Shown: positions 1 to 48,119 of the stretch, in pieces
Position numbering within the stretch: position 1 is the first letter of the stretch
How the letters are laid out: each line of letters begins with the position of its first letter
Origin: a bacterium
GTDB lineage: Bacteria; Ratteibacteria; UBA8468
Length of the DNA: 48,119 bases
NCBI GenBank assembly: GCA_030672255.1
Contig: DAOVGU010000137.1
Coordinates: 1-48,119 of the forward strand
Direction: 5' to 3'
The notes under the pieces: model-generated
Told to the model about the DNA's origin: nothing
Database searches by the model: none
What the model saw: only the letters and a program-made list of their open reading frames with translations
Made by a program: the position numbers and the translations under genes

Positions 1-146
1 AACTTTTCAAACATTATTCAGTAATCAGAAGTTAACATACCCCCCCATTTTCATGGGTATTCTACCCTTCATCCCTTTGAGAAAACCTATTAGAACGCAG
101 ATATAGAGACGGTTTTCAGGAGGTTGTGGGGGAATCCTGGGTTTCT

Positions 147-254
147 GAGAGATGGCAGGATTTGAACCTGCTTTGAGCCTCCACTTGGCGGTTCTCTATC
201 CGACTCGACTCTGCACCCCGCTTCCACAGCGTTTTCACAGAACGCCACATCTCC
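147..254 (-). other. tRNA-like fragment or tRNA pseudogene (T-arm plus acceptor 3' strand only)
   Basis: The minus strand reads GCAGG-TTCAAAT-CCTGC (a canonical T-arm, 155-171) followed by CATCTCT. Complementary GGAGATG (248-254) and AGAGATG (273-279) exist. The 108-133 nt between them does not fold into D and anticodon arms by eye. Confidence 0.25.
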
Positions 255-311
255 CAGTTTTAATCTCTTCTGCATCTCTTCCCGCACCAACTACATCTGT
301 ATTTATTGCCT

Positions 312-340
312 ATAAAAATTAGCGAGGCCAAAAGCCTCGC
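312..340 (-). terminator. candidate intrinsic terminator
   Basis: The minus strand has a GCGAGG-CTTTTGG-CCTCGC hairpin followed by TAATTTTTAT. It lies about 250 nt downstream of the hps-rraA stop, so the assignment is tentative. Confidence 0.25.
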
Positions 341-592
341 ACTACATTTAATCTTGTCATTCCTGTGGAAACAGGAATCTATGGATTCCCGCTTACTGAC
401 TGCGGGAATGACAGAGTAGTGTGAACTTGTAGCAAATGTCGCCCCTACAATTTTGAAATTCCATACAATAAATCAAGCCGCTACAATTACTACTGTCGAG
501 CAATCTCGACGACTACAGAAGCAGAGTAAACTCTGCCACTACAATTAGATTCCTGTTTTCACAGGAATGACACGGGATTCACTACAGTGGCT
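322..592. repeat. cluster of REP-like hairpins, each flanked by CTACA (GTAG on the other strand)
   Basis: Units are GCGAGGccaaaagCCTCGC-ACTACA (322-346), TTGTAGcaaatgtcgcccCTACAA (427-450), GTCGAGcaatCTCGAC-gACTACA and GCAGAGtaaaCTCTGC-cACTACA. Stems differ between units while the flank is conserved. Confidence 0.7.
356..412. repeat. GTCATTCC...GGAATGAC double-hairpin unit
   Basis: Sequence is GTCATTCCtgtggaaacaGGAATC..GATTCCCGCttactgactGCGGGAATGAC. Related copies lie at 548-571 and 42004-42059. Confidence 0.7.
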
Positions 593-1879
593 TTATTTTT
601 TCTCCCACTTCAGGAGTTCGGTAATTTTACTGAGGGTGCTGCCATCTCTGATTTCTTTGCGTAGCCGATTCTCCTTCTCTAAGACATCCATTGCCCGATT
701 TGTTATCTCGGCAATCTCCTTCTGAGAAATTACCACTACCCCATCATCATCTCCCACAACCCAATCTCCCGGGAAAACCCTTCTCCCTCCAACATTAACC
801 GGAACGTTCAATTCACCAAAACCTTTTGGCTCTCCAGCTGCCGGAGTAACAATTCTCGCAAAGGCGGGAAATTTTAGCTTCCTTATTTCTCCTACATCGC
901 GAATTGCCCCGTCAATCACCACCCCGGCAATCTTTTTTGCTAAACAACTATTTGTAGCCAATTCTCCCCAGACCGCGGGACCAACCCCTCCGGCATCAAT
1001 AACAATCACCTCTCCCTTTTTTGCGGCATCAACCGCCTCTACCGGTTTTGCCCAATCCCCGGGATAGGTTCTTACCGTAAAGGCTTTCCCCACCATTTTG
1101 ATTCCTTGTAAAAGAGGAGAGATTTCTTTTAGGTCTCCCTGCCGATGCAGAGCATCGGAGATATTGGCGGTAGAGACTAAAAGTAATATTTCTTTAACAT
1201 TTTCCTCGCTGACCCTTTTGTAGAGTTTGGTTTTAATTTTTTTCTTGGTTTGCATTGCCTTTTTTATTATCCGGGTGGCTTCTCTGGCGTCGGCTGCTTT
1301 GGTAATCGCTCCGCCAACAATGATAATGTCGGCTCCGACATTGAGCGCATCAACTACGTTCTCGGAATTAATTCCCCCGGCTACGGCAACAGGAAGATTC
1401 GTTCCTTCAGACAGTTTTTTTACCGCTTCAAGAGATATTTTTCCTTCCATCTGCTCGTCAATACTGATATGGATTCCGAGATAGTCAGCACCAAATTTTT
1501 CCACCTCTTTTGCCCGCTTCAAGATGGAGGAAACCCCGAGCAAATCCACCATAATTTTGGCGCCATAATTCCTACCGGCGCGAACAGCATCCTTAATTGT
1601 GCTATCTGAAGCAGCCCCCATAACACAAATGATATCTGCTCCGGCCTTTGCCGCCATTTCCACCTCGGTTCTTCCCACATCCATTGTCTTCATATCGGCA
1701 ACAGTCATATGTTTAGGAAATTTTTTCCTTACTTCCCTGACCGCATCCAGGCCGATACTCTTAATCAGAGGAGTGCCAACCTCAATCCAGTCTGCTCCTC
1801 CAGTAACTACTTCCCCGGCTACTTTGAGGGCGCGGGGTAAATCAACAAAATCCAGTGCTACCTGAAGAATTGGTTTCAT
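593..1879 (-). CDS. bifunctional 3-hexulose-6-phosphate synthase (OMP-decarboxylase fold) / RraA-like domain protein
   Basis: 428 aa. The N-terminal half (QVALDFVDL..ADWIEVGTPL..VAVAGGI) looks like HPS/HumpS. The C-terminal half (ANISDAL..GELATN..GAIRD..VVGDDDGVVV) looks like the RraA / HMG-aldolase family. Confidence 0.85.
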   Translation of the reverse strand: MKPILQVALDFVDLPRALKVAGEVVTGGADWIEVGTPLIKSIGLDAVREVRKKFPKHMTVADMKTMDVGRTEVEMAAKAGADIICVMGAASDSTIKDAVRAGRNYGAKIMVDLLGVSSILKRAKEVEKFGADYLGIHISIDEQMEGKISLEAVKKLSEGTNLPVAVAGGINSENVVDALNVGADIIIVGGAITKAADAREATRIIKKAMQTKKKIKTKLYKRVSEENVKEILLLVSTANISDALHRQGDLKEISPLLQGIKMVGKAFTVRTYPGDWAKPVEAVDAAKKGEVIVIDAGGVGPAVWGELATNSCLAKKIAGVVIDGAIRDVGEIRKLKFPAFARIVTPAAGEPKGFGELNVPVNVGGRRVFPGDWVVGDDDGVVVISQKEIAEITNRAMDVLEKENRLRKEIRDGSTLSKITELLKWEKK

Positions 1880-2128
1880 AATATGTTCGGACTATCTTCT
1901 TCAGCGGCACGTTTGTCAGGTCTCGCACCGATGGTGCTCGGTCAGGGTGCTCACATCTCGCACCCAATGCTGTCTCGTGCTCGTTATTCCTCGCACAGCA
2001 TTCCCAGCGAGTCTTTATCTTTTATGTTCTCCCCTCTGGGGAGATACAGAGGGGCGTGAGTTGCTAACAAGGCCGCTACAGAAATAGTCCTCACATTAGT
2101 GTTTATAATAAAAGCAAGGAAATTTTCC
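1880..2128. mobile_element. composite MITE-like element abutting the hps start codon
   Basis: It starts AATATGTTCGGACTATCTTCTTCAGCGGCACG directly after the CAT (ATG) of hps. The first ~75 nt are near-identical to 20147-20222. Internal modules are shared with 15990-16200. Confidence 0.6.
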
Positions 2129-2165
2129 AAGCCTTTTAGGTAATTATACCATATCTTCTCTCTGT

Positions 2166-2194
2166 TTGCCATTCTCTCTTTGGTATGATAAGAT
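2166..2194 (+). promoter_or_regulatory. candidate sigma70-type promoter for the GAD-domain gene
   Basis: TTGCCA (2166-2171), a 17-nt spacer, then TAAGAT (2189-2194). The SD GGGGGGTGA precedes the ATG at 2222. Confidence 0.3.
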
Positions 2195-2221
2195 AATTAT
2201 AAACAGGGGGGGTGAAAGATA

Positions 2222-2572
2222 ATGAAGGAGATAACGCATCTCTTCCAGGCAACAAATTCAAAGATGATTAAAGGTATTTTGGATTCCGGGGGAGTAGTCA
2301 TCGGCGCAAAAGCAGAAGGTTTTACCGGCGTGCTTTTAGAGGATACGGAGTTTGCTGCTGAACTCCAGAGAAAGGTGGAAGCCACCGGCGCAAAAGGGTT
2401 TATTTCTACCGACGAACTTCCCAAATACGGGATTTCCCGGGATGACAAAAGCATCATTGAGAAGGAGTTTGAGGCAGGAGAGAAGGATACAATAATCTTT
2501 GTTGCGGCGCCAAAAGAGGAAGCAACCAAAGCAATGGAGGTTATTGAGGCAGAGGTGGAAAAGAAAAAATAG
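2222..2572 (+). CDS. stand-alone GAD-domain protein (GatE/AspRS insertion-domain-like)
   Basis: 116 aa. GAKGFISTDELPKYGISRDD...KDTIIFVAAPKEEATKAMEVI resembles the GatE/AspRS GAD insertion domain. There is a strong SD. The antisense ORF 2197-2583 is low-complexity. Confidence 0.6.
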   Translation: MKEITHLFQATNSKMIKGILDSGGVVIGAKAEGFTGVLLEDTEFAAELQRKVEATGAKGFISTDELPKYGISRDDKSIIEKEFEAGEKDTIIFVAAPKEEATKAMEVIEAEVEKKK

Positions 2573-2619
2573 ACCGAAACCACAGATTACACTGATTGAC
2601 ACAAGATGACAGCATGGCT

Positions 2620-2710
2620 GTCATTGCGACCACGAGCGAAGCGTGGTGGGTGGCAATCCCTTACTTCTTTGAGATTGCTTCCCCTTCGTTTCACTCAGGG
2701 TCGCAATGAC
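2620..2710. repeat. GTCATTGCGA...TCGCAATGAC composite hairpin element (family R1)
   Basis: Bounded by GTCATTGCGAC and TCGCAATGAC, with GGCAATCCC / GAGATTGC modules shared with nine other loci. Confidence 0.8.
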
Positions 2711-2753
2711 ATTTCTGTGGGAATCTGGGAAATCTTGTGGTTAGAAAATTTAA

Positions 2754-3608
2754 ATGGGAAATTTGGTCAGAGAACCGGTGGTGGCGGGGCAGTTTTATCC
2801 CGCAGAGCCCGAGCAGCTGAGAAAAGCTCTTTCCTCCTATCTGGAGAGGAACTTACACCCCCACCTACCTCCTCCCCCCTTGAGGGGGAGGATAAAGGAG
2901 GGGGGAGGGGCAAAAGGAATTATTGTTCCCCATGCCGGTTATATTTACTCCGGACCGGTTGCCGGAGCAGTTTACTCCAGAATCATTCTGCCGGAGACAA
3001 TCATTCTTCTCGGGCCAAACCATACCGGGGTGGGCAAACCATTTTCTCTAATGAGGGAAGGAATCTGGAATACACCCCTCGGTAAGGTAGAGATATAAAC
3101 CTCAGTGGCTGAGGAAATTTTGAAGGATTCCCATTATCTTGAAGAGGATTTTCTGGCACATCAAGATGAGCATTCCTTAGAGGTGCAAATCCCTTTCCTC
3201 CAGGTTCTCTCTTCAGAATTTAAGATTATTCCCATTATCATCTCAGGAGGAGATGGCAAAACTCTGATGGCAATCGGAGAGGAGATTGCCGGGACATTGT
3301 TGAGATTAAAGAAAAACGTTCTTCTCATTGCCAGTTCAGATATGACCCATTATGAATCAGAAAAATCAGCCCGGGAAAAGGACGATTATGCTCTGGAGGC
3401 AATCCTGAAGTTAGATGAGGAGGAGTTACTAAAAAGGGTGGCAGAAAAAAATATCTCTATCTGCGGAGTAACTCCGGTAGTGGTGATGATTACCGCAGTC
3501 AAGAGGTTAGGAGCAAAAAAGGCAGAGTTAGTAAAATATCAGACAAGTGGGGCGGTAACCGGTGATTTAACCCAGGTAGTAGGGTATGCGGGCGTGATTG
3601 TAAGATAG
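2754..3608 (+). pseudogene. MEMO1-family / AmmeMemoRadiSam system protein B, interrupted by one in-frame TAA at 3096-3098
   Basis: ORFs 2754-3098 and 3105-3608 are in the same frame. Joined, they read VAGQFYP..IVPHAGYIYSG..LGPNH..WNTPLGKVEI*TSVAEEIL..EHSLEVQIPFLQ..SSDMTHY, a full-length Memo fold. Confidence 0.75.
2856..2910. repeat. C-rich/G-rich nested palindrome (family R3), in frame in the Memo gene
   Basis: CACCCCCACCTACCTCCTCCCCCCTTGAGGGGGAGGATAAAGGAGGGGGGAGGGG is translated as HPHLPPPPLRGRIKEGGG. A near-identical non-coding copy lies at 24361-24406. Confidence 0.85.
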
Positions 3609-3719
3609 GCAAGGAGGTTTACTTCAGCGGCACGCTCGCAGAGATGCTCGCTATGAGATGCCTCCTCTATCCTGGCTTCATACGGCATCTAATGCACGCT
3701 TAAAGTAAACCTCCTTGCC
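3608..3719. mobile_element. MITE-like element with 15-bp perfect TIR GGCAAGGAGGTTTAC
   Basis: GGCAAGGAGGTTTAC at 3608-3622 and its reverse complement at 3705-3719. The internal CTTCAGCGGCACGC module is shared with the junction elements. Confidence 0.65.
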
Positions 3720-3736
3720 TCGGTGTTAAAATATCA

Positions 3737-4699
3737 ATGCTAATCGTCATTCTCCTTCTTGCTCTCTATATTGGTTGGAACATTGGTGCCAATGATGCCG
3801 CCAATTGTGTCGGAGCGGATGTTGGCTCCGGCAAGATGAGCCTGAAGGAAGGCATCATCATCACCAGCGTTTTCAGCCTTTTAGGTGCTTTTCTCCTCGG
3901 CTCTCATGTTACCAAGACAATCGGCAAGGGAATTGTACCTCTGCATAAGTTAGACCCATCCCTTGCGCTTCTTGTTGCTCTTGCTGCTATTTTTGCGGCT
4001 GCTCTCTCGATTACCGTTGCTACCTATAAAAAACTGCCTGTTTCCACCTCCCATGCCATTGTTGGTTCAGTAGCCGGAGCAGGCCTTGCTCTTGGGGCGC
4101 CGGTAATCTGGAGCAAATTAACTGATATCTTTCTCTGCTGGCTCTTAACACCTTTAAGTGCAGGTCTCCTTAGTTATTTTCTCTATTTTTTTGCCAAAAG
4201 GCTTTTTCCAAAAATAGTTCCCGCTCACTGGCAGGAGCGGTTTTTGAGAGGATTGATCCTTTTGACGAGTGCCTATATGGCATTTATTTGGGGAGCGAAT
4301 GATGTGGCTAATGCCAGTGGTCTTCTTGTAGGCATCGGAAAAATAGATTTTTTTCCCGCAGCCATTATCTGTTCTGCGGCGATCATTATCGGTATCTGCA
4401 CCTGGGGGTATAAGGTTATTGAGACAGTTGGCTTCAGGATTACCCATCTTGCTCCTTTGATGACTGTTGTTGTAGAGATTGCGGCGGCAATCAATATTAA
4501 TCTTTTTACTCTTTTTGGCATTCCAGTCTCCACATCCCATTCCATTATTGGTGCAGTAGTTGGAGTGAGTCTAATTGAAGGGATAAAGACGGTGAATAAA
4601 AGAATCGTCAGGGATATAGTCATCGCCTGGTTGGCTACACCCTTAATTGCGGGACTATTTGCCTTTTTTATTTTGAAAACAGTGTTGCTGTTTAAATAA
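3737..4699 (+). CDS. pit: inorganic phosphate transporter, PiT family
   Basis: 320 aa, polytopic. It has the duplicated GANDAAN / GANDVANA signature of PHO4/PiT. Confidence 0.9.
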   Translation: MLIVILLLALYIGWNIGANDAANCVGADVGSGKMSLKEGIIITSVFSLLGAFLLGSHVTKTIGKGIVPLHKLDPSLALLVALAAIFAAALSITVATYKKLPVSTSHAIVGSVAGAGLALGAPVIWSKLTDIFLCWLLTPLSAGLLSYFLYFFAKRLFPKIVPAHWQERFLRGLILLTSAYMAFIWGANDVANASGLLVGIGKIDFFPAAIICSAAIIIGICTWGYKVIETVGFRITHLAPLMTVVVEIAAAININLFTLFGIPVSTSHSIIGAVVGVSLIEGIKTVNKRIVRDIVIAWLATPLIAGLFAFFILKTVLLFK

Positions 4700-4745
4700 A
4701 ATGTAACCACGAATGAACACGAATAAAACAATTCAGGAAGATGTA

Positions 4746-4899
4746 GTCATTGCGAGCGTGAGCGAAGCAATCCGACGGAGTCGTTGCGAGGAGTGAAACG
4801 ACGAAGCAATCTCAAAGAAGCGAGGGATTGCCACACTCACTTTGTTCGCTCGCAATGACAAGATGAGATTGCCACGTCGCTAATGCTCCTCGCAATGAC
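4746..4899. repeat. family R1 composite element (empty-site version)
   Basis: Almost identical to 5643-5814, but carries ACT where the other copy carries the 19-nt palindrome. Confidence 0.85.
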
Positions 4900-4961
4900 A
4901 CCTTGTGTCAGTTTCTATTCGTGTGTATTCGTGGATAAATAAAAAGCGAAGGGGGGGAATT

Positions 4962-5630
4962 ATGAGAAAAAGTAGAAATATCTTTGCCTGGTTAGGAATG
5001 AAGGAGGAGAAAGCGGTTCTGGAACATAGCCGGCAGCATATTGCCAAGGTCCTGGTTACTGTGGAGAGGTTAAATGATGCTCTTTGCGCTCTAGAAAAGG
5101 GAGATATCCCCGGGAGGGATAAAGCGATTGAGGAGTTAAAAGTTGCCGAACATGAAGGGGATGATCTCAGAAGGGAAATGATGAAGAGCCTTTCCGAGGG
5201 GTTGCTTCTTCCTCTGGATAGAGGGGACCTGATGCATTTTGTCAAGAGATTGGATAGTATCGCCGATTGGGCAAAGGGTGCGGCGAGGCTTTTAGAATTC
5301 TGCAAGAGCGACCTGCCGTCCCAGCTCCTTAAAGGGCTGCGCGAGAATAGTGATTTTATAGTTGAGGAGGCAGAAAAGTTGAATGAGGCAACAGAGTCCT
5401 TAATTCGCAATGACTCAGAAAAGGCTCTTTCCGATTGTTCTTCAGTGGAGGAGCTAGAGGAAAAAGCGGATGATAAGAAGAGAGAACTTTTGGGGATTCT
5501 TCTTGCTACTGATTTAGCGGCTCCTCAACTACTTCTTCTCTTTCAGGTTATTGAGGCGGTGGAGAATGTTAGTGATCGGATTGAGGATGCGGCAGACCTT
5601 ATCAGAATTCTGGCAGTAAAGTCAAAATAA
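4962..5630 (+). CDS. DUF47 / PhoU-like phosphate transport regulator (TIGR00153-like)
   Basis: Start moved to the ATG at 4962 behind GGGGGGGAAT; the upstream ORF extension is repeat sequence. The protein is helical and PhoU-like, and pairs with PiT. Confidence 0.75.
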   Translation: MRKSRNIFAWLGMKEEKAVLEHSRQHIAKVLVTVERLNDALCALEKGDIPGRDKAIEELKVAEHEGDDLRREMMKSLSEGLLLPLDRGDLMHFVKRLDSIADWAKGAARLLEFCKSDLPSQLLKGLRENSDFIVEEAEKLNEATESLIRNDSEKALSDCSSVEELEEKADDKKRELLGILLATDLAAPQLLLLFQVIEAVENVSDRIEDAADLIRILAVKSK

Positions 5631-5642
5631 GATTGCAACCGC

Positions 5643-5814
5643 GTCATTGCGAGCCTGAAGGCGAAGCAATCCGACGGAGTCGTTGCGAGGAGTGAAACGA
5701 CGAAGCAATCTCAAAGAAGCGAGGGATTGCCACACTCCCCCGTATTTAATACGGGGTTGTTCGCTCGCAATGACAAGATGAGATTGCCACGTCGCTAACG
5801 CTCCTCGCAATGAC
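5643..5814. repeat. family R1 composite element with nested R2 palindrome at 5737-5756
   Basis: GTCATTGCGAG...CCACACTC-CCCCGTATTTAATACGGGG-TTGTTCGCTCGCAATGAC...CTCGCAATGAC. Confidence 0.85.
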
Positions 5815-5831
5815 ATCTGTGGTTAGTTTTT

Positions 5832-6572
5832 ATGAATCAAAGGGAATTAAAGAAACTTCTTCTCAATCTCCAGAAGGGAAAAATTTCTTTAAAGGAGGCT
5901 GTTGCTCGGTTAAAGAATTTCCCCTATCTTGAGCTTGGTTTCGCTAAAGTTGACACCCATCGATCCTTGCGCCAGGGCTTTCCTGAGGTAATCTTTGGAA
6001 AAGGAAAGACAATTGAGCAATTGACGGCGATTATAGAAAAAATAAATGGGATGGAGGAAAACTTTCTGGTAACCAAGTTGGCTCCCCAGGTAGCAAAGAA
6101 AATTTTAAAGGATTTCCCTCATCTCTGTTATTTCCGAGAGGCTCAGATTCTGACCAAGAAAATCCCAAAGAAAAAGGAAGGCTCTATTGTTGTCCTTTCT
6201 GCGGGAACCTCCGATATCCCAATAGCTGAGGAGGCAGTGGTAACCGCCGAAGTCTTAGGAAATAAAGTTGTGAAAATCTACGATGTTGGGGTGGCGGGAA
6301 TCCACCGCCTCTTTAATCATTTAAATCTCATTCAGAAAGCAAAGGTACTGATCGTGGTCGCCGGGATGGAGGGAGCTCTTCCGGCGGTGGTGGGAGGGTT
6401 GGTAAGCCATCCGGTTATTGCTTTACCAACCTCGGTGGGCTATGGCGCCAGTCTGAAAGGAATTTCCGCCTTCTTAACGATGCTTAATTCCTGCTCGCCC
6501 AATGTTGCTACCGTCAATATTGATAATGGCTTTGGTGCCGGTTATCTCGCCAGCCTGATTAACCAAGGATAA
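5832..6572 (+). CDS. larB: nickel-pincer cofactor biosynthesis protein LarB (PurE-like AIR carboxylase domain)
   Basis: 246 aa. Motifs are VDTHRSLRQGFPEVIFGKGKT, then SAGTSDIPIAEEA..VAGMEGALP. Confidence 0.8.
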   Translation: MNQRELKKLLLNLQKGKISLKEAVARLKNFPYLELGFAKVDTHRSLRQGFPEVIFGKGKTIEQLTAIIEKINGMEENFLVTKLAPQVAKKILKDFPHLCYFREAQILTKKIPKKKEGSIVVLSAGTSDIPIAEEAVVTAEVLGNKVVKIYDVGVAGIHRLFNHLNLIQKAKVLIVVAGMEGALPAVVGGLVSHPVIALPTSVGYGASLKGISAFLTMLNSCSPNVATVNIDNGFGAGYLASLINQG

Positions 6573-6627
6573 CCGAAGAGATAGGAAATGTAAAAGATGA
6601 GATACATCGGTAACACTTTTTCAGAAT

Positions 6628-6657
6628 TTGACAAAAAAGAAATAATTATGATACAGT
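6628..6657 (+). promoter_or_regulatory. candidate promoter of vapBC
   Basis: TTGACA (6628-6633), an 18-nt spacer, then TACAGT (6652-6657). The SD AAGGAGGGG follows, then the ATG at 6679. Confidence 0.4.
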
Positions 6658-6678
6658 ATCATACAAAAGGAGGGGAAA

Positions 6679-6918
6679 ATGCCGAGGGAAAGTATTTATC
6701 TCCCTGAAGAGTTGGCAAAGGGAGTAGAGTTAAAAGCCAAAGAAGAAAGAATACCTTTTTCAAGAGTGGTCCAAAAGGCAATAGCCAGATTTTTAGAAAA
6801 AGATAAAACGGAGAAGGCAAAAACCGATATTCTTTTCATCCTTTCTAAAAAAGCTTTAGGAATGTCATGGAAAGAATTGCATAAAGAAAGGACAAAATCT
6901 GATGTTGACCGGGATTGA
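6679..6918 (+). CDS. vapB: ribbon-helix-helix (CopG-like) antitoxin
   Basis: 79 aa. The N-terminus is RHH-like (SIYLPEELAKGVELKAKEERIPFSRVVQKAI). It overlaps the PIN gene by 17 nt. Confidence 0.7.
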   Translation: MPRESIYLPEELAKGVELKAKEERIPFSRVVQKAIARFLEKDKTEKAKTDILFILSKKALGMSWKELHKERTKSDVDRD

Positions 6919-7276
6919 TACAGGTTTCTTCTACGCTTTAGGAGATAAGAGGGCAGAGGCATTGCAAATTTGGAAGAAGGAGCAATTAGTTGTTTCTGTT
7001 ATAACAGTATACGAATTAGAGAAAGCTTTCTTAAAAGGTGCTTTCCCAGATTGGTCAAGATTTTTGGAAAGATTAAAAGAGGCCTGCACAATTGTCCCTG
7101 TGAACTTAGAGGCATCTCTGAGAGCTTCCCACATATCCCAGGGAACAGGGATTCCTGCATTAGATGCCTTGATTCTTGCTTCCTTGTTAGAAACCGGATG
7201 CAAAAAGATTTTAACCAAGGATCCTCATTTCTTAGAATATAAGAAAAAAGGGCTAAAAATTACCATTATTAAATGA
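6902..7276 (+). CDS. vapC: PIN-domain toxin
   Basis: 124 aa. The acidic PIN residues are in the expected spacing: IDTGFF, YELEK, ALDALI, TKDPHF. Confidence 0.8.
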   Translation: MLTGIDTGFFYALGDKRAEALQIWKKEQLVVSVITVYELEKAFLKGAFPDWSRFLERLKEACTIVPVNLEASLRASHISQGTGIPALDALILASLLETGCKKILTKDPHFLEYKKKGLKITIIK

Positions 7277-7305
7277 AAACTATTACCATATTGAGATTTA
7301 GGCAT

Positions 7306-7520
7306 AATTGTAGAAAGCGGTGTAGATAAAATATCTGAAGACCAACTTGCTAACATTGTAGGCAGCAACTTCCGCCACTATCCTATACGCTACCTTTAGT
7401 AGTAATATGCGTAATTAGCCCCTGATTAAATCAGGGGTCAAATTAATCTTGTAGCAAATATGCGGAGAGAGTTATCTTCTCTGAAATTACTGGCAGCAAC
7501 TATCAGTGTAGTTGGTGTGG
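7306..7520. repeat. mosaic of REP-like GTAG hairpins plus the CCCCTGATTAAATCAGGGG palindrome (7419-7437)
   Basis: ATTGTAG / GTGTAG / CTTGTAGCAAAT motifs are shared with 322-592. The palindrome variant is shared with nadC (10311-10329). Confidence 0.65.
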
Positions 7521-7750
7521 TAAGAGGTTTATCCGTAAAGAAGATTTAGAGGACCACAAAACTGCAGTGAACTACCGGGGGTGCCAAGAAGAGATATTTA
7601 AGTGATGGGAAAGGGATAGAAATTAGGTATTAATTAACTTTTCGATCTTCAACACAACAATTTTTTTCATATAATTATCGTAATTTATTGTATGGAATTT
7701 CAAAGCGAACCTAAAAGCCTCGCTGACTTTCTCTTATTTTGTAAAGTGTA

Positions 7751-7779
7751 TTGCCAAGAAGTGAATTTTGGATTAATAT
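7751..7779 (+). promoter_or_regulatory. candidate uvrB promoter with a very short leader
   Basis: TTGCCA (7751-7756), a 17-nt spacer, then TAATAT (7774-7779). Only 9 nt separate it from the ATG at 7789. Confidence 0.35.
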
Positions 7780-7788
7780 CTTTAGGTA

Positions 7789-9795
7789 ATGAGTAGTAAT
7801 TTTAAACTTGTCTCTGATTATCAGCCTAAAGGGGACCAGCCAAAGGCAATCAATTCTCTTCTTGAAGGTCTAAAGAGAGATGAGAAGTTCCAGACCCTAT
7901 TGGGGGTTACCGGTAGCGGCAAAACCCTTACGATGGCTAATGTTATTGCCAAAGTTAACCGCCCCACCCTTGTTATCTCTCATAACAAGACGTTAGCCGC
8001 ACAACTCTATTCGGAATTCAAGGAATTCTTTCCGAATAACCGGGTGAGATACTTTGTCTCCTACTACGACTACTATCAACCGGAGGCCTATATACCTTCC
8101 ACCGATACCTATATTGAAAAGGATGCCTCAATCAATGATGATATTGACCGATTGAGACTGTCTGCCACCAGCGCCCTTCTCTCCTCTCGGGATGTCATCA
8201 TTGTTGCTTCGGTCTCCTGTATCTATCCTTTAGGCAGTCCTGAGGACCATCTTGCTTTGATGCTCAGATTGAAAAAAGGCCGGGAGGTTGGCAGAAGGGA
8301 GATTCTAAAGAGGTTGGTAGAGATTCAGTATGAAAGAAATGATTTAGATCTAACGCGAGGTAAATTTCGCGTAAGGGGAAATAACATTGAACTTATCCCG
8401 GCCTATGAAGAGGAAGGTATAAGGATTGAGCTCTCGGACACGCAGGTGGAAGAGTTAGATACCATTGATCCCTTAACCGGAAGAAGAAAAAGGAGGCTCG
8501 AGGAGATTGCCATTTATCCCGCCAAGCATTTTGTTACCACTAAAAGCAAATTAGAAAGAGCAATTTCCTCGATCAGAGAGGAATTAGCCGAGCAGTTAAA
8601 AAATTTAAAGAAGGAGAAGAAATTATTAGAGGCAGAAAGGTTAGAATCCCGCACAAAGTATGACTTAGAGATGCTCAAGGAGATCGGTTACTGCCATGGG
8701 ATGGAAAACTACTCCAGGCACTTCTCAGGAAGACTTCCCGGAGAAAGGCCCCAGGTACTCCTGGACTACTTTCCGGAAGATCTTCTACTTTTTATTGATG
8801 AATCACATGTCACCATTCCCCAACTTCGGGGAATGCATTTAGGGGACCGGTCCCGCAAGGAGACCTTGATTGAATATGGTTTCCGGCTTCCTTCTGCTTT
8901 AGACAATCGACCTTTAACCTATCAGGAGTTTGAGAGTTTAATCAAAAATGTTATCTTTGCCTCGGCTACCCCAAGTAGATTTGAAATAGGACTCTGTGGA
9001 GCCAAAAGATTAGGGGAGAAATCAAAAAAGATTGCCGAACAGATCATCCGGCCTACCGGACTTCTGGAGCCTCCGATTTTGCTGAGGTCAACCAAGGGGC
9101 AGATCGATGACCTCATAAAAGAGATCAAAGAGAGAGCGAAAAAGGGAGAGAGGGTACTGGTTATTACCCTTACCCGGCATATGGCCGAAGATTTAGCCGA
9201 CTATCTAAAGGAACTTGGCATAAAGGTTGAATATATTCATTATGAGGTAGATACAATCAAGAGGGTAGAGCTATTACGGAATTTAAGGGAGGCAAAGTTT
9301 GATGTTTTAGTTGGCATCAATCTTTTGCGGGAAGGATTGGATTTACCTGAGGTCAGTCTGGTGGCAATCCTTGATGCCGATAAGGAAGGTTTTCTTCGCT
9401 CGGAGACCTCTCTGATCCAGGTGGCAGGAAGAGCCGCCAGAAGTCTTAACGGGAAGGTCATTATGTATGCCGATAAAGTTACAAAATCGATGAGATTGGC
9501 GATCAATGAAACTAACCGCAGACGCAAAATCCAAGAGGATTATAATCAAAAGCACCATATTACTCCGGTTTCAATTAAGAAACCAATCTATAAAGGAATT
9601 GAAGAGATCATCAGAAGCAAAAAAACAACTGAGCGTCCTTTTCTCAGTGAAAAGGAAGAGAGGTATTTGGGCAAGGATCTCTCGGCGATCATCAAGAGAC
9701 TCCAGCGGCAGATGTTTACCGCCGCCAAAAACCTGGATTACGAGAAGGCCGCCGCCCTTCGCGACAGAATAAAGGAATTAAGGAATGAAAAATAG
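7789..9795 (+). CDS. uvrB: excinuclease ABC subunit B
   Basis: 668 aa. It has GVTGSGKT, helicase motifs, and the C-terminal UVR domain ([11 protein letters not shown]). Confidence 0.97.
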
Positions 9796-10660
9796 GAAGG
9801 AAATAGAGGATTTAATCAAGAGAGCTCTTGCTGAGGATATTGGAGAAGGGGATACTACAACAAAAATCCTATTTCCTAAACCGAAAAGGGCAAAGGCAAT
9901 AATTTTAGCTAAAGAAAAGGGGATTATTGCCGGGCTTCCCATAGCGAAATTGGTTTTTAAGCTAATCGATAAAAAGATTAGATTTATTCCTCAGGTAAAG
10001 GAGGGAGAAAAGATTAAAGCTAATCAGATTATTGCTAAGGTAATCGGGAATTGCGCCGGCCTCCTCTCCGGAGAAAGAACAGCATTAAATTTCCTGTCCC
10101 ATCTTTCCGGAATTGCCACCTTAACCAATCTCTTTGTTAAAAAAGTAAAAAATAGAGTAAAGATTATGGATACCAGAAAGACAACTCCCAATTTAAGGCT
10201 ATTGGAGAAGTATGCGGTAAGAATTGGCGGAGGAAAGAATCATCGCTTTGGCCTTTTCGATGATATTTTAATCAAGGATAACCACATTAAAATCAAATAT
10301 CAAAAATCAACCCCTGATTTAATCAGGGGCAAAAATCAAGTGATTAAGGATTTAGTTATTAAGGCAAAAAAGAAAGCAAAAAAAATGAAGGTGGAGATTG
10401 AGGTCAGTAATTATCAAGAGGCAAAAGCGGCAATAACAGCAGGAGCGGATATCATTATGCTGGATAATATGAAACCGGAGAAAATTAGAAAAGTCGTGAA
10501 ACTTGCCAATAATTTACCAGAAAAACCAATTTTTGAGGTCTCCGGAGGAATAACTCTTAAGAGTATCAATCAATTTGCCTCTCTTGGAATTGACCGCATC
10601 TCCATCGGCTCTCTCACTCACTCCGCCCCCGCCCTGGATTTAGGGATGGAGATAATATGA
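9785..10660 (+). CDS. nadC: nicotinate-nucleotide pyrophosphorylase (carboxylating)
   Basis: 291 aa. Motifs are [33 protein letters not shown]. Confidence 0.93.
10311..10329. repeat. palindrome CCCCTGATTTAATCAGGGG (R2 variant), in frame in nadC
   Basis: Translated as (T)PDLIRG, within an extra segment between KDNHI and the KVEIEV strand. Confidence 0.8.
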
Positions 10661-11862
10661 ATGTGGCTTTAGTAACACTTGGATGTAAGGTCAACCAGTA
10701 TGAGAGCCAGATTTATCGGGAAAACTTTAAGAATAACGGCTTCGAAATAAGAGATTTTGGAGAGTCTTCCGATATTGTTCTCATTAATACCTGCGTGGTG
10801 ACAAAAAGGGCGGAAAAGGAATCAAGAAATTTAATTCATCGTTCCTTAAGAACCTCTCAGAAGGTCATTGTCACCGGCTGCTATGTGGAAAAGGACAATG
10901 AGACTCTAAAGGAAAAATTCCCTCAGATAGAAGTTGTTAAAAGAGAAAGGTTACTTAATAATGGCTATTTTAAGAAAAAGGTCAATAAAATCCATAATTT
11001 CTCGGGACATACGCGTGCTTTCATCAAGATTGAGGATGGTTGCGAAAAGTTCTGTAGTTACTGCATCATCCCTTATCTGCGCGGTCGCGTGAAAAACAGG
11101 AGTTCAAAAGAGGTTTTAGAGGAGATCGAAGGTTTAGTGGGAAATGATTATAAGGAATTTGTTCTCACTGGAGTTGATCTCGGTGCTTATGAAGGATTGG
11201 ACAATCTGCTTGCCGAAATAGAGAAAATCAAAGAAGTAAAGCGTATAAGGCTTTCTTCTCTGGAGCCTAAAGAGATTAGCAGCTCCTTGATTGACCTTTT
11301 AGGCTCAAATCAAAAATTCTGCCCTCATCTGCATATCCCTTTGCAGAGTGGGGATGATAGAATCTTAAGATTGATGAATCGGGACTATTCGCTCAAGGAT
11401 TATACGGCATTGATTGAAAAAATCAGGAAAAAGATTCCTGAAATCTGCTTTACCACCGATGTTATGGTCGGATTTCCCGGAGAAGACAGGGAAGCGTTCT
11501 CAAATACAGTTAGGACCATTAAGGAAATTGGCTTTTCTAAGGTCCATTGCTTTCGTTATTCCGCCCGGGAAAGAACAAAAGCGGCAAAATTAGCGAACCA
11601 AGTTAAGGAAGAGGAAAAGAGAGAAAGGGCAGAAGCTACCAGATTATCGGCTGAGGAGGTCTCCCGGAAGATAAAGAGAAACTTCCTGAGAAAGACCCTC
11701 TCTGTATTGGTTGAAGGGAAGAAAAGGAATGGGCATTTCTTTGGCTATTCGGAGCATTATCTTCCTGTTTTGATTGAAGAGGAAGTCGGTGTCAATCAGA
11801 TCATCAAAGTGCGAATAGGGAATTTAAAGGGAGATTGTTTAGTTGGCTCTATTCTTTGTTAA
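10657..11862 (+). CDS. mtaB: radical-SAM methylthiotransferase, MtaB-like
   Basis: 401 aa. It has the MTTase N-domain (LGCKVNQYES), radical-SAM CEKFCSYC, and a TRAM-like C-terminus. Confidence 0.85.
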   Translation: MNVALVTLGCKVNQYESQIYRENFKNNGFEIRDFGESSDIVLINTCVVTKRAEKESRNLIHRSLRTSQKVIVTGCYVEKDNETLKEKFPQIEVVKRERLLNNGYFKKKVNKIHNFSGHTRAFIKIEDGCEKFCSYCIIPYLRGRVKNRSSKEVLEEIEGLVGNDYKEFVLTGVDLGAYEGLDNLLAEIEKIKEVKRIRLSSLEPKEISSSLIDLLGSNQKFCPHLHIPLQSGDDRILRLMNRDYSLKDYTALIEKIRKKIPEICFTTDVMVGFPGEDREAFSNTVRTIKEIGFSKVHCFRYSARERTKAAKLANQVKEEEKRERAEATRLSAEEVSRKIKRNFLRKTLSVLVEGKKRNGHFFGYSEHYLPVLIEEEVGVNQIIKVRIGNLKGDCLVGSILC

Positions 11863-13045
11863 TCCTCACATATTCTTCTGTGAGGTCACAGCCAAAGGCG
11901 GTGCTCTGGGATTTACCTGAATAAAGATTTATCTCAATCTTTATTGCTTTCTTATTAAGGCTTTCCCGCAGTCTTTTTTCCTGATAATTCCGAATTTCCC
12001 CTTTGGAAAAGACCAGAATCCCATTTATAGACAGATCAAGCAGATTTGGATTTGCTCTTCCCCTTGCTCGGCCAAGAGCGGCCATGATTCTGCCCCAATT
12101 GGGAAAAGAACCGGCAATCGCTGCTTTTACCAAATTAGAACCGGCAACCATTTTTGCGATGCGGACTGCATCCTTCTGACACCAGGCTCCCTTGACTTTC
12201 ACCTCAATAACCTTGGTTGCTCCTTCCCCATCGGCAACAATCAGCTTTGCTAAGTCAAGGGAAATTTTATTTAAGGCAGAGGAAAATTTCAAAAAATTCT
12301 CAGTTCCCTTTCTGATTTTTCTGTTTCTCGCCTCTCCATTGGCTAAAATAATTGCCGAATCGTTGGTGCTCTCTTCATTATCTACGGTAATCCTGTTGAA
12401 GGAGTCTCTTACTGCTAAGATCAATGCTTCCCTTAAGGCTGCCGGTTCAATCAGCGCATCGGTAGTAAAGAAAGCAAGCATTGTGGCTAAATTTGGGCCA
12501 ATCATCCCCGCCCCTTTTGCTATTCCTCCAATTCTTACCTCCCTTTTCCCCTGGCCAAAGATTTTAGTGGCAATGGTTGCCTCCTTAATCTTTTTATCGG
12601 TGGTAAGAATTGCTTGTGCAGTCGAGTTGCTGGCTTCAGAGAGATGATTAACCAGGTTGGGAATTGCTCTTTTAATCTTAGTGATCGGTAAAAAAACACC
12701 GATTCTGCCGGTAGAGGCAAGGAGAATCTCCTCCTCTTTCAGGGAAAGAGATTTAGCGAGTGATTGAACAATAGCCTGGCTATCTCTAATCCCTTTCTTT
12801 CCCGTACAGGTATTGGCATTACCACTGATGATAAAAATTGCTCGGGCATTTGGCTTTTTTAAATGTTTAAGGTCAACAAGGATGGAGGCAGACTTTATCC
12901 TGTTTGTGGTGAAGAGACCAGCAGCAATTGCTCTTGAATCAGAATAGATAAGGGCGAGATCCTTTTTATTGTTTTTCTTTATTCCACAGGAAATCCCCGC
13001 CGCTTTGAAACCACGTGGATAAGTAACTCCCGAATTGCGATACAT
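11849..13045 (-). CDS. argJ: bifunctional glutamate N-acetyltransferase / amino-acid acetyltransferase
   Basis: 398 aa. It has the autoprocessing-site context PNLATMLAFFTTDA. Confidence 0.93.
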   Translation of the reverse strand: MYRNSGVTYPRGFKAAGISCGIKKNNKKDLALIYSDSRAIAAGLFTTNRIKSASILVDLKHLKKPNARAIFIISGNANTCTGKKGIRDSQAIVQSLAKSLSLKEEEILLASTGRIGVFLPITKIKRAIPNLVNHLSEASNSTAQAILTTDKKIKEATIATKIFGQGKREVRIGGIAKGAGMIGPNLATMLAFFTTDALIEPAALREALILAVRDSFNRITVDNEESTNDSAIILANGEARNRKIRKGTENFLKFSSALNKISLDLAKLIVADGEGATKVIEVKVKGAWCQKDAVRIAKMVAGSNLVKAAIAGSFPNWGRIMAALGRARGRANPNLLDLSINGILVFSKGEIRNYQEKRLRESLNKKAIKIEINLYSGKSQSTAFGCDLTEEYVRINKE

Positions 13046-13117
13046 CTTTGATACTCTTGTTTAATTACTCGCCATTGTGTCGCAAGCGAAGGAAAGCAAT
13101 GCTGGATATCATATCAA

Positions 13118-13137
13118 CCCCGTATTTAATACGGGGG
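13118..13137. repeat. R2 palindrome, intergenic
   Basis: CCCCGTATTTAATACGGGGG lies between ispD and argJ, nested between the ATTGTGTCG / CGACACAAT inverted repeats. Confidence 0.85.
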
Positions 13138-13153
13138 AGTAGGCCGACACAAT

Positions 13154-13861
13154 TCATGGTTGCCTCATCTTCAGGATTGCTCTAGCCAGGAGGAGGTCAT
13201 TTTTTGTAGTAATCTTAATATTACAAGGGTCCCCTTTAATGATCTTTGCTGAAATACCAATCCTCTCCACCAAAGAGGCCGAATCCGTTCCCAAAAAATG
13301 ATCCTTCTTTGCCCGGAAATAGGCCTTTTGAATAATTGAGGCTCTGAACCCCTGGGGCGTCTGAACCCTCCAGAAGGATCCTCTATTCTTTATTGTAGAT
13401 TTAATAAAAAAAGAACCTCTCACTTCCTTAATTGTATCGGAAATGGGAAGTCCAACAACAGCCGCTTTATACCTTTTTGCGGCTAAAGTTATCCTTCTAA
13501 TTAACCCTTTAGTAAGGAAGGGTCTGGCTCCATCATGAATAAGGATGAGATCGCAAAGAGAATTTATTCTCTTTAACCCTAAAGCAACGGAATCCTGCCG
13601 GCTCTTTCCTCCTGCAACTATCTCCTTAACCTTGGAGATGCGGTATTTTCTTACCAATCTCCTTGCCTCTGAAATCCTGCTCTCCTCCACTACCAAGATG
13701 ATATCATCAATAAAAGAGGAGGCTTCTAATGTAAGGAGGCTATAGGTAAGGAGAGGCTTTCCTTCGAGGAGGAAAAAGGGTTTATTAAGTTGATAATCAA
13801 GTCTTTTACCCTTTCCGGCTGCCGGCACAACCACTGTTACATAGGGGTCAGGTCTCAACAT
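13154..13861 (-). CDS. ispD: 2-C-methyl-D-erythritol 4-phosphate cytidylyltransferase
   Basis: 235 aa with VVPAAGKGKRL. The ATG and first six codons (MLRPDP) lie inside the R5 terminal repeat. Confidence 0.9.
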   Translation of the reverse strand: MLRPDPYVTVVVPAAGKGKRLDYQLNKPFFLLEGKPLLTYSLLTLEASSFIDDIILVVEESRISEARRLVRKYRISKVKEIVAGGKSRQDSVALGLKRINSLCDLILIHDGARPFLTKGLIRRITLAAKRYKAAVVGLPISDTIKEVRGSFFIKSTIKNRGSFWRVQTPQGFRASIIQKAYFRAKKDHFLGTDSASLVERIGISAKIIKGDPCNIKITTKNDLLLARAILKMRQP

Positions 13862-13976
13862 TTGACAAAACGTTTATAAGTTCAAGATTCATCTCAATTC
13901 AGTATTTTAATAGTAAAATAATTTAAAAAATCTCTAACTTCATCAGGGAAAGTGTCAAATGTTGAGACCTGACCCC
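13844..13976. mobile_element. MITE-like element with 24-bp TIR GGGGTCAGGTCTCAACATTTGACA (family R5)
   Basis: The left TIR is 13844-13867 and its reverse complement is 13953-13976, around an AT-rich core. A second copy lies at 40919-41004. Confidence 0.75.
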
Positions 13977-13981
13977 TTATC

Positions 13982-14956
13982 TTATTTTAATTCAGCAAAG
14001 ATCATTCTTCCACTTACCGTCTGGATGGTAGAGTTGATGGTTACATCTGTAGTTTTGCCCACAGCTTTCTTACCATTTTCCACCACGACCATTGTCCCAT
14101 CCTCGAGATAACCAACGCCCTGACTTTCCTCCTTTCCCTCCCTTATAACCTTCAGGCGAAGAGTTTCTCCGGCCAATAATTTCGGCTTTAAGACGGTAGC
14201 TAAGTTATTAAGATTGAGCACCTCAATATTTTGCACCTCGGCTACTTTAGTGAGATTGTAATCATTGGTCAGAAGTCTTGCATTCATCTCTGCGGTGAGC
14301 TTTACCAATTTGCTGTCCGTTCCAATTAATTCGGGAAAGTCCACCTCGTGAACCCGGACATCTAAGGAGGAATCTTTACGCATCTTGTCAAGCATTTCCA
14401 GCCCCCGGCGACCCTTCTGTCGCCTCAGGTCATTGCTGGAATCGGCAATCGTCTGTAGTTCCTGCATAATGAAGTTTGGAATGATCAAGATATAGGGTAA
14501 AAAACCAATTTTACAGATGTCATATAATCGACCATCGATGATTACGCTGGAGTCAGTGATCAAAATACCCTTACCTTTCTCCTTCTTTCCACCAAAATAG
14601 GGAAGAAGAAAGCCAAACTCCTTTGCCTGTCGCACCGCAATCATTATCCCTAAATAGCAAAAGACAAAATAGAGGCCAAACCTAATGTAAAGTTCGGCCT
14701 CCTTCTCTACCGGAATGAGAAGAAGGAAGTTACTAAGAAGGATAGCGACCACAAGTCCGCTGATTAAACCCAATGCTGCCAGCAACAGTTGCCGAGGAGA
14801 GACCATCTGGAGAAGCCTTTCTAATCCCACGATAATGATCGAGCCTCCAAAACCAAATAAAAGTCCACTGATAGAATTTGAGGTAATATAGTAGCCAGAA
14901 ATGGTGGAAAGGATTACAAAACAGATCCGGATTAAATTAAAACCCATATATTTCAC
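13982..14956 (-). CDS. membrane-anchored PIN + TRAM domain protein (YacL-like)
   Basis: 324 aa. It has N-terminal TM helices, a PIN core (ILITDSSVIIDGR), and a C-terminal TRAM beta-barrel. The yacL-ispD synteny matches Firmicutes. Confidence 0.75.
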   Translation of the reverse strand: MKYMGFNLIRICFVILSTISGYYITSNSISGLLFGFGGSIIIVGLERLLQMVSPRQLLLAALGLISGLVVAILLSNFLLLIPVEKEAELYIRFGLYFVFCYLGIMIAVRQAKEFGFLLPYFGGKKEKGKGILITDSSVIIDGRLYDICKIGFLPYILIIPNFIMQELQTIADSSNDLRRQKGRRGLEMLDKMRKDSSLDVRVHEVDFPELIGTDSKLVKLTAEMNARLLTNDYNLTKVAEVQNIEVLNLNNLATVLKPKLLAGETLRLKVIREGKEESQGVGYLEDGTMVVVENGKKAVGKTTDVTINSTIQTVSGRMIFAELK

Positions 14957-14960
14957 CCCC

Positions 14961-15989
14961 TTATTTTTCCCCTTTGGGTATCCTCAACAGCCTCCAGGGA
15001 TGTCTCTTAATCTCCTTCAGCAAACTCACAATCTCCCGATGCAACTCATCGGAGGCAATAAGTTTGCCAACCGTTCCTTCTTGATTTTCAATCCGGGAAG
15101 CAATCGTATTAACCTTAGAAACAATGGCATTAAACTCTGCGGTAGATTTGCGGAAACTTATGGCCGAAGCCTCTACCTCCTTCAATACCGACCTTAAATC
15201 GGAATAGAGTTTCTCATCCTTGGCTAATTTACCAAGGGTTGATTTCCCTTCCTCGGCTAACTTCAGAAATTTATTGACCCTTTCCGTAGTTTCCTTTAGG
15301 TTGGCTGCCACGAGTTTGCTATTGGTAATTGCCGCTTTGAGATCTTTTTTATTAGCCTCTAAAAGAGTCCGAAAAGCGGTGACTGAACCCTCAGTTTTTT
15401 CTGTTAAACTATTGATATTAGCTATCAATTCCTTTCCTCCTGTGGTAAGGGCTAAAAGATCTTTAAAGATCTTATTTAAGGAGATTTTCATCTCCTCATC
15501 GGCTAAAATATCATTGGCTGCGGCAAGAACCTGGGTAATATCCCGGATCATATCCTCTCCTAAATTGACCAATCTCTCCATGGGAATAGGATCGATCCCA
15601 TTGATAAGCTCCTTATCTCCAATTAAGGGGGTATCGGTAAGGGAGGTAGGCATAATCTCCGCATATCTATCTCCGACAAGGCCAAGGCTTCTGATGAGAA
15701 CCCGAGAACTCCTTCCTAATTTGACATCTTTCTTTAACCAGAGGGTAACAATTACCCTCGGCCTTTCTTCATATACTACCTCTATTTCCCTTACCTCACC
15801 AACCCGCACTCCACTTACCCTCACCGGCGCCCCCGGTTCGAGCCCGGAGACAAAATTGAAAGCAACCTTGACCTCATATCCTTCCTTCCTTAAGGTAAGA
15901 ATGCCCTTGGAAAATATGAATGCACCAAGAATAAGAAAAGCTAAAAGAAGAAAGACACCTACTCTCAATTCTAACGTTATCTTTTTCAT
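14961..15989 (-). CDS. mlaD: MlaD/MCE-domain lipid transport protein
   Basis: Start set at MKKITLELRVGVFLLL (ATG at 15987-15989). It has the MCE domain VAFNFVSGLEPGAPVRVSGVRVGEV and a long coiled-coil tail. Confidence 0.85.
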   Translation of the reverse strand: MKKITLELRVGVFLLLAFLILGAFIFSKGILTLRKEGYEVKVAFNFVSGLEPGAPVRVSGVRVGEVREIEVVYEERPRVIVTLWLKKDVKLGRSSRVLIRSLGLVGDRYAEIMPTSLTDTPLIGDKELINGIDPIPMERLVNLGEDMIRDITQVLAAANDILADEEMKISLNKIFKDLLALTTGGKELIANINSLTEKTEGSVTAFRTLLEANKKDLKAAITNSKLVAANLKETTERVNKFLKLAEEGKSTLGKLAKDEKLYSDLRSVLKEVEASAISFRKSTAEFNAIVSKVNTIASRIENQEGTVGKLIASDELHREIVSLLKEIKRHPWRLLRIPKGEK

Positions 15990-16200
15990 AGTATGTTCGG
16001 AGTATTTCTTCGGCGGCACGCCTCCAGAAATAGTCCTCTCATTAGTGTTTTAAATACAAAGGCGAGGAAAGTTTCTGTAGCGGCCTTGTTAGCGACGAAC
16101 GGGCACGGTGTCCTCGAAGAGGACGAGTGAGGAGCAACGAGAGCGAAGATTTCCTCGCTGGGGAAATCAAGCGTGCCGCCGAAGAAACTTTCCGAGCCTC
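15990..16200. mobile_element. junction TIR element (family R4) filling the mlaF-stop to mlaD-start gap exactly
   Basis: The 17-bp perfect inverted core is TTTCTTCGGCGGCACGC (16005-16021) / GCGTGCCGCCGAAGAAA (16171-16187). The termini touch TGA (16201-16203) and ATG (15987-15989). Confidence 0.75.
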
Positions 16201-16920
16201 TCATATTCTAAGGAATTCTTTGATAATTGGGTTATCCGTTTTTTGAATTTCCAAAGTAGTAAAGGGACCAATGATTTTGCCCTGATACAGCATCCCAATG
16301 CGATCGGCAATCTTATAGGCCGAATTCCTATCATGGGTAACGATAACTGAAGTCACAGAAAATTCGTTATGCAGGGAAAGAATAAGGTTATTTATCGCAT
16401 CGGCCATAATGGGATCTAAACCTGTAGTTGGCTCATCATAAAGCACAATTTCTGGATTGCTGATAAGGGCGCGGGCAAAGGCCACCCTCTTCTTCATTCC
16501 CCCGGAAAGCTGGCTTGGTTTCAACCCCTCGATGCCCTCCAAACCCACCATTTTTAGCAGATCTTCAACCCTTCTCCCTATTTCCCTTTCCTCTAATTCC
16601 ATATGCTCTTTGAGATAAAAAGCAACATTTTCTCCTATTGTGAGAGAGTCAAAAAGGGCATTACTCTGAAAGATGACTCCAAATCTCTTGCGGAATTTAT
16701 TCAACTCTCCTTCTTCAAGTTTAGTAATATTGGTGCCACCAATCGAAATCTCGCCCTCATCAGGTTTTATCAGTGCAAGAATGGTTTTTAAGAGGATGGT
16801 CTTACCACATCCGGTAGGACCAATAATCACTAAACTTTCCCCTTTTTTGACTTCTAAATTCAGATGGTCTAAAACCCTTTTTTCTTTAAAGAAGACAACA
16901 AGCTCCTTTATCTCAATCAT
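16201..16920 (-). CDS. mlaF: ABC transporter ATP-binding protein
   Basis: Start at MIEIKEL (ATG at 16918-16920). Motifs are Walker A GPTGCGKT, signature LSGGMKKR, Walker B IVLYDEP. Confidence 0.9.
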   Translation of the reverse strand: MIEIKELVVFFKEKRVLDHLNLEVKKGESLVIIGPTGCGKTILLKTILALIKPDEGEISIGGTNITKLEEGELNKFRKRFGVIFQSNALFDSLTIGENVAFYLKEHMELEEREIGRRVEDLLKMVGLEGIEGLKPSQLSGGMKKRVAFARALISNPEIVLYDEPTTGLDPIMADAINNLILSLHNEFSVTSVIVTHDRNSAYKIADRIGMLYQGKIIGPFTTLEIQKTDNPIIKEFLRI

Positions 16921-17288
16921 AGTATACTCGGAGTATTTCCTCGAGAGGACGCTCGTCTGGTGACTTCGCTCTGCTTTTCGGTTATTAGTGGGTGCAAGAA
17001 ACCTCAAAGCAAAGCCTCTTTACGGAAACACTCCTCCTCTCTGGTTTACATACAGAGGCGAGGAAGTTTCCTGAAGCGTGCCTTGTTACCGACTCGCGCC
17101 CCTCTGTGTCTCCCCACAAGTGGGGAGAACATTAAAAGAGAAGGACGAGCGAGGGTGCCTGTTGCGATGAATAAAGAGCAACGAGATTAGGCACGCCCGC
17201 CGAGATGTGAGGCGGGCCGGGGGAACGAGAGTGCAGATTCCCTCGCTGGGGGAATCAAGCGTGCCGCCGAAGAAACTTTCCGAGCCTC
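16921..17288. mobile_element. junction TIR element (family R4, larger composite) filling the mlaE-stop to mlaF-start gap exactly
   Basis: The right ~55 nt are identical in pattern to 16146-16200. The left end is AGTATACTCGGAGTATTTCCTCGAGAGG. It contains a nested R3 hairpin at 17109-17128. Confidence 0.7.
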
Positions 17289-18065
17289 TCATAAGAAATA
17301 AAAGAAAGCATTAATGATGAGATCGGCTAAGACAACCAGAAGAAAGGAGAAGGCCACCGAGAGCGTTGTTGCCCTTCCCACACCCTCTGCTCCTCCGGTA
17401 GTCTCAAACCCCTGACGAGAGGCCACAACCACAATAATGAGACCAAAGACAAAGGACTTTAAGAGCCCGATTAAAAGATCCTTGAAGAGAAGAAATTTGA
17501 ATGACTGATAAAGATACATATTTGAATTTATTCCCATCCCATAGACGGCAATGAACCAGCCACCAAAAATAGAAAGAAAAATAGCCATGAGAGTGAGAGC
17601 AGGCATCATAATGATAGCCGCGATGAGCCTTGGTCCCACCAGGTAACTTACAGGATTTACGGCAAGAGAGCGAAGGGCATCAATTTGCTCGGTAACCTGC
17701 ATGCTCCCTATCTCGGCACTGATTGCTGCTCCTACCCTGCTGGCAATAATTAAGGCGACAAAGATGGGGGACAACTCCCGAACAGCGGAGAGGCTAACTA
17801 GACTCCCTACATAGGTCTGGGCTCCTACCCTGCGGAGGGCAGCCGCCGATTGCATGGCCAATATCATCCCTAAAAGTATTGAGATAACACCAACCATTGG
17901 AAAAGACCTGTTCCCAAATTCATCCATCTGCTTGAGAACTTCCCTTCCCCTGAATTTTGAACTAAAAAGAGAGCCAACCGTTCTAAAACCGAGAAGTCCT
18001 AAGGAACCAAAATAGGAAAAGATACCTAATCCATTCCTGCCAAGTCTCTCCAAAAAATTAGTCAT
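17289..18065 (-). CDS. mlaE: ABC transporter permease
   Basis: Start at MTNFLERLG (ATG at 18063-18065). The polytopic protein looks like the MlaE/Ttg2B family. The upstream 60 codons of the ORF are R1 repeat sequence. Confidence 0.88.
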   Translation of the reverse strand: MTNFLERLGRNGLGIFSYFGSLGLLGFRTVGSLFSSKFRGREVLKQMDEFGNRSFPMVGVISILLGMILAMQSAAALRRVGAQTYVGSLVSLSAVRELSPIFVALIIASRVGAAISAEIGSMQVTEQIDALRSLAVNPVSYLVGPRLIAAIIMMPALTLMAIFLSIFGGWFIAVYGMGINSNMYLYQSFKFLLFKDLLIGLLKSFVFGLIIVVVASRQGFETTGGAEGVGRATTLSVAFSFLLVVLADLIINAFFYFL

Positions 18066-18107
18066 AAGTTCAATAGGATGCAGATTTTCACAGATGACAG
18101 TGCAACT

Positions 18108-18242
18108 GTCATTGCGAGGCCGAAGGCCGTGGCAATCCCTCACTTCTATGGGATTGCTTCGTCGTTCCACTCCTCGCAACGACTGCGTCGGATTGCTTCG
18201 CTTCGCTCGCAATGACAAGCGAGGGACCTCGCTCACAATGAC
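18108..18242. repeat. family R1 composite element
   Basis: The first ~55 nt are near-identical to 24249-24303. An extra CGTCGTTCCACTCCTCGCAACGACTGCGTCGGATTGCTTCG module is nested inside. Confidence 0.85.
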
Positions 18243-18262
18243 CATGTCACTTTAAACTATCT

Positions 18263-19648
18263 TCACTCCTGCCTGGGGGACCAGGGTTCAAACCTTGTAT
18301 ATTCCTTAATGAAGGTAAAGTTAATTGTGCCCGTAGGGCCATTACGTTGCTTGGCAATAATCAATTCAGTGGGCTCTTGCTTCTTTCCTTCCTCAGCAAT
18401 TCCCTCCCCCGTATTAAATACGGGGTCAGTAATTTCTTCCTCCTCGCGATAGAGAAGCAAAACCAAATCGGCATCCTGTTCCATGGCTCCACTTTCTCGT
18501 AAATCGGAGAGTCGTGGCCGTCGATGTTCCTCTGCCGCCCGTCTTAACTGAGAAAGGGCGATAATAGGAATCCCCAACTCTTTAGCCAGGGCTTTAAGGG
18601 AGGCAGAAATTTCGGTAATCTCCTGTTGTCGGTTCTCAATCCTCGTTCTTGTTTGCATCAACTGCAGATAGTCAACAATTACCAATTTAATTCCCTCCTT
18701 TGCCACCAGTCGCCTGGCCTTTGCCCTAATTTCCAAAATAGAAAGAGCCGGAGAGTCGTCAATAAAGATTGGCGCCTCCTGCAACCTGCCTGCGGCCATT
18801 GTTAGATTGGGCCAATCGGAATCTTTGGAAAAGCCGGTTCTTAACTTTAGGAGGTTTACCTTCGCCTCGGTGCAGAGCATCCTCTGAACTAACTGCTCCT
18901 TAGACATCTCTAAACTGAAAAAGGCTAAAGGTACTTTCTTCTTGGCGCCAAGATAAGAGGCGATGTTAGCCGCAAGGGAGGTTTTGCCAACCGAGGGGCG
19001 GGAGGCGACAATAATGAACTCCGAAGGTTGAAATCCTGAGGTTCGCATGTCCAGATCATAGAATCCGCTGGGCAGTCCCGTGATATAGCCTTTTTGGTCG
19101 GCTGCCTCCTCAATCGTCTCAATTGTCTGATGAACCAGCTCCCGAAAGGGGATAACCTCTCCTTTCCTCTTGCGATATCCTCCCACATCAAAAATAAGTT
19201 TTTCTGCTTCATCCAGAGTTTTATCAACATCATCGCTTTCCCAAACTTCATTAACAATTTTATTGCTATTCTCAATGAGACGCCGCAGGATAAACTTATC
19301 CCTCACAATCTTAATATATTGCTCGATATTTGCTGCCGAAGGAACGGCATCAATAAGCTTTGTGAGGTAGCTGGAACCACCAACCACTTCTAAATTGTGC
19401 TCACTTTTCAGTCTGTTCGTCAGGGTAACAAGATCGCAGGACTCATTCTTCTCAAAGAGATTCACAATTGCCTTAAAGATTTCACGATGGGCTTCCTTAT
19501 AAAAATTTTCTGGAGCAATCTCCTCAATCGCCTTATTTCTGGCCTTTTCCTCTAAAAGCATGGAGCCAAGAAGTGCTTGCTCAGCCTCGATATTGGCCGG
19601 TGGACTCTTCCCTATTTCCTCAACAGGAGAACTCTTTCTTCTCGCCAT
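18263..19648 (-). CDS. dnaB: replicative DNA helicase
   Basis: 461 aa. Motifs are NIEAEQALLGSML, Walker A SRPSVGKTS, and C-terminal AKQRNGPTG. Confidence 0.95.
   Translation of the reverse strand: MARRKSSPVEEIGKSPPANIEAEQALLGSMLLEEKARNKAIEEIAPENFYKEAHREIFKAIVNLFEKNESCDLVTLTNRLKSEHNLEVVGGSSYLTKLIDAVPSAANIEQYIKIVRDKFILRRLIENSNKIVNEVWESDDVDKTLDEAEKLIFDVGGYRKRKGEVIPFRELVHQTIETIEEAADQKGYITGLPSGFYDLDMRTSGFQPSEFIIVASRPSVGKTSLAANIASYLGAKKKVPLAFFSLEMSKEQLVQRMLCTEAKVNLLKLRTGFSKDSDWPNLTMAAGRLQEAPIFIDDSPALSILEIRAKARRLVAKEGIKLVIVDYLQLMQTRTRIENRQQEITEISASLKALAKELGIPIIALSQLRRAAEEHRRPRLSDLRESGAMEQDADLVLLLYREEEEITDPVFNTGEGIAEEGKKQEPTELIIAKQRNGPTGTINFTFIKEYTRFEPWSPRQE
18406..18425. repeat. R2 palindrome in frame in dnaB
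   Basis: CCCCCGTATTAAATACGGGG is read on the minus strand as (D)PVFNTG(E). Confidence 0.9.
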
Positions 19649-19659
19649 TTGAGATTCTT

Positions 19660-19678
19660 CCCCCGTATTAAATACGGA
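19660..19678. repeat. R2 palindrome (one arm degenerate), rplI-dnaB intergenic
   Basis: CCCCCGTATTAAATACGGA. Confidence 0.8.
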
Positions 19679-19693
19679 GTCAGAATGACTTCG

Positions 19694-20146
19694 TCACCTT
19701 TCCTTTATTACCCAAACCTTCAACTCGCTTTCTATCCCGGGAGCCAACTTCAAAGGAACCTTATAGACCCCTAACCTCTTTATTGGTTCGGGTAGAAGGA
19801 TCGATTGCTTTTTTAGTTTGATCCCATGCTCCTGGAAAAGAGCGGTAATAATCTCCTCCTTTGTCACCGAGCCAAAAAGCCTCTCGGCCTCTCCTACCCG
19901 AGCGGCGATGGTGCAGGAGATCTTTCCTATTTTTTCTGCCAATCTTCTTGTGGCCTCTTTCTCCCTTTCCTCCTTTTCTCTCTTCCTCTTCTTTTCTACC
20001 TCTAATAGTTTGATATTACTTATCGTCGCTGAATAGGCCCATCCTTTCGGGAGAAGAAAATTTCTGGCATAACCATCCTTTACCTCAATCACCTCTCCCC
20101 CTTTTCCTAATTTTTCCACATCCTTCCTTAGAACGATTTTCATCAT
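19694..20146 (-). CDS. rplI: 50S ribosomal protein L9
   Basis: 150 aa. N-terminus is MKIVLRKDVEKLGKGGEVIEVKDGYARNFLLPKG. Confidence 0.95.
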   Translation of the reverse strand: MMKIVLRKDVEKLGKGGEVIEVKDGYARNFLLPKGWAYSATISNIKLLEVEKKRKREKEEREKEATRRLAEKIGKISCTIAARVGEAERLFGSVTKEEIITALFQEHGIKLKKQSILLPEPIKRLGVYKVPLKLAPGIESELKVWVIKER

Positions 20147-20279
20147 ATGTTCGGACTATCTTCTTCAGCGGCACGCTTGTTTGGTCTCGCACCGATGGTG
20201 CTCGGTCAGGGTGCGAGATGTGAGCACCCTGCCTGACGAAGCGATAGCTGAGAAGACCTCTCGAGGAAATACTCCGAGC
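20147..20279. mobile_element. junction TIR element (family R4) filling the rpsR-stop to rplI-start gap exactly
   Basis: Left end ATATGTTCGGACTATCTTCTTCAGC, right end GCTGAGAAGACCTCTCGAGGAAATACTCCGAGCC. It touches TAG (20280-20282) and ATG (20144-20146). Confidence 0.75.
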
Positions 20280-20528
20280 CTACCGAACCATATATGGCAA
20301 TAGCGCCATAAACCTTGCCCTCTTAATTGCCCGGGCAAGGGCACGCTGATGCTTAAGGCAGGTTCCGGTAGTAGAGCGGGGAAGGATTTTGCCCCTACCG
20401 CTGATGCATCTTCTAATTCTGCTTATCTCTTTATAATCGATTTCTTTAATCTTATCCTTGCAGAATCTACATACCTTCGGAAGTGGCCTCTCCTTCTTCC
20501 TTTTCTTTCTTTTCCTCCCTTTCACCAT
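20280..20528 (-). CDS. rpsR: 30S ribosomal protein S18
   Basis: 82 aa. Motifs are [15 protein letters not shown]...LPYM. Confidence 0.93.
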
Positions 20529-20889
20529 AGGTAACCTCTCCCTCCAGGGTCTGCACAGGAGCTTTTCCTAAAAATTGTAGCCTCTCAATCCTTACCTCCA
20601 AGGTACTACGCTTCTCCTTATTCGCCGTCTCCCAACTCCGATAGACAAGTCTTCCCTCCACGAATATTGGGCTTCCCTTTTTGAGATACTCCCCGGCTAA
20701 TTCCGCCTGTCTGCCCCAGGCAACTAAAGTAACAAAGCAGGTCTCTTCCTTTAACTCCCCTTCCTTACTCCTGTACTTCCGGCTGGTGGCTAATCCAAGA
20801 TTAGCCACGGGAGTTCCTCCTGCAGTATAACGCACCTCAGGATCCCTGGTTAAATTTCCGATTAAAAAAACCTTATTGCAATTAGCCAC
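20467..20889 (-). CDS. ssb: single-stranded DNA-binding protein
   Basis: 140 aa. OB fold [21 protein letters not shown] start. The tail overlaps rpsR by 62 nt and lacks the canonical DDDIPF tip. Confidence 0.9.
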
Positions 20890-21173
20890 TATTTTTTAAG
20901 AATGAAATACCTTAAAACTTTCCCCTTCAAATCGAGTTCCTTCTTGATATCCCCTATACTCTCTGGGAAAAGTTTCATCTCAAAGAGAACATAAAAGCCC
21001 TCCTTTTTCTCTTTGATGGGATAGGCAAGCATTCGCTTTCCCCAGATATTGGTCGTCTCAACTTTCCCTTTATGCTTATCGATGAGCTTGGTAATTCCTT
21101 CAACCTCTCCCTTAACTTCTTCCTCCCCTAAGCCGGGATCAAGAATAAACAGATTTTCGTAACTTTTTATCAT
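20889..21173 (-). CDS. rpsF: 30S ribosomal protein S6
   Basis: 94 aa. N-terminal region YENLFILDPGLGEEE. Confidence 0.93.
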   Translation of the reverse strand: MIKSYENLFILDPGLGEEEVKGEVEGITKLIDKHKGKVETTNIWGKRMLAYPIKEKKEGFYVLFEMKLFPESIGDIKKELDLKGKVLRYFILKK

Positions 21174-21182
21174 AATCTTTTT

Positions 21183-21210
21183 ATTATACCGTTTTCTCTT
21201 AAAAAGTCAA
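21183..21210 (-). promoter_or_regulatory. near-consensus promoter of the rpsF-ssb-rpsR-rplI operon
   Basis: The minus strand reads TTGACT (21210-21205), a 16-nt spacer, TATAAT (21188-21183), then 9 nt, then the ATG. Confidence 0.55.
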
Positions 21211-21211
21211 A

Positions 21212-21298
21212 TGGTGGGGATAGAGAGATTTGAACTCTCACGGTCTTTCGACCACTAGCTCCTGAAGCTAGCGCGTCTGCCAGTTCCACCATATCCCC
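21212..21298 (-). tRNA. tRNA-Leu (anticodon CAG), CCA encoded
   Basis: The minus strand reads GGGGATATGGTGGAACTGGCAGACGCGCTAGC-TTCAGGA-GCTAGTGGTCGAAAGACCGTGAGAGTTCAAATCTCTCTATCCCCACCA. It is a class II tRNA with a long variable arm. Confidence 0.93.
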
Positions 21299-21378
21299 AA
21301 AATCTTTTTTATAACCGCAGATACACACAGATGAACACGGATGTCATTCTGAGCCAAAGGCGAAGAATCTCTCCTTTG

Positions 21379-22260
21379 TTATCTGCGTATATCTGTGTTA
21401 ATCTGTGGTTGCATAATATTTAAAATATTCATCAGCATTACCTCTAAGGAAAGCTTAGGGTTAGCGCTCTGATGAATCTGGGCACGAGTTTCGATAATGA
21501 GATCGATGAGTTCCATAATCTGAGAGGAGTTTAACTCCTCATCAATCAGCTCTAAATTACTCAATAATTTCCTTTCTGCCCCATTTTTAAGGAGAAGAAG
21601 GTCACGATAAAAAGATAGGAGCAATTTTAGAGAGGAATCTAGCCCCCCACCAATATTGGTGGGGGGTAAAATTTCCTCCGCCATAGCAAAAATCTCCGAA
21701 GGATTCTGCAAAGAAAGGGAATTAATATCTGTGATCAGGCTTCTCTGAAGTTCTCTCTCCTCCTTTTTGAGAACTCTCCTACCAGTAGAAAACATAATCT
21801 TTTGACACCGGGAGACGATTGTAGGAAGAAACTCCTTATCACTTTTGGCAATCAGGAGGAGTGTCGTATACTCAGGCGGTTCCTCCAGGGTCTTCAGGAA
21901 GGCATTGCTTGCTTCTTCATTTAACCTCTCGACCTCAAAGATATAGACCCTTTTCTTCCCCAGAAAAGGTTTAAGCCACATCTCTTTCTGAATTTCCCTT
22001 AGTTCATCGATCGTAAGAGAGGAGACCACACCTTCTCCCCTCAACCATTTCACATCGGGATGGATAAAGGATCCAATCTTCAAGCAGTTTTCGCAGCTAT
22101 TGCAGGGAAAATTGCTCTTCTCGCATTCGATCGCTTTGGCAAAGTTTAAAGCGACCTTTTCTTTATCCTCAGAAGAGCCAGCAAAGAAGAGATAGGCAGA
22201 ACTCAAGCGTCCCTTAGCGATCGAATTTTTCAGATAGCGCTCGATTTTTTCGGTTTCCAT
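21379..22260 (-). CDS. holB: DNA polymerase III subunit delta'
   Basis: 293 aa. It has an AAA+-like N-terminus, Zn module CNSCENC, and TLEEPP. The last ~11 codons (QPQINTDIRR) are repeat-derived. Confidence 0.85.
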   Translation of the reverse strand: METEKIERYLKNSIAKGRLSSAYLFFAGSSEDKEKVALNFAKAIECEKSNFPCNSCENCLKIGSFIHPDVKWLRGEGVVSSLTIDELREIQKEMWLKPFLGKKRVYIFEVERLNEEASNAFLKTLEEPPEYTTLLLIAKSDKEFLPTIVSRCQKIMFSTGRRVLKKEERELQRSLITDINSLSLQNPSEIFAMAEEILPPTNIGGGLDSSLKLLLSFYRDLLLLKNGAERKLLSNLELIDEELNSSQIMELIDLIIETRAQIHQSANPKLSLEVMLMNILNIMQPQINTDIRR

Positions 22261-22338
22261 AATTTTTAACCACAGATTAATGGAGACAACAACAGAGAAA
22301 AATCTTTAACAACGTTAAGATTTTCACAGATTTCCACG

Positions 22339-23514
22339 TCATCCCTTGTATGGCTGGCCCGAAGGTTCAACTTTGGGCAACCCAACGATATCCCAAAATG
22401 TTGTACCGGGGAACGGCTCGCGGCGCAAGTCAGGAATGGCAAGTGGCAGGCCACCAAGTTCTGCAGATTTGTTGGCGATGATTCCCGGAAGTGAATACTC
22501 AATAGCACGGTACACGTTGATCGGTGAAGGTTTGCCTCGGATTATGGTTTCAGTAAAGTATTTTGCTACTTTAAAATCAGTACCCCCATGACCTGTGCTG
22601 ACATCTTCATCTTTCGCTGCGCTACCGATATCCACTCGCTGCCAAGCCTCTTTTTGCTGGTCTCGATCCATCCGACGGCAGAATCCCTCGTAACTGAACC
22701 ACTCCGTGCTTCCCCCTGTTCCCATGAGACGATAGCGATGGCCAGAGGGCTGTCGCGTGCTTAAGGTAACCATGATCTTAATAAGTCTTCCTTTGGCTGT
22801 GTGAAACAATGCGATCTGGCCGTCGGAACGCAGGGGTGCTTCCTTACATCGCCAAGGTGCACTACGGCACGTAACTGACACGCAACGGTCGTCTAGCACC
22901 TCCAGCAATGGACCCAAATCATGGGTAAGATACTGTATAGGGGGTTGGTCGGCGCGCCAGATGGGCTTACAATCGGTTCGTCCTTGTGCTTTCGCTTCAC
23001 TGGGAGAAAAGCGACTACCATCAGAAGCGAATAAAGTTTGGGGTAAGTAGTGCAGATATTCGGCCTCGGCAATGGAAATCGGACCGAAGCGACCATTGAG
23101 TAACCACTTTCGCCAGTGACGCAGAAAATCCAGAAAACTGGAGTTTTCGGCCAGCATGTAAGTTTTTCCGGTACGTTCTACCGTGTCTCGCAAATGAATG
23201 AATTCCTCTTCTGTATATGCACCCGGCACTTCGGAAAGAACATCACATCCAGCTTCCATAGCTTGGCAAGAATGTTCCACCTGAAGCTTGCCGTTGCTGG
23301 CGACGACAACAGCATCGGGATTCATTGCCAACAACTCGTCGAATTCTGAAACTACCTTTCCCCCTGCAGGTTCCAACAATTCTTTACCCTTCTCTCGAAG
23401 CATTGGGAATCGGTCGCACGCACCAATTACCTCAGCCTGTTCTACCTTCAGAAAGTTCCGTAAGTGTGTTATGCCGCGACCAAGTCCCAAGATGCCAACT
23501 TTCAATTTGTCCAT
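22339..23514 (-). CDS. Gfo/Idh/MocA-family oxidoreductase
   Basis: 391 aa with Rossmann motif KVGILGLGRG. It is visibly GC-richer (about 47-58% in spot-counted lines) than its neighbours, and it is repeat-free. Confidence 0.8.
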   Translation of the reverse strand: MDKLKVGILGLGRGITHLRNFLKVEQAEVIGACDRFPMLREKGKELLEPAGGKVVSEFDELLAMNPDAVVVASNGKLQVEHSCQAMEAGCDVLSEVPGAYTEEEFIHLRDTVERTGKTYMLAENSSFLDFLRHWRKWLLNGRFGPISIAEAEYLHYLPQTLFASDGSRFSPSEAKAQGRTDCKPIWRADQPPIQYLTHDLGPLLEVLDDRCVSVTCRSAPWRCKEAPLRSDGQIALFHTAKGRLIKIMVTLSTRQPSGHRYRLMGTGGSTEWFSYEGFCRRMDRDQQKEAWQRVDIGSAAKDEDVSTGHGGTDFKVAKYFTETIIRGKPSPINVYRAIEYSLPGIIANKSAELGGLPLAIPDLRREPFPGTTFWDIVGLPKVEPSGQPYKG

Positions 23515-23593
23515 GCCCCCCCTTTTTTTAACACTATGTGGCTAAAAAATATTCTCCTTCAATACTAATCTATGTTTTCTGGAGCTGCAATTT

Positions 23594-24220
23594 TCACGTT
23601 TTTGTGTATTTTTGCAAATATGGAATTACTACCTTTTTTATCTCTTGAAATGTATCATCTTCATCTGCTCTTACAGAAATTGTCTTAATCCTTTTCTTAT
23701 TAGAAAGAGCAATTTTAAGGTAGCCCTTTCTCACTCGCTGATGGAAAGGCAAAGATTCCTTCTCGAACCTGTCCCTTCTGCTCTTAGTTCTCTTTAAAGC
23801 AAACTCTGGCCTTTCGTCCAGAAGGATAGTGAGGTCTGGGCTTATCCCCTTTGTAATAACTCTGTTTAACCTTGTTATTAAGCTCTTGGGTATTCCTCTT
23901 CCATATCCCTGGTAGGCAAGGGTTGAATCGGAAAACCGATCAATAATAAGAACTTTTCCCTTCTTAAGGGAGGGAAGGATAGTTTCTTTTACCAACTGGC
24001 TCCGAGCAGCAAGAAAGAGAAATAGTTCGCTAAGTGGTACTATTTCGTGGTTAGAATAAAGTAAGGTCTTTTTGACACTTTCGCCAAGATTGCTTCCTCC
24101 CGGTTCCCTGAGATGAATAACATCATACCTTTTTCTCTTTAGCCAATGGTATAGTTTTCTGCTTTGTGTGGACTTACCACTTCCATCAATCCCCTCAAAA
24201 CTAATCAGAATGCCTTTCAT
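23594..24220 (-). CDS. tmk: thymidylate kinase
   Basis: P-loop FEGIDGSGKSTQ. The ATG at 24218-24220 is preferred over the GTG at 24232. Confidence 0.92.
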   Translation of the reverse strand: MKGILISFEGIDGSGKSTQSRKLYHWLKRKRYDVIHLREPGGSNLGESVKKTLLYSNHEIVPLSELFLFLAARSQLVKETILPSLKKGKVLIIDRFSDSTLAYQGYGRGIPKSLITRLNRVITKGISPDLTILLDERPEFALKRTKSRRDRFEKESLPFHQRVRKGYLKIALSNKKRIKTISVRADEDDTFQEIKKVVIPYLQKYTKT

Positions 24221-24232
24221 TATTTTAACCAC

Positions 24233-24436
24233 AGATTAACACAGGAATGTCATTGCGAGGCCGAAGGCCGTGGCAATCCCTCACTTCTATGGGATTGCTT
24301 CGCTTCGCTCGCAATGACAGTTGCATTGTCATCTGCGTTTATCTGCGTCCAATAAATTACACCCCCACCTACCTCCCCCCTTGAGGGGGAGGATTGAGGA
24401 GAGGGGTAACTTTGAAATTCCATACGATAAATTATT
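24233..24436. repeat. intergenic mosaic of five repeat families in series
   Basis: In order: AACCACAGATTAACACAG; R1 (24249-24318); ATCTGCGTTTATCTGCG; R3 (24361-24406); the 21-mer TTGAAATTCCATACGATAAAT (24412-24432). Confidence 0.85.
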
Positions 24437-25534
24437 TTAACCCTTTAGGGTATTCTTTGTCAAAGAGTAGAACGAGGAAAATCTATTCTCTCTGATTGCT
24501 TTTCTTGTCTCCTTCATCAAATGGTTAAGGAAAAAAAGGTTATGATAGGAGGCTAATCTCAAAGCCAGAAGTTCGCCAGCATTAAAGAGATGCCTGAGAT
24601 AGGCGCGGGTGTAATTTCGGCAGACAAAGCAGCTACAATCCTCATCAATAGGGGTAGTATCATTCTTGAATATACTATCGCGGATGATAATTTTCCCTTT
24701 ATGGGTCAGGCAACTCCCATTGCGGGCGATCTGGGTAGGGAAACTGCTGTCAAAAAGGTCAATTCCCCTTTTAATTAGTTCCAATATTTGAGCCGGCTTG
24801 CCAACACCCATTAAATAACGGGGCTTATTCTCCGGCATCAAAGGGACCAAAGAATCAACAACCTCAAGCATCATTTCCTCAGGTTCCCCTACCGAAAGGC
24901 TTCCAATCCCATAACCAGGAAAATTAATTTTCTCCAATTCTTCTATAGCTCTTCTGCGTAGCTCTTTATAGATGGAGCCTTGAATAATCCCGAATAAAAG
25001 TTGCCTACTATTTTTATGTACTTTTCTGCACCTTATTGCCCACCTAACTGTCCGCTCCATGCTCTTTTTTGCCTCTTTGTATTCTGCCGGATATCCCAAA
25101 CATTCATCGAAGACCATAATGATATCTGCTCCAAGAATTTCTTGAATCTTGATTGAGATCTCCGGGGAAAAGAAGTGGGAAGAGCCATCAAGAGAGGAGT
25201 GAAAATCGGCCCCCTCCTCGGTTACCTTTGTATTTTCTAGGCTAAAGACCTGATAACCTCCGGAATCTGTAAGGATTGGTCGGCTCCAGTTCATGAACCG
25301 ATGCAGGCCCCCAGATTTCTTAATAATCTCTACCCCCGGTTTCAGGTAAAGATGAAAGGCATTGGCCAAAATCAGTTTATAGTTCATCTCCATTAATTCT
25401 TCTGAGGAAAGGGTCTTTACTGCGCCGGCTGTAGCAACCGGCATAAAGGCGGGAGTAACAATTTTTCCATGGGGCGTAATAATCTCTCCCAACCTTGCTC
25501 TTGTTTTTTTATCCTGATGGATTACTTTGAACAT
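24437..25534 (-). CDS. tgt: tRNA-guanine transglycosylase (queuine tRNA-ribosyltransferase)
   Basis: 365 aa. It has DSGGYQ and the Zn site CSCFVCRNYTRAYLRHL. Confidence 0.95.
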   Translation of the reverse strand: MFKVIHQDKKTRARLGEIITPHGKIVTPAFMPVATAGAVKTLSSEELMEMNYKLILANAFHLYLKPGVEIIKKSGGLHRFMNWSRPILTDSGGYQVFSLENTKVTEEGADFHSSLDGSSHFFSPEISIKIQEILGADIIMVFDECLGYPAEYKEAKKSMERTVRWAIRCRKVHKNSRQLLFGIIQGSIYKELRRRAIEELEKINFPGYGIGSLSVGEPEEMMLEVVDSLVPLMPENKPRYLMGVGKPAQILELIKRGIDLFDSSFPTQIARNGSCLTHKGKIIIRDSIFKNDTTPIDEDCSCFVCRNYTRAYLRHLFNAGELLALRLASYHNLFFLNHLMKETRKAIRENRFSSFYSLTKNTLKG

Positions 25535-26617
25535 TTACAGAATCAGCATCGCATCGCCATAACTGGCGAAGCGGTATTTTCCTTTGATTGCCTCAGAATA
25601 GGCTCTCTGAATTAATTCCTTCCCGGCAAAGGTAGCGACTAAAAGAAAGAGGGTGGTAGATGGAAGATGAAAATTGGTAAGCATGCTATCTGTAATCTTA
25701 AATCTATAGCCGGGGTAGATATATAGTGAGGTCCAGCCTTTCCTGGGCTCTACATAACCATCGGTGTTGGCTGTTGTTTCTAAAACCCGCACACTGGTTG
25801 TTCCTACCGCAATGATTCTTTTGCCCTCTTTTTTAGTCTTATTAATCAATTTAGCTGCACCAGGAGGAAGTTCAAAATATTCCTTTTCCATCTGATGCTT
25901 TTCAATATCTTCCTCTCTGATTGGCTTAAAGGTGCTCCAGCCAATATTTAAGGTAACAAAGGTGATGCTCACTCCTTTTTCTTTCACTCTCTGCAAAAAT
26001 CCTTCAGTAAAATGTAAGCCAGCGGTAGGAGCCGCAATTGCTCCATTTCTTTTGCTATAGACGGTCTGGTAATAAGTCATATCAATAGGTAAGGGTTTTC
26101 GCTTAATGTAGGGAGGTAGAGGAATCTCGCCAATCTTCTTCAATAGCTCCTCTATCCTTCCCGGATAAAGAAACTCTACTTTGTACTTCCCATTCTTCTT
26201 TTCTAAGATTTTTGCTTTTATTCCTTCATTGAAGAAGATTGTTGAGCCAACCCTTATTCTTGGTCTGGCCAATGCTTCATAGATACTTTTCCCCTCACCT
26301 CTATCCGGGGGATGCACTCCCTCAAGGGGAGTGGAGCCCCCGGAAATTAGGCGGGGGTGTAACCTACGAAGCACCAAAAGTTCTGCCCTTCCTCCGGTTT
26401 CCTTTTTTCCTTTGAGCCGGGCTGGAATCACCTTGGTATTATTTAAGACCAAAAGGTCCCCTGAGGAAAGATAGTCGAGAAGAGCAGGAAAGATGCGATG
26501 CTCAATCCTTTTCTCCTTTCTTTTGATGACCAATAGCCTTGCCCTTTCTCTCTTTAAAAGTGGCATCTGGGCAATTAGCTCCTTTGGCAGGAAGTAGTCA
26601 AAATCGGAAAGTCTCAT
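25535..26617 (-). CDS. queA: S-adenosylmethionine:tRNA ribosyltransferase-isomerase
   Basis: 360 aa. Motifs are MRLSDFDYFLPKELIAQ...PTAGLHFT...SYGDAMLI. Confidence 0.95.
   Translation of the reverse strand: MRLSDFDYFLPKELIAQMPLLKRERARLLVIKRKEKRIEHRIFPALLDYLSSGDLLVLNNTKVIPARLKGKKETGGRAELLVLRRLHPRLISGGSTPLEGVHPPDRGEGKSIYEALARPRIRVGSTIFFNEGIKAKILEKKNGKYKVEFLYPGRIEELLKKIGEIPLPPYIKRKPLPIDMTYYQTVYSKRNGAIAAPTAGLHFTEGFLQRVKEKGVSITFVTLNIGWSTFKPIREEDIEKHQMEKEYFELPPGAAKLINKTKKEGKRIIAVGTTSVRVLETTANTDGYVEPRKGWTSLYIYPGYRFKITDSMLTNFHLPSTTLFLLVATFAGKELIQRAYSEAIKGKYRFASYGDAMLIL
26291..26359. repeat. R3-type triple-nested palindrome in frame in queA
   Basis: Read on the minus strand as (L)HPRLISGGSTPLEGVHPPDRGEG. 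Arms are CACCCCCGCC/GGTGAGGGG, TCCGGGGG/CCCCCGGA, CACTCCCC-TTGA-GGGAGTG. Confidence 0.8.
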
Positions 26618-26631
26618 AATACATTATAGCT

Positions 26632-26724
26632 GTCATTGCGAAGCCGAAGGCTGTGGCAATCTCTGACTTCTCTGAAGAGAGAGATTCTTCGTCCGCCAAT
26701 AAATATTGGCGGACTCAGAATGAC
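26632..26724. repeat. R1-like element (GTCATTGCGAAG ... CTCAGAATGAC)
   Basis: Its right end supplies the last codons and the TGA stop (26715-26717) of the GT2 gene. Confidence 0.7.
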
Positions 26725-27446
26725 GTTTTGTGGTTATCTGTGGTTATGCATTTATAAAAAGCCCAGAGATACCATTTGAGGTAGATGGGTGCAATTTTTA
26801 AGATTTTAAACTTAGATTTGCCTCTCTTTCTTCCTTTCCAGTTGGTTGGAACCTCAGCAATCTTGCATCCTTGATAATACAGTTTCAAGGCAACCTCCAT
26901 TGAGGTAGCAAAGCTACTACCTTCTTTAACCTTTATCTTTTGTAGAGCGCTTCTTCGGTATAGTTTGAAGGCATTGGCGATATCTGCGGTGGGAATCCTG
27001 GTTAAGAAATGAATGCTTTTCCCAACAAATTTAGAGAAAAAGCCTTTTAGTCTTGAACCACCGATTCTTCTTCCTCCTTTGCTATAACGAGAAGCACAGA
27101 TAAGGTCATAGCCTTCTTTCATCTTTTCATACATCTCTTTTATAGTATCCGGGTCATCACAGCCATCGGCCATTACCGGAATGAGAAACTCTCCCTGTGC
27201 TTCTTGAAATCCGGTGATTAAGGTGGAAGCAAAACCTCTTTTTCCGATATTATGGAACAGTCTAATATTGGAATATTTTTTCATTAATTTTTGTGTAATA
27301 CTAACAGTTTTATCAAGAGAATGGTCGTTAACAATAACAATTTCAAAATTATAATCGGAAAGGGTCCTCTCTAAAGAGGAAATCATCTCCTCCAGAGAAT
27401 CCTCCTCATTATGTGCGGGGATAATAATGGAAAAATTCGTCGGCAT
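26715..27446 (-). CDS. family 2 glycosyltransferase, Dpm1/ArnC-like (polyprenyl-phosphate sugar synthase type)
   Basis: Start at MPTNFSIIIPAHNEE. Motifs are VNDHSLDKT, ADGCDDP, ASRY. Confidence 0.8.
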   Translation of the reverse strand: MPTNFSIIIPAHNEEDSLEEMISSLERTLSDYNFEIVIVNDHSLDKTVSITQKLMKKYSNIRLFHNIGKRGFASTLITGFQEAQGEFLIPVMADGCDDPDTIKEMYEKMKEGYDLICASRYSKGGRRIGGSRLKGFFSKFVGKSIHFLTRIPTADIANAFKLYRRSALQKIKVKEGSSFATSMEVALKLYYQGCKIAEVPTNWKGRKRGKSKFKILKIAPIYLKWYLWAFYKCITTDNHKTSF

Positions 27447-27520
27447 ATTAAACTTGTAGGGGTTGGATCCATCCGACCCGCGGGCCTGATAAATCAAGCC
27501 CCTACACTGACATGTTACCG

Positions 27521-28642
27521 CTAAATTAAATTTTTATCTTTCAATTTTTTCGCTGCCTTCTCAAAAAAATCCTCTGCCTCCACGCTCTTTGACCAGTCAA
27601 CCAATTCTTCTATTCCTTCTTCCAGATTTATTCTCGGTTGAAAGCCCAAGAGCCTTTTTATCTTGCCAATATCGGCAAAGCAATGCCGGATATCACCCTT
27701 ACGGAATTTATTGGTAATTTCGGGTTTTATTGATTTTCCGGTTGCTTTGGTTAATCTTTCTGCTATTTTCAGAATGGTCGTTGCTTTTCCTGAACCCAGA
27801 TTAAAAATCTGATAATCTGCCTTTTCCTTCTCCATCGCTAAAATATTTGCTCTTACCACATCATAGACCGAAATGAAATCCCGGGATTGGCTACCATCCT
27901 CATAGATAATCGGGGCTTTACTATTCTTGATTCTTGATAAGAAAATGGCCATTACCCCGGTATAGGGATTGGAGAGGGACTGTCTTGGACCATAGACATT
28001 AAAGAAGCGAAGAACAACTACCGGGAGAAAATAGGTTTTGCCGATATTTAAGACGAGCTCCTCCTGGGTTTTCTTAGTGATGGCATAGATGGAGTTTACA
28101 TTTAATCTTGCTGATTCTCTGGTAGCGACTGGCTTTAAAATTCTCTGGCAGGCAGGGCAATAAGGTTCCCAGTCCTTCCTTTTTAATTGGCGAAGAACCC
28201 GTAACTCTGGCTGAACAATCCCACAGGAGGAACATCTATACTCCCCTTCACCGTACTCACTCATCGAAGCGGCCAAAATCAGCTTTTTTATTTTATTTTT
28301 GTTATTTACTATAAGGTCGAGGAGATTGGCTGTCCCGCCAATATTGGTCTCCACATATCTTTTTACTTCGTACTGGCTCTGGCCAATGCCAACGGCTGCG
28401 GCAAAATGAAAGATAATTTCTATATTTTTTATTGCTTTCTTTAAATCATTTAGTTTCCTGATATCTCCTTTAATAAATTTCGCCCTTCCCGTATTAAATA
28501 CGGGATAGGCCGGTAATCTTTTTTCGGGATGAACCTGGGCCTCTAAGTTATCGAAAGCGGTTACCTGATGGCCTTTTTTAACCAATTCATCAACAAGGAA
28601 ACTGCCAATAAACCCTGCCCCTCCCGTCACTAATATTTTCAT
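27521..28642 (-). CDS. NAD-dependent sugar epimerase/dehydratase (extended SDR) with Cys4 insert
   Basis: 373 aa. It has TGGAGFIGS and YAITK (YxxxK). An extra CSSC...CPAC segment lies at 28148-28234. Confidence 0.85.
   Translation of the reverse strand: MKILVTGGAGFIGSFLVDELVKKGHQVTAFDNLEAQVHPEKRLPAYPVFNTGRAKFIKGDIRKLNDLKKAIKNIEIIFHFAAAVGIGQSQYEVKRYVETNIGGTANLLDLIVNNKNKIKKLILAASMSEYGEGEYRCSSCGIVQPELRVLRQLKRKDWEPYCPACQRILKPVATRESARLNVNSIYAITKKTQEELVLNIGKTYFLPVVVLRFFNVYGPRQSLSNPYTGVMAIFLSRIKNSKAPIIYEDGSQSRDFISVYDVVRANILAMEKEKADYQIFNLGSGKATTILKIAERLTKATGKSIKPEITNKFRKGDIRHCFADIGKIKRLLGFQPRINLEEGIEELVDWSKSVEAEDFFEKAAKKLKDKNLI
28488..28504. repeat. R2 palindrome in frame in the SDR gene
   Basis: CCCGTATTAAATACGGG is read on the minus strand as PVFNTG (residues 47-52). 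Confidence 0.9.
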
Positions 28643-28645
28643 TAA

Positions 28646-29968
28646 TTATCCCCTTCCCACTCCCTCATAAACAAATCCCAATTTTTTCATTCTTTCCGGC
28701 TCATAGATATTGCGACCATCAATGAGATAAGGCTTTTGCAGCAACCTTTTTACCTTGATTAAGTTGAGATTCTTAAATTCCTCCCATTCGGTAAGAATAA
28801 GCAGGAGCTCAGCATCTTTGCAGACTTCATAAGGGTTTCTGCAATAGGTAATCCGCCAATGTTTAGTGGCGGAGGGAAAAATTTTCTTTGTCTCCCTCAT
28901 CGCCTCAGGGTCATATACCCGAAGAACCGCCCCCTCGGAAAGAAGCTCTTTTATAATCTTAATGGAAGGAGCTTCCCGAATATCATCGGTATTCGGTTTA
29001 AAGGAAAGGCCCAGGATGCCAATTCTCCTATTTTTCAGGGTCGGCAGGAGTCTTTTTACCTTCTTGAAAAGAAGGTTTAATTGTTCTTGATTAATCCTTT
29101 GCACCGCTTTAAGCAGACTAAAGTCGTAGCCTTCCTCCTTCGCCAGATGGATAAAGGCGGCTACATCCTTAGCAAAGCAGCTGCCTCCATAGCCAATTCC
29201 TGCAGAGAGAAATTTTTTACCAATGCGGGAATCATAGCCCATCCCCTTTGCTACCTGGCTAACATCCGCTCCTACCTTCTCACAGATACGAGAGATCGCA
29301 TTGATGTAGGAAATTTTTGTGGCTAAAAAGGAGTTAGAGGCATGCTTAATCAGTTCAGCGCTCCTTACATCGGTGAAGATAATCGGTGCTTTTATTGGTC
29401 GATAAAGCTCGGCTAATGTTCTTCTTGCTCTTTGCGATTCGGCGCCGATGATAATACGTTCGGGTTGCAAAAAATCCAATATTGCCGAGCCTTCCCTTAA
29501 AAATTCCGGATTAGCGGCCAGATCAAAATCAACCTCTTTCCTTTTAATCAAATTAATTGTTCTCTTTACCCATTCCCCGGTCATTACCGGAACGGTGCTC
29601 TTCTCCACCAGTAATTTATAACCCTTCATTGCCTTTGCTATCTCTGAGGTAACCGCCTCAACAGCCGAAAGGTCTGCCCCTCCATCTTTTTTAGAAGGGG
29701 TTCCTACAGCGATAAAGATAATCTCAGAAACACTGATAGCCTCTTTAATACTCCCACTAAAGGAAAGTTTTTCTCTTTTCACCGCTTTTTTCACTATCTC
29801 TTCCAAACCAGGCTCAAAGAAGGGCATTATCCCTTTTTTAAGACCACCTATCTTTCTCTGATCATTATCTACACAGATGACCTTTCCCGTATTAAATACG
29901 GGATTAGCAAAACAGGCCGCGGTTACCAATCCGACGTGGCCGGCTCCAATTACCGTGATTCCTTTCAT
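28646..29968 (-). CDS. ugd: UDP-glucose 6-dehydrogenase
   Basis: It has GAGHVGLV and catalytic GGSCFAKD. The start at 29968 gives an ATGA overlap with the upstream stop. Confidence 0.92.
   Translation of the reverse strand: MKGITVIGAGHVGLVTAACFANPVFNTGKVICVDNDQRKIGGLKKGIMPFFEPGLEEIVKKAVKREKLSFSGSIKEAISVSEIIFIAVGTPSKKDGGADLSAVEAVTSEIAKAMKGYKLLVEKSTVPVMTGEWVKRTINLIKRKEVDFDLAANPEFLREGSAILDFLQPERIIIGAESQRARRTLAELYRPIKAPIIFTDVRSAELIKHASNSFLATKISYINAISRICEKVGADVSQVAKGMGYDSRIGKKFLSAGIGYGGSCFAKDVAAFIHLAKEEGYDFSLLKAVQRINQEQLNLLFKKVKRLLPTLKNRRIGILGLSFKPNTDDIREAPSIKIIKELLSEGAVLRVYDPEAMRETKKIFPSATKHWRITYCRNPYEVCKDAELLLILTEWEEFKNLNLIKVKRLLQKPYLIDGRNIYEPERMKKLGFVYEGVGRG
29886..29902. repeat. R2 palindrome in frame in ugd
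   Basis: CCCGTATTAAATACGGG is read as (FAN)PVFNTG(KVICVD). Confidence 0.9.
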
Positions 29969-30969
29969 TTTACCCCTTTCATCCATTCGACCAGTTTTTT
30001 TAACCCTTCATCCACCTTAATCACAGGTTTCCAGCCAAAATCCTTCCTCGCCTTTCTGATATCGCTGATGTAGATTTTTTGGTCTCCGAGACGCCAATTG
30101 GCAAAGGTATAAGGGATTTTTTTGCCAATAAGTCCCTCCAGTTCACCGATAAGTTCCAAAAGTGAGATCCTATTCCCCTTTCCTCCACCGATATTATAGA
30201 TTTCTCCTTTTGTTCTAACAATACTTTTAATGCATAGTTGAAATGCTTTTATTAAATCATCAATATAAAGAATATCCCTTACCTGTTTGCCATCTCCATA
30301 AATGGTTATGGACCTTCCTTTTAAACTTGAGATAGCAAAGTGCGCCACCCAGCCCTGCTCCTCATTACCAAATTGGTGCGGTCCGTAGATGCAGGACTGG
30401 CGGAAGACAACTGTTTTTAATCCATAAATCCGGGAATAATCCCTGACATACTGGTCAGCGGCTCCTTTGGAACAGCCGTAAGGGGAATAGAAGTCTAAAA
30501 GAGTATTCTCAGATATGCCAGATAGATCTTCAAATTGGTATCTTTTCCCCTTTTCAATTATCCTTTTATCCTTGACTTCCCCATAAACCTTATTGGTTGA
30601 GGCAAAGATTAAAATGCTCTCCGGGGAAAGGTTTCTCATCGCCTCTAAAAGATTTAGGGTGCCGGTAGCGTTAACCTCAAAATCCTCCCTGGGATTAGTT
30701 ACGGAATTGGTCACCGCTACCTGCGCGGCAAGATGATAGATAATATCTGTGTTTTTAACCGCCTCTTTTACCTTTTTATCATCCCGGATATCTGCAATCG
30801 TTATCTCTAAATTCCCTTCAAGACTCTTTAGCCACTTGAGATTTTCCTCTGTTCCTTCCCGGGAAAGATTATCAAAAACTCTAATCTTTTCTCCTTTTTT
30901 AAGAAGAAAGGCAGCCAAATTTGTCCCAATAAATCCTGCCCCTCCTGTAACTAATATTTTCTTTGCCAT
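29965..30969 (-). CDS. NAD-dependent sugar epimerase (CDP-paratose/tyvelose 2-epimerase-like SDR)
   Basis: 334 aa. Motifs are TGGAGFIGTN, YSPYGCSKGAADQY, EQGWVAHF. Confidence 0.75.
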   Translation of the reverse strand: MAKKILVTGGAGFIGTNLAAFLLKKGEKIRVFDNLSREGTEENLKWLKSLEGNLEITIADIRDDKKVKEAVKNTDIIYHLAAQVAVTNSVTNPREDFEVNATGTLNLLEAMRNLSPESILIFASTNKVYGEVKDKRIIEKGKRYQFEDLSGISENTLLDFYSPYGCSKGAADQYVRDYSRIYGLKTVVFRQSCIYGPHQFGNEEQGWVAHFAISSLKGRSITIYGDGKQVRDILYIDDLIKAFQLCIKSIVRTKGEIYNIGGGKGNRISLLELIGELEGLIGKKIPYTFANWRLGDQKIYISDIRKARKDFGWKPVIKVDEGLKKLVEWMKGVK

Positions 30970-32189
30970 TTTAGTCTCTCCTTTAGCGCATAGAAGCCAG
31001 AAGTTGCCAGAATAATAAGGTAAGGTTCTAGCGGAAGACGATATCTAATGCAAGCTCGGGTAGCCATATTAACAATGGTTTGAGAAAGAAAGAGGAAGTA
31101 AAAGAGAGAACAAACTTTCTGTTTTTCTTTAGCAAAAAGGGCGCCGATAAAAGCCAAGAGAAAAAGGGGAATGTAGATAAAACTACTGCCTAACCAATAT
31201 GAAAATGAGTAATATTTTTTATGGGGGAATGGCGCCCAAAATCTACCAAAGCGGCTTAAAGCTCTCTGGCAATATAAAAAAGGGTCTTTTCTAATGTAAA
31301 AAAAGGCTTTTTGGCGAAGATAGGAATCTGCCTTTACTTCCGACATACCCTTGAGTTTCTCCCTTATAGTCGGAATTTCCGTTGGAAAAAGGTCACCACG
31401 AATCCGATCATTAATATAAGGATTATTTGCTTGAAGAAAGACCCAACCCCCATTAGTGGTAAGCGGAACAAAGGTGTGGGTCAAACGGTAGTTTCTCCCT
31501 ACCCAAGGTATCATCGCTAAAAGGGCAAAAAGAAGAGTGATTGCGCTCTTTTTCCACCGATAAAGAGAGGAAGTAAAGGAAATCTGCCAGATAAGAACAA
31601 AAGGAAGAAAAGTGGCATAAGCCGAACGAGAAAGTATTGTTAGACCTAAGGCAATACCACTGCCAATATTTATCAAACAAGAGCCATTACCCTCACTTCC
31701 TCTTAAAAGCAAAAATATCGTCAGGGCTAAAAAGAAAGTTCCTAAAATATCTGGTGCGGAGACGCCACAGAAATAAATAAATGTTGGAAAAATGGCAAAG
31801 ATGCCGGCAGATGAAAAACCTATTTTTTCTCCAAAGATTCTTTTGGCAATATCATAGACAAAAAAGATGGTAAGAGCATTGATAAGACATACCATAATCT
31901 TTGTTGCCAAAAAGTTATTGTTTCCAAAGAAAAGATAGTTTATGACAAGAAATGTCAGAAAAACAGGTCCACGGAAGGCATAACAAACTTGTCCTGGCCC
32001 TCCCCCAAGGCGTCCGGTCATACAAAAGCCATTTCCCTTTAAGAAATTTTGCGCCATGGGATTCCATCCATCTTCCCAATTACAGACGAATCTATCACCC
32101 CGGAGAAAAAGATAAGATAATCTTAAAAGCCAGCCAGCTAAAAAGAGCAAAATAAGTATTTTTTTGTTCTTGCCCCCTTCCCTCATCAA
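30951..32189 (-). CDS. GT-C fold membrane glycosyltransferase (ArnT/PMT_2-like)
   Basis: 412 aa, about 11 hydrophobic segments, with an N-terminal loop containing acidic residues. Confidence 0.7.
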   Translation of the reverse strand: MMREGGKNKKILILLFLAGWLLRLSYLFLRGDRFVCNWEDGWNPMAQNFLKGNGFCMTGRLGGGPGQVCYAFRGPVFLTFLVINYLFFGNNNFLATKIMVCLINALTIFFVYDIAKRIFGEKIGFSSAGIFAIFPTFIYFCGVSAPDILGTFFLALTIFLLLRGSEGNGSCLINIGSGIALGLTILSRSAYATFLPFVLIWQISFTSSLYRWKKSAITLLFALLAMIPWVGRNYRLTHTFVPLTTNGGWVFLQANNPYINDRIRGDLFPTEIPTIREKLKGMSEVKADSYLRQKAFFYIRKDPFLYCQRALSRFGRFWAPFPHKKYYSFSYWLGSSFIYIPLFLLAFIGALFAKEKQKVCSLFYFLFLSQTIVNMATRACIRYRLPLEPYLIILATSGFYALKERLKWQRKY

Positions 32190-32407
32190 ATCTCCAATTT
32201 TCTCTTTAATTTTAATTCCTTAAATCCATACCAGCACATCCTTAAAAAGGCACTTCCATCCTTAAAAATTCTCATTTTAGATTTTCCCTTCCTTCATCTT
32301 TTTCTTTTAATTATTTTTCAGCAACAATTAATAGGGAACCGGATATCTCTCGAAGAATAGGCGTTTTTTCCAAATACTCAGATAATCTCGATACTATTTT
32401 TCCCGAC

Positions 32408-33046
32408 TCATTTTTCTGCTTTAAGGCAAGTATACAATGCTATATTAGAGAGTATGAATGGTGGTATTGTCTTAATTTTTCTGATTTTCAGATATCTCGA
32501 TATTATATTAATAATTTGGTTTGAACTATTGATGTGGTATTTTTTACTTTCATGGAAACTAATAAGGTGGAAACAAAAAGTCATCAGTGAATTAACCAAT
32601 GGAAATCCGACTATAAACTGCCCTTTGGGTTTTAAAATTCTTGTAATCTCTTTGATGGCATTATCAAGAGCCAATATATGTTCAAGAACAGAAAAGCAGA
32701 TTATAGCATCGAATGAGTTATTGTCAAAAGAGGTTTTACATATATCCATTCTATGAAAAACCATTTTACCTTCCTTATCAGATAGGGATAACAGCCTGTC
32801 TGGCAAAATTAAATCTATCCCAATATATTTATCACTGATAGAAGTGAGGATTGGCACTAACAAGCCACTTCCAACCCCAACCTCTAAGATGCTTTCAACG
32901 GGATATTTTAATAGCGATAACCCTACATTAATTCTGTGTCTATATAACCAGCCCACAAGTGGATGATAATAATAGAATAACGGATCGCTTTTATTGCTGG
33001 GAACAAGCGTTCCTTTTGCTGGTATTTTCAAATTTAATCTACCCAT
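32408..33046 (-). CDS. class I SAM-dependent methyltransferase
   Basis: 212 aa. Motif I is ILEVGVGSGL, followed by FDAIICFSVLEHI. Confidence 0.75.
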   Translation of the reverse strand: MGRLNLKIPAKGTLVPSNKSDPLFYYYHPLVGWLYRHRINVGLSLLKYPVESILEVGVGSGLLVPILTSISDKYIGIDLILPDRLLSLSDKEGKMVFHRMDICKTSFDNNSFDAIICFSVLEHILALDNAIKEITRILKPKGQFIVGFPLVNSLMTFCFHLISFHESKKYHINSSNQIINIISRYLKIRKIKTIPPFILSNIALYTCLKAEK

Positions 33047-33055
33047 TTCATTTAA

Positions 33056-34468
33056 CTAAAAATGTCGTTGCTTTCTACTTACCAGAGAGAATTTAATATT
33101 CTTTAATCCCCAGAAGCATGCTTTCAATAGAGCATTGGCATGTTTTAAGGGCTTCATCTTTGATTCACCATATTTTCTTTCTTTATAATGAACTGCGACT
33201 TCTCGTATCTTAAGTTTCAACTTTGCAGCTCCAAATATAAGGTCGTAATCACCCCAAGGGTCGTGTCCCGTTGAAATATATAGAAAGTTCTTTCTGAATA
33301 GAGCCTTGCTGCCACAAAGTGTGTCCGAAATTCTTTGGTCTATGATCCAGCTGACTACTAAACAGAAGAGTTTATTACCAAAATAATTAGCTAATTTCAT
33401 GGCTTTACCTTCCATTGGATAAACAAATCTGGTCCCATTGACAAAATCCGCATATCCCTCAGCGATAACCTCATAGAATTTTCTCAGTTCATCAGGCGTT
33501 ACGGCTAAATCAGCATCCAGAATGAAAAGGATATCCCCTTTTGCATTATGGAAGCCTGTTGTAATGGCATATAGTTTGCCTCGGTTAGGCTTGTAAGAAA
33601 TACATCTAATCTTAATGTCATCCCTCAGCGAGGAATCAACCTGATTAGCAGTACTATCCTGGGAACCATCATCTACGAAGATAAGTTCTGTATCCTTGCC
33701 CATTTTGGGAATCTTTTGAATGATCGTCTTAATATTTCCAGCTTCATTATAGCAGGGGACGATGACAGAGCAACTATATTCCCGGGGCAAACGCCTCTTC
33801 TTGGCAATAACATATTGGATGCTACCGAGTTGTCTCAACAAGGGTAATTCCCTTATCAGAAAATTTAGGAATGGCGAAATAAAAGGAATATAGATGGGAA
33901 CAGCACCGGTTAGCCCTTCTGTGATAACCTCAAATCCGACAACCTCTAAAAAATTTACCACATCTTTGTTAGTTAAGAAATTCTTTTCAATATCAGGAGT
34001 TTTAATATGCAATTTATTTCCAATCCGCAGTATCAGTCTCCAAACTGGATTAACCGAGGTTACAATTATTTTGCCATCTTCATTTAATGAATCATATGCT
34101 TTGGATAAAAGAGAATCTATGTCGGAAACATATTCAAGAGTATTGGAAATGACTGCGTAGTCATATTTTTCCTGAGGGGTGAAGGAAACAAAATCAGAAC
34201 AGACAAATTTAACATTATTGCCTAAGCGTCTTTTGGCAACCGAAATCATATTAGGACTAAAGTCAATTGCGCAAGCCCTTGATGGGTTTAACTTGGCAAG
34301 CAATTTTCCTGTACCGCCGCCAAAATCGATAATTGCCGACTTAGCGGGTATAGATGACAGATAGACATTCTCAATGAGACAATGATAGTAAAAATTTCTT
34401 TTCTGATACCTGTCATAATTTTCAGCAATACGGTCAAAGAAAATTTTTATATCCTCATTCCGCCGCAT
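33056..34468 (-). CDS. fusion protein: SAM methyltransferase + hydrophobic linker + family 2 glycosyltransferase
   Basis: 470 aa. The methyltransferase part has IIDFGGGTGKL and YDYAVISNTLEYV. The GT2 part has SVIVPCYNEAGNI, VDDGSQDST, LDADL. Confidence 0.8.
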   Translation of the reverse strand: MRRNEDIKIFFDRIAENYDRYQKRNFYYHCLIENVYLSSIPAKSAIIDFGGGTGKLLAKLNPSRACAIDFSPNMISVAKRRLGNNVKFVCSDFVSFTPQEKYDYAVISNTLEYVSDIDSLLSKAYDSLNEDGKIIVTSVNPVWRLILRIGNKLHIKTPDIEKNFLTNKDVVNFLEVVGFEVITEGLTGAVPIYIPFISPFLNFLIRELPLLRQLGSIQYVIAKKRRLPREYSCSVIVPCYNEAGNIKTIIQKIPKMGKDTELIFVDDGSQDSTANQVDSSLRDDIKIRCISYKPNRGKLYAITTGFHNAKGDILFILDADLAVTPDELRKFYEVIAEGYADFVNGTRFVYPMEGKAMKLANYFGNKLFCLVVSWIIDQRISDTLCGSKALFRKNFLYISTGHDPWGDYDLIFGAAKLKLKIREVAVHYKERKYGESKMKPLKHANALLKACFWGLKNIKFSLVSRKQRHF

Positions 34469-36167
34469 TTTCTCTCTTTAACTTTAAGATAATAAATGTT
34501 GGGGTAATAAATTCAAAAGAACCGCAAAGTTGAAATCTTTTTTGTGGAAAAATTCCCAATAAAGGAGGAATAATTTCAAATCTTTTTATTATTCTAAAAT
34601 CTTTGGAGCTCAAAAGAGAAACGGTAGAATCGTTTACCAATGGCTTTCCAGTGAAAAAGGATAAAGGTTCAAAAAATCCCCAACTATCAGAAATCAGAAT
34701 ATAATAGTCGATACCTTCATCAAGCAATTCTTTTATATTCCCAGCCTTTATTACATACTTATTGGGATTGATAGAAGGCATACGATAAATCACCGGATAC
34801 CTATCCATACCAATTTTTGCTCCTTTGGGAATGTTTTCCTCTATCCAGTAAGAGGCTTCCATTCTGATATCACTATCTTTTGCAATTCGCTCAAAAGAAA
34901 ATGTATAACCAAATGCCACAGTAATAATAGTGAAAAGTAGGATTAATTTAGTAAATATAGATATTTTCCTTTTAAAAATAGATATATCAAAGAAATTCCC
35001 GGCTAAAATTGCTAAAAATGGATAGGCAGGAAGCCCATAAGTCTCGGAACCTAATTTCACTGAGAGCATGAGGAAAATAAAAGGAAGGATTCCAGAAAAG
35101 AGGAAGAATTCCTTAGAGGTATGAAGCCTCAGAGCAAAAAAGATAGAGGCAAATATAAGAAGGAAGAGAAAAGGAGAGATGGCGTAGAGGAACATCGTAA
35201 TCGGATAATAAACAAGAGAATCAAAAAGATGGCAGAAGGAGAATATGTCCACCGCTCCTGCGGTCCAAAAAAGGTCATGCCGGAGACGAGAAAAATGAAT
35301 AAGGGGGTAGGGAGAGGTCAAAAAGAAGGAAAAAATAGTGACAAATCCAGCTACTAAAAGAGGTCTAATTTTTTTTAATCCTCGCTGGCCAATGAAATGA
35401 GCAACAATTATGGGGAAAATAGCAAGAATACCCGGGTATTTGGAACCCATTGCCAGGCCCGCCGCAACCCCACTAAAGATGTAATATTTCAATCTTTTCG
35501 TCTCAATGATAGAGAGGGCAAAATAGAAGGAAAGAATAACCCAAAAGGCCAGAGGAATATCTGGCTTGATGTAATGGGATTGAATAACAAATAAAGGAGT
35601 AACTGCTAAAAACAAGGAGGAAAGAATGCCGACTCTCTCATTATAAATTCTTTTTCCAATAAGGTAGACAAAAAGAATTGTTAAAAGAGCAAAAAGGACA
35701 ACAATATATCTACCCGCCAAATAGATTTTAGCAAACTGTTCGGGATTTTTCAAATAAAAGAAAATATCCTGCTTCAAAGGGGAAAAATGGCAAAGCGAAT
35801 CAAGAAGAATTCCAAAACCTATCTGATAAGCAAAGAACGGGGGATAGATATAGTTTTTAGTATCAAAATCAAATCTTCTGGGATGAATATGGCTAAGATT
35901 TTTTAAGGTATATTCTTCATCAGGATGGTAACTACGTAGAATATCAAAATAGGCAGTAAGTTCGGCAATCTCCTTTTTTTCAGCAGGAGCGATGAATTCT
36001 GACCTCTGCCACTTCCCCTCAGCCAAAACCTTTTTAATCCTCTCTTCAGGCATTTTTCCAACTATTCTTGCCCTTTTCTTGCTGGGTAGACCAAAGCGAA
36101 TTCCATAAAGGTTAAGAAACAGAGAGAGAAACAAAATTAGAACAATAGGAATTTTTTTAATTAACAT
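34455..36167 (-). CDS. GT-C fold membrane glycosyltransferase (GT39/PMT_2-like)
   Basis: 570 aa, polytopic, with a first-loop SYHPDE motif and a C-terminal soluble domain. Confidence 0.7.
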   Translation of the reverse strand: MLIKKIPIVLILFLSLFLNLYGIRFGLPSKKRARIVGKMPEERIKKVLAEGKWQRSEFIAPAEKKEIAELTAYFDILRSYHPDEEYTLKNLSHIHPRRFDFDTKNYIYPPFFAYQIGFGILLDSLCHFSPLKQDIFFYLKNPEQFAKIYLAGRYIVVLFALLTILFVYLIGKRIYNERVGILSSLFLAVTPLFVIQSHYIKPDIPLAFWVILSFYFALSIIETKRLKYYIFSGVAAGLAMGSKYPGILAIFPIIVAHFIGQRGLKKIRPLLVAGFVTIFSFFLTSPYPLIHFSRLRHDLFWTAGAVDIFSFCHLFDSLVYYPITMFLYAISPFLFLLIFASIFFALRLHTSKEFFLFSGILPFIFLMLSVKLGSETYGLPAYPFLAILAGNFFDISIFKRKISIFTKLILLFTIITVAFGYTFSFERIAKDSDIRMEASYWIEENIPKGAKIGMDRYPVIYRMPSINPNKYVIKAGNIKELLDEGIDYYILISDSWGFFEPLSFFTGKPLVNDSTVSLLSSKDFRIIKRFEIIPPLLGIFPQKRFQLCGSFEFITPTFIILKLKRENAAE

Positions 36168-38194
36168 ATAAACCTATATTTAATTAGGGTCCAGACAGCA
36201 ATAAACCAATCCTTCAGCCTGATCTTCTTTCCCTCGGCTACCCCTCTTGGCCTATGGGAAATTGGCACTTCTTTAATCCTTATTCCTCTTTTAGCTACCT
36301 TAGCCGTAACCTCAGGACAGAATTCAAATCCTTTGCATTTTAAATTTAGGCTTTTTAAGAGATTGGCCTCGAAAACCTTATAGCAGGTTGGCTCATCGGT
36401 AATATGGGTCCGATAGAGCAAATTAGCCAAAATGCTCAAGCTTCTGCCACCGAGATAGAAATACCAGCCCGCCAAGGACTTCGGTTTTGAACTCTGACCC
36501 AGGACCCTGGAACCATAAACAACCTTTGTCTCTTCCTTTATTATTGGCTCTACCAACATATAATACTCATCGGGGTTATATTCCAAATCGGCATCCTGGA
36601 TGATGACAATATCCCCAGTCACCTCTTTTAATCCAGTGCGAATTGCAGTTCCCTTTCCATATTTTTTTGGCCGGCTGATAAGCTTAATCTCATTATTGCC
36701 GTCTTTCTGCTTAATAATTTCCTTTAAGACCTCTTTGGTCTTATCGGTAGAACCATCCTCGACAATGATAATCTCCTTCTTTAAATTGACCGCCCTTACT
36801 CTATGGATAATTTCGGCAATCGTTTTTTCCTCATTATAGACCGGCATAATCACAGAGAGTTTCATCTCTTTAACCACAGATGTCATTGCGAGGAGCCTTA
36901 GCGACGTGGCAATCCCTCGCTTCTTTGAGATTGCCACGGCACTTCGTGCCTCGCAACGACTCCGTCGTTTTGAATTTTTAATTGTTCTACACAGCCCTCC
37001 CCCCGCAAGAGCATAAACAAGAGGCATTATGGGAATTCTATACCTGGGAATAGCAAAAAGAAGGCTATGAATAAAAGTAAAATAAAAAATCATTAAGAGA
37101 GGGATAAATAGTTCTTTTCTCTTTTCCTTTAGACAAAGGTATAACCCTGAAAGAAAGAAAAAGAGAAGAATATAGTGGAAGGTAAAGATAAAAGCCTTCT
37201 GTAAATTTTTCCCCTCTAAAACCCTCTTTCCTCCGGGAATCTGAAGCCAAAACCTACCAAATTTCTTTAGACATAACAAAGAATAACCACCGGGATTATT
37301 TTTGATATTCTTTACCCCCTCGGAAAAAAACTTTTTATCTGCATCAATCTGAGAAAGTCCTCTTACCAAATTTTCCTTATCAGAGAGGTTCTTATAATTG
37401 TAGTCTCCATTCCAGGGAAGGTAACTTCCAACCCAGAGGTTAAAACCCCCGCCAGTTCCTACTGGAATAAATTCTTTAAAGACAATGTAATTCCTTACTG
37501 TCCAGGGAAGAATTGTTCCGGCCATTGTCAGAGAAAAAATTACCACAAAAATAAGTTTCTTAAATCTTTTTCTGGGGTACAAAACACCCCCTCCCTTCTC
37601 TTCCCCTCCCTCGAGGGGAGGGGCAAGGGGAGGGTGAAAAAACAATAAGCCAAGTAACAAGAAAAGGGGGAATAGTAAAGTAACTGGCCGGCAAAGGGTT
37701 GAGAATCCCAAAAAAATGCCGGATGCTACCCAATCCCCCCTTTTTTTGCTTTCCAAAGCCTTCATCAGCAATATCACCGCTATTGTCAATAAGAATGTGG
37801 TAAGGGTCTCGGTGAGAATATAGGAGTTTGAGGCAACGAGTGAAGGACAGATAACCGCAGCACCTGCCCCCAAGATAGCAGTTTTTTTATTCTTGAAAAT
37901 TCTCTCTCCAATGAGATAAACAAATAGGCAAATGATTGCCCCTAAAATGCTCTGAATAATCCTTACCGCTAAAAAATTATGTCCAAAAATAAGATAAACA
38001 ATCGCTAAAAAAGATGGATATAAAGGTGCCCGATGTAAATTGATAGAAAATCCTAAACCATTGGCAATATGAAGTGCCATTTTATTATAATCAATGCTAT
38101 CCGGGGCAGAAAGAGGGAAAAGAACAATAAAGATAAAGCGGATAAAAAAAGCAGAGAGAAAAATGAATATCAAGGTTTTCCTTTTATTCACCAC
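36161..38194 (-). CDS. continuous ORF joining a GT-C (ArnT-like) membrane glycosyltransferase to a Dpm1/ArnC-like GT2 domain through an R1 repeat
   Basis: 677 aa. Residues 1-~410 are polytopic. The linker CEARSAVAISKKRGIATSLRLLAMTSVV is the translated repeat. It is followed by MKLSVIMPVYNEEKT..VEDGSTDKT..QDADLEY. Confidence 0.75.
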   Translation of the reverse strand: MVNKRKTLIFIFLSAFFIRFIFIVLFPLSAPDSIDYNKMALHIANGLGFSINLHRAPLYPSFLAIVYLIFGHNFLAVRIIQSILGAIICLFVYLIGERIFKNKKTAILGAGAAVICPSLVASNSYILTETLTTFLLTIAVILLMKALESKKRGDWVASGIFLGFSTLCRPVTLLFPLFLLLGLLFFHPPLAPPLEGGEEKGGGVLYPRKRFKKLIFVVIFSLTMAGTILPWTVRNYIVFKEFIPVGTGGGFNLWVGSYLPWNGDYNYKNLSDKENLVRGLSQIDADKKFFSEGVKNIKNNPGGYSLLCLKKFGRFWLQIPGGKRVLEGKNLQKAFIFTFHYILLFFFLSGLYLCLKEKRKELFIPLLMIFYFTFIHSLLFAIPRYRIPIMPLVYALAGGGLCRTIKNSKRRSRCEARSAVAISKKRGIATSLRLLAMTSVVKEMKLSVIMPVYNEEKTIAEIIHRVRAVNLKKEIIIVEDGSTDKTKEVLKEIIKQKDGNNEIKLISRPKKYGKGTAIRTGLKEVTGDIVIIQDADLEYNPDEYYMLVEPIIKEETKVVYGSRVLGQSSKPKSLAGWYFYLGGRSLSILANLLYRTHITDEPTCYKVFEANLLKSLNLKCKGFEFCPEVTAKVAKRGIRIKEVPISHRPRGVAEGKKIRLKDWFIAVWTLIKYRFIC
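36882..36972. repeat. family R1 element translated as an interdomain linker
   Basis: GTCATTGCGAGGAGCC...GGCAATCCCTCGC...CTCGCAACGACTCCGTCG. There is no stop codon in the host frame. Confidence 0.85.
37585..37636. repeat. R3 nested palindrome in frame in the GT-C domain
   Basis: Read as (F)HPPLAPPLEGGEEKGGGV. The inner hairpin is CCCCTCCC-TCGA-GGGGAGGGG. Confidence 0.85.
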
Positions 38195-39302
38195 CTACCT
38201 CCTCATAGAGATTTAATGTCTCTTTAGCACATCTTTCCCAGGAGAAGAGTTTTGCCCGCTTTATTCCCTTTTCTCTCATCTCCTCGGCTAATTCCTTATT
38301 ACTTAAAACCTTCTCCATTAGCTTTGCCATCTCTTCTGTATCATCGGGATTAACTGAGAGGGCAGCATCTCCTGCTACCTCAGGAAGGGAGGAGATGTTG
38401 GAAGTAATTGCCGGGGTGCCAGAGGCCATCGCTTCCAGAACCGGAAGACCAAACCCCTCGTAAAGGCTGGGGTAGATAAAAAGGGAGGCGCAATTATAGT
38501 AAAGGGGTAATAGTTCCTCGGGTAGATAACCGGTGAAGAAAACCTCTTCCTCCAGCCCCAACCTCTTCACCACCTTATAGATATTCTGGTACTCTTCTCC
38601 CTTTTCTCCCACAATCATTAATCTTTCCTTCCTTCCCTTTTCCCTCATATTTTTGTAGGCCTTGATAAGATTAAGGATATTCTTCCTTTTCTTTAATGTT
38701 CCCACGTAGAGAATGAAGGAATCCAAAATCCGATACTTTCTCCTGAAATCCTGTAAATCTTTTTTCTCAATGGGATGATAGGAGGAATCAATACCTAAGT
38801 TAATTACCGCAATCTTTTCTGAGGGAATATTTAATAATTTCATGGTATCTTTCTTTGTCGCAGAGGAGACGGCAATGATTTTTTCTACTCTCTTTGCTGC
38901 TGCCGGTATCATCCTTTCATAAAAGAGCCTCTTTAAGAGATTATGTTTTTTTGGAAAAAGCAAAAAGAGCATATCATGAAATGTAACGAGAGATTTCCAG
39001 CCAAACCTTACCAAAGGGGTGGTATAGCGTGGAGAATGAAGAAGGTTAATTTTATATCTTTTAAGCAAAAAGGGGAAGGTAATCTGTTCCCAGAGAAGCC
39101 TCAAAGCTCTTGGCATGCTCTTGATGCCGATAAGCCGAAAATTGGCGCCTAACTCGAATCTCCTTACATTCCTCTTCTCTACAAAGATAAAATATTCATT
39201 TTTCCTATCTATAAGGGAGAGGTTGTTGATCAGATTCAGCAAATAAAAACCGGCTCCTCCTAACTTCTCCGGCAGCAGTGTCGCATCAATTCCAATTCTC
39301 AT
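38184..39302 (-). CDS. family 4 (GT-B, group 1) glycosyltransferase
   Basis: 372 aa. The C-terminal motif is [18 protein letters not shown]. Confidence 0.85.
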
Positions 39303-40936
39303 TTATCTGAAGAAAGAATTTGCTTTGCTCCTTCTGCCTCGGGGTCATACATTAGCGCTATTCCGGCCTCTTTTTGCGCAAGATCAAATTCACCTAAATT
39401 AAGGTAGGTGGTTGCCAGAAGCTCGTGTCCCAAAGGATTGAAAGGCAAAAGGGAGACCAAACTTTTTGCCCTTTTTAAGGCTAAGGGGAAATTGCCTTCA
39501 GCAATATCATTGTTCGCATTCTTATAGGTAAGAAAGGAAAAACTTTCCAGATGGACAGAGCCGATTTTCTCCCCTTTCCAGTTATTGACAAAGGAGAAAA
39601 GTAAGAAAAGAACAGAAAGGGCCACTACGACAGGAATGTATTTTCTTCCCTTGACCTTAAAAAAGAGCCAATCAATAAAGAAAGCGGCAAATAGTATTAA
39701 ACACCCTACGGCGGGAAGTCGATAGCGACTGGTAACAAAGAAACCGATGACCCAGATGATATTGCACAAGGTAAAGAAAAATAAAAGAAGAAATTTCCTC
39801 TTACTTAGAGCAAGAAATAGACCAAGGATACCTAAAGGAACGATAAGACCAAAGCCAAACAATGGGAGTTTAAGGGTTTTAGTAATTTTCTGCAAGAGAT
39901 AAATATTTAAGTTCTGGGGCCATTCATATGAGTTGAAAAAGAGCAGAAATTTGTTTCCTTGCAGCCTCCAGAAAACTTTGGAAAAGAGCGGGGCTAAGGG
40001 TTTTTCCGGGGCAATGTAAAGACCGATAGAATCAAGACTATTGCCAATTTTATAGTTGGCCGGTCCATTGGAGCAGATGGGTACAAACTGACCGGATACC
40101 CGCCAATTCCTGATTGTCGCGGGAGAGATAATTATCGCCATCAAAAGAATTACAATCACCCAGGCTAAAAAGGGATGAATACCCCCTCCTTTTTTTCCTC
40201 CCACAAGGGGAGGAAGTAAAAAAGATTTTTTCTCTTCCCCTCTCGCGAGGGGAGAAGAAGAAATTGTTGCTGTTTTCCCCTCCCTTGATGGGAGGGGTTG
40301 GGGAGGGAGAGGGTGGGGGGAAGTTTTCTTGGGATAGAAATATAGTCCAATAAGCAAAAAGGGAAGGAACAATAAAATTGTCGGTTTAACTAAAGCGGAC
40401 AGCCCCATCACCAATCCTACCAGGACCCATCTTTTATAACTTCTTTCCCTTAGCGCCCAATAGATGACAAAGATGAAAAGGATATTTAAAAAGAGAATTA
40501 GAGTATCACTTAAGAGTGTTGTGGAATAAAAAATAAATGGCCGATAAAATCCAGCAAAGAGACAGGCAAGAAGCCCCACTCTTTCATTAAACAACCATTT
40601 GCCTAAAAGAAATAAGAGGAGACAAAGGAGGGTATCCAAGAGAATCTGAATGAAACCAACAGCAAAGTAACTATGGCCAAAACCTTTATAAATTGCCGCA
40701 ACAAAGTATGGGTAGCCTGGAGCCATATAAAAGACCTTACCATCTCCCGCCCAGGGATTTTTTACAAGCTTTCCTGCCCAATTATCAAATGTCCTCTGGT
40801 CATATTTGGTCATCAGACCTGCATTAAAGAAAACACTCTCGCGAAACTCAAGAAGATAAGAAAGCCTCAAAAAAAAGGCAAAAATAAGGATGAGACCTAA
40901 ATAAAGGTAAGGAGATTTGGGGTCAGGTCTCAACAT
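39299..40936 (-). CDS. GT-C fold membrane glycosyltransferase with C-terminal TPR repeats
   Basis: The ATG at 40934-40936 (MLRPDP) lies inside the R5 TIR. The N-terminus is polytopic and ArnT-like. The tail is TPR-like (ATTYLNLGEFDLAQKEAGIALMYDP). Confidence 0.75.
   Translation of the reverse strand: MLRPDPKSPYLYLGLILIFAFFLRLSYLLEFRESVFFNAGLMTKYDQRTFDNWAGKLVKNPWAGDGKVFYMAPGYPYFVAAIYKGFGHSYFAVGFIQILLDTLLCLLLFLLGKWLFNERVGLLACLFAGFYRPFIFYSTTLLSDTLILFLNILFIFVIYWALRERSYKRWVLVGLVMGLSALVKPTILLFLPFLLIGLYFYPKKTSPHPLPPQPLPSREGKTATISSSPLARGEEKKSFLLPPLVGGKKGGGIHPFLAWVIVILLMAIIISPATIRNWRVSGQFVPICSNGPANYKIGNSLDSIGLYIAPEKPLAPLFSKVFWRLQGNKFLLFFNSYEWPQNLNIYLLQKITKTLKLPLFGFGLIVPLGILGLFLALSKRKFLLLFFFTLCNIIWVIGFFVTSRYRLPAVGCLILFAAFFIDWLFFKVKGRKYIPVVVALSVLFLLFSFVNNWKGEKIGSVHLESFSFLTYKNANNDIAEGNFPLALKRAKSLVSLLPFNPLGHELLATTYLNLGEFDLAQKEAGIALMYDPEAEGAKQILSSDK
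40182..40320. repeat. three tandem R3-type hairpins in frame in the GT-C/TPR gene
   Basis: Read as SPHPLPPQPLPSREGKTATISSSPLARGEEKKSFLLPPLVGGKKGGG. Hairpin loops are ATCA, GCGA and TTGT. Confidence 0.85.
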
Positions 40937-41004
40937 TTGACAAAAATACAAAAACTTTTAATTTACCATTATCAAACTTTGTCAAATGTTGAGACCTGAC
41001 CCCT
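40919..41004. mobile_element. second copy of the R5 TIR element
   Basis: It has the same 24-bp TIRs as 13844-13976 and a different, shorter core. It contains the stop of the upstream SDR gene and the ATG of the downstream GT-C gene. Confidence 0.75.
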
Positions 41005-41950
41005 TTATTATTTTCAGGAGTGCCTCCTGGAGATTGACCCTGGGGGAGAAATTTATCTGGCTTTGAATCTTGCCGATATCGGGAACTCTTCTTTCCATAT
41101 CCACAAATCCTTCTCTATAGGCTTTTTGGTAAGGGATATGAATAATTTTAGACTCGCTTTTGGTTAATCTCTTGATAAGTTTTGCCAGTTCATTGATTGT
41201 GATAGTACCCTGGGGATTCCCGATATTGAAGACCTCCCCATATGCAGAGGGTTCTTTTGCTAAGGATACCATTGCCTCCACCACATCAGCCACATAGGTA
41301 AAGGAACGGAGCTGCTTTCCGTCTCCAAAGACGGTAATCGGTTCTCCATTAAGCGCCTGTTCAATGAATTTTGGGACAACCATACCATACTTCCCGGTCT
41401 GTCGGGGACCGATAGTATTAAAAAGCCTGACCACAATTACGGGTAATCCTTTCTCCTGGAAGTAGGCAAAGGAGATAAATTCATCAAGCAGTTTGGTACA
41501 ACCATAACTCCACCTTCTCACCTTTGGGGAACCAAGAAGAGAATCACTACTTTCCGAAAAGGGAATTTTTTCATTCTTTCCGTAGACCTCAGAGGAGGAG
41601 GTAAGCAGAACCTTTTTCTTAAAACAGCTGGCAAGTTCCAGGACATTTTGCGTTCCCTCTATATTGGTTCTGATACTCTTAATGGGCTCTTCAATTACCA
41701 TTCTTACCCCAACAGCGGCGGCGAGATGAAAGATAAAATCATTTCTTTTGATAACTTTTTCCAGTATAGCCCGGTTTAAGACTGAATCAATGGTACAGGA
41801 AAAATTTGGATGGTCCTTGATCCTGGCAATATTTTGTAAGTCCCCTGAGGAAAGGTCATCAAGAACCTCAACTCTTTCCCCTCTCTCAAGCAAATACTCT
41901 GAGAGGTGGGAGCCAATAAATCCGCACCCTCCGGTAATTAAAGTTTTCAT
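40982..41950 (-). CDS. UDP-glucuronate decarboxylase-type SDR (ArnA C-domain / UXS / UAXS-like)
   Basis: 322 aa. It has TGGCGFIGSH and RRWSYGCTKLLDE (the RW-x-Y-xxx-K signature of the ArnA/UAXS group). The C-terminal GSGLNI* is encoded by the R5 TIR. Confidence 0.7.
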   Translation of the reverse strand: MKTLITGGCGFIGSHLSEYLLERGERVEVLDDLSSGDLQNIARIKDHPNFSCTIDSVLNRAILEKVIKRNDFIFHLAAAVGVRMVIEEPIKSIRTNIEGTQNVLELASCFKKKVLLTSSSEVYGKNEKIPFSESSDSLLGSPKVRRWSYGCTKLLDEFISFAYFQEKGLPVIVVRLFNTIGPRQTGKYGMVVPKFIEQALNGEPITVFGDGKQLRSFTYVADVVEAMVSLAKEPSAYGEVFNIGNPQGTITINELAKLIKRLTKSESKIIHIPYQKAYREGFVDMERRVPDIGKIQSQINFSPRVNLQEALLKIIKGSGLNI

Positions 41951-41964
41951 TTGACAGCGTAGCT

Positions 41965-42102
41965 GTCATTGCGAGCCCAAAGGGCGTGGCAATCCTTCCT
42001 GCTGTCATTCCCGTGTAAACGGGAACCTATTATTAGATTCCTGCTTCCGCAGGAATGACAAACTCCAACGGAGTTGACTGAAGTATTTACCCTCGCAATG
42101 AC
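41965..42102. repeat. R1 element with a nested GTCATTCC...GGAATGAC unit (42004-42059)
   Basis: GTCATTGCGAGCCC...GGCAATCC / GTCATTCCCGTGTAAACGGGAAC...ATTCCTGCTTCCGCAGGAATGAC / ...CTCGCAATGAC. Confidence 0.8.
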
Positions 42103-42116
42103 ATCTTTAATGAGTT

Positions 42117-43325
42117 TTACCTAATCAGGTCCGCGTATTTTTCTCTTTCCCGGATGACTCTATCCTTAGCTTGGGAAACAAGAATCTCCGGGAGTCTCAG
42201 GCGACTATTGTAGTTTGAGGACATAGAAAAGCCATAGGCGCCGGTATCCTTAATGGCTAAAAAATCCCCTTCCTTTAAGGAAAGGGGTAGCCTCCTATTT
42301 TTCCCCAAGAAATCACCGGATTCGCAAATCGGACCGACAATGTTTCCGATAAAACTCTTCCCCGAGGGTTTTTTCAGGGGAACAATTTCGTGATAGGCTC
42401 CATAAAGGGATGGCCGGAGGAGGTCATTGAGTCCGGCATCAACCACAACAAACTTTCCTTTCAGATAAAGTACGCGAGTAACCAAAATGCCAGAGCCTCC
42501 CACAATGTATCTTCCCGGTTCAAAAATGATTTTTGCTCTCAGCTCCTTCAGGAGGGAAATGATGCTTATAGCAAAATCTTTGATGGAAGGGACCTTTTTC
42601 TCATATTGGATGGGGAAACCACCACCAATATCAAGGACGTCTACCTTAATTCTTTCCTTTCTGATAAAATTTATTAACTTCTTGATTGCTATTTGGTAGA
42701 CTTCGGGGAAGGTGATTTGAGAGCCAAGATGGATGTGAAGCCCCAAAATATTGATTTTGGGAAAAGAAGCTTTGTCCTTAAAGATTTTTGCCACCTCTTT
42801 CCAGCCAATTCCGAACTTAGATTCCTTCCTGCCCGTGGCAACATACCGATGCGTCTTAGGCTCAACATCAGGGTTGACCCTGAGGTTGCAGTTTACTCTT
42901 CTATTAAGCTTGGATGCGATTTTATTGATTAATTTTAATTCCGAAGCCGATTCAACGTTGAATAAATAAATATTCTTTTTTATTGCCTCCTTAATTTCCT
43001 CTTCCCTTTTGCCGACCCCGGCAAAGACAATTTTTTCCGGCGGGATCCCGGCCTTTAAGGCCAAAAATAGTTCTCCCAGGGAAACGATGTCCGCCCCAGC
43101 CCCAAGATTTTTTAAAATTTTTAAAAGGGAAAGATTGGAGTTTGCCTTCAGGCTATAGCAGATGAGAGGAAAAAGCGTAGAAAACGCTTTTTCAAATTTT
43201 CTGTACTGACTGCAAATAGAATTTTTGCCATAAAGATAACAAGGGGTGCCGATCTTTTCCGCAATCTCGCCTACCTTTACCCCTTCGCAATAAAGACTAT
43301 TTTTATAATAAAAAAAAAGTTCCAT
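42117..43325 (-). CDS. lysA: diaminopimelate decarboxylase
   Basis: 402 aa. It has the PLP-Lys context CYSLKANS, GGGF, and CESGD. Confidence 0.92.
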   Translation of the reverse strand: MELFFYYKNSLYCEGVKVGEIAEKIGTPCYLYGKNSICSQYRKFEKAFSTLFPLICYSLKANSNLSLLKILKNLGAGADIVSLGELFLALKAGIPPEKIVFAGVGKREEEIKEAIKKNIYLFNVESASELKLINKIASKLNRRVNCNLRVNPDVEPKTHRYVATGRKESKFGIGWKEVAKIFKDKASFPKINILGLHIHLGSQITFPEVYQIAIKKLINFIRKERIKVDVLDIGGGFPIQYEKKVPSIKDFAISIISLLKELRAKIIFEPGRYIVGGSGILVTRVLYLKGKFVVVDAGLNDLLRPSLYGAYHEIVPLKKPSGKSFIGNIVGPICESGDFLGKNRRLPLSLKEGDFLAIKDTGAYGFSMSSNYNSRLRLPEILVSQAKDRVIREREKYADLIR

Positions 43326-43957
43326 TACTTATACCGGGAAAGGTCAACCTCAAACCTCAGTTCCCTCTCCTCCTCCCATCTACCTCTGATAAGGATGACG
43401 ATAATCTTTTCCTTGGGTTTTATTTTCTCATAAGGAAAAAAACCTTTGACAACCGCTTCGTAGCCTGGACTGTTTGGCCAGGTTTCTCTTGGTTTACCAA
43501 GTGAGTCGCTCTCTGTCTTTGTGGGAGCAACAACCCCCAATTCTCTCCTTCCTCTTATTGAACGGGAGGTGATAATTACTAAGGAATACTCCCGGGCAAA
43601 ATCAATTCTATCCCCTACGGTATGGATTTCAATGAGAAAATCCTTTTTTGCTAAGATTGCTTTTTGCTCCCCTTCGGAAAGTTTCCCTCCCTTTTCCTTC
43701 GCTTCGCCAGCTGCCAAAGCCAGATCAACATATTTGGTGACAAGGTAGCCATACTCATTGATGCTGGTGCTACAGCGAAACTTATATTTTCTTAAGATGC
43801 GAGATCCCTCCTCCCGCTCTCCCCAACCGATTGCCTGCCCTACCTCAGATTTACTCAAATTTACCTCAATCGCATGAACCTGAGGAATGAGGAAGAAGAA
43901 AATAAGCATTAAATATATAAAATTTCTCTTTTGAACGCAGATAAACGCAGATAACAT
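43325..43957 (-). CDS. secreted hypothetical protein
   Basis: Start chosen at MLSAFICVQKRNFIYLMLIFFFLIPQVHA (signal-peptide-like). Its stop overlaps the lysA ATG (TAATG). No family was recognised. The upstream ORF extension is repeat sequence. Confidence 0.55.
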   Translation of the reverse strand: MLSAFICVQKRNFIYLMLIFFFLIPQVHAIEVNLSKSEVGQAIGWGEREEGSRILRKYKFRCSTSINEYGYLVTKYVDLALAAGEAKEKGGKLSEGEQKAILAKKDFLIEIHTVGDRIDFAREYSLVIITSRSIRGRRELGVVAPTKTESDSLGKPRETWPNSPGYEAVVKGFFPYEKIKPKEKIIVILIRGRWEEERELRFEVDLSRYK

Positions 43958-43988
43958 CAGGATTAAGTTAAAAATCAAAGACGACGTA

Positions 43989-44185
43989 GTCATTGCGAGT
44001 GAACAACCCCGTATTAAATACGGGGGAGCGTGGCAATCCCATCTTGTCATTGCGAGTGAACAAAGTGAGCGTGGCAATCCCTCGCTTCTTTGAGATTGCG
44101 GAGCCTGTTCCGAGCCTGTCAATGAGATTGCTTCGGGATTTTATCCCTCGCAATGACAGGCGAAGAATCCCATGCCTCGCAATGA
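43989..44185. repeat. array of R1 units, the first carrying the R2 palindrome (44007-44026)
   Basis: GTCATTGCGAGTGAACAA[CCCCGTATTAAATACGGGG]GAGCGTGGCAATCCC is followed 20 nt later by the same unit with AGT at that point. Confidence 0.85.
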
Positions 44186-44194
44186 CACTTCGTG

Positions 44195-45562
44195 TCATTT
44201 TAATCTCTTCTCCCAGTCCTTTATTCTTTTGGCAACCTGCTTTGGGGAGGTTCCGCCAAAGGAGGTCTTGTCCTTCACTGAAGCCTCAACCTTTATTCTT
44301 TTCAGGGCATCCTTTTCAAATTTATCCGAGAACCTTCTTAACTCAGGTAAAGTTAGCTCCTTCAATCCTCTTCCTGAATCTCTGAGATGCTTAAGGATTT
44401 TACCCACAATCCGATGCGCTTTCCGAAAAGGAATCCCCTTTATCACCAAGTATTCTACCAAATCGGTTGCGGTTGTCTCCCCCCTTTCTGCCATTTTCTT
44501 CATCCTTTCCTTATCGAGTCTGATTTTTGGCAGAAATTTTGTAGAGATACTTAGGCAGGAACTCACAATCTCCATAATCTCAAAGAATCCTTCTTTATCC
44601 TCCTGCATATCCCGATTATAGGACAAAGGGAGGTTTTTCATCAAAGAAAAGAGTCCAAGAAGTTCACCATAGACCCTGGCTGTCTTTCCCCGGATTAGTT
44701 CCGGAATATCCGGGTTTTTCTTGTTTGGCATTAAAGAGGAGCCGGTAGCAAAAGACTCATCGATCTCTAAAAACCCAAATTCGGTACTATTCCAAAGGAT
44801 AATTTCCTCACTTAGGCGGGAAAGGTGCATCATAAGAATAGCGCTTGCGGAACCTACCTCAAGTAAGAAGTCTCTGTCACTGACCGCATCGATAGAGTTT
44901 TCTGCCACCTTGGTAAATCCCAGGACTTTTGCCGTAAATTTTCTATCGATGGGCAGGGAAGTACCAGCACCGCTTGCCGCTCCTAAAGGAGAAACATCAA
45001 CCCTGAGATAACCATCATTAAAGCGCTGCTTATCTCTCTCCAACATTTCCAGGTAAGCTAATAGCCAGTGGCTAAAAAGGATGGGCTGGGAGTGTTGGAG
45101 ATGGGTATAACCGGGCATGACGACATTCTGATACCTTCTTGCCACCCGCAAAATTGTTGTTTGAAATTCGGTGATTTGAGAGCTAATCTTTTTGATTTTC
45201 TCCTTCAGATAAAGCCTTTCATCCAGGGCAATCTGGTCATTGCGGGAACGAGCGGTATGAAGTTTCTCTCCTAAAACCCCAATTTTTTCTGTTAAGCAGC
45301 GTTCGATTGCCGTATGAATGTCTTCATCATTTTTAAAAATAAATTTTTCTTCTTCTATCTCCTTTTTAATTTCCTTTAAGTTTTTAATAATTTTTCTCGC
45401 CTCTTTCTCTTTAATAATCTTGCATTTAGCCAGCATTTTTATATGAGCAACACTGCCTAAGATATCATAATCTGCCAATTTCTTATCCACAGATAAAGAA
45501 GAGGTAAATTCCTCCACCTCCTTGTTCAGTTTCTTTTTAAATCTTGAATCCCAGAGTTTCAT
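44195..45562 (-). CDS. argH: argininosuccinate lyase
   Basis: Start at MKLWDSRF (ATG at 45560-45562). The signature is GSSLMPNKKNPD. Confidence 0.93.
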   Translation of the reverse strand: MKLWDSRFKKKLNKEVEEFTSSLSVDKKLADYDILGSVAHIKMLAKCKIIKEKEARKIIKNLKEIKKEIEEEKFIFKNDEDIHTAIERCLTEKIGVLGEKLHTARSRNDQIALDERLYLKEKIKKISSQITEFQTTILRVARRYQNVVMPGYTHLQHSQPILFSHWLLAYLEMLERDKQRFNDGYLRVDVSPLGAASGAGTSLPIDRKFTAKVLGFTKVAENSIDAVSDRDFLLEVGSASAILMMHLSRLSEEIILWNSTEFGFLEIDESFATGSSLMPNKKNPDIPELIRGKTARVYGELLGLFSLMKNLPLSYNRDMQEDKEGFFEIMEIVSSCLSISTKFLPKIRLDKERMKKMAERGETTATDLVEYLVIKGIPFRKAHRIVGKILKHLRDSGRGLKELTLPELRRFSDKFEKDALKRIKVEASVKDKTSFGGTSPKQVAKRIKDWEKRLK

Positions 45563-45575
45563 TGCTTTGTTAAAT

Positions 45576-45604
45576 ATTATACCAAACTCTTTGATAAAGG
45601 GCAA
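45576..45604 (-). promoter_or_regulatory. candidate argH promoter
   Basis: The minus strand reads TTGCCC (45604-45599), a 17-nt spacer, TATAAT (45581-45576), then 13 nt without an SD, then the ATG. Confidence 0.45.
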
Positions 45605-45618
45605 GTTTATGCTATAAT
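45591..45618 (+). promoter_or_regulatory. candidate topA promoter, leaderless geometry
   Basis: TTGATA (45591-45596), a 16-nt spacer, TATAAT (45613-45618), then 7 nt, then the ATG at 45626. Confidence 0.5.
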
Positions 45619-45625
45619 CAAAAAT

Positions 45626-47677
45626 ATGGTAAATTCTTTGGTTATTGTGGAATCGCCAGCAAAAGCAAAGACCATCTCTCGATTTTTAGGTAGAGATTTT
45701 CGGTTCTCTGCCTCCTTGGGACACATTCGAGACCTTCCCGCCCATAAGTTTGGGGTTGATATCCAGAAGGATTTTGAACCTACGTATGAGGTCCCTCCCG
45801 ATAAAAAAAAGATAGCGCGACAACTTCTTCTCGCGGCAAAAAATAGTGGAGATATCTACTTAGCTACCGATGAAGATCGAGAGGGCGAGGCGATTGCCTG
45901 GCATATTGCTACTCTTTTGAAGAAGCCTTTAGGGGAGGTCAAAAGGGTTGTCTTCCACGAAATTACTAAAAGTGCAATTCAGGAGGCCTTCAGCCATCCA
46001 CGCGGGATTAACCTTTCCCTAGTCAATGCCCAGCAGGCACGCCGCATTTTAGATCGGGTAGTTGGCTACCAATTAAGCCCCTTTCTCAGTGAGAAAATGC
46101 ACCAGAGAGGTCTTTCCGCCGGCAGGGTGCAATCGGTGGCTTTGCGGATGATTGCGGAAAGGGAAAAGGAGATTGAGAAATTTCATCCTCAGGAATACTG
46201 GAGCATAAAAGCCAATTTACGCCCCCACCCAAATCCCTCCCCCACAAGTGGGGAGGGAAGAAGGGAGGGGGGAGAAGGAAATTCCTCCTTTTTTGCAATT
46301 CTCTCTTCCATTGAAGGCAAAAAAATCCCCCAATTAGGTATCAAAACTAAAGAGGAGGCCGAGAATATCACCTCAGATTTAGAGGGCTCTTCATTTATCG
46401 TGGAGAGGCTCAAGAAAGAGGAAAAAAGGCGTCATCCTTTTCCTCCCTTCACAACCAGCACTTTACAACAGGAGGCCTCTTATAGATTAAGATTTTCTGC
46501 CAAAAAGACGATGCGGGTTGCCCAGCAACTCTACGAAGGAATTCAACTGGAGAAAGGTCAGGTTGGGCTCATTACCTATATGAGAACGGATTCCCTTTCC
46601 ATTTCCAACCTCGCTCAGAAAGAAGCTCTCTCCTACGTCAAAAATGAATTTGGAGAAGATTATGCACCTGAGAGGCCAAATTTTTATAAAACTAAAGCAA
46701 AGGGAGCGCAGGAAGCACATGAAGCAATTCGCCCCACCTCCGTTCTTCGCACCCCTGAGGCCATCAACAAGTTCTTAAATCCGGACCAGAACAAAATCTA
46801 TACCCTTATCTGGAATAGGTTTGTTGCCAGTCAGATGACACCGGCAATCTTTGACACCGTGACTGTTGAAATCAAGGCGGACAAATACCTCTTTTGCGCA
46901 AAGGGCGAAACATTAAAGTTTCCCGGATATAAAAGAGTATATTCCGAAGTAAAAAAGGAGCAGGAGACCATCCTTCCGGACCTGCAGGAAAAGGAGAAAC
47001 TTATTTTAGAGAAACTTATTCCTGAGCAACATTCCACCAAGCCACCAAGCCGTTACACCGAGGCAACCCTGATTAAAACGATGGAGAAGTATGGAATTGG
47101 CCGACCCTCCACCTATGCCCCGACAATCAGTACAATCCTGGATAGAAAATATGTGGAATTGGAAAAGCGTCATTTCAAACCCTTGCCCCTGGGGGTTACC
47201 GTCAATGAAATTCTGATAAAATACTTCTCGGAGTTAATTAAAGTTGACTTTACTGCCAGAATGGAGGAAAACTTAGATGAGATTGCTGCCGGCCAGCAGG
47301 AATGGGTGAAGGTATTAAATGACTTTTACCGGCCATTCTCGGAGAAATTAAGGGTTGCCTCTAGCGAACCAAGTCCACCACAGAACTTTGGCGGAAGGGA
47401 AAAGAGGAGACCCCCTGCACAAGAGACGGACGAGAAATGTCCAAAATGTGGCGCAGTTCTTCTTCTGCGGGAGGGCAAATACGGAAAATTCTTGGGCTGC
47501 AGTACCTTCCCTAAGTGTAAGTATACCAGGCCCTCAAATCAGGAAAAATCTTCTGCTCAGGAGACGGGTGAGAAATGTCCAAAATGTGGCTCTCCTCTTC
47601 TTCTGCGGGAGGGGAGGTACGGAAAGTTCTTCGGCTGCAGCAACTTTCCTAAGTGCAGGTATGTAAAGAAATGCTGA
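45626..47677 (+). CDS. topA: DNA topoisomerase I
   Basis: 683 aa. It has Toprim (VIVESPAKAKTI, DEDREGE), the active-site Tyr context GLITYMRTDS, and two C-terminal C4 zinc ribbons. Confidence 0.96.
   Translation: MVNSLVIVESPAKAKTISRFLGRDFRFSASLGHIRDLPAHKFGVDIQKDFEPTYEVPPDKKKIARQLLLAAKNSGDIYLATDEDREGEAIAWHIATLLKKPLGEVKRVVFHEITKSAIQEAFSHPRGINLSLVNAQQARRILDRVVGYQLSPFLSEKMHQRGLSAGRVQSVALRMIAEREKEIEKFHPQEYWSIKANLRPHPNPSPTSGEGRREGGEGNSSFFAILSSIEGKKIPQLGIKTKEEAENITSDLEGSSFIVERLKKEEKRRHPFPPFTTSTLQQEASYRLRFSAKKTMRVAQQLYEGIQLEKGQVGLITYMRTDSLSISNLAQKEALSYVKNEFGEDYAPERPNFYKTKAKGAQEAHEAIRPTSVLRTPEAINKFLNPDQNKIYTLIWNRFVASQMTPAIFDTVTVEIKADKYLFCAKGETLKFPGYKRVYSEVKKEQETILPDLQEKEKLILEKLIPEQHSTKPPSRYTEATLIKTMEKYGIGRPSTYAPTISTILDRKYVELEKRHFKPLPLGVTVNEILIKYFSELIKVDFTARMEENLDEIAAGQQEWVKVLNDFYRPFSEKLRVASSEPSPPQNFGGREKRRPPAQETDEKCPKCGAVLLLREGKYGKFLGCSTFPKCKYTRPSNQEKSSAQETGEKCPKCGSPLLLREGRYGKFFGCSNFPKCRYVKKC
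46222..46275. repeat. R3 nested palindrome in frame in topA
   Basis: CCCCCACCCAAATCCCTCCCCCACAAGTGGGGAGGGAAGAAGGGAGGGGGGAG is read as (R)PHPNPSPTSGEGRREGGEG. Confidence 0.85.
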
Positions 47678-47824
47678 TCATTCCCCTTTAAGCCTTTCCT
47701 AAATGGGCCGAATTCCCTCTTGAAATTTCACCATAAGAAAAACAGAGAATATTCTTCTGAAATGCTTCAACACAGAGGACAATGTATGTAAATATTCAGT
47801 AAAAGCCGTTATTTTCAAGTAGAC

Positions 47825-47883
47825 GTAGGCTGGTAGCCGCAGGATTCATCCTGCGCCTGCGCAACCTAAAGGTTGCGACTACC
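47825..47883. repeat. pair of REP-like GTAG hairpins
   Basis: GTAGgctgGTAG-CCGCAGGAttcaTCCTGCG and GCGCAACCtaaaGGTTGCG-aCTAC. Confidence 0.65.
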
Positions 47884-47976
47884 TTTTGGTACGGTGTTCA
47901 CTGAGTACTTACTTACAGTTTAAAGTTAAAAGTTGAGAGTTAAAAGGTAAATATTCAGTAAAGTACGTTCCATCCT

Positions 47977-48106
47977 GTCATTGCGAGCGAACAACCCCGT
48001 ATTAAATACGGGGGAGTGGGGCAATCCCTCGCTTCTTTGAGATTGCTTCGTCGTTAATACTCCTCGCAACGACTGCGTCGGATTGCTTCACTTCGTTCGC
48101 AATGAC
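47977..48106. repeat. R1 composite element with nested R2 palindrome (47995-48015)
   Basis: GTCATTGCGAGCGAACAA-CCCCGTATTAAATACGGGGG-AGTGGGGCAATCCCTCGC...TTCGCAATGAC. Confidence 0.85.
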
Positions 48107-48119
48107 GTGGTTCACTGAG

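Follow-up and report, generated by a model that had tools for sequence, protein, structure and literature searches.

A probably mobile palindromic repeat lying in frame within unrelated genes of Candidatus Omnitrophota

Introduction

The AT-rich mitochondrial genome of yeast contains mobile clusters that are short, GC-rich, and palindromic, some of them within protein genes; the var1 GC cluster is read in frame, and the 'byp' elements are bypassed. IS608 recognises sub-terminal hairpins in single-stranded DNA, inserts 3' of TTAC without duplication, and is precisely excised. The RPEs of Rickettsia are palindromic repeats found both in intergenic DNA and in frame within housekeeping genes (Ogata et al., 2000, as described in PMC10969869 and PMC3733652), and the GTAG and CGTC super-families of REPs include intragenic examples in Opitutus terrae and R. 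conorii (Di Nocera et al., 2013; PMC3733652). In PARCELs (palindromic amphipathic repeat coding elements; PMC2996958), repeats arranged in tandem inside a gene code for amphipathic modules of surface proteins. Coxiella has QMITE1 (PMC5896051), MITE-like DNA translated inside host ORFs.

Here we describe a repeat family in a 48,119-nt contig (hereafter, the window) and in related genomes. We regard it as a short, non-autonomous palindromic repeat of REP or MITE type that has probably spread through the genomes of a Candidatus Omnitrophota clade (probability roughly 0.7), its mobility being deduced from comparison among those genomes.

Results

Six loci in the window belong to one repeat family, with copies in Memo, the tgt/tmk spacer, queA, two GT-C genes, and topA (Table 1). 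The consensus is TTA followed by CACCCCCACC-TATCT-CCTCCCCCC-TTGA-GGGGGAGG-ATnGA-GGnGAGGGGG, which places an inner C/G hairpin between two outer arms, first a C-box and then a G-rich one, and the commonest unit is 51 nt (17 codons) long. The family profile HMM was seeded with 15 copies from three genomes, including the Memo, 24357, and topA copies of the window. In nucleotide alignment, these 15 copies are ~85–95% identical across 51–54 nt, and the non-palindromic spacers and loops TATCT, TTGA, and ATnGA are also shared across unrelated loci and between genomes. Hairpins composed of a C-run, a loop, and a G-run occur at 11 loci in the window, whereas 30 first-order Markov shuffles gave 2.0 on average. 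The family seems to be undescribed.

Table 1. Copies of the repeat, their host genes, and one possible relative in the window. E-values are from the family HMM; those of the Memo, 24357, and topA copies, which are seeds, are circular, and the membership of these three comes from nucleotide alignment.
Feature	Position	Strand	Details
Memo (AmmeMemoRadiSam system protein B), host gene	2754..3608	+	PF01875 on both halves
Memo copy	2853..2910	+	HMM 2853-2905, E=1e-17 (seed copy)
holB palindrome	21643..21666	-	possible relative, outer arms only; perfect 9-bp stem
tgt/tmk intergenic copy	24357..24425 (core 24357-24406)	+	E=3e-16 (seed copy)
queA, host gene	25535..26617	-	PF02547 (Queuosine_synth), E=8e-125 (Pfam)
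queA copy	26290..26362	-	three-layer nested; E=5e-7
GT-C1, host gene	36161..38194	-	Pfam; ORF fuses PMT_2 and GT2 domains
GT-C1 copy	37584..37638	ambiguous (.)	HMM 37584-37634, E=1e-4 (+), 1e-3 (-)
GT-C2 (PMT_2), host gene	39299..40951	-	Pfam; 75% identical to L003 orthologue
GT-C2 composite copy	40182..40320	-	hairpins 40195-40215, 40236-40253, 40277-40297; parts E=2.5e-3 (40182-40218), 0.12, 2.3
topA, host gene	45626..47677	+	Pfam Toprim, Topoisom_bac, Zn ribbons
topA copy	46217..46271	+	E=2e-11 (seed copy)

The sequences and peptides named in the initial annotation are present at the coordinates and in the genes and frames that it gave, and Pfam agrees on all five hosts. The core that it quoted, YCTCCCC-N4-GGGGAGR, has 0 literal matches even at one mismatch; run and loop lengths vary. 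Three non-coding copies had been proposed, one of which, at 24361 (here 24357), is a member and, as claimed, nearly identical to the Memo copy (47/50 aligned bases the same plus one 3-nt indel). The hairpins at 2028 and 17109 fall outside the family (no HMM match at 2028, E=7.2 at 17109); both lie within a longer repeat, 1880–2141 (+) matching 17008–17288 (-), and this ~260-nt repeat is a different element. Membership of the holB palindrome, (TTA)CCCCCCACC-AATATT-GGTGGGGGG, is uncertain because the family HMM, run on the window, has no match there; it is translated as PPTNIGGG and adds four codons relative to the L003 orthologue. Several further repeat families are present in the window, and the syntenic L118 and L003 lack them.

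Coding and non-coding copies, whose nucleotide-level clustering had been proposed, intermix, with the same element at unrelated genic and intergenic loci. In sister genomes it lies in frame in genes for AlaRS, a PfkB-like kinase, a heptosyltransferase (twice), and a formate-dehydrogenase-like protein. Flank alignment further reveals that the sequences around the 24357 copy, ATAAA...TAACTTTGAAATTCCATAC, recur around copies that L114 and L102 carry in unrelated contexts; in L003, the tgt–tmk gap is only 19 nt. These observations bear on the alternative that each copy arose in place, by slippage or template switching on quasi-palindromic, low-complexity DNA, with no movement between loci. Such an origin would fit the nested and tandem growth seen at existing copies (e.g., a 30-nt unit bounded by CCCCACC), the resemblance of the holB palindrome to a minimal version, and the finding of neither a transposase nor a target duplication (see below). 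We nevertheless consider it quite improbable, given near-identical 50-nt sequences, non-palindromic TATCT, TTGA, and ATnGA included, that recur across unrelated loci and across genomes, and the extra flanks common to three copies in unrelated contexts. Local expansion cannot account for these shared copies, and may explain secondary growth.

Conservation of the segments in orthologues, named in the initial annotation as the outcome that would speak against it, was not observed: the closest orthologues (76–86% identical) are cleanly devoid of the inserts in Memo, queA, GT-C1, and topA. The Memo copy reads TTA followed by CACCCCCACC-TACCT-CCTCCCCCC-TTGA-GGGGGAGG-ATAAA-GGAGGGGGG(AGGGG), corresponding to L-HPHLPPPPLRGRIKEGGG, and 14 of its amino acids are missing from seven Memo orthologues (76–86% identical), with an empty site in L118 of GAT TTA^GAA AAG GAA. 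The queA insert (residues 87–111, HPRLISGGSTPLEGVHPPDRGEGKS; net gain 66 nt, 22 codons) is missing from P0002 (85% identical) and six other orthologues, a shorter copy with identical ends is present in P0003, and the window copy has one layer more than L002. In topA, the insert is 51 nt (residues 199–215, RPHPNPSPTSGEGRREG); the site is empty in P0126–P0129 (AAT TTA^GAG AAA GAA; TTA^GCG AAA GGA) and filled, at differing lengths, in P0122–P0125, and L007 carries an additional 30-nt unit with CCCCACC on both sides (a 7-nt direct repeat).

The GT-C1 copy, whose polarity is ambiguous because it is an almost perfect palindrome, translates on the gene's minus strand as HPPLAPPLEGGEEKGGG(VLYP) and lies directly after the PMT_2 domain. 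The L003 orthologue has 20 amino acids fewer at this position, and L003 has two separate genes where the window has a single PMT_2 and GT2 ORF. L003 also carries a single unit, SPSPTPPVKGGKEGGG, at the GT-C2 site; in the window, ~84 nt with two extra hairpins separate the inner hairpin of this older unit from its right arm, and the protein is 31 amino acids longer.

The claim that the queA and topA segments fall in variable loops is corroborated by structure. The insert position is a gap in PDB homologues of both proteins (for QueA, those of B. subtilis and T. maritima), and AlphaFold models place low-confidence loops (pLDDT<50) between two β-strands, at residues 89–108 of QueA (strands 77–85 and 112–118) and 204–218 of TopA (strands 190–200 and 222–229). 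The broader proposal of repeat DNA that lies both outside genes and in frame at variable loops is likewise supported, with translation presumed from the open frames and from insert lengths divisible by three.

Since distant orthologues of queA, topA, and Memo match the empty alleles in length, the empty sites did not arise by deletion. Genic inserts lie directly 3' of a Leu codon, which is TTA in all window copies and TTG in one related topA. In three unrelated genes the empty site reads TTA^GARRA, a motif defined after inspection of three or four sites, and TTAGARRA has a background frequency of 3.6e-4 per position in relatives. Comparison of genic copies with empty alleles revealed neither a target-site duplication nor a footprint, at junctions blurred by 12–25% nucleotide divergence between the compared genomes. 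Insert occupancy is patchy on gene trees, and this filling of one codon position in scattered lineages implies either that site-specific insertion recurred or that inserts were lost precisely.

Every insert has a net length divisible by three, the modal unit being 17 codons, and the genic copies are mostly in sense orientation. These features are pertinent to a further alternative, that the inserts are absent from the mature proteins owing to mRNA removal, ribosomal bypass, or decay of the hosts as pseudogenes. The Memo frame is broken by an in-frame TAA (3096–3098) where all orthologues have Glu, and Memo may be a pseudogene. Moreover, ribosomal bypass has been described for the GC-rich 'byp' elements of a yeast mitochondrion, and very stable hairpins could in principle promote it. 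Against this, the host frame is free of stops through every genic copy, and stops are likewise absent from four of the element's six frames, the main one included; apart from their inserts, queA, topA, and the GT-C genes are intact and conserved; and no intron-like or take-off and landing features were seen in the inserts. We therefore judge loss of the inserts from the proteins to be very improbable.

A third alternative is that the hairpins are not parasites but cis-elements under selection, the encoded loop being a by-product; they could act as a ribosome-pausing or co-translational-folding signal, an mRNA stabiliser, a host-protein binding site, or a G-quadruplex/i-motif switch. The predicted RNA folds of the copies are very stable (MFE -28 to -47 kcal/mol). 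Between distant pairs, 12/14 four-fold sites are identical inside the inserts vs 175/304 outside, a comparison that rests on 14 sites and is suggestive only of higher nucleotide conservation within the inserts. A looser class of C-box plus C/G hairpin is very abundant across bacterial phyla and occurs in frame in NrdJ, HypF, and helicase genes, but it was selected with patterns of our own making and varies in its spacers and loops, so convergence could account for part of it. The G-strand of GC-rich versions, GGGGGAGGGTTAGGGTGGGGG, is by direct reading a canonical four-tract G4 motif, and a T-run follows one Leptolinea copy in the manner of a terminator. However, close orthologues lack the inserts, the hosts are functionally unrelated, with no common position and no recurrent gene among the neighbours of the motif, no Rfam family matches the repeat, and G4 potential is lost in AT-richer variants. 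Selection as cis-elements is thus unlikely as the whole explanation; a cis function is compatible with mobility, and complements a mobile repeat more than it replaces it.

Discussion

Under our preferred reading of a mobile, non-autonomous repeat, the inserts would be transcribed and translated as disordered loops, Pro-rich and then Gly-rich, located at β-hairpin tips in QueA and TopA and, in the GT-C proteins, in a presumed inter-helix loop after the PMT_2 domain. Selection would spare only harmless insertions. Existing copies may attract further hairpin modules, giving rise to nested and tandem composites such as those in L007 topA, GT-C2, and queA. As the agent of movement we favor, with low confidence, a trans-acting enzyme that recognises single-stranded-DNA hairpins, for example an HUH/Y1 transposase of IS200/IS605 or RAYT type, because the ends are hairpins, the left junction is fixed, no duplication accompanies the insert, and sites are either cleanly filled or cleanly empty; microhomology-mediated template switching could serve instead. 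The window contains no transposase, and a tblastn search of 2.75 Mb of collected loci, a weak test with approximate query sequences, found no Y1 transposase of IS200/IS608 type.

By analogy, the element is best read as akin in behavior to the Rickettsia RPEs and to intragenic REPs, and it shares particular features with other systems. Like the yeast GC clusters and 'byp' elements, it would be short, GC-rich, palindromic mobile DNA found partly inside protein genes; those elements are organellar, differ in sequence, and target AT-rich spacers with a TAG duplication, and no relationship is implied. PARCELs and QMITE1 likewise involve palindromic or MITE-like DNA translated within host ORFs, although PARCELs form tandem, amphipathic modules of surface proteins and QMITEs are longer, with terminal inverted repeats. 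With IS200/IS605 elements it has in common a hairpin-built structure, no target duplication, and clean presence or absence at identical positions, and with IS608 a fixed left junction, as TTA plus the element's C gives TTAC. The empty sites here read TTAG, which assigns the C of TTAC to the element; in addition, no tnpA or tnpB was found, and the two ends belong to a single nested palindrome instead of forming a hairpin each.

The GTAG and CGTC REPs also resemble it, being stem-loops of 20–40 nt, one end of which carries an unpaired 'tag', and often forming opposite-orientation dimers; their distribution spans several phyla, the PVC group among them. Some are in frame and encode 20–30 amino acids, and many lie in DNA replication and repair genes. 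The present tag is the C-box, (TTA)CACCCCCACC, which is neither GTAG nor CGTC, the stems resemble C/G homopolymers whereas CGTC stems begin with A-T pairs, and no RAYT link was found. The RPEs offer the same combination of palindromic DNA between genes and in frame in unrelated housekeeping genes that are left intact, with inserts thought to occupy surface-compatible positions and no linked transposase. RPE-1, distinguished here by description, is ~100–150 bp, restricted to Rickettsia, and has its own consensus, whereas the present element is 51 nt, is built of C and G runs, occurs in Omnitrophota, and has a left junction fixed after a Leu codon in a TTA^GARRA target.

A palindromic repeat between genes and within them

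The window is gene-dense, with a G+C content of ~42%, and the top protein matches of its QueA and TopA are MAGs named Candidatus Omnitrophica/Omnitrophota, names from which the host was taken as Candidatus Omnitrophota. Alignment of 16 copies of the repeat from the window and related genomes gave a consensus with polarity, (A/G)A(n)-TTA^CACCCCCACC-TATCT-CCTCCCCCC-TTGA-GGGGGAGG-ATnGA-GGnGAGGGGG, where ^ marks the insertion point. Measured from the C that follows TTA through the last base of the G-run, the core has a modal length of 51 nt, or 17 codons (range 47-52 nt). Its inner stems measure 8-9 bp with loops of 4-7 nt, the outer arms are imperfect inverted repeats of ~9-10 nt, and the predicted RNA folds of the copies have MFE values of -28 to -47 kcal/mol. 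Moreover, a purpose-built scan for perfect hairpins with a C-rich 5′ arm found 11 loci in the window, versus 2.0 on average across 30 Markov shuffles.

A profile HMM built on 15 of the 16 aligned copies matches six loci in the window (see table). The E-values of the Memo, spacer, and topA copies are circular, because all three were in the alignment of the HMM, so the family status of these three rests on nucleotide alignment; the spacer and Memo copies agree at 47/50 aligned bases. The initial annotation had described such segments in Memo, queA, two PMT_2 (GT-C) glycosyltransferase genes, and topA, with coordinates and quoted translations that are correct (conceptual peptides across the insert junctions include ...KANLRPHPNPSPTSGEGR... 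and ...RRLHPRLISGGSTPLEGVHPPDR...). Its central claim of repeat DNA in frame inside genes is real and its interpretation holds, but its membership list and motif needed correction. The proposed core, YCTCCCC-N4-GGGGAGR, has 0 matches even when one mismatch is allowed, and the C/G runs and loops differ in length. The hairpins at 2028 and 17109, listed as non-coding copies, were rejected as family members: the former has no HMM match, the latter scores E=7.2, and both lie inside a separate ~260-nt repeat. A small palindrome in holB, TTA-CCCCCCACC-AATATT-GGTGGGGGG, resembles the outer arms alone.

Repeats in the window and empty target sites in loci fetched from other genomes (L-numbers)
Feature	Position	Strand	HMM E-value	Remarks
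Memo copy	2853-2905	+	1e-17	Seed member
tgt/tmk spacer copy	24357-24406	+	3e-16	Seed member
topA copy	46217-46271	+	2e-11	Seed member
queA copy	26290-26362	-	5e-7	
GT-C1 copy	37584-37634		1e-4	
GT-C2 copy	40182-40218	-	2.5e-3	Two weaker hairpins adjoin
~260-nt repeat	1880-2141	+		
~260-nt repeat	17008-17288	-		
'PVFNTG' palindromes	5738, 7419, 10311, 13118, 18407, 44007, 47995			CCCC(G/T)(G/T)ATTWAAT(A/C)(A/C)GGGG
GTCATTGCGAG...CTCGCAATGAC family	2619-2711, 4746-4900, 5643-5815, 18108-18217, 24249-24320, 41965-42103, 43989-44187, 47977			
GGGGTCAGGTCTCAACATTTGACAAA inverted repeat	40919-40944, 40978-41003			Perfect, 26 nt; 33-nt spacer
AACCGCAGATACACACAGATGAACAC... family	21313-21410, 24226-24341			Imperfect inverted repeats
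Empty site, Memo (L118)				TTA^GAAAAGGAA
Empty site, queA (L001)				TTA^GAAGAAAAT
Empty site, topA (L008)				TTA^GAGAAAGAA
Empty site, topA (L120)				TTA^GCGAAAGGA

Genic copies as probable insertions

Orthologue alignment, the comparison that could have overturned the reading of these segments as insertions, left it standing: the nearest orthologues of queA, Memo, GT-C1, and topA are empty, that is, without the element. The window queA has 22 codons more than its empty orthologues, which comprise the closest (P0002, 85% identical, GCA_023128075.1) and six others and read ...LHRLE-ENIYEAL.... Fourteen residues of Memo are absent from seven orthologues (76-86% identity), and the syntenic locus L003 (GCA_004196255.1) encodes GT-C1 without 20 residues and GT-C2 with one unit, compared with three hairpins in the window. 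For topA, the orthologous proteins P0126-P0129 are empty, and inserts of 14 to 33 residues are present in P0124, P0125, the window, P0122, and P0123. Empty sites would also be expected if they were the scars of deletions; distant orthologues and PDB homologues are equal in length to the empty alleles, which rules this out.

We infer that the inserts are translated as part of the host proteins. The suggestion that the queA and topA segments fall at variable loops is borne out by AlphaFold models, which place low-confidence loops between two β-strands: in QueA (mean pLDDT 84) residues 89-108 (pLDDT<50) are flanked by strands 77-85 and 112-118, and in TopA (mean pLDDT 86) residues 204-218 (pLDDT<50) by strands 190-200 and 222-229. 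The GT-C1 and GT-C2 inserts both directly follow the PMT_2 domain and are taken to sit in a putative loop between hydrophobic helices. An exact-protein lookup with the window QueA returned no identical record. Separately, Memo has a TAA at 3096-3098 where 7/7 close orthologues have GAA (Glu), in a gene otherwise 86% identical to its orthologue P0241; the gene may have become a pseudogene recently, the codon may be read through, or the assembly may be wrong here.

Junctions and target site

In the window Memo, queA, and topA, the insert starts directly after a native Leu codon, TTA, and the left junction also follows TTA in holB, the 24357 copy, and GT-C2 of L003. TTA is absent before the insert in GT-C1 and in the window GT-C2 copy, a related insert in topA of locus L119 is preceded by TTG, and TTG is also found at some empty sites (e.g., queA of L003). 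The GT-C1 site, TTC^AGAAAA, has the purine-rich right side common to the other targets and is missing the TTA. The insertion motif is at most NTTA, since the empty sites read TTA^G. In the relatives TTAGARRA has a frequency of 3.6e-4 per position, and the occurrence of this motif, defined post hoc, at the empty sites of 3/3 unrelated genes is far beyond chance. No target-site duplication was found in the filled/empty comparisons of Memo, queA, topA, and GT-C1.

On the other side, 5-25 nt 3′ of the G-run, GRAATTMC was counted by eye in 7/14 copies (background 0.3%) and KRAATT in 11/14 (background 4.7%); in topA the motif of this type belongs natively to the target. The 24357 copy and those at loci L114 and L102 have longer flanks in common within unrelated contexts, so at least one subfamily is longer than the palindrome.

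Gain, loss, and growth of copies

Occupancy is patchy on NJ trees of the host proteins with the insert masked; P0003 with its queA insert and P0125 with its topA insert each branch among empty relatives. Thus, either the same site was struck more than once or the element was cleanly lost several times. The flanks of the L119 topA insert are no more similar to the window than is the rest of the gene, which speaks against a recombination tract there. At four-fold degenerate sites in distant pairs, 12/14 are identical inside inserts versus 175/304 outside, an excess that is suggestive only and fits nucleotide-level constraint or recent arrival alike.

Some copies have enlarged. The topA of locus L007 has an additional 30-nt C-box and hairpin unit between CCCCACC direct repeats, the window queA copy has one more layer than that of L002 (CCGGGGG...CCCCCGG), and GT-C2 in the window has gained ~84 nt with two hairpins. 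Slippage or template switching may have contributed more to such secondary enlargement.

Occurrence in other genomes

A first scan, of one genome per species, required TTAC and was thus biased toward it. Among the matches listed, this pattern reached >10 phyla, and the full nested palindrome was found only in the relatives PFWI01 and DAOWFY01, the former labelled Ratteibacteria and syntenic with the window at 72-77% nucleotide identity. In-frame copies in these two relatives occur in ORFs for AlaRS, a PfkB-like kinase, a heptosyltransferase (twice), and, antisense, a formate-dehydrogenase-like protein, all named from reading their sequences and not by family search. A pattern without the TTAC requirement, CCCCCACC-N-CCTCCCCC-N-GGGGGAGG, was run on JGI metagenomes and IMG/VR. 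Among the matches listed, TTACA stands ahead of the C-box in 0/280, and the preceding base is usually A, often as TCA. TTAC was accordingly rejected as a universal tag; TTACA is confined to the subfamily of the element that occurs in Omnitrophota and its relatives.

The wider class has heterogeneous spacers and loops and includes inverted pairs and arrays, as in REP dimers. In other phyla, at loci L104, L072, L080, and L116 from Alpha- and Betaproteobacteria and Methylomirabilis, its C-box and C/G hairpin units are read through in frame, flanked by Pfam domains, in a class II ribonucleotide reductase (NrdJ), HypF, a helicase-nuclease of AddA/UvrD-like type, and HrpB. Two or three units are present in several of the four. 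An IMG/VR contig classed as viral (L158, 6700-7060) has five C-box hairpin units in 1.5 kb, whose alternating orientation resembles a BIME or REP array. Phage carriage of the full Omnitrophota-type element was rejected, with 0 matches in IMG/VR, and a plasmid BLAST for annotation gave 2 matches, both unannotated.

Other repeats in the window

The two copies of the ~260-nt repeat, which contain the 2028 and 17109 hairpins, are 73% identical overall with a core at ~90%, and the repeat has no Rfam family and is missing from L118 and L003, both of them syntenic relatives. One copy lies between mlaE and mlaF, two genes that overlap in L003; L118 does not have the other. Within ORF 36161-38194, a repeat at 36872-36970 (translated ...CEARSAVAISKKRGIATSLRLLAMT...) links GT-C (PMT_2) and GT2 frames into a 677-aa ORF; in L003 the two are distinct genes 62 nt apart. 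The 'PVFNTG' palindrome, found seven times, is in frame in DnaB (18407, ...EEITDPVFNTGEGIAEE...) and ORF 9785-10660; a further copy is located at the 5′ end of ORF 43325-44122, a stretch full of repeats. The GTCATTGCGAG...CTCGCAATGAC family occupies most intergenic gaps and lengthens the 5′ ends of ORFs 17289-18245 and 43325-44122; its insertions are absent from L118, which indicates a genome heavily invaded by several repeat families. Additionally, the GGGGTCAGGTCTCAACATTTGACAAA inverted repeat spans the GT-C2 start and the end of an epimerase gene, and the AACCGCAGATACACACAGATGAACAC family lies beside tRNA-Leu and in the tgt/tmk spacer. HolB (21379-22260) has 17 more residues at ~230-246 (RKLLSNLELIDEELNSS) than its L003 orthologue, resembling no recognised repeat.

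Nature of the element

A known RNA family was rejected, as no Rfam match falls on the motif: with the gathering threshold on the window and 18 loci, and with an E-value threshold on two regions, the output was limited to tRNA, riboswitches, and sub-threshold noise, none of it at the motif. An all-against-all BLAST comparison of the ORFs lying up to 3 kb from 109 hits revealed housekeeping genes only and no gene recurring beside the motif. In the 2.75 Mb of fetched loci, tblastn with IS200/IS608 TnpA queries, a weak test, gave no match to a Y1 transposase, and no parent insertion sequence with matching ends was found.

The simplest account is a REP/MITE-like palindromic element spreading in these genomes. 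Genic copies would survive only where a frame-neutral, stop-free, flexible Pro/Gly loop is harmless. At the level of a guess, since no enzyme was found, mobilisation might proceed by single-strand HUH transposition of the IS200/IS605 type. A far broader proposal, which we consider improbable, is that the element belongs, as the local form, to an undescribed super-family found across bacteria and made up of frame-neutral 'C-box + C/G hairpin' modules that home to defined short DNA sites (here TTA^GARRA), repeatedly enter the same codon position of orthologues, and are moved by a putative conserved trans-acting enzyme, possibly a housekeeping one. If true, bacterial proteins (QueA, TopA, AlaRS, NrdJ, HypF, helicases) would have a general source of Pro/Gly loop insertions.

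Such 'selfish DNA inside protein-coding genes', a phenomenon of Rickettsia and of a few genomes rich in REPs, is extended by this REP/MITE-like repeat to an uncultivated phylum related to the PVC group, and the related C-box hairpin class carries it into many more phyla. Filled and empty alleles of the essential topA and queA coexist in close relatives, making site choice, precise excision, and the cost to the enzyme of a disordered 17-residue loop tractable for direct tests. For annotation, such repeats make ORFs longer, merge adjacent genes, and give rise to spurious 'hypothetical proteins', and gene calls in MAGs would improve if they were masked.

Comparison with known systems

This kind of phenomenon has been known since 2000; no description of the family, of its target preference, or of its link to the very widespread C-box hairpin class seems to exist in the literature searchable here, and a literature search by sequence string returned nothing relevant. 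The element behaves like the Rickettsia palindromic elements (RPEs; reviewed in PMC10969869) and intragenic GTAG/CGTC REPs (Di Nocera et al., PMC3733652). It shares with the former the insertion in frame into intact conserved genes at structurally tolerant positions, a likeness of behaviour only, the host here being Candidatus Omnitrophota and not Rickettsia. The GTAG/CGTC REP super-families are short (20-40 nt) GC-rich stem-loops in many copies per genome, with an unpaired GTAG or CGTC tag at one end and a RAYT gene flanked by REPs (PMC3733652). Our element is likewise a short repeated GC-rich stem-loop, with six copies in the window and more in sister genomes, but neither end has GTAG or CGTC: it begins TTAC-ACCCCCACC, and the wider class begins (T)CA-CCCCCACC. 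MITEs are 70-300 bp long, end in inverted repeats of 15-30 bp, and have a target-site duplication, whereas the core and outer arms here are shorter, the arms are imperfect, and the Memo, queA, topA, and GT-C1 sites are not duplicated. In single-strand transposition of the IS200/IS605 type, as for PATE-like elements, a Y1 (HUH) transposase recognises the hairpins, and the insertion point lies directly 3′ of a fixed motif of four or five nucleotides, with no duplication. Features of the element that recall it are hairpin architecture, a left junction fixed in several copies, lack of duplication, and clean presence/absence.

Follow-up and report, generated by a model that had tools for sequence, protein, structure and literature searches.

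What kind of element places the same inverted repeat at two gene junctions, and have its ends become the ends of the genes on either side? The window (the whole 48,119-nt stretch of DNA analysed here) holds four exact copies of the 24-mer GGGGTCAGGTCTCAACATTTGACA, arranged as two perfect inverted pairs where 100 shuffles of the 48-kb window led us to expect 0, and a search across the window for degenerate arms with up to three mismatches found none beyond these four. The initial annotation had proposed that inverted arms bracket AT-rich cores at two loci, and we confirm this at both, except that the second element ends one base earlier than it gave, at 41003 and not at 41004 (Table 1). The cores do differ in length and in sequence, as it had also stated, and share no similarity with each other. 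The sole homologue of core 1 is the orthologous copy in L115/L116, 89% identical over 75 nt, while a similarity search found no homologue of core 2. Rfam at gathering thresholds returned nothing at either element, matching only a tRNA.

On the minus strand, the first locus reads PIN/TRAM gene, element 1, ispD, and the second reads SDR gene, element 2, GT-C gene. Both downstream minus-strand ORFs do run from an arm ATG and begin MLRPDP, as originally described. When the arm is read outward (TGTCAA-ATG-TTG-AGA-CCT-GAC-CCC), one frame stays open and contains an ATG and the other two meet a TGA; when it is read inward, only one of the three frames meets a stop (...GGG-TCA-GGT-CTC-AAC-ATT-TGA).

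Table 1. Positions of the two elements and their neighbouring genes in the window
Feature	Positions	Strand	Description
Arm 1a	13844-13867	+	24-mer; 3' arm in gene (minus) orientation; ATG 13859-13861 opens the IspD ORF
Core 1	13868-13952		85 nt, AT-rich
Arm 1b	13953-13976	-	24-mer reverse complement; 5' arm in gene orientation
Arm 2a	40919-40942	+	24-mer; 3' arm in gene orientation; ATG 40934-40936 opens the GT-C ORF
Core 2	40943-40979		37 nt, AT-rich
Arm 2b	40980-41003	-	24-mer reverse complement; encodes the SDR end GSGLNI and TGA 40982-40984
ispD	13154-13861	-	Pfam IspD 1.4e-61; ORF from the arm 1a ATG, begins MLRPDP
PIN/TRAM membrane protein gene	13982-14956	-	upstream of element 1; TAA 13982-13984, 5 nt outside arm 1b
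GT-C glycosyltransferase gene (PMT_2, family 39-like)	39299-40936	-	ORF from the arm 2a ATG, begins MLRPDP
SDR epimerase/dehydratase gene	40982-41950	-	ORF ends KGSGLNI, TGA in arm 2b

The 24-mer and its transposase

A scan for the central 20-mer of the arm, with one genome per species, found it exactly in at least 113 stretches of MAG DNA from many phyla. Among the matches listed, most labels are Atribacterota, followed by Aerophobetes, Desulfobacterota, Nitrospirota, Aminicenantes, Aquificota, Clostridia, Dadabacteria and others, a phylum spread that has to be read with the caveat that the bin labels of some short contigs are possibly wrong. The loci listed from these at least 113 stretches contain 172 arms with no more than two mismatches, and the block conserved among them is exactly the 24-mer: both flanks vary, the outer one being A-rich (A 50% and T 28% at position -1) and the inner one often beginning with T and variable beyond. 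Apart from this A-rich outer flank, no clear target motif was found at the arm flanks, and neither these flanks nor the comparison of empty with occupied ispD sites revealed a consistent direct repeat of the kind left by target-site duplication. The same listed loci hold 64 inverted pairs whose cores run continuously from about 4 to 174 nt, together with longer elements measuring 413 bp and 540 bp and eight units that cluster at about 1.0 kb overall.

Seven of these eight units of about 1.0 kb, all of them in related loci and not in the window, encode Y1_Tnp (Pfam) proteins of 305-321 aa, the eighth (L090) being degraded, and the full element of about 1.04 kb is bounded by the 24-mer. In these transposases an NHYH (HUH) motif is invariant, as is the tyrosine within a conserved Y-x-H-x-N-P motif. 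Their C-terminal part is of a different nature: a profile of seven of them matches structures of DnaA domain IV at 7e-5, and the protein of L032 matches Pfam Bac_DnaA_C at 8.7e-11. The same profile search reached TnpA_REP (4er8) only at E 0.56, and a phmmer search of the PDB with one transposase gave no match. Against the NCBIfam model of REP-associated tyrosine transposases two proteins scored 80.4 and 63.5 bits with a cutoff of 80, one of the two thus falling below it. Homologues are abundant, with more than 1687 proteins at E <= 1e-20, and JGI labels homologues 'REP element-mobilizing transposase RayT'; many of them lie on contigs of about 1036-1038 bp, about the size of the element, as is characteristic of a repeat in multiple copies. 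The cultured Hippea maritima DSM 10411 carries two identical full copies with slightly different arms. Between clades, the transposases are only 32-41% identical while the 24-mer is near-identical.

Shorter elements contain remnants of the transposase (100, 73, 57 and 35 aa), and along the size series from 1040 to 540, 413 and 222 bp the remnant shrinks, which leads us to regard at least some of the short pairs as internal-deletion derivatives. By extension from these other loci, the window copies were presumably derived in the same way; their own cores show no similarity to any full-length element, and tblastn found no transposase gene in the 48-kb window.

The arm begins with GGGGTCAG, in agreement with the TIRYT motif GGGGWSAS, and across 170 arms there is hardly any variation at positions 1-8. 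The passages on TIRtrons/TIRYT in Di Nocera et al. (2013; PMC3733652) describe TIRs that share GGGGWSAS and TIR repeats that occur as singles, dimers or clusters; here we find dimers in the window, a solo arm in L115 (3686-3709) and tandem arms in L021, L120 and L123. Within the TnpA_REP classification, as set out in the relevant passages of Quentin et al. (2018; PMC6006769), subclass 2.1.2 carries a Bac_DnaA_C-like domain, and by their domain matches the transposases reported here have the C-terminal HTH (Bac_DnaA_C, HTH_23 or HTH_28) that marks subclass 2.1. The likeness to TIRtrons/TIRYT (PMC3733652, PMC6006769, in the parts that treat them) therefore extends to the flanked Y1/HUH gene, the GGGGWSAS start, the C-terminal Bac_DnaA_C-like HTH and the occurrence as singles, dimers and clusters. 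The family described here differs in that it spans many uncultivated phyla near-identically and in that its 24-mer, like the peptide MLRPDP, was not found in the searchable literature; the capture of gene starts and stops seen here is, moreover, not mentioned in those parts of the TIRYT literature. We conclude that the 24-mer defines a new sequence family among the TIRYT-associated TIR repeats, a kind of element that has already been described, and that the element, to which the initial annotation had given no identity, can be identified as a TIRYT (Y1/HUH) deletion derivative or dimer. Taken as a whole, the reading we favour, with a probability of roughly 80%, is that the window features are non-autonomous MITE/REPIN-like copies of a TIRYT-type element, that their transposase has been deleted and that their ends have altered the neighbouring genes.

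The parent element also offers an explanation for the TTGACA hexamer in which every arm ends. This hexamer had been taken for a -35 box pointing both into and out of the element and for a possible promoter piece. A box is indeed present in each arm, but both boxes of a pair point into the core and lead outward only by read-through of the element; a promoter scan found no -10 partner for any of the four window boxes and no promoter-like site in either element, and a portable promoter is not supported. The only match of a terminator scan falls within the coding sequence of GT-C and has no relation to the elements. In full copies with an intact box, by comparison, a hexamer starting with TA lies 17 nt downstream of TTGACA in 10/10 cases (TAnnnT in 6/10), and in one clade the ATG of the transposase follows 0-6 nt beyond that hexamer. 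TTGACA would most simply represent the -35 box of the parent transposase's promoter.

The ispD and GT-C junctions

At ispD, related genomes preserve what appear to be the successive states of the junction. In the empty site of L117 (...AAA-TAA-ATG-TAT-GTG-ACA) the PIN/TRAM stop abuts the ispD ATG. L115/L116 carry the same insertion and have kept the native start (TAA-GATAA-[arm-core-arm]-CT-ATG-TAT-CTG): their left junction matches that of the window, their core shares 89% identity with core 1, and the native ATG lies 2 nt past the arm, with the arm ATG out of frame. In the window the five bases CTATG are missing (TAA-GATAA-[arm-core-arm]-TAT-GTA-ACA), the native ATG is absent and the arm ATG stands exactly in frame, so that the protein reads MLRPDP-YVTVVVPAAG where its closest orthologues begin M-YVTAIVPAAG and M-YLTAVVPAAG. 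By the IspD search, the window belongs to a relative of Candidatus Omnitrophota. Comparison of the IspD termini with orthologues supports a start inside the arm, with the native ATG gone and the arm ATG in frame with YVT. Since the native ATG is present in the occupied L115/L116, start donation to ispD is secondary and followed an older insertion common to the two lineages; to judge from the aligned junctions, the donation arose via a later 5-bp deletion and not through the insertion itself. We suggest that ispD most likely now starts at the arm ATG. The only other candidate is a GTG at codon 10, three codons past the arm (MVVPAAG...), which would give a shorter N-terminus than that of 15/16 aligned IspD orthologues. 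The arms of the window and L115 are identical at 48/48 bases with a core that is about 11% different, and by our own estimate the chance of 0 changes in 48 bases at the rate of the core is roughly 0.004. Relative to the empty site, the occupied ispD sites also contain an extra GATAA and CT.

At the second junction the genes on both sides are affected. In the empty site of L121 (...TCC-TCC-TGATG-AAA-CGC-TGG-AAA-TCT-CCT-TAC) the SDR stop and the GT-C start overlap; the GT-C protein of L121 begins MKRWKSPYLYLG, and TIR-free orthologues begin MKRWKSPY. In the window the junction reads [arm]-AAA-TCT-CCT-TAC and no native start is left. The GT-C starts available before the first membrane helix are only the ATG or TTG of the arm and a TTG in the core, and beyond the arm the frame offers its next start only at a TTG within that helix, whose sequence YLYLGLILIFAFF is conserved in all GT-C orthologues. 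Seven close orthologues, 67-78% identical, begin M[LWS][RK]xDP (MWRPDP, MSRPDP, MSRFDP, MSRSDP and MSKPDP), and the linkers leading up to their conserved SPYLYLG helix vary in steps of whole codons (0, +2 and +5 residues, with one deletion that is in frame). In L120 and L123, TTA or ATA stands where the native GT-C ATG would be; the right arm is in tandem at both of these loci, a sign of repeated activity at the SDR/GT-C site, and in L123 both arms share one variant sequence, GGGGTCAAATCTTGACATTTGACA. We infer that the GT-C gene is without another usable start and that its N-terminus is supplied by the arm.

The SDR gene provides the counterpart at the other end of the element. Its native tail, ...RII-EYHKNIISS in the empty site of L121, has been replaced in the window by the arm-encoded ...KII-KGSGLNI, in line with the earlier proposal that the SDR ORF ends within the repeat, and in L123 the variant arm yields ...KII-GSNLDI. 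Arm-derived tails extend beyond this junction, given that GSGLNI followed by the stop also terminates an unrelated ORF in L092 and the IspD of P0003.

Whether such donation is general can be judged from the wider family. ORFs of at least 80 codons leaving the outer edge of the arm are distributed 14:11:14 over the three frames (172 arms, among the matches listed), so that the ATG frame is not favoured as the start of the next ORF; in the two non-ATG frames, the genes have their own start a few codons from the arm. ORFs running into the arms are distributed 11:14:4, again with no clear bias. Because the spread of outgoing frames is even, we regard start donation as neither a built-in nor a selected property of the element. 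The portable start and stop envisaged by the initial annotation accordingly hold for the window, where native starts and a native tail have been lost, and do not extend to a preference for the ATG frame over the 172 arms. With 0/40 scored pairs inside a long ORF, what the elements do habitually is sit tight against gene ends, and donation of a start or stop is an occasional outcome, a by-product retained by chance or selection at these loci.

The same frame counts bear on the alternative that the element is as we describe it but that the arm ATG is unused, IspD being translated from the GTG and the GT-C protein either from an internal TTG or from a gene that is decaying, with MLRPDP as an artefact of gene calling. 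MLRPDP starts in gene calls are software output and no proof of use; the orthologue P0125 is called from an internal TTG even though the arm ATG is in frame in L123, and the 172 arms show no enrichment of the ATG frame. Moreover, in the mRNA the arm ATG sits within a 24-bp perfect helix of about -48 to -56 kcal/mol, which should hinder initiation there. The arm ATG also has no Shine-Dalgarno sequence, but this is uninformative because most window genes lack one (any 4-mer of it is found in about 8/34). Against an unused ATG stand the features of the two junctions themselves: the loss at ispD is exactly the 5 bp that brings the arm ATG into frame and the MVVPAAG start would be unusually short, whereas at GT-C the next TTG would cut off the conserved first helix, the linkers vary by whole codons as expected of translated sequence, and the native ATG has decayed in L120 and L123. 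We therefore consider an unused arm ATG unlikely, though it deserves to be taken seriously.

Hairpins, movement and related elements

The paired arms are predicted to form very stable structures, at -56.5 and -48.2 kcal/mol as RNA and at -33.1 and -29.3 kcal/mol as single-stranded DNA (z -10.3 and -7.6), the z-scores of the RNA and single-stranded DNA folds together lying between -7.6 and -10.3. A single arm is not palindromic (-1.0 kcal/mol, z -0.23) and has no GTAG. By analogy with Y1/HUH and RAYT/REPIN systems, we hypothesize that pairing between the two arms folds the single-stranded DNA into a long hairpin, which a TIRYT transposase made in trans, elsewhere in the genome or in the community, would cut and move. 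The full element encodes a Y1/HUH transposase fused to a DnaA-domain-IV-like helix-turn-helix, which appears to be expressed from a promoter that uses the inner TTGACA of the left arm. Both window copies inserted where the stop of one gene lies tight against the start of the next on the same strand, and the damage was presumably tolerated because the arm is open outward with an ATG and one of its inward frames ends in TGA.

The hairpin has further implications once the junction is transcribed. At locus 2, a ribosome terminating at the arm TGA would melt nearly the whole stem; at locus 1 the stop precedes the stem by 5 nt, and ribosomes that terminate there would melt just a portion of it. The stem might have a role in coupling or in RNase III processing, and in a coupling reading the position of the inward TGA and the outward ATG opposite each other in the stem would preserve coupled expression. 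In its strongest form, the arm would be a portable translational-coupling cassette in which ribosomes finishing the upstream gene alone open the 24-bp stem and expose the new ATG. We hold this form to be a long shot, but if true it would account both for the persistence of such insertions in compact genomes and for the perfect conservation of the arms in place.

A different view of the same hairpin is that we are dealing with a REP/REPIN doublet of the classical type, whose RAYT is domesticated, single-copy and vertically inherited, and not with an IS-like TIRYT. The original description of RAYTs is said to be that of Bertels and Rainey in 2011. Like REPINs, the window copies are non-autonomous inverted pairs of short repeats with a spacer that form a hairpin (-33.1 and -29.3 kcal/mol as single-stranded DNA) and are thought to be moved by the Y1 transposase that such repeats flank; the match to the NCBIfam REP-associated model, the JGI naming and the preservation of the arms at 48/48 bases with a core down to 89% between the window and L115 speak for the same assignment. 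However, the palindromic unit and GTAG tag of a REP are absent, one of the two NCBIfam scores is under the cutoff (63.5 versus 80), and the transposase has an extra DnaA-like C-terminal domain. Unlike a RAYT, the gene-plus-TIR unit is multi-copy, as in Hippea maritima and the many element-sized contigs, and the presence of the same arm sequence in MAGs of many phyla argues for horizontal spread. A REPIN doublet with a domesticated RAYT is thus improbable.

About equally improbable is that the inverted 24-mers are a host regulatory device, whether an operator pair, an RNase III or attenuation hairpin, or a translational-coupling cassette. Such a device would fit the replacement of overlapping or abutting junctions (TAAATG and TGATG in the empty sites) by both copies, the placement of the upstream stop and the arm ATG opposite each other in a stem that is nearly all melted at locus 2, and the perfect conservation of the arms at an orthologous site. 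It is contradicted by the occurrence of the same sequence as the boundary of a transposase gene across phyla, by loops that are not conserved, by the lack of frame bias, by the stop outside the stem at locus 1 and by the elements themselves, in which we found no Rfam family, terminator-like tail or promoter-like site. Derivation from a conventional DDE transposon (an IS630/Tc1-like or IS5-like MITE) or from an integron attC-like site can be dismissed almost entirely, since the perfect TIRs, small AT-rich core, A/T-rich flank and a GTTGAGA/TCTCAAC faintly recalling attC core sites are outweighed by intact ORFs that are all Y1/HUH and never DDE in the units of about 1 kb (7/8, with L090 degraded), by the lack of a visible target-site duplication, and by flanking housekeeping genes in conserved synteny with no integrase. 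Direct reading of the arms did not find the attC consensus, and the gene context is likewise contrary to an integron site.

Returning to the TIRYT-type element, its relation to other small mobile elements can now be placed. IS200/IS605 elements share the Y1/HUH fold (PF01797) and probably a single-strand DNA mechanism, but they have subterminal hairpins and no TIRs, in contrast to the perfect 24-bp TIRs and added DNA-binding domain found here, and the NCBIfam IS200 model scores only 16.5 bits against a cutoff of 55. As in a generic MITE, the window copies are short and non-coding and carry the TIRs of an autonomous element, from which they are presumably derived. Correia elements (CREE/NEMIS) of Neisseria and the RPEs of Rickettsia are small TIR elements at gene junctions, with promoter pieces, RNA hairpins and altered reading frames. 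The element described here appears to work like these, with an unrelated sequence and a different transposase class, and it differs from them in that no target duplication is seen and no promoter is completed in the window copies.

Transposon-derived protein ends

Proteins that begin MLRPDP or MSRPDP, or that end GSGLNI, in Omnitrophota, Atribacterota and other uncultivated groups have transposon-derived ends. Where these arm-derived ends are overlooked, they lead to wrong starts, wrong stops and spurious "conserved" termini; use of the arm ATG, if true, would yield peptides such as LRPDPYVTVVVPAAGK or (M)LRPDPK. The ispD junction is a rare three-stage record, in which an empty site was followed by an insertion that left the native start in place and then by a 5-bp loss that probably handed a gene of the isoprenoid (MEP) pathway a transposon-borne start. 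For the family as a whole, a near-invariant 24-bp end shared across phyla by transposases that are only 32-41% identical provides a handle on how TIRYT transposases recognize their DNA.

IspD gene ends and an arm remnant at a GT-C junction

Among close IspD orthologues (P0002–P0014), every C-terminal tail is different, and the tails look repeat-derived. The tail KGSGLNI* has its source in a solo arm, a single terminal inverted repeat of the element, lying 4 nt ahead of argJ in L115, a related locus from another genome; other orthologues end in RRYTQIKK...KFENTKKD, HELTRINTKRNK and PHSNPPPRVGREEGGG. Small repeats seem routinely to rewrite gene ends in this lineage.

In L119 (DAOWFY010000153), which is the window's closest relative, the gene directly upstream of the GT-C glycosyltransferase gene encodes an IS110-family transposase; it occupies the place of the window's SDR gene and of the element's left half. 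All that is left of the arm there is ATGTGGAGACCTGACCCC, which is in frame with the GT-C gene and gives MWRPDP.

Other repeats and a conserved block in and around genes of the window

Within the window's GT-C gene, about 47 aa (TSPHPLPPQPLPSREGKTATISSSPLARGEEKKSFLLPPLVGGKKGGG) are inserted in frame; this insert is missing in four orthologues and of reduced length in two more. Its site coincides with another repeat family, CCTCCCC...GGGGAGG (repeats D5/D20), and a coding loop of the gene therefore seems to tolerate a second repeat family.

Small modular repeats crowd the window; their building blocks are GTCATTGCGAG...GCAATC units and the palindrome CCCCGTATTAAATACGGGG. Start codons follow the ends of several of these repeats by ~15–25 nt, as in the SDR gene, which starts at 41950 (TGTCAA-ATG). 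A separate conserved block, ...GTGCCGC(C/T)GAAGAA..TCCGAACATA.T-ATG, stands directly ahead of at least four minus-strand genes, its copies sharing 92–95% identity across 75–77 nt; this block may serve those genes as a common leader or promoter, or may be another repeat.

Coordinates of the features described
Feature	Sequence	Positions	Strand
Modular small repeats	window	2604-2682, 4746-4918, 5643-5833, 18092-18216, 24233-24318, 26616-26685, 36871-36972, 41949-42018, 43989-44201, 47971-48106	
Conserved pre-ATG block	window	1874-1950, 20138-20214, 15977-16021, 16131-16205, 17219-17293	
GT-C insert	window	40170-40320	minus
Solo arm	L115	3686-3709	
GT-C junction region	L119	1-1500	

Full-length copies in a cultured host

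Hippea maritima DSM 10411 (CP002606) carries two identical full-length copies of the element (loci L124 and L125, 9983-11024), with arms GGGGTCAAATCTCAACATTTGACA and GGGGTCGCATCTCAACATTTGACA and, outside the left arm, ~11 further bases common to both. This host is cultured, and the element could be studied there.

Follow-up and report, generated by a model that had tools for sequence, protein, structure and literature searches.

How do inverted-repeat elements come to fill operon junctions exactly, from the stop codon of one gene to the ATG of the next? The question was raised by the window, the whole 48,119-nt stretch of contig DAOVGU010000137.1 analyzed here, whose host is placed in the Omnitrophota. 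A sequence-only reading of the window had proposed that the same repeat terminus abuts the start codons of hps, rplI, mlaD and mlaF, that the opposite terminus abuts the stop codons of mlaE, mlaF and rpsR, and that the intervening RNA folds into a long hairpin.

Elements at start and stop codons in the window

Four elements precede the four genes, and a related unit is present elsewhere in the window:

1880–2134, minus strand: element forming the entire hps leader (hps ATG at 1877–1879), repeat family D11
15990–16200, minus strand: 211-nt element between the mlaF stop codon (16201–16203) and the mlaD ATG (15987–15989), repeat family D13
16921–17288, minus strand: 368-nt element between the mlaE stop codon (17289–17291) and the mlaF ATG (16918–16920)
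20144–20279, minus strand: element of 133–136 nt between the rpsR stop codon TAG (20280–20282) and the native rplI ATG (20141–20143)
3609–3730, plus strand: related unit with inverted repeats GGCAAGGAGGTTTACTT.../...AAGTAAACCTCCTTGCC

All of the sequences quoted in the earlier reading were found in the window and its insert lengths (211, 368 and 133–136 nt) were correct. Two of its ATG positions were moved: the mlaF ATG is at 16918–16920, and rplI has two tandem ATGs, of which the one at 20141–20143 is native according to the sequences of relatives and the Pfam L9_N domain. TCCGA followed by 7 nt and ATG closes all four elements. The longer sequence TCCGARYATAYNATG occurs four times, always on the minus strand (1877–1891, 15987–16001, 16918–16932 and 20141–20155), and never in 100 shuffles, bearing out the claim of a shared terminus at four ATGs. 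The claim for the opposite terminus held as well: TGA-GAGGCTCGGAAAGTTTCTTCGGCGGCACGC directly follows mlaE (stop codon at 17289–17291) and mlaF (16201–16203), and TAG-GCTCGGAGTATTTCC directly follows rpsR (20280–20282). In the mRNA sense, the mlaD copy (15990–16200) runs from the stop-facing tip GAGGC-TCGGAAAG to the start-facing tip TCCGA-ACATACT, and the rplI copy (20144–20279) from TAG-GCTCGGAG to TCCGA-ACATATG. The mlaF copy (16921–17288) is a mosaic of several hairpin modules, and the hps copy is 95% identical to the rplI copy over its 3′ 77 nt. The related unit begins on the stop codon (TAA/TAG) of the ORF at 3105–3608 and ends 17 nt short of the ATG at 3737.

The inverted repeats are about 28–30 nt long, and the mlaD copy has the 17-bp perfect core that had been described for it (16005–16021 on the minus strand and 16171–16187 on the plus strand). 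This core, GCGTGCCGCCGAAGAAA, occurs a third time at 17259–17275 (plus strand), and allowing up to three mismatches gave six matches in the window versus 0.04 expected. Family elements are 84–373 nt long, carry no Pfam-bearing ORF, and are mosaics of one to three units in which the internal unit can have either orientation. The 48 kb of the window have four copies and one variant, and at least 12 loci were found in CSMAG_1977, the genome of a relative. Rearrangement between copies is mediated by the elements in L145, where a hybrid element about 160 nt long is the sole separator of two divergent genes.

The two tips of an element differ in a consistent manner. The upstream tip is a G-rich, Shine-Dalgarno (SD)-like version (GAGAGG, AGGAG, GGGAGG) of the A/T-rich downstream tip, which constitutes an A/U-rich spacer of 7–8 nt, and this differentiation recurs in separate subfamilies (AGTATAC versus AGGAGAC, ARTATGT versus GAGAGGC, and TTCGG versus GAGG). 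The description of these leaders as having no purine-rich SD sequence is therefore not wholly accurate, because GAGAGG is present at the 5′ tip, right after the stop codon; the SD-like 5′ tip had been overlooked.

Census of family ends and empty sites in relatives

A search of public genomes and metagenomes used a 14-nt anchor on the inner repeat that is blind to the tips, and it recovered 36 family ends. The anchor lies wholly in the inner repeat, and the sequence of the ends therefore played no part in their selection. With an earlier genome-wide DNA pattern, about 100 of the 112 matching stretches were chance matches in high-GC genomes. Start codons were faced by 24 of the 36 ends, at about 22 unrelated housekeeping genes; all were ATG, 7–8 nt from TCCGA, with no GTG or TTG among them, and the polarity was identical in every case. 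Another 12–13 ends faced stop codons of ORFs that were 82–609 codons long or ran to the contig end, and two faced promoters. There was no exception to this start/stop/promoter rule, and the enrichment at codons that the sequence-only reading had anticipated was thereby seen without a counter-example. We conclude that the association of this family's ends with start and stop codons greatly exceeds what chance would give.

The start codons are the native N-termini of unrelated genes, including those for HypA, SecE, GcvP, RpoD, PilT, LpxA, DprA, HycI, FabD, PurD and NusG, and homologues have lengths of 239 aa for MlaF and mostly 428 aa for Hps. The distance to the ATG is also maintained at hps, secE and an M16 peptidase gene, which lie behind a promoter or a tRNA and would have left space for an insertion at another position. 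Other repeat families of the same window do not abut codons. In the public record, MlaF is called as a 268-aa protein from a TTG inside the element, an example of how gene callers misplace starts at these elements.

Because the closest relative, L001 (MlaF 89% identical), has a plain ATGA stop/start overlap at all three operon junctions, the window elements are insertions as judged from sequence comparison. The empty sites read agaatATGAaaaag at mlaF/mlaD, cttcttATGAttgag at mlaE/mlaF and gtgagATGAaaatc at rpsR/rplI. Empty hps sites in L150 and L152 consist of TGGTATA(C/A)T, 9–10 nt and the ATG, and the pilB/pilT junction is empty in L155–L157 and filled in L098, such that filled and empty sites were found among relatives at five junctions.

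Both mla elements are flanked by ATGA, which restores the stop and the start:

16201–16204, minus strand: left ATGA, comprising the mlaF stop codon and a spare ATG; right counterpart at 15986–15989 (the mlaD ATG plus A)
17289–17292, minus strand: left ATGA, comprising the mlaE stop codon and a spare ATG; right counterpart at 16917–16920

The regeneration of both codons by this repeat had escaped the earlier reading. TATGA is present at both mla junctions, and direct repeats containing ATG were found elsewhere as well (TATGAAG in L122, TTATGAA in L142, ATGAAGA in L062 and ATGC in L015). Altogether seven elements have such flanking repeats of 4–7 nt, and ATG(N) alone is common to all seven. Comparison of filled and empty sites gave no target duplication at hps or pilB/pilT, and the left flank of the rpsR/rplI element, CGGTAGGC, could have arisen from ATGA only with additional changes. 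Arrays of units also contain the string ATGAGAGG, so the left ATGA could be element-borne rather than target-duplicated. Duplications of defined length were considered. A TA duplication (IS630/mariner-like) was rejected: it fits five of the seven readable elements and fails for L062 (AA-TGA) and L015, and at rpsR it would strip the gene of its stop codon. Neither a fixed 5-nt TATGA nor a 7-nt duplication covers all cases, hps and pilB/pilT being without any.

Predicted folds, bridging frames and transcription signals

The predicted folds of the window elements are stable, with −81.6 kcal/mol (z −4.4) for the mlaD copy, −160.7 kcal/mol (z −7.0) for the mlaF copy, −58 kcal/mol (z −3.0) for the rplI copy and −99.6 kcal/mol (z −6.3) for the hps copy. 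An enclosing helix is predicted to join both ends in 18 of 20 elements, with unpaired stretches of 0–13 nt at the 5′ end (as many as 38 nt in four elements) and 0–11 nt at the 3′ end. These predictions agree with the proposal that the fold brings the stop and start codons together. An internal hairpin was also identified:

16148–16168, plus strand: hairpin with a 7-bp stem, GATTTCC-TCGCTGG-GGAAATC; second copy at 17236–17256

Across copies its loop is invariant and its stem covaries, with compensatory changes at six of the seven pairs and 97.4% paired cells versus 71% in shuffles. No Rfam family matched at the gathering score. When the cutoff was relaxed to E ≤ 1, the mla elements still had no match, and two weak sub-threshold matches appeared in or adjoining the hps copy.

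We compared minimum free energies and G-U counts between the sense and antisense strands of the elements. The sense strand was more stable in 13 of 20 (p = 0.065), which is not systematic, and for the mlaD copy it was the antisense strand that was more stable, by 15 kcal/mol. The asymmetry of wobble pairs tracks the orientation of the internal repeat unit and not that of the host mRNA, and thus gives no sign of selection on the mRNA fold. These comparisons do not support selection at the RNA level in the mRNA sense.

One of the inserts can be read through in full:

15986–16204, minus strand: bridging ORF of 72 codons, from mlaF to mlaD

This ORF starts with the left ATG that overlaps the mlaF stop codon and ends with a TGA that overlaps the mlaD ATG, giving a −4 overlap at each end; it was overlooked in the earlier reading. 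L142 has a like arrangement with a bridging ORF of about 103 codons, and in both elements the bridging frame is the only stop-free frame. Bridging ORFs are present in two of the four elements whose frames were checked, the mlaE/mlaF (368 nt) and L122 (354 nt) elements being out of phase.

The hps copy has no gene upstream and is preceded by a promoter-like site, TGGTATAAT, which is conserved in relatives that lack the hps element:

2143–2172, minus strand: promoter-like site ATGGCA-18-TATAAT, its −10 box preceded by TG, a short way upstream of the hps element

Termination inside the elements, or independent promoters for the genes behind them, would speak against the earlier proposal. A scan of the sequence identified neither terminator-like nor promoter-like sites inside the mla or rplI copies; in the hps copy it flagged CTGACA-17-GATAGT.

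Origin of the elements and translation of the downstream genes

The reading that we favor, with a probability of roughly 0.6, is that these elements are copies of a lineage-specific family of MITE- or REPIN-like repeats, small, non-coding and mosaic, with inverted repeats at their ends, that integrate at the 5′ edge of an ATG in one fixed polarity. The family occurs in a clade of Omnitrophota. From the junctions described above we infer the following route of insertion and mode of translation of the downstream gene. At ATGA targets, the four bases would now flank the insert, the left copy still ending the upstream gene and the right copy still starting the downstream gene, which would explain why the element occupies the junction from codon to codon. 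Where a start does not overlap a stop, the insert lies between the stop codon (or promoter) and the ATG, and no duplication is visible. In the transcript, the paired inverted repeats would place the stop codon and the SD-like tip a few nt from the ATG, and a ribosome terminating at the left UGA, or re-initiating at the left AUG, may open the closing helix. [quoted passage not shown] The sequence-only reading had called the element MITE/Correia-like. Its MITE-like part is supported by the inverted repeats, the multiple copies and the filled and empty sites at five junctions, whereas its sequence is unrelated to that of Correia elements. Among about 35 family loci retrieved, no transposase or autonomous partner with the inverted repeats of the family was found. 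The only transposase seen, a Y1 transposase adjoining hps in L152, was rejected as the mobilizer as it is flanked by unrelated inverted repeats, GGGGACGGTTCTA.

It is possible, if doubtful, that this start-codon-recognizing mobile element carries a split ribosome-binding site, with GAGG or AGGAG on the upstream arm and the fixed 7–8-nt spacer on the downstream arm, and that the folded mRNA rebuilds the initiation region together with stop/start proximity. If so, the element would in effect be a transposon hiding itself from translation. Phage T4 genes 38 and 25 have split ribosome-binding sites, in which a hairpin between the SD sequence and the AUG sets the working distance. The GAGG tip and the ATG might function by the same mechanism, although the hairpins of T4 are not mobile and have a length of about 20 nt, whereas 84–373 nt intervene here.

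Abutment to codons could also have arisen without any target specificity, if the elements were ordinary MITEs and, in a very compact genome, only harmless insertions persisted, namely those with a duplication spanning ATGA or those landing in a 1–4-nt spacer. The pilB/pilT spacer of relatives is indeed just 1–4 nt, and the 7-nt direct repeats around ATGA in four elements have differing registers (TATGAAG, TTATGAA, ATGAAGA and TCTATGA), the pattern expected of a fixed-length duplication filtered by selection. We nevertheless consider this explanation unlikely, given that the distance to the ATG is 7–8 nt in 24 of 24 cases, even behind a promoter or tRNA (hps, secE and M16 peptidase), that all 24 share one polarity, that every start is ATG and that the other repeat families of the window do not abut codons. 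Ribosomes might instead be handed through the insert by a translated internal ORF that is ATGA-coupled to the upstream stop and the downstream start. The complete bridging ORFs of the mlaF/mlaD (72 codons) and L142 (about 103 codons) elements, each in the sole stop-free frame, are in line with this idea, as is the precedent of the mycobacterial MIRU repeats (PMC12548453 and PMC3184786). It becomes somewhat improbable in view of the out-of-phase mlaE/mlaF (368 nt) and L122 (354 nt) elements, in which ORFs from the left ATG end early, the lack of a left ATG in most elements and the lack of conservation between the two bridging peptides.

We regard as rather doubtful, too, a processing or regulatory hairpin acting in the manner of Correia or ERIC elements, which would uncouple or tune the flanking cistrons through an RNase III cut or altered mRNA stability. 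RNase III binds Correia elements, with cleavage or protection as the outcome (PMC2649163), and the 17-bp perfect core of the closing duplex and the very stable predicted structures would suit such a role; however, the fixed 7–8-nt distance to the ATG and the abutment to stop codons would be left unexplained, and the wobble asymmetry is not aligned with the mRNA strand. Another proposal, which appears quite unlikely, is a portable promoter in which outward −35 and −10 boxes on the start-facing arm (TTGATG or CTGACA, 17 nt, GATAGT) would fire 4–5 nt before the ATG and give each gene a near-leaderless transcript. This lineage does have TATAAT 7–10 nt before the ATG at rpsF, topA and the hps genes of relatives, CTGACA-17-GATAGT was flagged in the hps copy, and the divergent genes of L145 are parted only by the hybrid element of about 160 nt. 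Yet scoring gave no promoter-like site for the mla or rplI copies, the −10 box is weak (4/6 matches, no TG) and lies 11–12 nt from the ATG, farther than in native promoters, and the mla copies have AATACT in place of GATAGT. A cis-regulatory RNA of a regulon (riboswitch, thermometer or leader) rather than a mobile element might be suspected from conserved structure adjoining start codons and from the internal hairpin with its invariant loop and covarying stem. We rejected this interpretation as very improbable because the genes behind the elements have no function in common and the sites are empty in close relatives; in addition, the elements are mosaics of one to three units with the internal unit either way round, and no Rfam family matched, even at E ≤ 1 in the mla elements.

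The start-codon-targeting family favored here is a striking variant of a behavior already known from MIRUs, which are its closest match in behavior, and its closest match in structure is found in Correia/ERIC-type MITEs. If the rule holds genome-wide, it would be among the cleanest bacterial repeat families placed base-for-base with respect to start and stop codons, in a source phylum that has no genetics. Beside MIRUs, it would provide a second independent system for asking how a small non-autonomous element finds start codons and how a structured insert of 100–370 nt in an operon junction spares translational coupling. No description of this phenomenon in Omnitrophota turned up in a search of the literature.

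The MIRU precedent had been overlooked in the sequence-only reading. MIRUs are stated to ‘insert themselves at start codons’, with coupling at −4 (PMC12548453), and they are described as small mobile repeats in operon junctions, with tetranucleotide direct repeats and empty sites in relatives (Supply et al. 1997, as summarized in PMC12548453 and PMC3184786). The likeness extends to the operon junction site, to ends that overlap the neighboring stop and start at −4 (ATGA) and even to a fully bridging ORF in two elements, and the difference lies in MIRU units of 40–100 bp, often in tandem (VNTR), as opposed to hairpins of 84–373 nt with inverted repeats of ~30 nt and no tandem direct units. There is also no sequence relation, the phylum is another one, bridging ORFs are in the minority here, and the two tips differ, one being SD-like and the other A/U-rich.

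Correia elements (CREE/NEMIS, Neisseria) and ERIC elements (enterobacteria) are likewise non-autonomous, bounded by inverted repeats and about 100–300 bp long. They are co-transcribed with their neighbors, form long hairpins and can affect expression (PMC2649163). The inverted repeat here, GGCTCGGAAAGTTTCTTCGGCGGCACGC, is unrelated in sequence to the Correia consensus, TA duplication does not fit L062 or L015, the host belongs to the Omnitrophota and not to Neisseria, and Correia elements are not known to be positioned base-for-base with respect to start and stop codons. Correia elements are also associated with RNase III cleavage, IHF binding and promoter creation. The Neisseria REP2 and Borrelia IR-A/IR-B repeats directly precede genes, and one of their ends coincides with the ATG of the downstream ORF, and REP2 is described as bearing its own promoter and ribosome-binding site (PMC3184786). 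In contrast, the ATG here is the native host start, as the empty sites indicate, terminal inverted repeats are present here and absent from REP2, and a promoter is doubtful, with none scored in three of the four window copies.

The arrays of inverted units are reminiscent of BIMEs or REPINs, and the strand asymmetry goes with the unit. REP/BIME/REPIN sequences associated with RAYTs are GC-rich palindromes of 20–40 nt that have a conserved tetranucleotide as their head and flank the gene of a cognate Y1 transposase, whereas the Y1 gene found here is flanked by GGGGACGGTTCTA rather than by the family. IS900 reportedly inserts next to host start codons in an orientation-specific manner, like the family here. 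It differs in being an autonomous 1.4-kb insertion sequence with a DEDD transposase and without long inverted repeats, whereas the elements here encode nothing recognizable. This IS110-family member ‘targets translation initiation signals’ (Doran et al. 1997, as cited in PMC8141618).

Inserts between stop and start codons

Four inserts in the window end, in mRNA sense, with TCCGA + 7 nt + ATG, and the start-facing pattern TCCGARYATAYNATG had four matches in the window compared with none in 100 shuffles. Three of the four start immediately past a stop codon, as TGA-GAGGCTCGGAAAG... is directly 3′ of both mlaE and mlaF and TAG-GCTCGGAG... is directly 3′ of rpsR. The sequence-only reading had described repeat termini abutting four ATGs and three upstream stops, and apart from minor coordinate corrections the sequences were found as claimed. 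Each insert is bounded by inverted repeats ~28-30 nt long, which in the mlaD copy include a perfect 17-nt core. The copies are 92-95% identical across 75-77 nt (repeat families D11 and D13).

Copies in the window, the ATG following each insert, and the predicted fold of each copy
1880-2134, minus strand: insert before hps; ATG at 1877-1879; MFE -99.6 kcal/mol, z -6.3
15990-16200, minus strand: mlaF/mlaD insert; ATG at 15987-15989; MFE -81.6 kcal/mol, z -4.4
16921-17288, minus strand: mlaE/mlaF insert; ATG at 16918-16920; MFE -160.7 kcal/mol, z -7.0
20144-20279, minus strand: rpsR/rplI insert; ATG at 20141-20143; MFE -58 kcal/mol, z -3.0

The minus-strand gene order rpsF-ssb-rpsR-rplI-dnaB-mlaE-mlaF-mlaD is kept in relatives according to Pfam labels on called genes (rpsR was uncalled in contig L001 and called in L004 and L007). 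The closest MlaF homologue (89% identity) is encoded on L001, from a ‘Candidatus Omnitrophica’ MAG, where the mlaE/mlaF and mlaF/mlaD pairs each share a four-base overlap. The empty junctions of L001 read cttcttATGAttgag (mlaE/mlaF), agaatATGAaaaag (mlaF/mlaD) and gtgagATGAaaatc (rpsR/rplI). The filled mla junctions of the window read ...cttATGA[GAGGC...TATACT]ATGAttgag and ...aatATGA[GAGGC...CATACT]ATGAaaaag. Both inserts are flanked by ATGA on each side, the left one being the upstream stop and the right one the downstream start. Stop and start are thereby regenerated at the overlaps, and the mla inserts therefore fill their junctions exactly. All MlaF homologues are 239 aa. The public MlaF call (P0001; window 16201-17007) is 268 aa with a TTG start inside the element; the repeat misleads start prediction.

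The empty hps and pilB/pilT sites are not ATGA overlaps. Relatives carry TGGTATA(C/A)T + 9-10 nt + ATG before hps, which is a leaderless-type promoter; in the window the same -10 box is followed by TACCTAAAA, the element and the ATG. At pilB/pilT, the empty site in relatives is TAA + 1-4 nt + ATG and the filled site on contig L098 is TAA[AGGAGAC-TCGGAG...ACACATT]ATG. Comparison of filled and empty sites showed no target duplication at either locus. Judged by these comparisons, the window elements are insertions. TATAAT also lies 7-9 nt before the ATG of rpsF (~21174-21195) and topA (~45605-45625); with the 9-10 nt spacing at hps in relatives, this closeness suggests that leaderless or near-leaderless mRNAs may be common in the lineage.

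Family ends and element anatomy

Copies were collected with tip-free patterns in two scans, one over species-representative genomes and the other over metagenomes. They came from two related MAGs (CSMAG_1977, to which L001 also belongs, and CSMAG_1505), one Ratteibacteria contig and 11 metagenome contigs. The ends were counted with the 14-nt inner-repeat core as the only anchor (≤2 mismatches), which gave 38 matches, 36 of them family ends. Gene starts are faced by 24 of the 36, with the ATG 7 or 8 nt past TCCGA in every case, stop codons by 12-13, and promoter-like regions by two (hps and L137, another retrieved locus); no counter-example was found among the 36. The expected enrichment of termini at start and stop codons was thus borne out by a tip-blind census, and the elements insert immediately 5′ of ATG codons, always with the same polarity. 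The abutted stops, whose first base is 2-7 nt upstream of the tip GGC or GGAG, close ORFs of 82-609 codons or ORFs reaching the contig end. All 24 starts are ATG; GTG and TTG make up ~1/4 of longest-ORF starts in the window, where start calls are rough. Housekeeping genes with no relation to one another lie downstream (HypA, SecE, GcvP, RpoD, PilT, LpxA, YggS, DprA, HycI, NrnA-like, FabD, PfkB, M16 peptidase, PurD, NusG, ferredoxin, L9 and MlaD). Since the first Pfam match starts at residues 1-6 in nearly all of these proteins, the abutted ATGs mark native N-termini; the Hps homologues listed are nearly all 428 aa.

Elements are mosaics of 1-3 inverted-repeat-bounded units. A recurrent ~130-nt unit has GAGCAACGAGAG and, after it, a 7-bp hairpin whose loop, TCGCTGG, is invariant. 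Across 22 copies the stem shows compensatory changes in 6 of 7 pairs, and 97.4% of cells are paired, compared with 71% when shuffled and ≤70% in slid controls. The unit occurs in both orientations relative to the host gene, and the tips keep their polarity regardless. GAGG or GGAG is present in every upstream tip (GAGAGGC, AAGAGGC, GGGAGGC, AGGAGAC; ATG[A/T]GAGGAC inside arrays), and downstream tips are rich in A/T (ACATATT, ACATACT, ACGTACT, ACGCACTT). Within one inverted-repeat subfamily the stop-facing tip is a G-version of the start-facing tip (AGGAGAC for AGTATAC, GAGAGGC for ARTATGT, GAGG for TTCGG). Because this recurs in separate subfamilies, it suggests selection for a Shine-Dalgarno-like sequence upstream. 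In a hybrid element between divergent nusG-like and hycI genes (L145, 10656-10815) both tips are start-facing (CAT-AGTATAC-TCGGAG ... TCCGAAC-GTACT-ATG), which on its sequence is evidence of recombination between copies and of gene-order rearrangement.

The family is closest in behaviour to mycobacterial interspersed repetitive units (MIRUs), which are described as inserting at start codons (PMC12548453) and likewise have tetranucleotide direct repeats and empty sites (PMC3184786), and in structure to Correia/ERIC-type MITEs (PMC2649163). It has ATG fusion in common with REP2 and Borrelia IR repeats (PMC3184786), and IS900, according to a reference in PMC8141618, likewise targets initiation signals. 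The family departs from the sequence and architecture of each of these, and so resembles known kinds but is a member of none.

Folding and the proposed mode of action

The elements combine differentiated tips with stable, end-closing predicted folds. As the sequence-only reading had proposed, the fold is predicted to bring stop and start together: in 18 of 20 elements an MFE helix encloses ≥70% of the element, leaving 0-13 unpaired nucleotides on the 5′ side in most (15-38 in four elements) and 0-11 on the 3′ side. Phage T4 genes 38 and 25 have split ribosome-binding sites. By analogy, the folded element could act as a split ribosome-binding site for the downstream gene, in which the SD-like tip and the stop would both be brought to ~8-13 nt or less from the ATG. 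In addition, the 5′ arm would be unwound, and the start exposed, by any ribosome that ends translation at the left UGA or begins again at the left AUG. This unwinding matches the ‘RNA unfolding’ model of translational coupling (PMC12548453).

The sense fold was more stable than the antisense fold in 13 of 20 elements (Wilcoxon p = 0.065), and the asymmetry tracks internal-unit orientation; the mlaD copy, with its unit reversed, folds more stably as antisense by 15 kcal/mol. Because the asymmetry follows the unit, the sense-antisense MFE comparison of the 20 elements gives no evidence for selection on structure in the host mRNA. The predicted strand bias comes along with the unit, and one might speculate that it is also compatible with an intermediate of single-stranded DNA.

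Several other explanations bear on the same observations. A MIRU-like relay would run through an ORF that bridges the element. Such an ORF is present at mlaF/mlaD (15986-16204, minus strand), where the left ATG opens 72 codons and the closing TGA shares bases with the mlaD ATG; internal stops are absent from this frame and number 2-3 in each of the other two. Locus L142 (a CPBP-like gene, then purD) has a like ORF of ~103 codons. Conservation between the two peptides is lacking, which points to an open frame, not a protein product. As two elements (mlaE/mlaF and L122) are out of phase and most others have no left ATG, a relay can account for only a subset of elements and is unlikely as a general account. 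RNase III processing of these folds is likewise unlikely. That selection alone, with no targeting, placed the copies at ATGs is quite unlikely.

A sequence scan of the mla and rplI copies scored neither terminator-like nor promoter-like sites within them. In the hps copy the start-facing arm contains a weak CTGACA-17-GATAGT, and a portable promoter is a very unlikely function for the family. An Rfam search of the elements matched no family, and a regulatory RNA is extremely improbable.

Possible target duplication, candidate mobiliser and other repeats

Direct repeats flanking inserts
TATGA: mlaE/mlaF and mlaF/mlaD elements
TATGAAG: L122 element
TTATGAA: L142 element
ATGAAGA: L062 element
ATGC: L015 element
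TCTATGA: L007 insert at the mlaE/mlaF junction, unrelated to the family

These repeats have ATG(N) in common; four are exactly 7 nt and their registers differ. ATGAGAGG is also present inside unit arrays, so the left ATGA might be part of the element. Stop-facing flanks are often AT(G/A)(A/G) (ATGA in seven, ATAA in three and ATAG in three, n=17), which fits a decayed left ATGA constrained to keep a stop and equally an element-borne ATGA. The L007 insert (3570-3980; also in L004 and L006) is a different composite of ~410 nt that begins GTAGGCTTGGAAG and occupies the mlaE/mlaF ATGA junction in Ratteibacteria-like relatives. This junction has apparently been struck independently by different inserts.

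No transposase with the family inverted repeats was seen among ~35 family loci. A Y1 transposase gene (PF01797, IS200/RAYT-like) directly downstream of hps on contig L152 of a relative (2685-3359) was rejected as mobiliser, its flanking inverted repeats (GGGGACGGTTCTA / TAGAACCGTCCCC) being unrelated to the family.

The other repeat families of the window (GTCATTGCGAGG..., in the dnaB/mlaE junction, and CCCCGTATTAAATACGGGG hairpins) do not abut codons.

Other repeats in the window
GTCATTGCGAGG...GGCAATCCC..., second abundant family, palindrome TGACAGCnnnGCTGTCA: 18067-18262, 2604-2682, 4746-4918, 5643-5833, 24233-24318, 26616-26685, 36871-36972, 41949-42018, 44029-44172, 47971-48106
CCCCGTATTAAATACGGGG, short hairpins: 5734-5763, 13115-13143, 18403-18432, 19657-19686, 28483-28512, 29881-29910, 44003-44032, 47991-48020

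The GTCATTGCGAGG family fills the dnaB/mlaE junction, which is 196 nt long here and 36 nt in L001. Its end ...CGCAATGAC precedes the gene starts at 26617, 41950, 5832 and 24232 by 14-17 nt. The hairpin at 19657-19686 stands in place of 7 nt of the L001 rplI/dnaB spacer. A 110-nt segment occurs in two direct copies, 84% identical and 138 nt apart, at 47415-47662, and a tRNA gene (21215-21298, minus strand) is the only Rfam match of the window at gathering score.

Follow-up and report, generated by a model that had tools for sequence, protein, structure and literature searches.

A 17-bp palindrome at the tips of REP-like spacer units and in frame within dnaB, ugd and an SDR epimerase gene of a Ratteibacteria bacterium

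Di Nocera, De Gregorio and Rocco (2013, PMC3733652) have already described REPs that lie in frame inside genes, many of which serve replication and repair. The GTAG/CGTC-tagged REPs of that work are high-copy palindromic stem-loops of 20-40 bp, which bear an unpaired GTAG or CGTC (TGTC) tag at one end and, in the CGTC types, a stem starting with AT; they mostly occupy spacers and are often clustered, with a minority in frame; the same paper cites the Rickettsia palindromic elements (RPEs; its refs 13 and 14). REPINs are inverted REP pairs with a spacer and a cognate single-copy RAYT (Bertels and Rainey 2011, PMC3116915; RAREFAN preprint, 10.1101/2022.05.22.493013). These hairpin repeats replicate within the genome as populations of near-identical sequence and are described as mostly vertically inherited. 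The RAYT is a Y1 HUH transposase whose gene has repeats on both sides. RPEs, which are confined to Rickettsia, measure roughly 100-150 bp and add tens of residues to housekeeping proteins, being inserted in frame and tolerated at the protein surface. The DUS/USS of Neisseria and Pasteurellaceae are short over-represented motifs that also occur in genes, where they favour certain frames and the less conserved parts of the protein; they are not palindromes, are lineage-specific, and arise by substitution with many near-matches. MITEs such as Correia/NEMIS and Nezha are non-autonomous repeats that may end in reading frames, with transposase-recognised terminal inverted repeats and target-site duplications.

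The window, i.e., the whole 48,119-nt stretch of DNA that was analysed, contains eight copies of the 17-mer CCCGTATT[A/T]AATACGGG versus 0 expected, and no match was obtained in 100 dinucleotide shuffles of the window, so that the eight-copy palindrome claimed in an earlier note on this DNA is real. The copies start at positions 5739, 13119, 18408, 19662, 28488, 29886, 44008 and 47996, that at 19662 with one mismatch (...GGA). Two 8-bp arms enclose one central A/T base; as a hairpin module the unit has an 8-bp stem and a 3-nt loop, and it is usually extended to a 19-mer by C...G or T...A. Perfect hairpins number 42 in the window versus approximately 5 expected, and the 17-mer is a single module of this far larger hairpin population in the genome. 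A second palindrome family, CCCTGATTWAATCAGGG, which was absent from the earlier note's account, shows compensating changes in both arms relative to the 17-mer. A further palindrome in holB, unrelated in sequence to the 17-mer, is an event of the same kind: 30 nt stand in place of 18 nt of the orthologous locus L089 (+12 nt).

10312..10328, plus strand: sister palindrome CCCTGATTTAATCAGGG in nadC (9785-10660), in frame, read as PDLIRG
7420..7436: sister palindrome CCCTGATTAAATCAGGG, intergenic
21643..21666, minus strand: perfect 24-nt palindrome in holB, in frame, read as PPTNIGGG

When both palindrome families are considered, 4 of 10 copies are coding in a window that is 88% coding, a significant depletion (p = 4e-4), and the remaining 12% of the window holds the other six.

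The palindrome is related to the REPs that sometimes sit within genes, though very small and unusually widespread. Like those repeats, it is mostly extragenic and clustered, with four in-frame intragenic copies, and the proteins with in-frame palindromes include those of replication and repair (DnaB and HolB here; MutS, ribonucleotide reductase and an AddB-like protein outside the window). The spacer units that carry it begin with CGTC, TGTC or GTAG, followed by a stem starting with AT. Unlike REPs, the coding copies consist of the apical hairpin alone, a perfect palindrome of 17-19 bp, below the 20-40 bp of REPs, with no tag and no outer stem; the identical sequence recurs in several phyla, and target nucleotides are replaced. 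Ten copies lie in 48 kb. The earlier note had drawn a parallel with RPEs, which is apt in behaviour, since both are palindromic repeats in frame in housekeeping genes and tolerated at the protein surface; however, the present unit encodes only six residues (net +9 nt) and occurs beyond Rickettsia, and the closest precedent is the intragenic GTAG/CGTC-tagged REPs, not RPEs (PMC3733652). In contrast to REPINs, the coding copies are single patches of 17-23 nt, no RAYT was seen among 10 window ORFs or enriched near copies in 85 loci, close relatives are without the population, and the 17-mers cross phyla. Unlike DUS/USS, half-sites occur only inside palindromes, and near-matches are absent. Neither of the two marks of MITEs, terminal inverted repeats and target-site duplications, was seen here.

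Three copies of the 17-mer lie within genes.

18263-19648, minus strand: dnaB ORF, Pfam domains DnaB_C and DnaB
18407..18429, minus strand: palindrome patch in dnaB, with the 17-mer at 18408-18424
27521-28642, minus strand: SDR epimerase/dehydratase ORF, Pfam Epimerase/GDP_Man_Dehyd
28488..28504, minus strand: 17-mer in the SDR gene, in frame
28646-29986, minus strand: ugd ORF, Pfam UDPG_MGDP_dh
29886..29902, minus strand: 17-mer in ugd, in frame

As the earlier note had stated, all three share orientation (minus strand) and frame (codon phase 0) and encode PVFNTG, at aa 409 in DnaB, aa 47 in the SDR protein and aa 29 in Ugd. Its explanation for this uniformity was the avoidance of stops, with one stop-containing frame per orientation. 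Of the palindrome's six frames, four are open (PVFNTG, PVLNTG, PYLIR and RIKYG), and avoidance of stops is therefore not enough to account for a uniform PVFNTG; copies elsewhere use other frames. The chance of one common frame for three copies is only ~1/16, or ~1/4 should the adjacent ugd and SDR copies depend on each other. The flanks, which the note had called unrelated, are not wholly so: CTGAC-17mer-GG is common to the dnaB copy (in gene sense CTGAC-CCCGTATTTAATACGGG-G, encoding (T)D-PVFNTG) and the intergenic copy at 19662, 1.2 kb apart, and AT-17mer-AA.GG is common to the ugd and SDR copies. The coding copies had neither a tag nor a tetranucleotide conserved next to them. The inserts occupy loops between secondary-structure elements, in agreement with the surface-loop location that the note had put forward for testing: in Ugd, a coil of residues 28-35 (pLDDT ~93) between helix 17-27 and strand 36-39; in DnaB, the disordered loop 403-422; in the SDR protein, the variable beta2-beta3 segment.

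Palindromes can confuse assemblers, and the multi-copy genomes in our scan were all short-read MAGs; the coding copies might thus be chimeric joins generated from a repeated palindrome. We regard this as very improbable, because independent Logan assemblies of run SRR26080961 (L098 and L090) yield the same dnaB, ugd and SDR copies, the frame is preserved in all four coding copies with flanks colinear with orthologues, and comparable in-frame copies exist in unrelated data sets.

PVFNTG was absent from 120 of 120 DnaB homologues, including one 91% identical, and from 119 of 120 Ugd homologues, the exception being a 99%-identical Logan copy; the site in the other 119 reads CFA(K/E)LG(N/H)xV. The palindrome was likewise absent from all three genes in both L089, whose DnaB orthologue is 91% identical, and L086, a syntenic locus, and no copy was found in their 14 kb and 21 kb. 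The nadC palindrome was absent from 58 other NadC homologues, and L100, the closest nadC relative, is without 24 nt at the site. An ancestral or convergently selected peptide motif is refuted by these orthologue alignments and, as an explanation, is scarcely credible, since three unrelated genes and the spacers share one and the same nucleotide sequence; PV(F/Y)N is natural in GT2 glycosyltransferases, of which L003 is one chance match. The alignments show that dnaB, the SDR gene and ugd gained the palindrome recently, and support the earlier proposal that the hexapeptide is lineage-specific and came from a repeated DNA element, not from an ancestral motif.

Entry as a clean 17-20 bp unit, as previously supposed, did not hold. 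Each of the three genes gained a net 9 nt (exactly 3 codons), with ~9-14 nt of ancestral sequence overwritten by 18-23 nt. The dnaB patch stands for TCGAAGCAGTTACT of the 90%-identical orthologue L089, and the SDR orthologue in L086 reads LPNY--FNK-KAKF, three residues fewer; for ugd and the SDR gene the orthologues that give the ancestral state are only 75-79% identical. Flanking direct repeats of at least 4 nt, as expected of target duplication, were absent at 108 of 109 copies, and the lone exception is the nadC copy, within an A-rich flank family also found in L106, L146 and L152. Patch replacement, rather than clean insertion, is what these comparisons show. The window also contains 23 GTCATTGCGA unit ends and 9(+1) palindromes, and close relatives, ~90% identical in dnaB (nucleotide) and 76% in nadC, have none of either. 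The best reading is a burst, in which REP-like repeats, including the hairpin, expanded recently in this uncultured Omnitrophota genome.

In the spacers, the 17-mer forms the apical hairpin of REP-like units of the CGTC/GTAG type. Full host units are 32-52 nt and have the form GTCATT...AATC(C/T)C, with a CGTC, TGTC or GTAG tag followed by ATTGC...; the unpaired tag is missing from the coding copies and several intergenic copies, and flanks are variable.

4746..5818 (4746-4900 and 5631-5818): two paralogous clusters of GTCATTGCGAG...GCAATC units flanking a PhoU_div gene
5719..5777, minus strand: REP-like unit GTCATTGCGAGCGAACAA-CCCCGTATTAAATACGGGG-GAGTGTGGCAATCCC
13119..13135: 17-mer in a ~85-nt foldback element of the 108-nt ispD-argJ spacer
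18107..18219: REP-like cluster in the dnaB-mlaE spacer, missing from the L089 spacer
19652..19690, minus strand: REP-like unit GTCATTCTGAC-TCCGTATTTAATACGGG-GGAAGAATCTC, 3 nt upstream of the dnaB start codon
43989..44042, plus strand: REP-like unit with the 17-mer (44008-44024)
47977..48032, plus strand: REP-like unit with the 17-mer (47996-48012)
24247-24320, 36878-36967, 41963-42106 and 43985-44187: further REP-like clusters

Units with and without the 17-mer coexist, and both states are also found at one orthologous site. In L089 the unit upstream of dnaB reads GTCATTCTGA-ACGAAG-GGAAGAATCTC; because the flanks in this rplI-dnaB spacer are identical over >40 nt, the apical loop was replaced (6 nt to 18 nt). 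In each of two independent pairs, one unit has AGT where the other has the 19-mer, with no further difference: 4820-4862 and its paralogue 5719-5777, and 44046-44084 and the adjacent 43989..44042. The host unit gtcattgcgac-[ ]-ggaagcaatcc bears either palindrome in different metagenomes. These pairs show the hairpin to be a modular part of REP units. At another site, ispD and argJ overlap in L089, with no spacer between.

Both palindromes were found in several phyla (Omnitrophota, Planctomycetota, Chloroflexota, Nitrospinota and others), and multi-copy genomes occur there too. In-frame copies elsewhere lie in MurD, MutS, RsmA and ribonucleotide reductase, in other reading frames: RIKYG is the reading in MurD of an anammox bacterium and in ribonucleotide reductase of a Ratteibacteria member, and the sister palindrome is read as PDLIR/LIKSG.

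On balance, we lean towards a recent burst in which REP-like hairpins multiplied through the copying of short templated patches, with selection as a filter. An existing copy would donate a short patch non-reciprocally. Where REP units have common flanks, this would be ordinary short-tract gene conversion, turning an apical loop into the hairpin; rarely, the patch would be copied into an ectopic site, at a stalled fork or gap, via template switching or illegitimate repair synthesis, overwriting a few target nucleotides and leaving no target duplication. Most ectopic hits in genes would be lost, and the survivors would be in frame, stop-free and in loops tolerating three extra residues, such as PVFNTG in DnaB, the SDR protein and Ugd, and PDLIRG in NadC. 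Both the template-switch step and an enzyme to carry out the copying are presumed. The mismatch spectrum in the window is bimodal (seven perfect copies, one with one mismatch, none with two or three), which favours copying over gradual drift. CTGAC and GG beyond the 17-mer, common to the dnaB patch and the unit 1.2 kb away, are a candidate donor signature, and coding depletion together with loop placement is in line with a selection filter. Similarity of the ancestral targets to the core was not significant (0.8 for dnaB, 0.08 for the SDR gene and 0.19 for ugd, each the fraction of other gene positions scoring at least as well), nor was that of the dnaB flank (0.15), and microhomology-guided targeting is therefore unproven. 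Against patch copying, neither an enzyme nor an intermediate was seen, and it gives no reason for the identical +9 nt in three genes. Nor does plain template switching explain the cross-phylum recurrence of exactly two 17-mers, which points to a sequence-specific factor.

Selection or molecular drive could instead have kept or created the palindrome as a functional site, such as a signal akin to those of DNA uptake, an operator bound by a dimeric protein, or an RNA hairpin that acts as stabiliser or terminator; coding near-matches would have been driven to perfection. In agreement with this, encoded residues overlie similar ancestral ones (FN in SDR and V..T(G) in DnaB; SLIEGR to PLIKSG in MutS and KVVCG to RIKYG in MurD), REP units that fold weakly become stable hairpins once the module is added (-1.8 kcal/mol for 4820-4862 and -9.8 kcal/mol for 5719-5777), and in one Ratteibacteria locus the hairpin lies 5' of the ribosome-binding site in two genes. 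However, half-sites are not enriched outside full palindromes, intermediate near-matches are absent, length changed in all four window genes, copies are depleted from coding DNA, and no window copy is followed by a T-run. Uptake signals are lineage-specific, whereas the same 17-mers span phyla. A functional site is accordingly improbable as the origin of the copies.

A transposition-based origin, somewhat unlikely in our judgement, would make the hairpin a minimal non-autonomous element moved by a sequence-specific ssDNA enzyme encoded elsewhere in the genome, such as a RAYT/TnpA-REP-like HUH tyrosine transposase or similar, with the palindromes as two recognition dialects. The perfect hairpin folds as ssDNA at -7.1 kcal/mol; only two stem types exist among 1.4 Mb of fetched loci, both arms co-varying between GT and TG types; both types occur together in Omnitrophota, Ratteibacteria and Chloroflexi; and genomes of several phyla are multi-copy. 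Host units bear the CGTC/TGTC/GTAG tags of REP superfamilies (PMC3733652), and IS200/IS605-type transposition leaves no target duplication. Against this, no transposase or RAYT was detected among the 10 candidate window ORFs tested, no transposase family, RAYT included, was enriched beside copies in the 85 loci, the coding copies have no conserved tag or tetranucleotide alongside, and target nucleotides were replaced, not merely interrupted. To our knowledge, 17 nt is also shorter than any substrate shown to be moved by RAYT/HUH-like enzymes.

We tentatively suggest, as a possibility still short of probable, that the co-varying CCCGTATTWAATACGGG and CCCTGATTWAATCAGGG may serve an undescribed, horizontally transferred sequence-specific agent as its recognition hairpins. 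This agent would place them both at the apices of unrelated REP scaffolds and within essential genes (DnaB, Ugd, NadC, MurD, MutS, RsmA and ribonucleotide reductase) across phyla. If so, the two 17-mers would be the smallest mobile DNA modules known, and, by invading across phyla, they would differ from the REPIN-RAYT systems, which are inherited vertically.

A single palindrome recurs in the window, a 17-mer of the form CCCGTATT[A/T]AATACGGG with 8-bp arms and a single central base. Seven copies are perfect, one carries one mismatch and none carries two or three; shuffling of the sequence yielded no match in any of 100 trials.

Copies of the 17-mer in the window (start position, feature)
5739, 17-mer
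13119, 17-mer
18408, 17-mer in a minus-strand ORF (Pfam DnaB)
19662, 17-mer with one mismatch
28488, 17-mer in a minus-strand ORF (Pfam extended SDR epimerase/dehydratase)
29886, 17-mer in a minus-strand ORF (Pfam UDP-glucose 6-dehydrogenase)
44008, 17-mer
47996, 17-mer

ORF translation agreed with the earlier note that the copies in dnaB, the SDR gene and ugd share one frame: all three begin at codon phase 0 and are read as PVFNTG. Palindrome copies are depleted from coding DNA, 4 of 10 being coding versus 88% of the window (p = 4e-4). The window, a whole NCBI contig of 48,119 bp, encodes proteins whose best matches are entries labelled Candidatus Omnitrophota or Ratteibacteria. An assembly artefact, against which the note had advised a check, is unlikely because the same dnaB, ugd and SDR sequences appear in independent Logan assemblies of run SRR26080961.

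Comparison with homologues indicated that the hexapeptide is lineage-specific and was gained recently. PVFNTG was found in none of 120 Ugd homologues apart from one 99%-identical copy, the remainder reading CFA(K/E)LG(N/H)xV, and in 0 of 120 DnaB homologues, the closest of which (91% identical) reads EEEI-IEAV-TE-GIAEE; given these homologues, an ancestral peptide motif is not supported. All three genes are also present, 75-84% identical and without the palindrome, in a syntenic locus (L086) of another Omnitrophota MAG, and no copy of the 17-mer occurs across the 21 kb of this locus. The net gain was exactly three codons in each gene, and clean insertion was not the mode: relative to a 90%-identical dnaB orthologue, TCGAAGCAGTTACT became CTGACCCCGTATTTAATACGGGG, while TTT AAT AAA in the SDR gene and TTA GGA AAT in ugd were each replaced by CCC GTA TTT AAT ACG GGA, 18 nt identical in the two genes. 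No target duplication (flanking direct repeat of at least 4 nt) was detected at any copy in the window and 220 fetched loci except nadC, where the repeat belongs to an A-rich flank family of other metagenome contigs and was rejected as a target-site duplication. Tests for microhomology or site similarity at the target sites were not significant.

On structural mapping, for which surface loops had been envisaged, PVFNTG fell in a coil of the Ugd AlphaFold model (residues 28-35, linking the dinucleotide-binding helix to strand 2; mean pLDDT 87.8), in a low-confidence DnaB loop (403-422, flanked by two RecA-like-domain strands) whose length varies among homologues, and in a variable SDR segment between DNL and KFIKGD. 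The same SDR epimerase (27521-28642) has a separate zinc-ribbon-like insert, about 40 residues long and containing two CxxC pairs (amino acids 134-175), which is absent from the PDB epimerases aligned to it. Two parts of the earlier note have to be revised. The flanks are not unrelated at every copy, as the dnaB patch and a spacer unit between rplI and dnaB, 1.2 kb away, have CTGAC and GG in common beyond the 17-mer, and the ugd and SDR copies share extra flanking bases. The uniform frame, taken there as a mark of purifying selection, is weak evidence for anything, because four of six frames are open, because the adjacent ugd and SDR copies may be non-independent given their shared flanking bases, and because copies elsewhere use other frames.

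Units of the form (C/T/A)GTC-ATTGCGAG-[variable apex]-GTGGCAAT-CCC crowd the window's spacers in both orientations and fit the description of CGTC/GTAG-tagged REPs as a tag, an AT-starting stem and a short tail (PMC3733652). Perfect hairpins with arms of at least 8 nt number 42 in the window, compared with about 5 in shuffles. In two independent pairs of units, the sole difference is the replacement of AGT by CCCCGTATTAAATACGGGG, and the rplI-dnaB spacer unit reads GTCATTCTGA-ACGAAG-GGAAGAATCTC in a 90%-identical relative and GTCATTCTGA-CTCCGTATTTAATACGGG-GGAAGAATCTC in the window, with flanks otherwise identical. With the module added, the predicted single-stranded DNA fold of one unit goes from -1.8 to -9.8 kcal/mol, and that of another from -0.8 to -6.9 kcal/mol. 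The composite unit (CTGAC-17-mer-GG) recurs in other MAGs (loci L026, L059, L064 and L068). Relatives about 90% nucleotide-identical in dnaB (76% in nadC) have 0 palindromes and 0 GTCATTGCGA units, against 9 (+1) and 23 in the window. Rfam at the gathering threshold returned one tRNA and no other RNA family in the window; a reading of the 17-mer as a tRNA-Leu(UAA) anticodon arm (5-bp stem, 7-nt loop) was dropped as unsupported, with no tRNA-Leu(UAA) gene in any locus for comparison. The literature search found the 17-mer and its core in no paper, and matches to host-unit strings were unrelated primers.

Several gene models and short repeats were also noted. A PMT_2 membrane glycosyltransferase and a GT2, separate genes in L086, form one ORF because the intervening REP cluster is open in frame (...SLRLLAMT...), and two further ORFs have spurious N-terminal extensions through REP clusters, with true starts downstream. 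The 27-mer, also present at the ispD/argJ junction of the dnaB orthologue locus L089, holds TTGACA and therefore may be a promoter or operator.

Gene models and short repeats in the window
36161-38194, PMT_2-GT2 fused ORF, with the REP cluster at 36878-36967
17289-18245, MlaE ORF, spurious N-terminal extension
43325-44122, secreted-protein ORF, spurious N-terminal extension
13843-13869, 13953-13977, 40919-40944, 40978-41004, 27-mer AGGGGTCAGGTCTCAACATTTGACAAA, two inverted pairs at gene boundaries
16005-16021, 16171-16187, 17259-17275, repeat GCGTGCCGCCGAAGAAA at gene ends
452-466, 7690-7704, 24411-24425, repeat TTTGAAATTCCATAC at gene ends

A sister palindrome, the TG type (CCCTGATT[A/T]AATCAGGG), differs from the 17-mer (GT type) by a GT to TG change for which the other arm compensates. 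Its two window copies are perfect, and CCCTGATTWAATCAGGG is very common in environmental metagenomes. The nadC copy (PDLIRG) has no counterpart in 58 other homologues or in the nearest relative. Five NadC homologues (P0243, P0246, P0247, P0251 and P0253) have (L/F)LAMT in the palindrome loop (window amino acids ~165-185), the peptide that the REP end CTCGCAATGAC gives when translated in frame; judged from these sequences, the loop is a putative recurrent landing site, or hotspot. Other coding palindromes were also found. The 24-nt holB palindrome replaces INENEI of orthologues (+12 nt) and is single-copy across all sequence data compared. Compared with L086, two PMT_2 genes are 20-31 residues longer owing to P/G-rich palindromes, which also occur in ORFs 2606-3085 and 45626-47677. 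A uvrB palindrome was rejected as an insert: it looks REP-like and encodes the conserved TIPQLRGM motif, a warning that a coding palindrome need not be an insert.

Sister and other palindromes in the window
7420-7436, TG-type palindrome CCCTGATTWAATCAGGG, perfect
10312-10328, TG-type palindrome CCCTGATTWAATCAGGG, perfect, in frame in nadC (PDLIRG)
21643-21666, perfect palindrome CCCCCCACCAATATTGGTGGGGGG, in frame in holB (PPTNIGGG)
2870-2892, 37603-37623, 40195-40215, 40277-40297, 46234-46258, P/G-rich palindromes CCCCTCCC-loop-GGGAGGGG, in frame (PPLEGGE and similar)
8814-8835, uvrB palindrome CATTCCCCAACTTCGGGGAATG

By chance, about 70 exact 17-mers are expected in the 596-Gb genome collection, or about 5e-4 per genome of multi-copy size; single matches (Vibrio, Pseudomonas and others) were therefore discounted, and the analysis relied on multi-copy genomes or shared flanks alone.

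Genomes with multiple copies of the 17-mer
Chloroflexi JACQGQ01, at least 7 copies
Ratteibacteria PFWI01, at least 6 copies
Unclassified bacterium (CSMAG_2252) JAUWGW01, at least 4 copies
Nitrospinota JACQEW01, at least 3 copies
Anammox Planctomycetota JAURAC01, at least 3 copies, contigs up to 174 kb

The flanks vary by genome, and the palindrome is often the tip of a longer hairpin. Both types occur together in the window, in Chloroflexi (L031) and in Ratteibacteria (L036); the TG type was found at more than 120 metagenome loci, in host units also known with the GT type, and in 1.4 Mb of fetched loci this loop occurs with no other 5-bp stem. In the Chloroflexi locus (L031, 3216-3330), REP-like units GTCATTCCCGT...ACGGGAATCC have apical hairpins with the same stem and different loops (CCCGTA-CTCGA-TACGGG and CCCGTA-CCTGA-TACGGG). 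Elsewhere the palindromes are translated as RIKYG (in an anammox MurD and an RNR-type ATP-cone protein of Ratteibacteria) or as LIKSG or PDLIR (in MutS, with two copies in one gene, in RsmA, at an RNR N-terminus and in an AddB-like protein). The MutS gene on metagenome contig L186 has two exact TG-type copies (PLIKSG and APDLIRG). It also contains the shorter relative CCCGATTTAATCGGGG (PDLIG), an 8-residue addition when compared with E. coli MutS. Both hairpins recur across distant groundwater and sediment phyla, a pattern suggesting horizontal spread and a specific factor. A viral vector was rejected, the seven IMG/VR matches being about the chance level by a rough estimate.

The observations are consistent with a REP-like hairpin population that has expanded recently and whose apical module spreads by short-patch copying. 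Where the units are homologous, such copying would amount to gene conversion; at ectopic sites, it would overwrite a few target nucleotides, and selection would then leave in-frame, stop-free copies in tolerant loops. The identity across phyla and the pair of co-varying dialects speak for a sequence-specific factor; plain template switching provides none. The main rival, a RAYT-like transposase that moves the palindromes, could be such a factor, but the 10 window ORFs tested and the neighbourhoods of copies yielded none, and the proteins common to copy-bearing loci are of generic kinds (ABC ATPases, histidine kinases and epimerases). An IS21 element adjoining the L036 copy is an unrelated insertion, because loci L110 and L144 are without IS21. 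An uptake-signal or operator role was not supported.

REPs lying in frame within genes, many in genes for replication and repair, have been reported (Di Nocera et al. 2013, PMC3733652), and Rickettsia palindromic elements (RPEs) are an older precedent for palindromes in genes. The features that appear new are a tag-less unit of very small size, replacement of target sequence by a patch, a module interchangeable between host scaffolds and two compensating dialects, together with a burst-like, cross-phylum distribution, whereas REPIN-RAYT systems are mostly vertical. In practice, such repeats break short-read assemblies, produce spurious ORF extensions and gene fusions (e.g., the MlaE N-terminus and PMT_2-GT2) and could act as strain markers. 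A REP-like population can arise as a burst, here missing in relatives about 90% nucleotide-identical in dnaB (76% in nadC). Essential proteins can be remodelled three residues at a time by genome-parasitic hairpins of just 17-19 nt, and such hairpins are a seldom-considered origin of protein-loop indels.

Follow-up and report, generated by a model that had tools for sequence, protein, structure and literature searches.

How small a piece of mobile DNA can be, and by what means repeats of less than 30 nt travel, are questions that have stood open since the description of REPs and cyanobacterial SDRs. Two adjacent hairpin units bear on both. In the window (the whole stretch of DNA analysed, 48,119 nt), the units at 43989-44040 and 44046-44081 both run from GTCATTGCGAG to GGCAATCCC; their sole difference is that one has CCCCGTATTAAATACGGGG, a 19-nt perfect palindrome (PAL), at the point where the other has the trinucleotide AGT. 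What is this palindrome, and how does it come to lie inside another repeat? An earlier note had read the pair, with a third filled unit from 47977 onward, as evidence that the palindrome is a discrete unit which enters, or is copied into, a defined site in another family of repeats. The single-point difference is exact in the sequence, and at that point the third unit (47977-48028) also carries the palindrome. The palindrome is indeed discrete: the same 19-mer is found in four window coding sequences and in other repeat families, as well as in a tRNA-derived hairpin and a helix of 23S rRNA. The families are nested, because the palindrome occupies a defined site of a different family, but it is not inserted there; the event is a replacement without target duplication. 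The site is defined in the host unit, where it can be narrowed to the variable apex, and PAL also occurs in other host repeats and in other organisms.

Table 1. Host units and copies of the palindrome in the window (PAL, 19-nt palindrome; PAL2, covarying subfamily)
Feature	Position	Strand	Details
Filled host unit, haplotype T..C	43989..44040	+	GTCATTGCGAGTGAACAA-PAL-GAGCGTGGCAATCCC
PAL	44007..44025	.	CCCCGTATTAAATACGGGG, within filled unit 43989..44040
Empty host unit, haplotype T..C	44046..44081	+	AGT (44064-44066) in PAL position
Filled host unit, haplotype C..T with G variant	47977..48028	+	PAL 47995-48013
Filled host unit, haplotype C..T	5723..5774	-	PAL 5738-5756
Empty host unit, haplotype C..T	4824..4859	-	AGT; composite near-identical to 5643-5814
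PAL2, CCCCTGATTAAATCAGGGG	7419..7437	.	Intergenic, PIN-domain gene / uvrB
PAL2 in nadC coding sequence	10301..10339	+	PAL2 10311-10329; read TPDLIRG
PAL	13118..13136	.	Between ispD and argJ, inside ~100-nt insert
PAL in dnaB coding sequence	18407..18425	-	Read D-PVFNTG-E
Second host-unit type	19651..19689	-	GTCATTCTGA-PAL (CTCCG..., 1 mismatch)-GAAGAATCTC; rplI/dnaB intergenic; PAL 19661-19679
PAL (T...A outer pair) in NAD-dependent epimerase coding sequence	28487..28505	-	Read Y-PVFNTG-R
PAL (T...A outer pair) in UDP-glucose dehydrogenase (UGDH) coding sequence	29885..29903	-	Read N-PVFNTG-K

The GTCATTGCGAG...GCAATCC sequences form an older family of their own, made up of hairpin units of MITE/REP-like type, with conserved arms and a small hairpin of variable sequence at the apex. 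With up to one mismatch, GTCATTGCGAG has 30 matches in the window against 0.39 expected; 59 distinct small hairpins are found at the apex across 70 units. PAL is one of many such apex modules, and takes the apex in some units instead of the ancestral AGT. Folded as DNA, the first filled unit has an outer ATTGC/GCAAT stem, and PAL forms an 8-bp apical hairpin. When units are aligned and scored for AGT or palindrome, as the earlier note had proposed, two clean states result: among 71 metagenome units of this subfamily, the swap site is 3-4 nt long in 65 and 19 nt long in six. The 71 units form no continuum, and none has a site of intermediate length. AGT is the commonest state (35/71), and the other 3-4-nt forms are point variants.

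Both states are found in each of the flank haplotypes C..T and T..C. The filled unit 5723-5774 and the empty unit 4824-4859 lie in two otherwise nearly identical composites of ~170 nt. Filled copies might have formed a clade; they are instead scattered over flank haplotypes, which points to recurrent gain and loss or to short-patch conversion, not to one inherited clade. The junctions between host unit and PAL vary between genomes, falling after GCGA, GCGAG or GAACAA; differences of this kind within one host family argue for independent PAL entries. The units belong to no curated RNA family, since an Rfam search of the window gives tRNA-Leu only. A hammerhead-like ribozyme core (CUGA...GAA) was looked for by eye and does not fit.

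PAL, which can also be written CCCCGTATTWAATACGGGG, has covarying variants, and ten copies are present in the window if two covarying subfamilies are included. Allowing up to three mismatches, the palindrome has eight window sites (0 expected); the covarying subfamily CCCCTGATTWAATCAGGGG contributes two further copies. There are ten perfect-armed palindromes centred on ATTWAAT in the 48 kb, where 0.02 would be expected. In a separate count, eight non-canonical perfect copies were seen, against an expectation of 0.08 for perfect-armed palindromes of any sequence. The variants retain perfect dyad symmetry. CCC/GGG and ATTWAAT are invariant among them, and the stem is kept by compensatory change: both sides have changed in 5/9 pairs, and 0/500 shuffles reached the observed covariation score, for a variant list that was chosen partly for symmetry. 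PAL is a self-contained hairpin module that encodes nothing and belongs with the 'very small nested repeats'. Since no T-run follows, it does not qualify as an intrinsic terminator. Half of PAL, TAATACGGGG, may resemble the 530-loop region of 16S rRNA in some phyla; the two differ in the single 16S gene examined.

PAL is also found in window genes, and the dnaB, UGDH, epimerase and nadC copies are all in frame. At the dnaB site, a syntenic relative (L002) has AGCAGTTACT; at the epimerase site, L091 has TTTCAATAAA; at the UGDH site, L091 has ATTAGGAAAT and L090 has GTTAGGAAAT. In each of these three genes 10 nt are exchanged for 19 nt, a net gain of three amino acids. The nadC copy of PAL2 has a perfect 10-bp direct repeat, CAAAAATCAA, on both sides, and its site is hypervariable in relatives. 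Three of the window genes read PVFNTG; a single preferred frame was considered and rejected, as other genomes use all four stop-free frames.

Comparison with relatives gives the empty state of further sites. L002 is 86-91% identical to the window over aligned blocks of 10 kb of synteny, and across these 10 kb it has neither PAL nor GTCATTGCGAG units, whereas the window has three PAL. At the site of the second host-unit type, L002 reads GTCATTCTGA-ACGAAGG-GAAGAATCTC, with 7 nt in the position of PAL. The ~100-nt insert around 13118-13136 is bounded by terminal inverted repeats, ATTGTGTCG...CGACACAAT; it is absent from L002, where ispD and argJ overlap. Both sugar-gene copies (epimerase and UGDH) are absent from L090 and L091. 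All six window copies that can be compared with syntenic relatives are absent there, and on these alignments the gain of PAL in the window lineage appears to be recent. An artefact is rejected because the gene copies are in frame, because point and compensatory variants occur, because the copies turn up in the assemblies of many laboratories and assemblers, and because the dnaB copy is also present in SRR26080961 as assembled independently in Logan.

The exact 19-mer is present at at least 81 genome loci, against ~4 expected by calculation; the matches listed include MAGs of >15 phyla, archaea and phage contigs. Three related phage contigs have PAL in the portal gene, and other in-frame copies are found in murD, a TrpE/PabB-family chorismate-binding enzyme gene, DUF2851 and an aldo-keto reductase. 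Flanks are unique in ~45/93 copies over all loci listed. Gene ends and intergenic hairpins hold many of the copies, and both orientations relative to host repeats and genes occur. PAL-rich genomes include the source genome of the window, a Chloroflexi MAG (JACQGQ01), Nitrospinota JACQEW01 and Ca. Subterrananammoxibius JAURAC01. In a 23S rRNA helix of PAL-bearing Syntrophales, PAL replaces the apical GNRA hairpin gc-gcaA-gc, the missing 8 nt being judged against the family consensus. In tRNA-Trp pseudo-3' halves, which are non-functional tRNA fragments and not the tRNA itself, it replaces the T-loop GAATC. A Chloroflexi MAG carries PAL in a different host repeat (CCCCCTTC-PAL-GAAGGGGG), and Nitrospinota repeats are further different hosts. 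Filled units of both window types, with identical junctions, are found in other phyla (L036, L039, L063, L062, L018). PAL also lies within tandem heptamer arrays (L038, L023, L053) and is partially nested in its own copies (L026, L059). Across 80 loci, no gene family recurs within 2.5 kb of PAL beyond local synteny. The filled/empty pair has no match among cultured plasmids and phages, and full-text literature searches for PAL and for GTCATTGCGAG returned nothing relevant.

The junctions show how PAL is accommodated. At every comparable site it stands in place of a short stretch (3-10 nt), usually a mini inverted repeat or hairpin loop, and 3-10 nt of target are missing at the six sites whose ancestral or sister sequence was compared directly. 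The ancestral state is known at seven PAL sites; it is taken from relatives that are 74-91% identical, so exact PAL boundaries are uncertain by 1-2 nt. PAL junctions have no excess of direct repeats, the single exception being the 10-bp repeat at 10301-10339; classical transposition is rejected, as there is no target duplication. The three 10-nt gene replacements and this one 10-bp repeat could suggest a fixed 10-bp stagger, which is not adopted because non-coding sites show 3, 5, 7 and 8 nt. Stems of 5 bp or longer flank 26% of PAL sites within 3 nt, against 2% of controls. There is also a weak, dyad-symmetric flank bias: in 76 sites, position -3 is a pyrimidine in 61 and position +3 a purine in 52, while T at -1 and A at +1 are almost absent. 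This symmetric bias looks like recognition by a symmetric protein, or like a longer element.

The reading preferred here, held tentatively at a probability of roughly 0.4, is that PAL is a very small nested repeat, REP- or SDR-like but untagged, which spreads by what we infer to be hairpin-directed copy-in. The likeliest route is template switching during replication or short-patch conversion. A small hairpin would stall replication; the nascent strand would then jump to a PAL copy, often within 1-3 kb, through 2-4 nt of flanking microhomology, copy the palindrome, and return. The target hairpin would be lost or, rarely, neighbouring bases would be duplicated. Within one host-repeat family, short-patch gene conversion would give the same outcome as such a swap, and it would explain the adjacent filled/empty pair with the fewest assumptions. 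Of the products in coding regions, only those in frame and free of stops would survive; between lineages, PAL would spread with the transfer of any DNA that bears it, such as host units or phage.

Several window copies resemble a nearby one. dnaB has gained CTGA-PAL-GAG, which resembles the unit 1.25 kb upstream, CTGA-PAL-GAAG; the two T...A copies are 1.4 kb apart and have the flanks CTA and AGG; the two PAL2 copies are neighbours of each other. However, microhomologies of 2-4 nt are easily found post hoc, and this weakens the case for template switching. Template switching also leaves the identity of the 19-mer and of PAL2 across phyla and domains unexplained, and a sequence-specific trans-acting factor would account for it more naturally; the symmetric flank bias likewise counts against template switching. 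A stronger claim is that PAL replicates selfishly, at 19 nt and without an enzyme of its own, as the smallest DNA element so far to spread horizontally: it would move among bacterial phyla, archaea and phages by its mere presence in the cell, and multiply by hijacking replication at small hairpins. This is doubtful as a whole. The occurrence of the identical sequence in very distant bacteria, archaea and phages still places PAL among the candidates for the smallest DNA elements known to spread.

A trans-acting factor could take the form of a horizontally mobile, hairpin-specific enzyme encoded elsewhere, which would mobilise PAL as a REP-like element. An HUH/Y1 transposase (RAYT or IS200/IS605 type) is one candidate, another structure-specific nuclease/ligase a second; such an enzyme would read CCCC/GGGG at the foot of the folded hairpin and ATTWAAT at its centre, and put PAL at hairpin apices. 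It would suit the identical PAL sequence across phyla and domains, the compensatory stem changes beside a fixed CCC/GGG and ATTWAAT, and the symmetric flank bias. The lack of target duplication is like HUH 'peel and paste', and REPs nested in host palindromes and in genes are already documented (PMC3733652). Nonetheless, the GTAG tag is seen at 1/78 PAL sites and CGTC at 0/78, and the variable target loss (3-10 nt) and the one 10-nt duplication are unlike precise HUH insertion beside a fixed tetranucleotide. A Pfam scan of 30 larger ORFs of the 48-kb window, which from ~24.4 to 42 kb took in the epimerase and UGDH genes only, found no transposase-like gene. The 80 PAL loci share no recurrent gene either, and CPR bacteria, archaea and many phyla would all need to possess the enzyme. 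Mobilisation in trans is the strongest rival, though an unlikely one.

PAL might also not be self-mobile at all, being simply an apex variant of GTCATTGCGAG and GTCATTCTGA units that is spread by unit amplification or conversion; the gene copies would then be rare ectopic conversions at arm-like places. Unit-to-unit conversion alone would explain the adjacent filled/empty pair, and the occurrence of both filled unit types in other phyla with the same junctions agrees with it. So do the dnaB flanks, ATTACTGA and GAGGGAAT, which resemble the unit arms ATTCTGA and GAAGAAT, and the rank of GAAG as the commonest flanking tetramer (11/152 outward flanks; as CTTC at 12/78 sites). But the flanks of about half of the PAL copies are unique and unrelated to the units, and those in UGDH, the epimerase, the TrpE/PabB-family gene, murD and the portal gene are unlike unit arms. 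PAL is also carried by the quite different host repeats of the Chloroflexi MAG and Nitrospinota and by the tRNA T-arm, and the junction with the host unit is not constant between genomes. Taken together, this makes an apex variant without mobility of its own improbable.

An RNA intermediate has less in its favour. The transcribed hairpin would be joined into the loops of other RNAs, or be reverse-transcribed and recombined into the genome. Among the targets are transcribed coding regions and the loops of RNAs that are stable or abundant (the 23S helix apex and the T-loop), the compensatory changes support a hairpin, and TTTAA is on the sense strand in 7/10 window copies. Yet DNA hairpins explain the same targets, the T-loop case concerns non-functional tRNA fragments, PAL occurs in both orientations relative to host repeats and genes, and no reverse transcriptase is found in the scanned window ORFs or recurrently near PAL; such a route is highly improbable. 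That PAL is a selected functional motif, for instance a site bound by a conserved protein dimer or a hairpin with a regulatory or stabilising role, is scarcely credible: strong sequence conservation, dyad symmetry and the many copies at gene ends and in intergenic hairpins would fit it, but in conserved enzymes, a phage portal gene and rRNA PAL adds at least three arbitrary residues or a helix extension at no common position, close relatives do without the copies, the missing T-run precludes an intrinsic terminator, and the compensatory changes favour base pairing over half-site recognition.

The case is of interest for its unusually clean empty/filled pairs in repeats, genes, rRNA and a tRNA-derived hairpin. 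These define a junction signature: a mini-hairpin is replaced and nothing is duplicated. Because one sequence family is present across domains, co-occurrence tests for a trans-acting factor are feasible and horizontal spread of the 19-mer is directly testable. PAL is a natural source of three-residue insertions in essential proteins such as DnaB. If the enzyme-free replicator were real, PAL would rewrite the tips of repeat hairpins, add tripeptide-scale inserts to essential proteins and extend rRNA helices. PAL-like modules give rise to spurious ORFs and odd indels in MAG annotation, and could mark recent DNA exchange in subsurface communities.

Among known systems, REPs are likewise small high-copy palindromes (PAL has ten copies in 48 kb). 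Some REP families are regularly inserted in host palindromes (GTAG-15 of A. variabilis, GTAG-23 of T. roseum and CGTC-1 of H. neapolitanus; Di Nocera et al. 2013, PMC3733652), and REPs inside ORFs, often those of DNA replication or repair genes, are documented (PMC3733652). With its 19 nt, PAL is about as small as the smallest REPs (20-40 bp). It differs in having no unpaired GTAG or CGTC tag (1/78 and 0/78 unique sites, respectively) and in replacing target bases. Its sequence is common to many phyla and archaea, whereas some REP families are reported in several species but none across domains. There is no REP-associated RAYT gene among the 30 Pfam-scanned ORFs of the 48-kb window, and none recurs near PAL in 8-kb loci.

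Cyanobacterial SDRs, in the account attributed to Elhai et al. (2008), are reportedly 21-27 nt long and confined to one cyanobacterial subgroup; the same authors are said to have proposed an RNA intermediate for them. Compared by described features and not by sequence, PAL shares with SDRs the size class and a predicted hairpin with compensatory changes. Both are also found inside other repeats, tandem heptamers and mini-transposons among them, and partly within their own copies, and both show presence/absence differences between relatives. PAL differs in being cross-phylum and cross-domain, and in its documented mini-hairpin replacement, in-frame gene copies, rRNA copy and tRNA-derived hairpin copy.

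Rickettsia palindromic elements (RPE) are palindromic selfish repeats, tolerated in frame in genes and also found between them (PMC1779305). PAL likewise lies in frame inside protein-coding genes. RPE are 100-150 bp long and restricted to Rickettsiales, whereas PAL is 19 nt long, adds ~3 residues net and is widely distributed; the window organism is related to Ca. Ratteibacteria / Omnitrophota.

MITEs differ from PAL in two respects. There is no fixed-length target-site duplication around PAL, with the one exception at 10301-10339, and a filled site is not the empty site plus the element, since target nucleotides are missing. IS1397 and ISKpn1 are autonomous DDE elements of ~1.4 kb with target duplications of 3-4 bp, whereas PAL encodes nothing and leaves no duplication. 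The passage of PMC3116915 that cites Tobes & Pareja 2006 presents both as insertion sequences which target the loops of REP or palindromic units. What PAL has in common with these elements and with nested MITEs is the position of a mobile sequence at the apex of an existing repeated hairpin, which gives rise to hierarchical nesting.

The host units of the window are hairpin repeats with conserved arms and a variable apex. There are 30 matches to GTCATTGCGAG, against 0.39 expected. A single plan holds for all copies: GTC(A/G)TTGCGAG first, next a variable insert, and last G(T/A)(G/A)GCAATC(C/T)C. The arms ATTGC and GCAAT pair with each other, and the insert is nearly always a small hairpin with a loop of the GAAG-, GAAA- or CAAAG-type (for example GCGAAGC, GCCGAAGGC and GGGACAAGTCCC); 59 different inserts are found among 70 units from the window and the fetched loci. 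Units stand head to head in composites of 70-170 nt, whose predicted folds are long hairpins (energy z-scores -5.6 to -6.9). A sister unit type reads GTCATTCTGA...GAAGAATC. In character the host units resemble MITE- or REP-type hairpin repeats in which the apex is cassette-like. Rfam contains no family for them, and a full-text literature search with the repeat sequences returned nothing relevant.

Units of another family, GTCATTCC(C/T)G...GGGAA(C/T)C (examples are GTCATTCCCGTGTAAACGGGAAC and GTCATTCCTGCGGAAGCAGGAATC), lie interspersed among GTCATTGCGAG units at 41965-42102; they too have conserved arms and a variable apex. Long ORFs at 43325-44122 (minus) and 43993-44385 (plus) cross the repeat cluster; the minus-strand ORF, the one of the two that was scanned, has no Pfam match. 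They are probably repeat-derived extensions or spurious; repeat-crossing ORFs are the usual source of 'VIASE.../...LAMT' hypothetical peptides. A Memo-family gene is seemingly split at 2606-3608: ORF 3105-3608 covers only profile positions 101-268, and the ORF upstream of it (2606-3085), which lacks a Pfam match, begins within repeat units (2620-2710). In the relative L090 the Memo gene is single (270 aa). A disruption or a frameshift could explain the split, as could a 5' extension derived from repeats.

The apex of a host unit can be filled by a 19-nt perfect palindrome (PAL) or empty. On re-reading, the window sequence is exactly as written in the earlier note, in which two adjacent units differ by PAL or AGT at one point. 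The proposal made there, that the palindrome is a discrete unit, is borne out: besides three filled units it occupies five further places in the window (8 sites against 0 expected). An additional empty and filled pair is located in two composites of ~170 nt which are nearly identical otherwise.

PAL, PAL2 and host units in the window, with the corresponding sites in loci from other genomes (L002, L091)
Position	Feature	Context	Site in relative	Site in window
4824-4859	empty host unit	minus strand		
5723-5774	filled host unit	minus strand		
7419	PAL2 (CCCCTGATTWAATCAGGGG), covarying subfamily	intergenic		
10311	PAL2	inside nadC, read as TPDLIRG		
13118	PAL	between ispD and argJ	L002: genes overlap	~100-nt insert holding PAL
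18407	PAL	inside dnaB	L002: ATTATCGA-AGCAGTTACT-GAGGGA	ATTACTGA-PAL-GAGGGA
19661	PAL, one mismatch	apex of GTCATTCTGA unit between rplI and dnaB	L002: GTCATTCTGA-ACGAAGG-GAAGAATCTC	the 7 nt replaced by PAL
28487	PAL	inside NAD-dependent epimerase gene	L091: CTTA-TTTCAATAAA-AAAGC	CCTA-TCCCG...CGGGA-AGGGC
29885	PAL	inside UDP-glucose dehydrogenase (UGDH) gene	L091: GCTAA-ATTAGGAAAT	GCTAA-TCCCGTATTTAATACGGGA-AAGG
43989-44040	filled host unit			GTCATTGCGAGTGAACAA-CCCCGTATTAAATACGGGG-GAGCGTGGCAATCCC
44046-44081	empty host unit			as 43989-44040, with AGT where the 19-mer stands
47977-48028	filled host unit			19-mer at same point as in 43989-44040

Metagenome contigs were scanned for GTCATTGCGAGYGAACAA-N(0-30)-GAGYGKGGCAATC, which yielded 71 units from 70 loci. 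The site holds 3 or 4 nt in 65 of these and 19 nt in six, with no intermediate length among the 71; there is therefore no continuum, and the clean two-state pattern that had been expected is recovered. The short states are AGT (35), AAGT (7), AGC, CGT and AGA (5 each), AAGC (3) and five singletons. The six 19-nt units are one locus recurring in six samples, with one mismatch in PAL; several of these samples belong to series Ga02100xx, as do Ca. Ratteibacteria contigs L003-L005. Another Ratteibacteria MAG (L047) has a diverged empty form, GAATGA-AAT-GAGCGCG; this shows the short state to be old, with PAL as the derived one. In the window, both states are found with flank haplotype C..T and with T..C; filled units are therefore scattered and not clade-like. 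The adjacent pair at 43989-44040 and 44046-44081 is most simply explained by short-patch conversion between units; a local duplication with later gain or loss would fit as well.

The module PAL is discrete and was gained recently. The source organism is a relative of Ca. Ratteibacteria / Omnitrophota. L002 (GCA_030637775.1) shares synteny with window 11.8-22.3 kb, aligned blocks being 86-91% identical; L002 contains neither PAL nor a GTCATTGCGAG unit. The UGDH of L090 (81% identical at protein level) has no PAL. From the empty sites in L002, L091 and L090, all three genic events (dnaB, UGDH and epimerase) therefore exchange 10 nt for 19 nt, a net +9 nt or +3 residues; in the DnaB protein IEAVT becomes TDPVFNTG. 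Comparison with solved structures and with 24 homologues shows the same 3-residue gain. The three copies share one frame, read PVFNTG. The replaced 10-mers are mini inverted repeats (ATT-AGGA-AAT, TTT-CAAT-AAA, and CAG-TTA-CTG, which overlaps the replaced dnaB stretch); by our own estimate a terminal 3-bp stem arises by chance at about 1/64 per site.

PAL replaces small hairpins or loops without duplication. No target-site duplication is found at its junctions except around PAL2 in nadC (9785-10660), where a perfect 10-bp direct repeat, CAAAAATCAA, lies on both sides (10301-10339); among about 100 sites no other junction looks like a duplication. This position in nadC is hypervariable in relatives, several of which have an insert encoding '...LAMT...', the translation of host-unit arm CTCGCAATGAC; host units thus apparently also enter genes in frame here. 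In the region 13060-13175, the copy at 13118 lies within an insert of ~100 nt bounded by inverted repeats ATTGTGTCG...CGACACAAT and also containing a degenerate unit arm, GCATTGCTTTCCTTCGCTTGCGAC. Same-variant copies are neighbours (7419 with 10311; 28487 with 29885), and the dnaB copy and the unit 1.25 kb upstream share the flanks CTGA before and GA(A/G)G after.

At PAL sites elsewhere, flanking sequence forms a stem of at least 5 bp within 3 nt of PAL in 26% of cases, compared with 2% for control positions, and a directly abutting stem of at least 8 bp in 10% compared with 0%. The structure is known independently for two sites. In a Syntrophales 23S rRNA gene (L069), PAL stands where the apical gc-gcaA-gc hairpin belongs in the Rfam alignment, in a helix at about model position 1890. 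The other site is in a CPR-type genome (L019 4292-4520, L071 225-436; orthologous regions, 94% identical), where an intact tRNA-Trp is followed by two tandem pseudo-3' halves, ~75-nt copies of the tRNA's 3' end along with a second hairpin. In each, PAL replaces T-loop bases GAATC; two compensatory changes of base pairs separate one L071 copy, CCCTGGATTTAATCCAGGG, from PAL. In other genomes with the same host-unit family, PAL follows GCGA, GCGAG or GAACAA and replaces whole GCGAAAGC-type mini-hairpins; the differing junctions imply that its entries into this family were independent. At L026 3743 and L059 4073 a partial copy of PAL's own left arm precedes PAL (CCCCGTATT and CCCCGTATTA), which suggests PAL nested within PAL or an aborted copy.

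PAL is under constraint to stay a hairpin. Perfectly symmetric variants include TCCCGT..ACGGGA, CCCCTG..CAGGGG, CCCCCG..CGGGGG and CCCTGG..CCAGGG; eight non-canonical perfect copies were seen against 0.08 expected (perfect-armed palindromes of any sequence). Among 13 distinct sequences, a list partly chosen for symmetry, 5 of 9 pairs changed on both sides, and no shuffle reached the covariation score of that list. The flanks have a weak dyad-symmetric bias (pyrimidine at -3 in 61/76, purine at +3 in 52/76), with almost no T at -1 or A at +1; GAAG is the most frequent outward tetramer. Neither a GTAG nor a CGTC tag is present at PAL. Its right half with the centre base (TAATACGGGG) presumably matches the 16S rRNA 530-loop region (GGTAATACGGGGG) of some phyla. 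This could be coincidence, with a chance near 0.3% for each 16S gene; the single 16S gene compared differs at that region.

PAL is common to different domains of life. In the species-representative genome collection, at least 81 stretches contain the exact 19-mer; about 4 would be expected by chance in 596 Gb, by our own estimate. Hosts among the matches listed are Chloroflexi/Dehalococcoidia (14 stretches from one MAG), Nitrospinota, Nitrospirota, anammox and other Planctomycetota, Deltaproteobacteria, Elusimicrobia, several CPR phyla, Ca. Ratteibacteria, Bacteroidota and archaea. One of the copies in archaea stands directly upstream of a gene for an archaeal-type EF-1alpha. In three related phage contigs an SPP1-type portal gene has PAL at its 5' end, read PVFNTG; the cultured plasmids and phages searched gave no match. 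PAL2 is also found in a Chloroflexi MAG and another Ratteibacteria MAG. In other phyla PAL is found inside murD, a gene for a TrpE/PabB-family chorismate-binding enzyme, a DUF2851 gene and an aldo-keto reductase (in its signal-peptide region); each of the four stop-free frames is used. In two Planctomycetota MAGs (L007 5071 and L050 418, labelled Pirellulales and Phycisphaerae) the aldo-keto reductase locus, 95% identical between them, has PAL at one and the same place in the Tat-like signal region. That copy is inherited and remains intact while bases immediately upstream diverge.

The junctions point, tentatively (probability about 0.4), to a gain of PAL at hairpins where replication stalls, either by template switching of the polymerase or by short-patch conversion. 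This is favoured over a fixed-cut transposase because deletion of target bases is variable, there is one duplication, microhomologies are short, donors are nearby and the targets are themselves hairpins. The weakness of template switching is that the identity of one sequence family across phyla is unexplained. A horizontally mobile, hairpin-specific enzyme of REP/RAYT-like kind is a serious rival, if a less probable one. That PAL is merely a host-unit variant is unlikely; about half of 93 copies have unique flanks, the remainder being grouped in host-repeat families. Spread by an RNA-mediated route is more doubtful still, and a selected functional motif is the least credible reading of all.

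Three described systems come closest to PAL. Cyanobacterial SDRs (Elhai et al. 2008) are reportedly like PAL in size and nesting. Some members of REP families are nested in host palindromes and some lie inside genes (PMC3733652), and Rickettsia palindromic elements (RPE) are known for in-frame genic copies (PMC1779305). PAL is without the REP tag and without the target duplication of MITEs, is much smaller than RPE, and has a far wider distribution than REP, SDRs or RPE. It is therefore a 'very small nested palindromic repeat' in kind and stands outside the named families.
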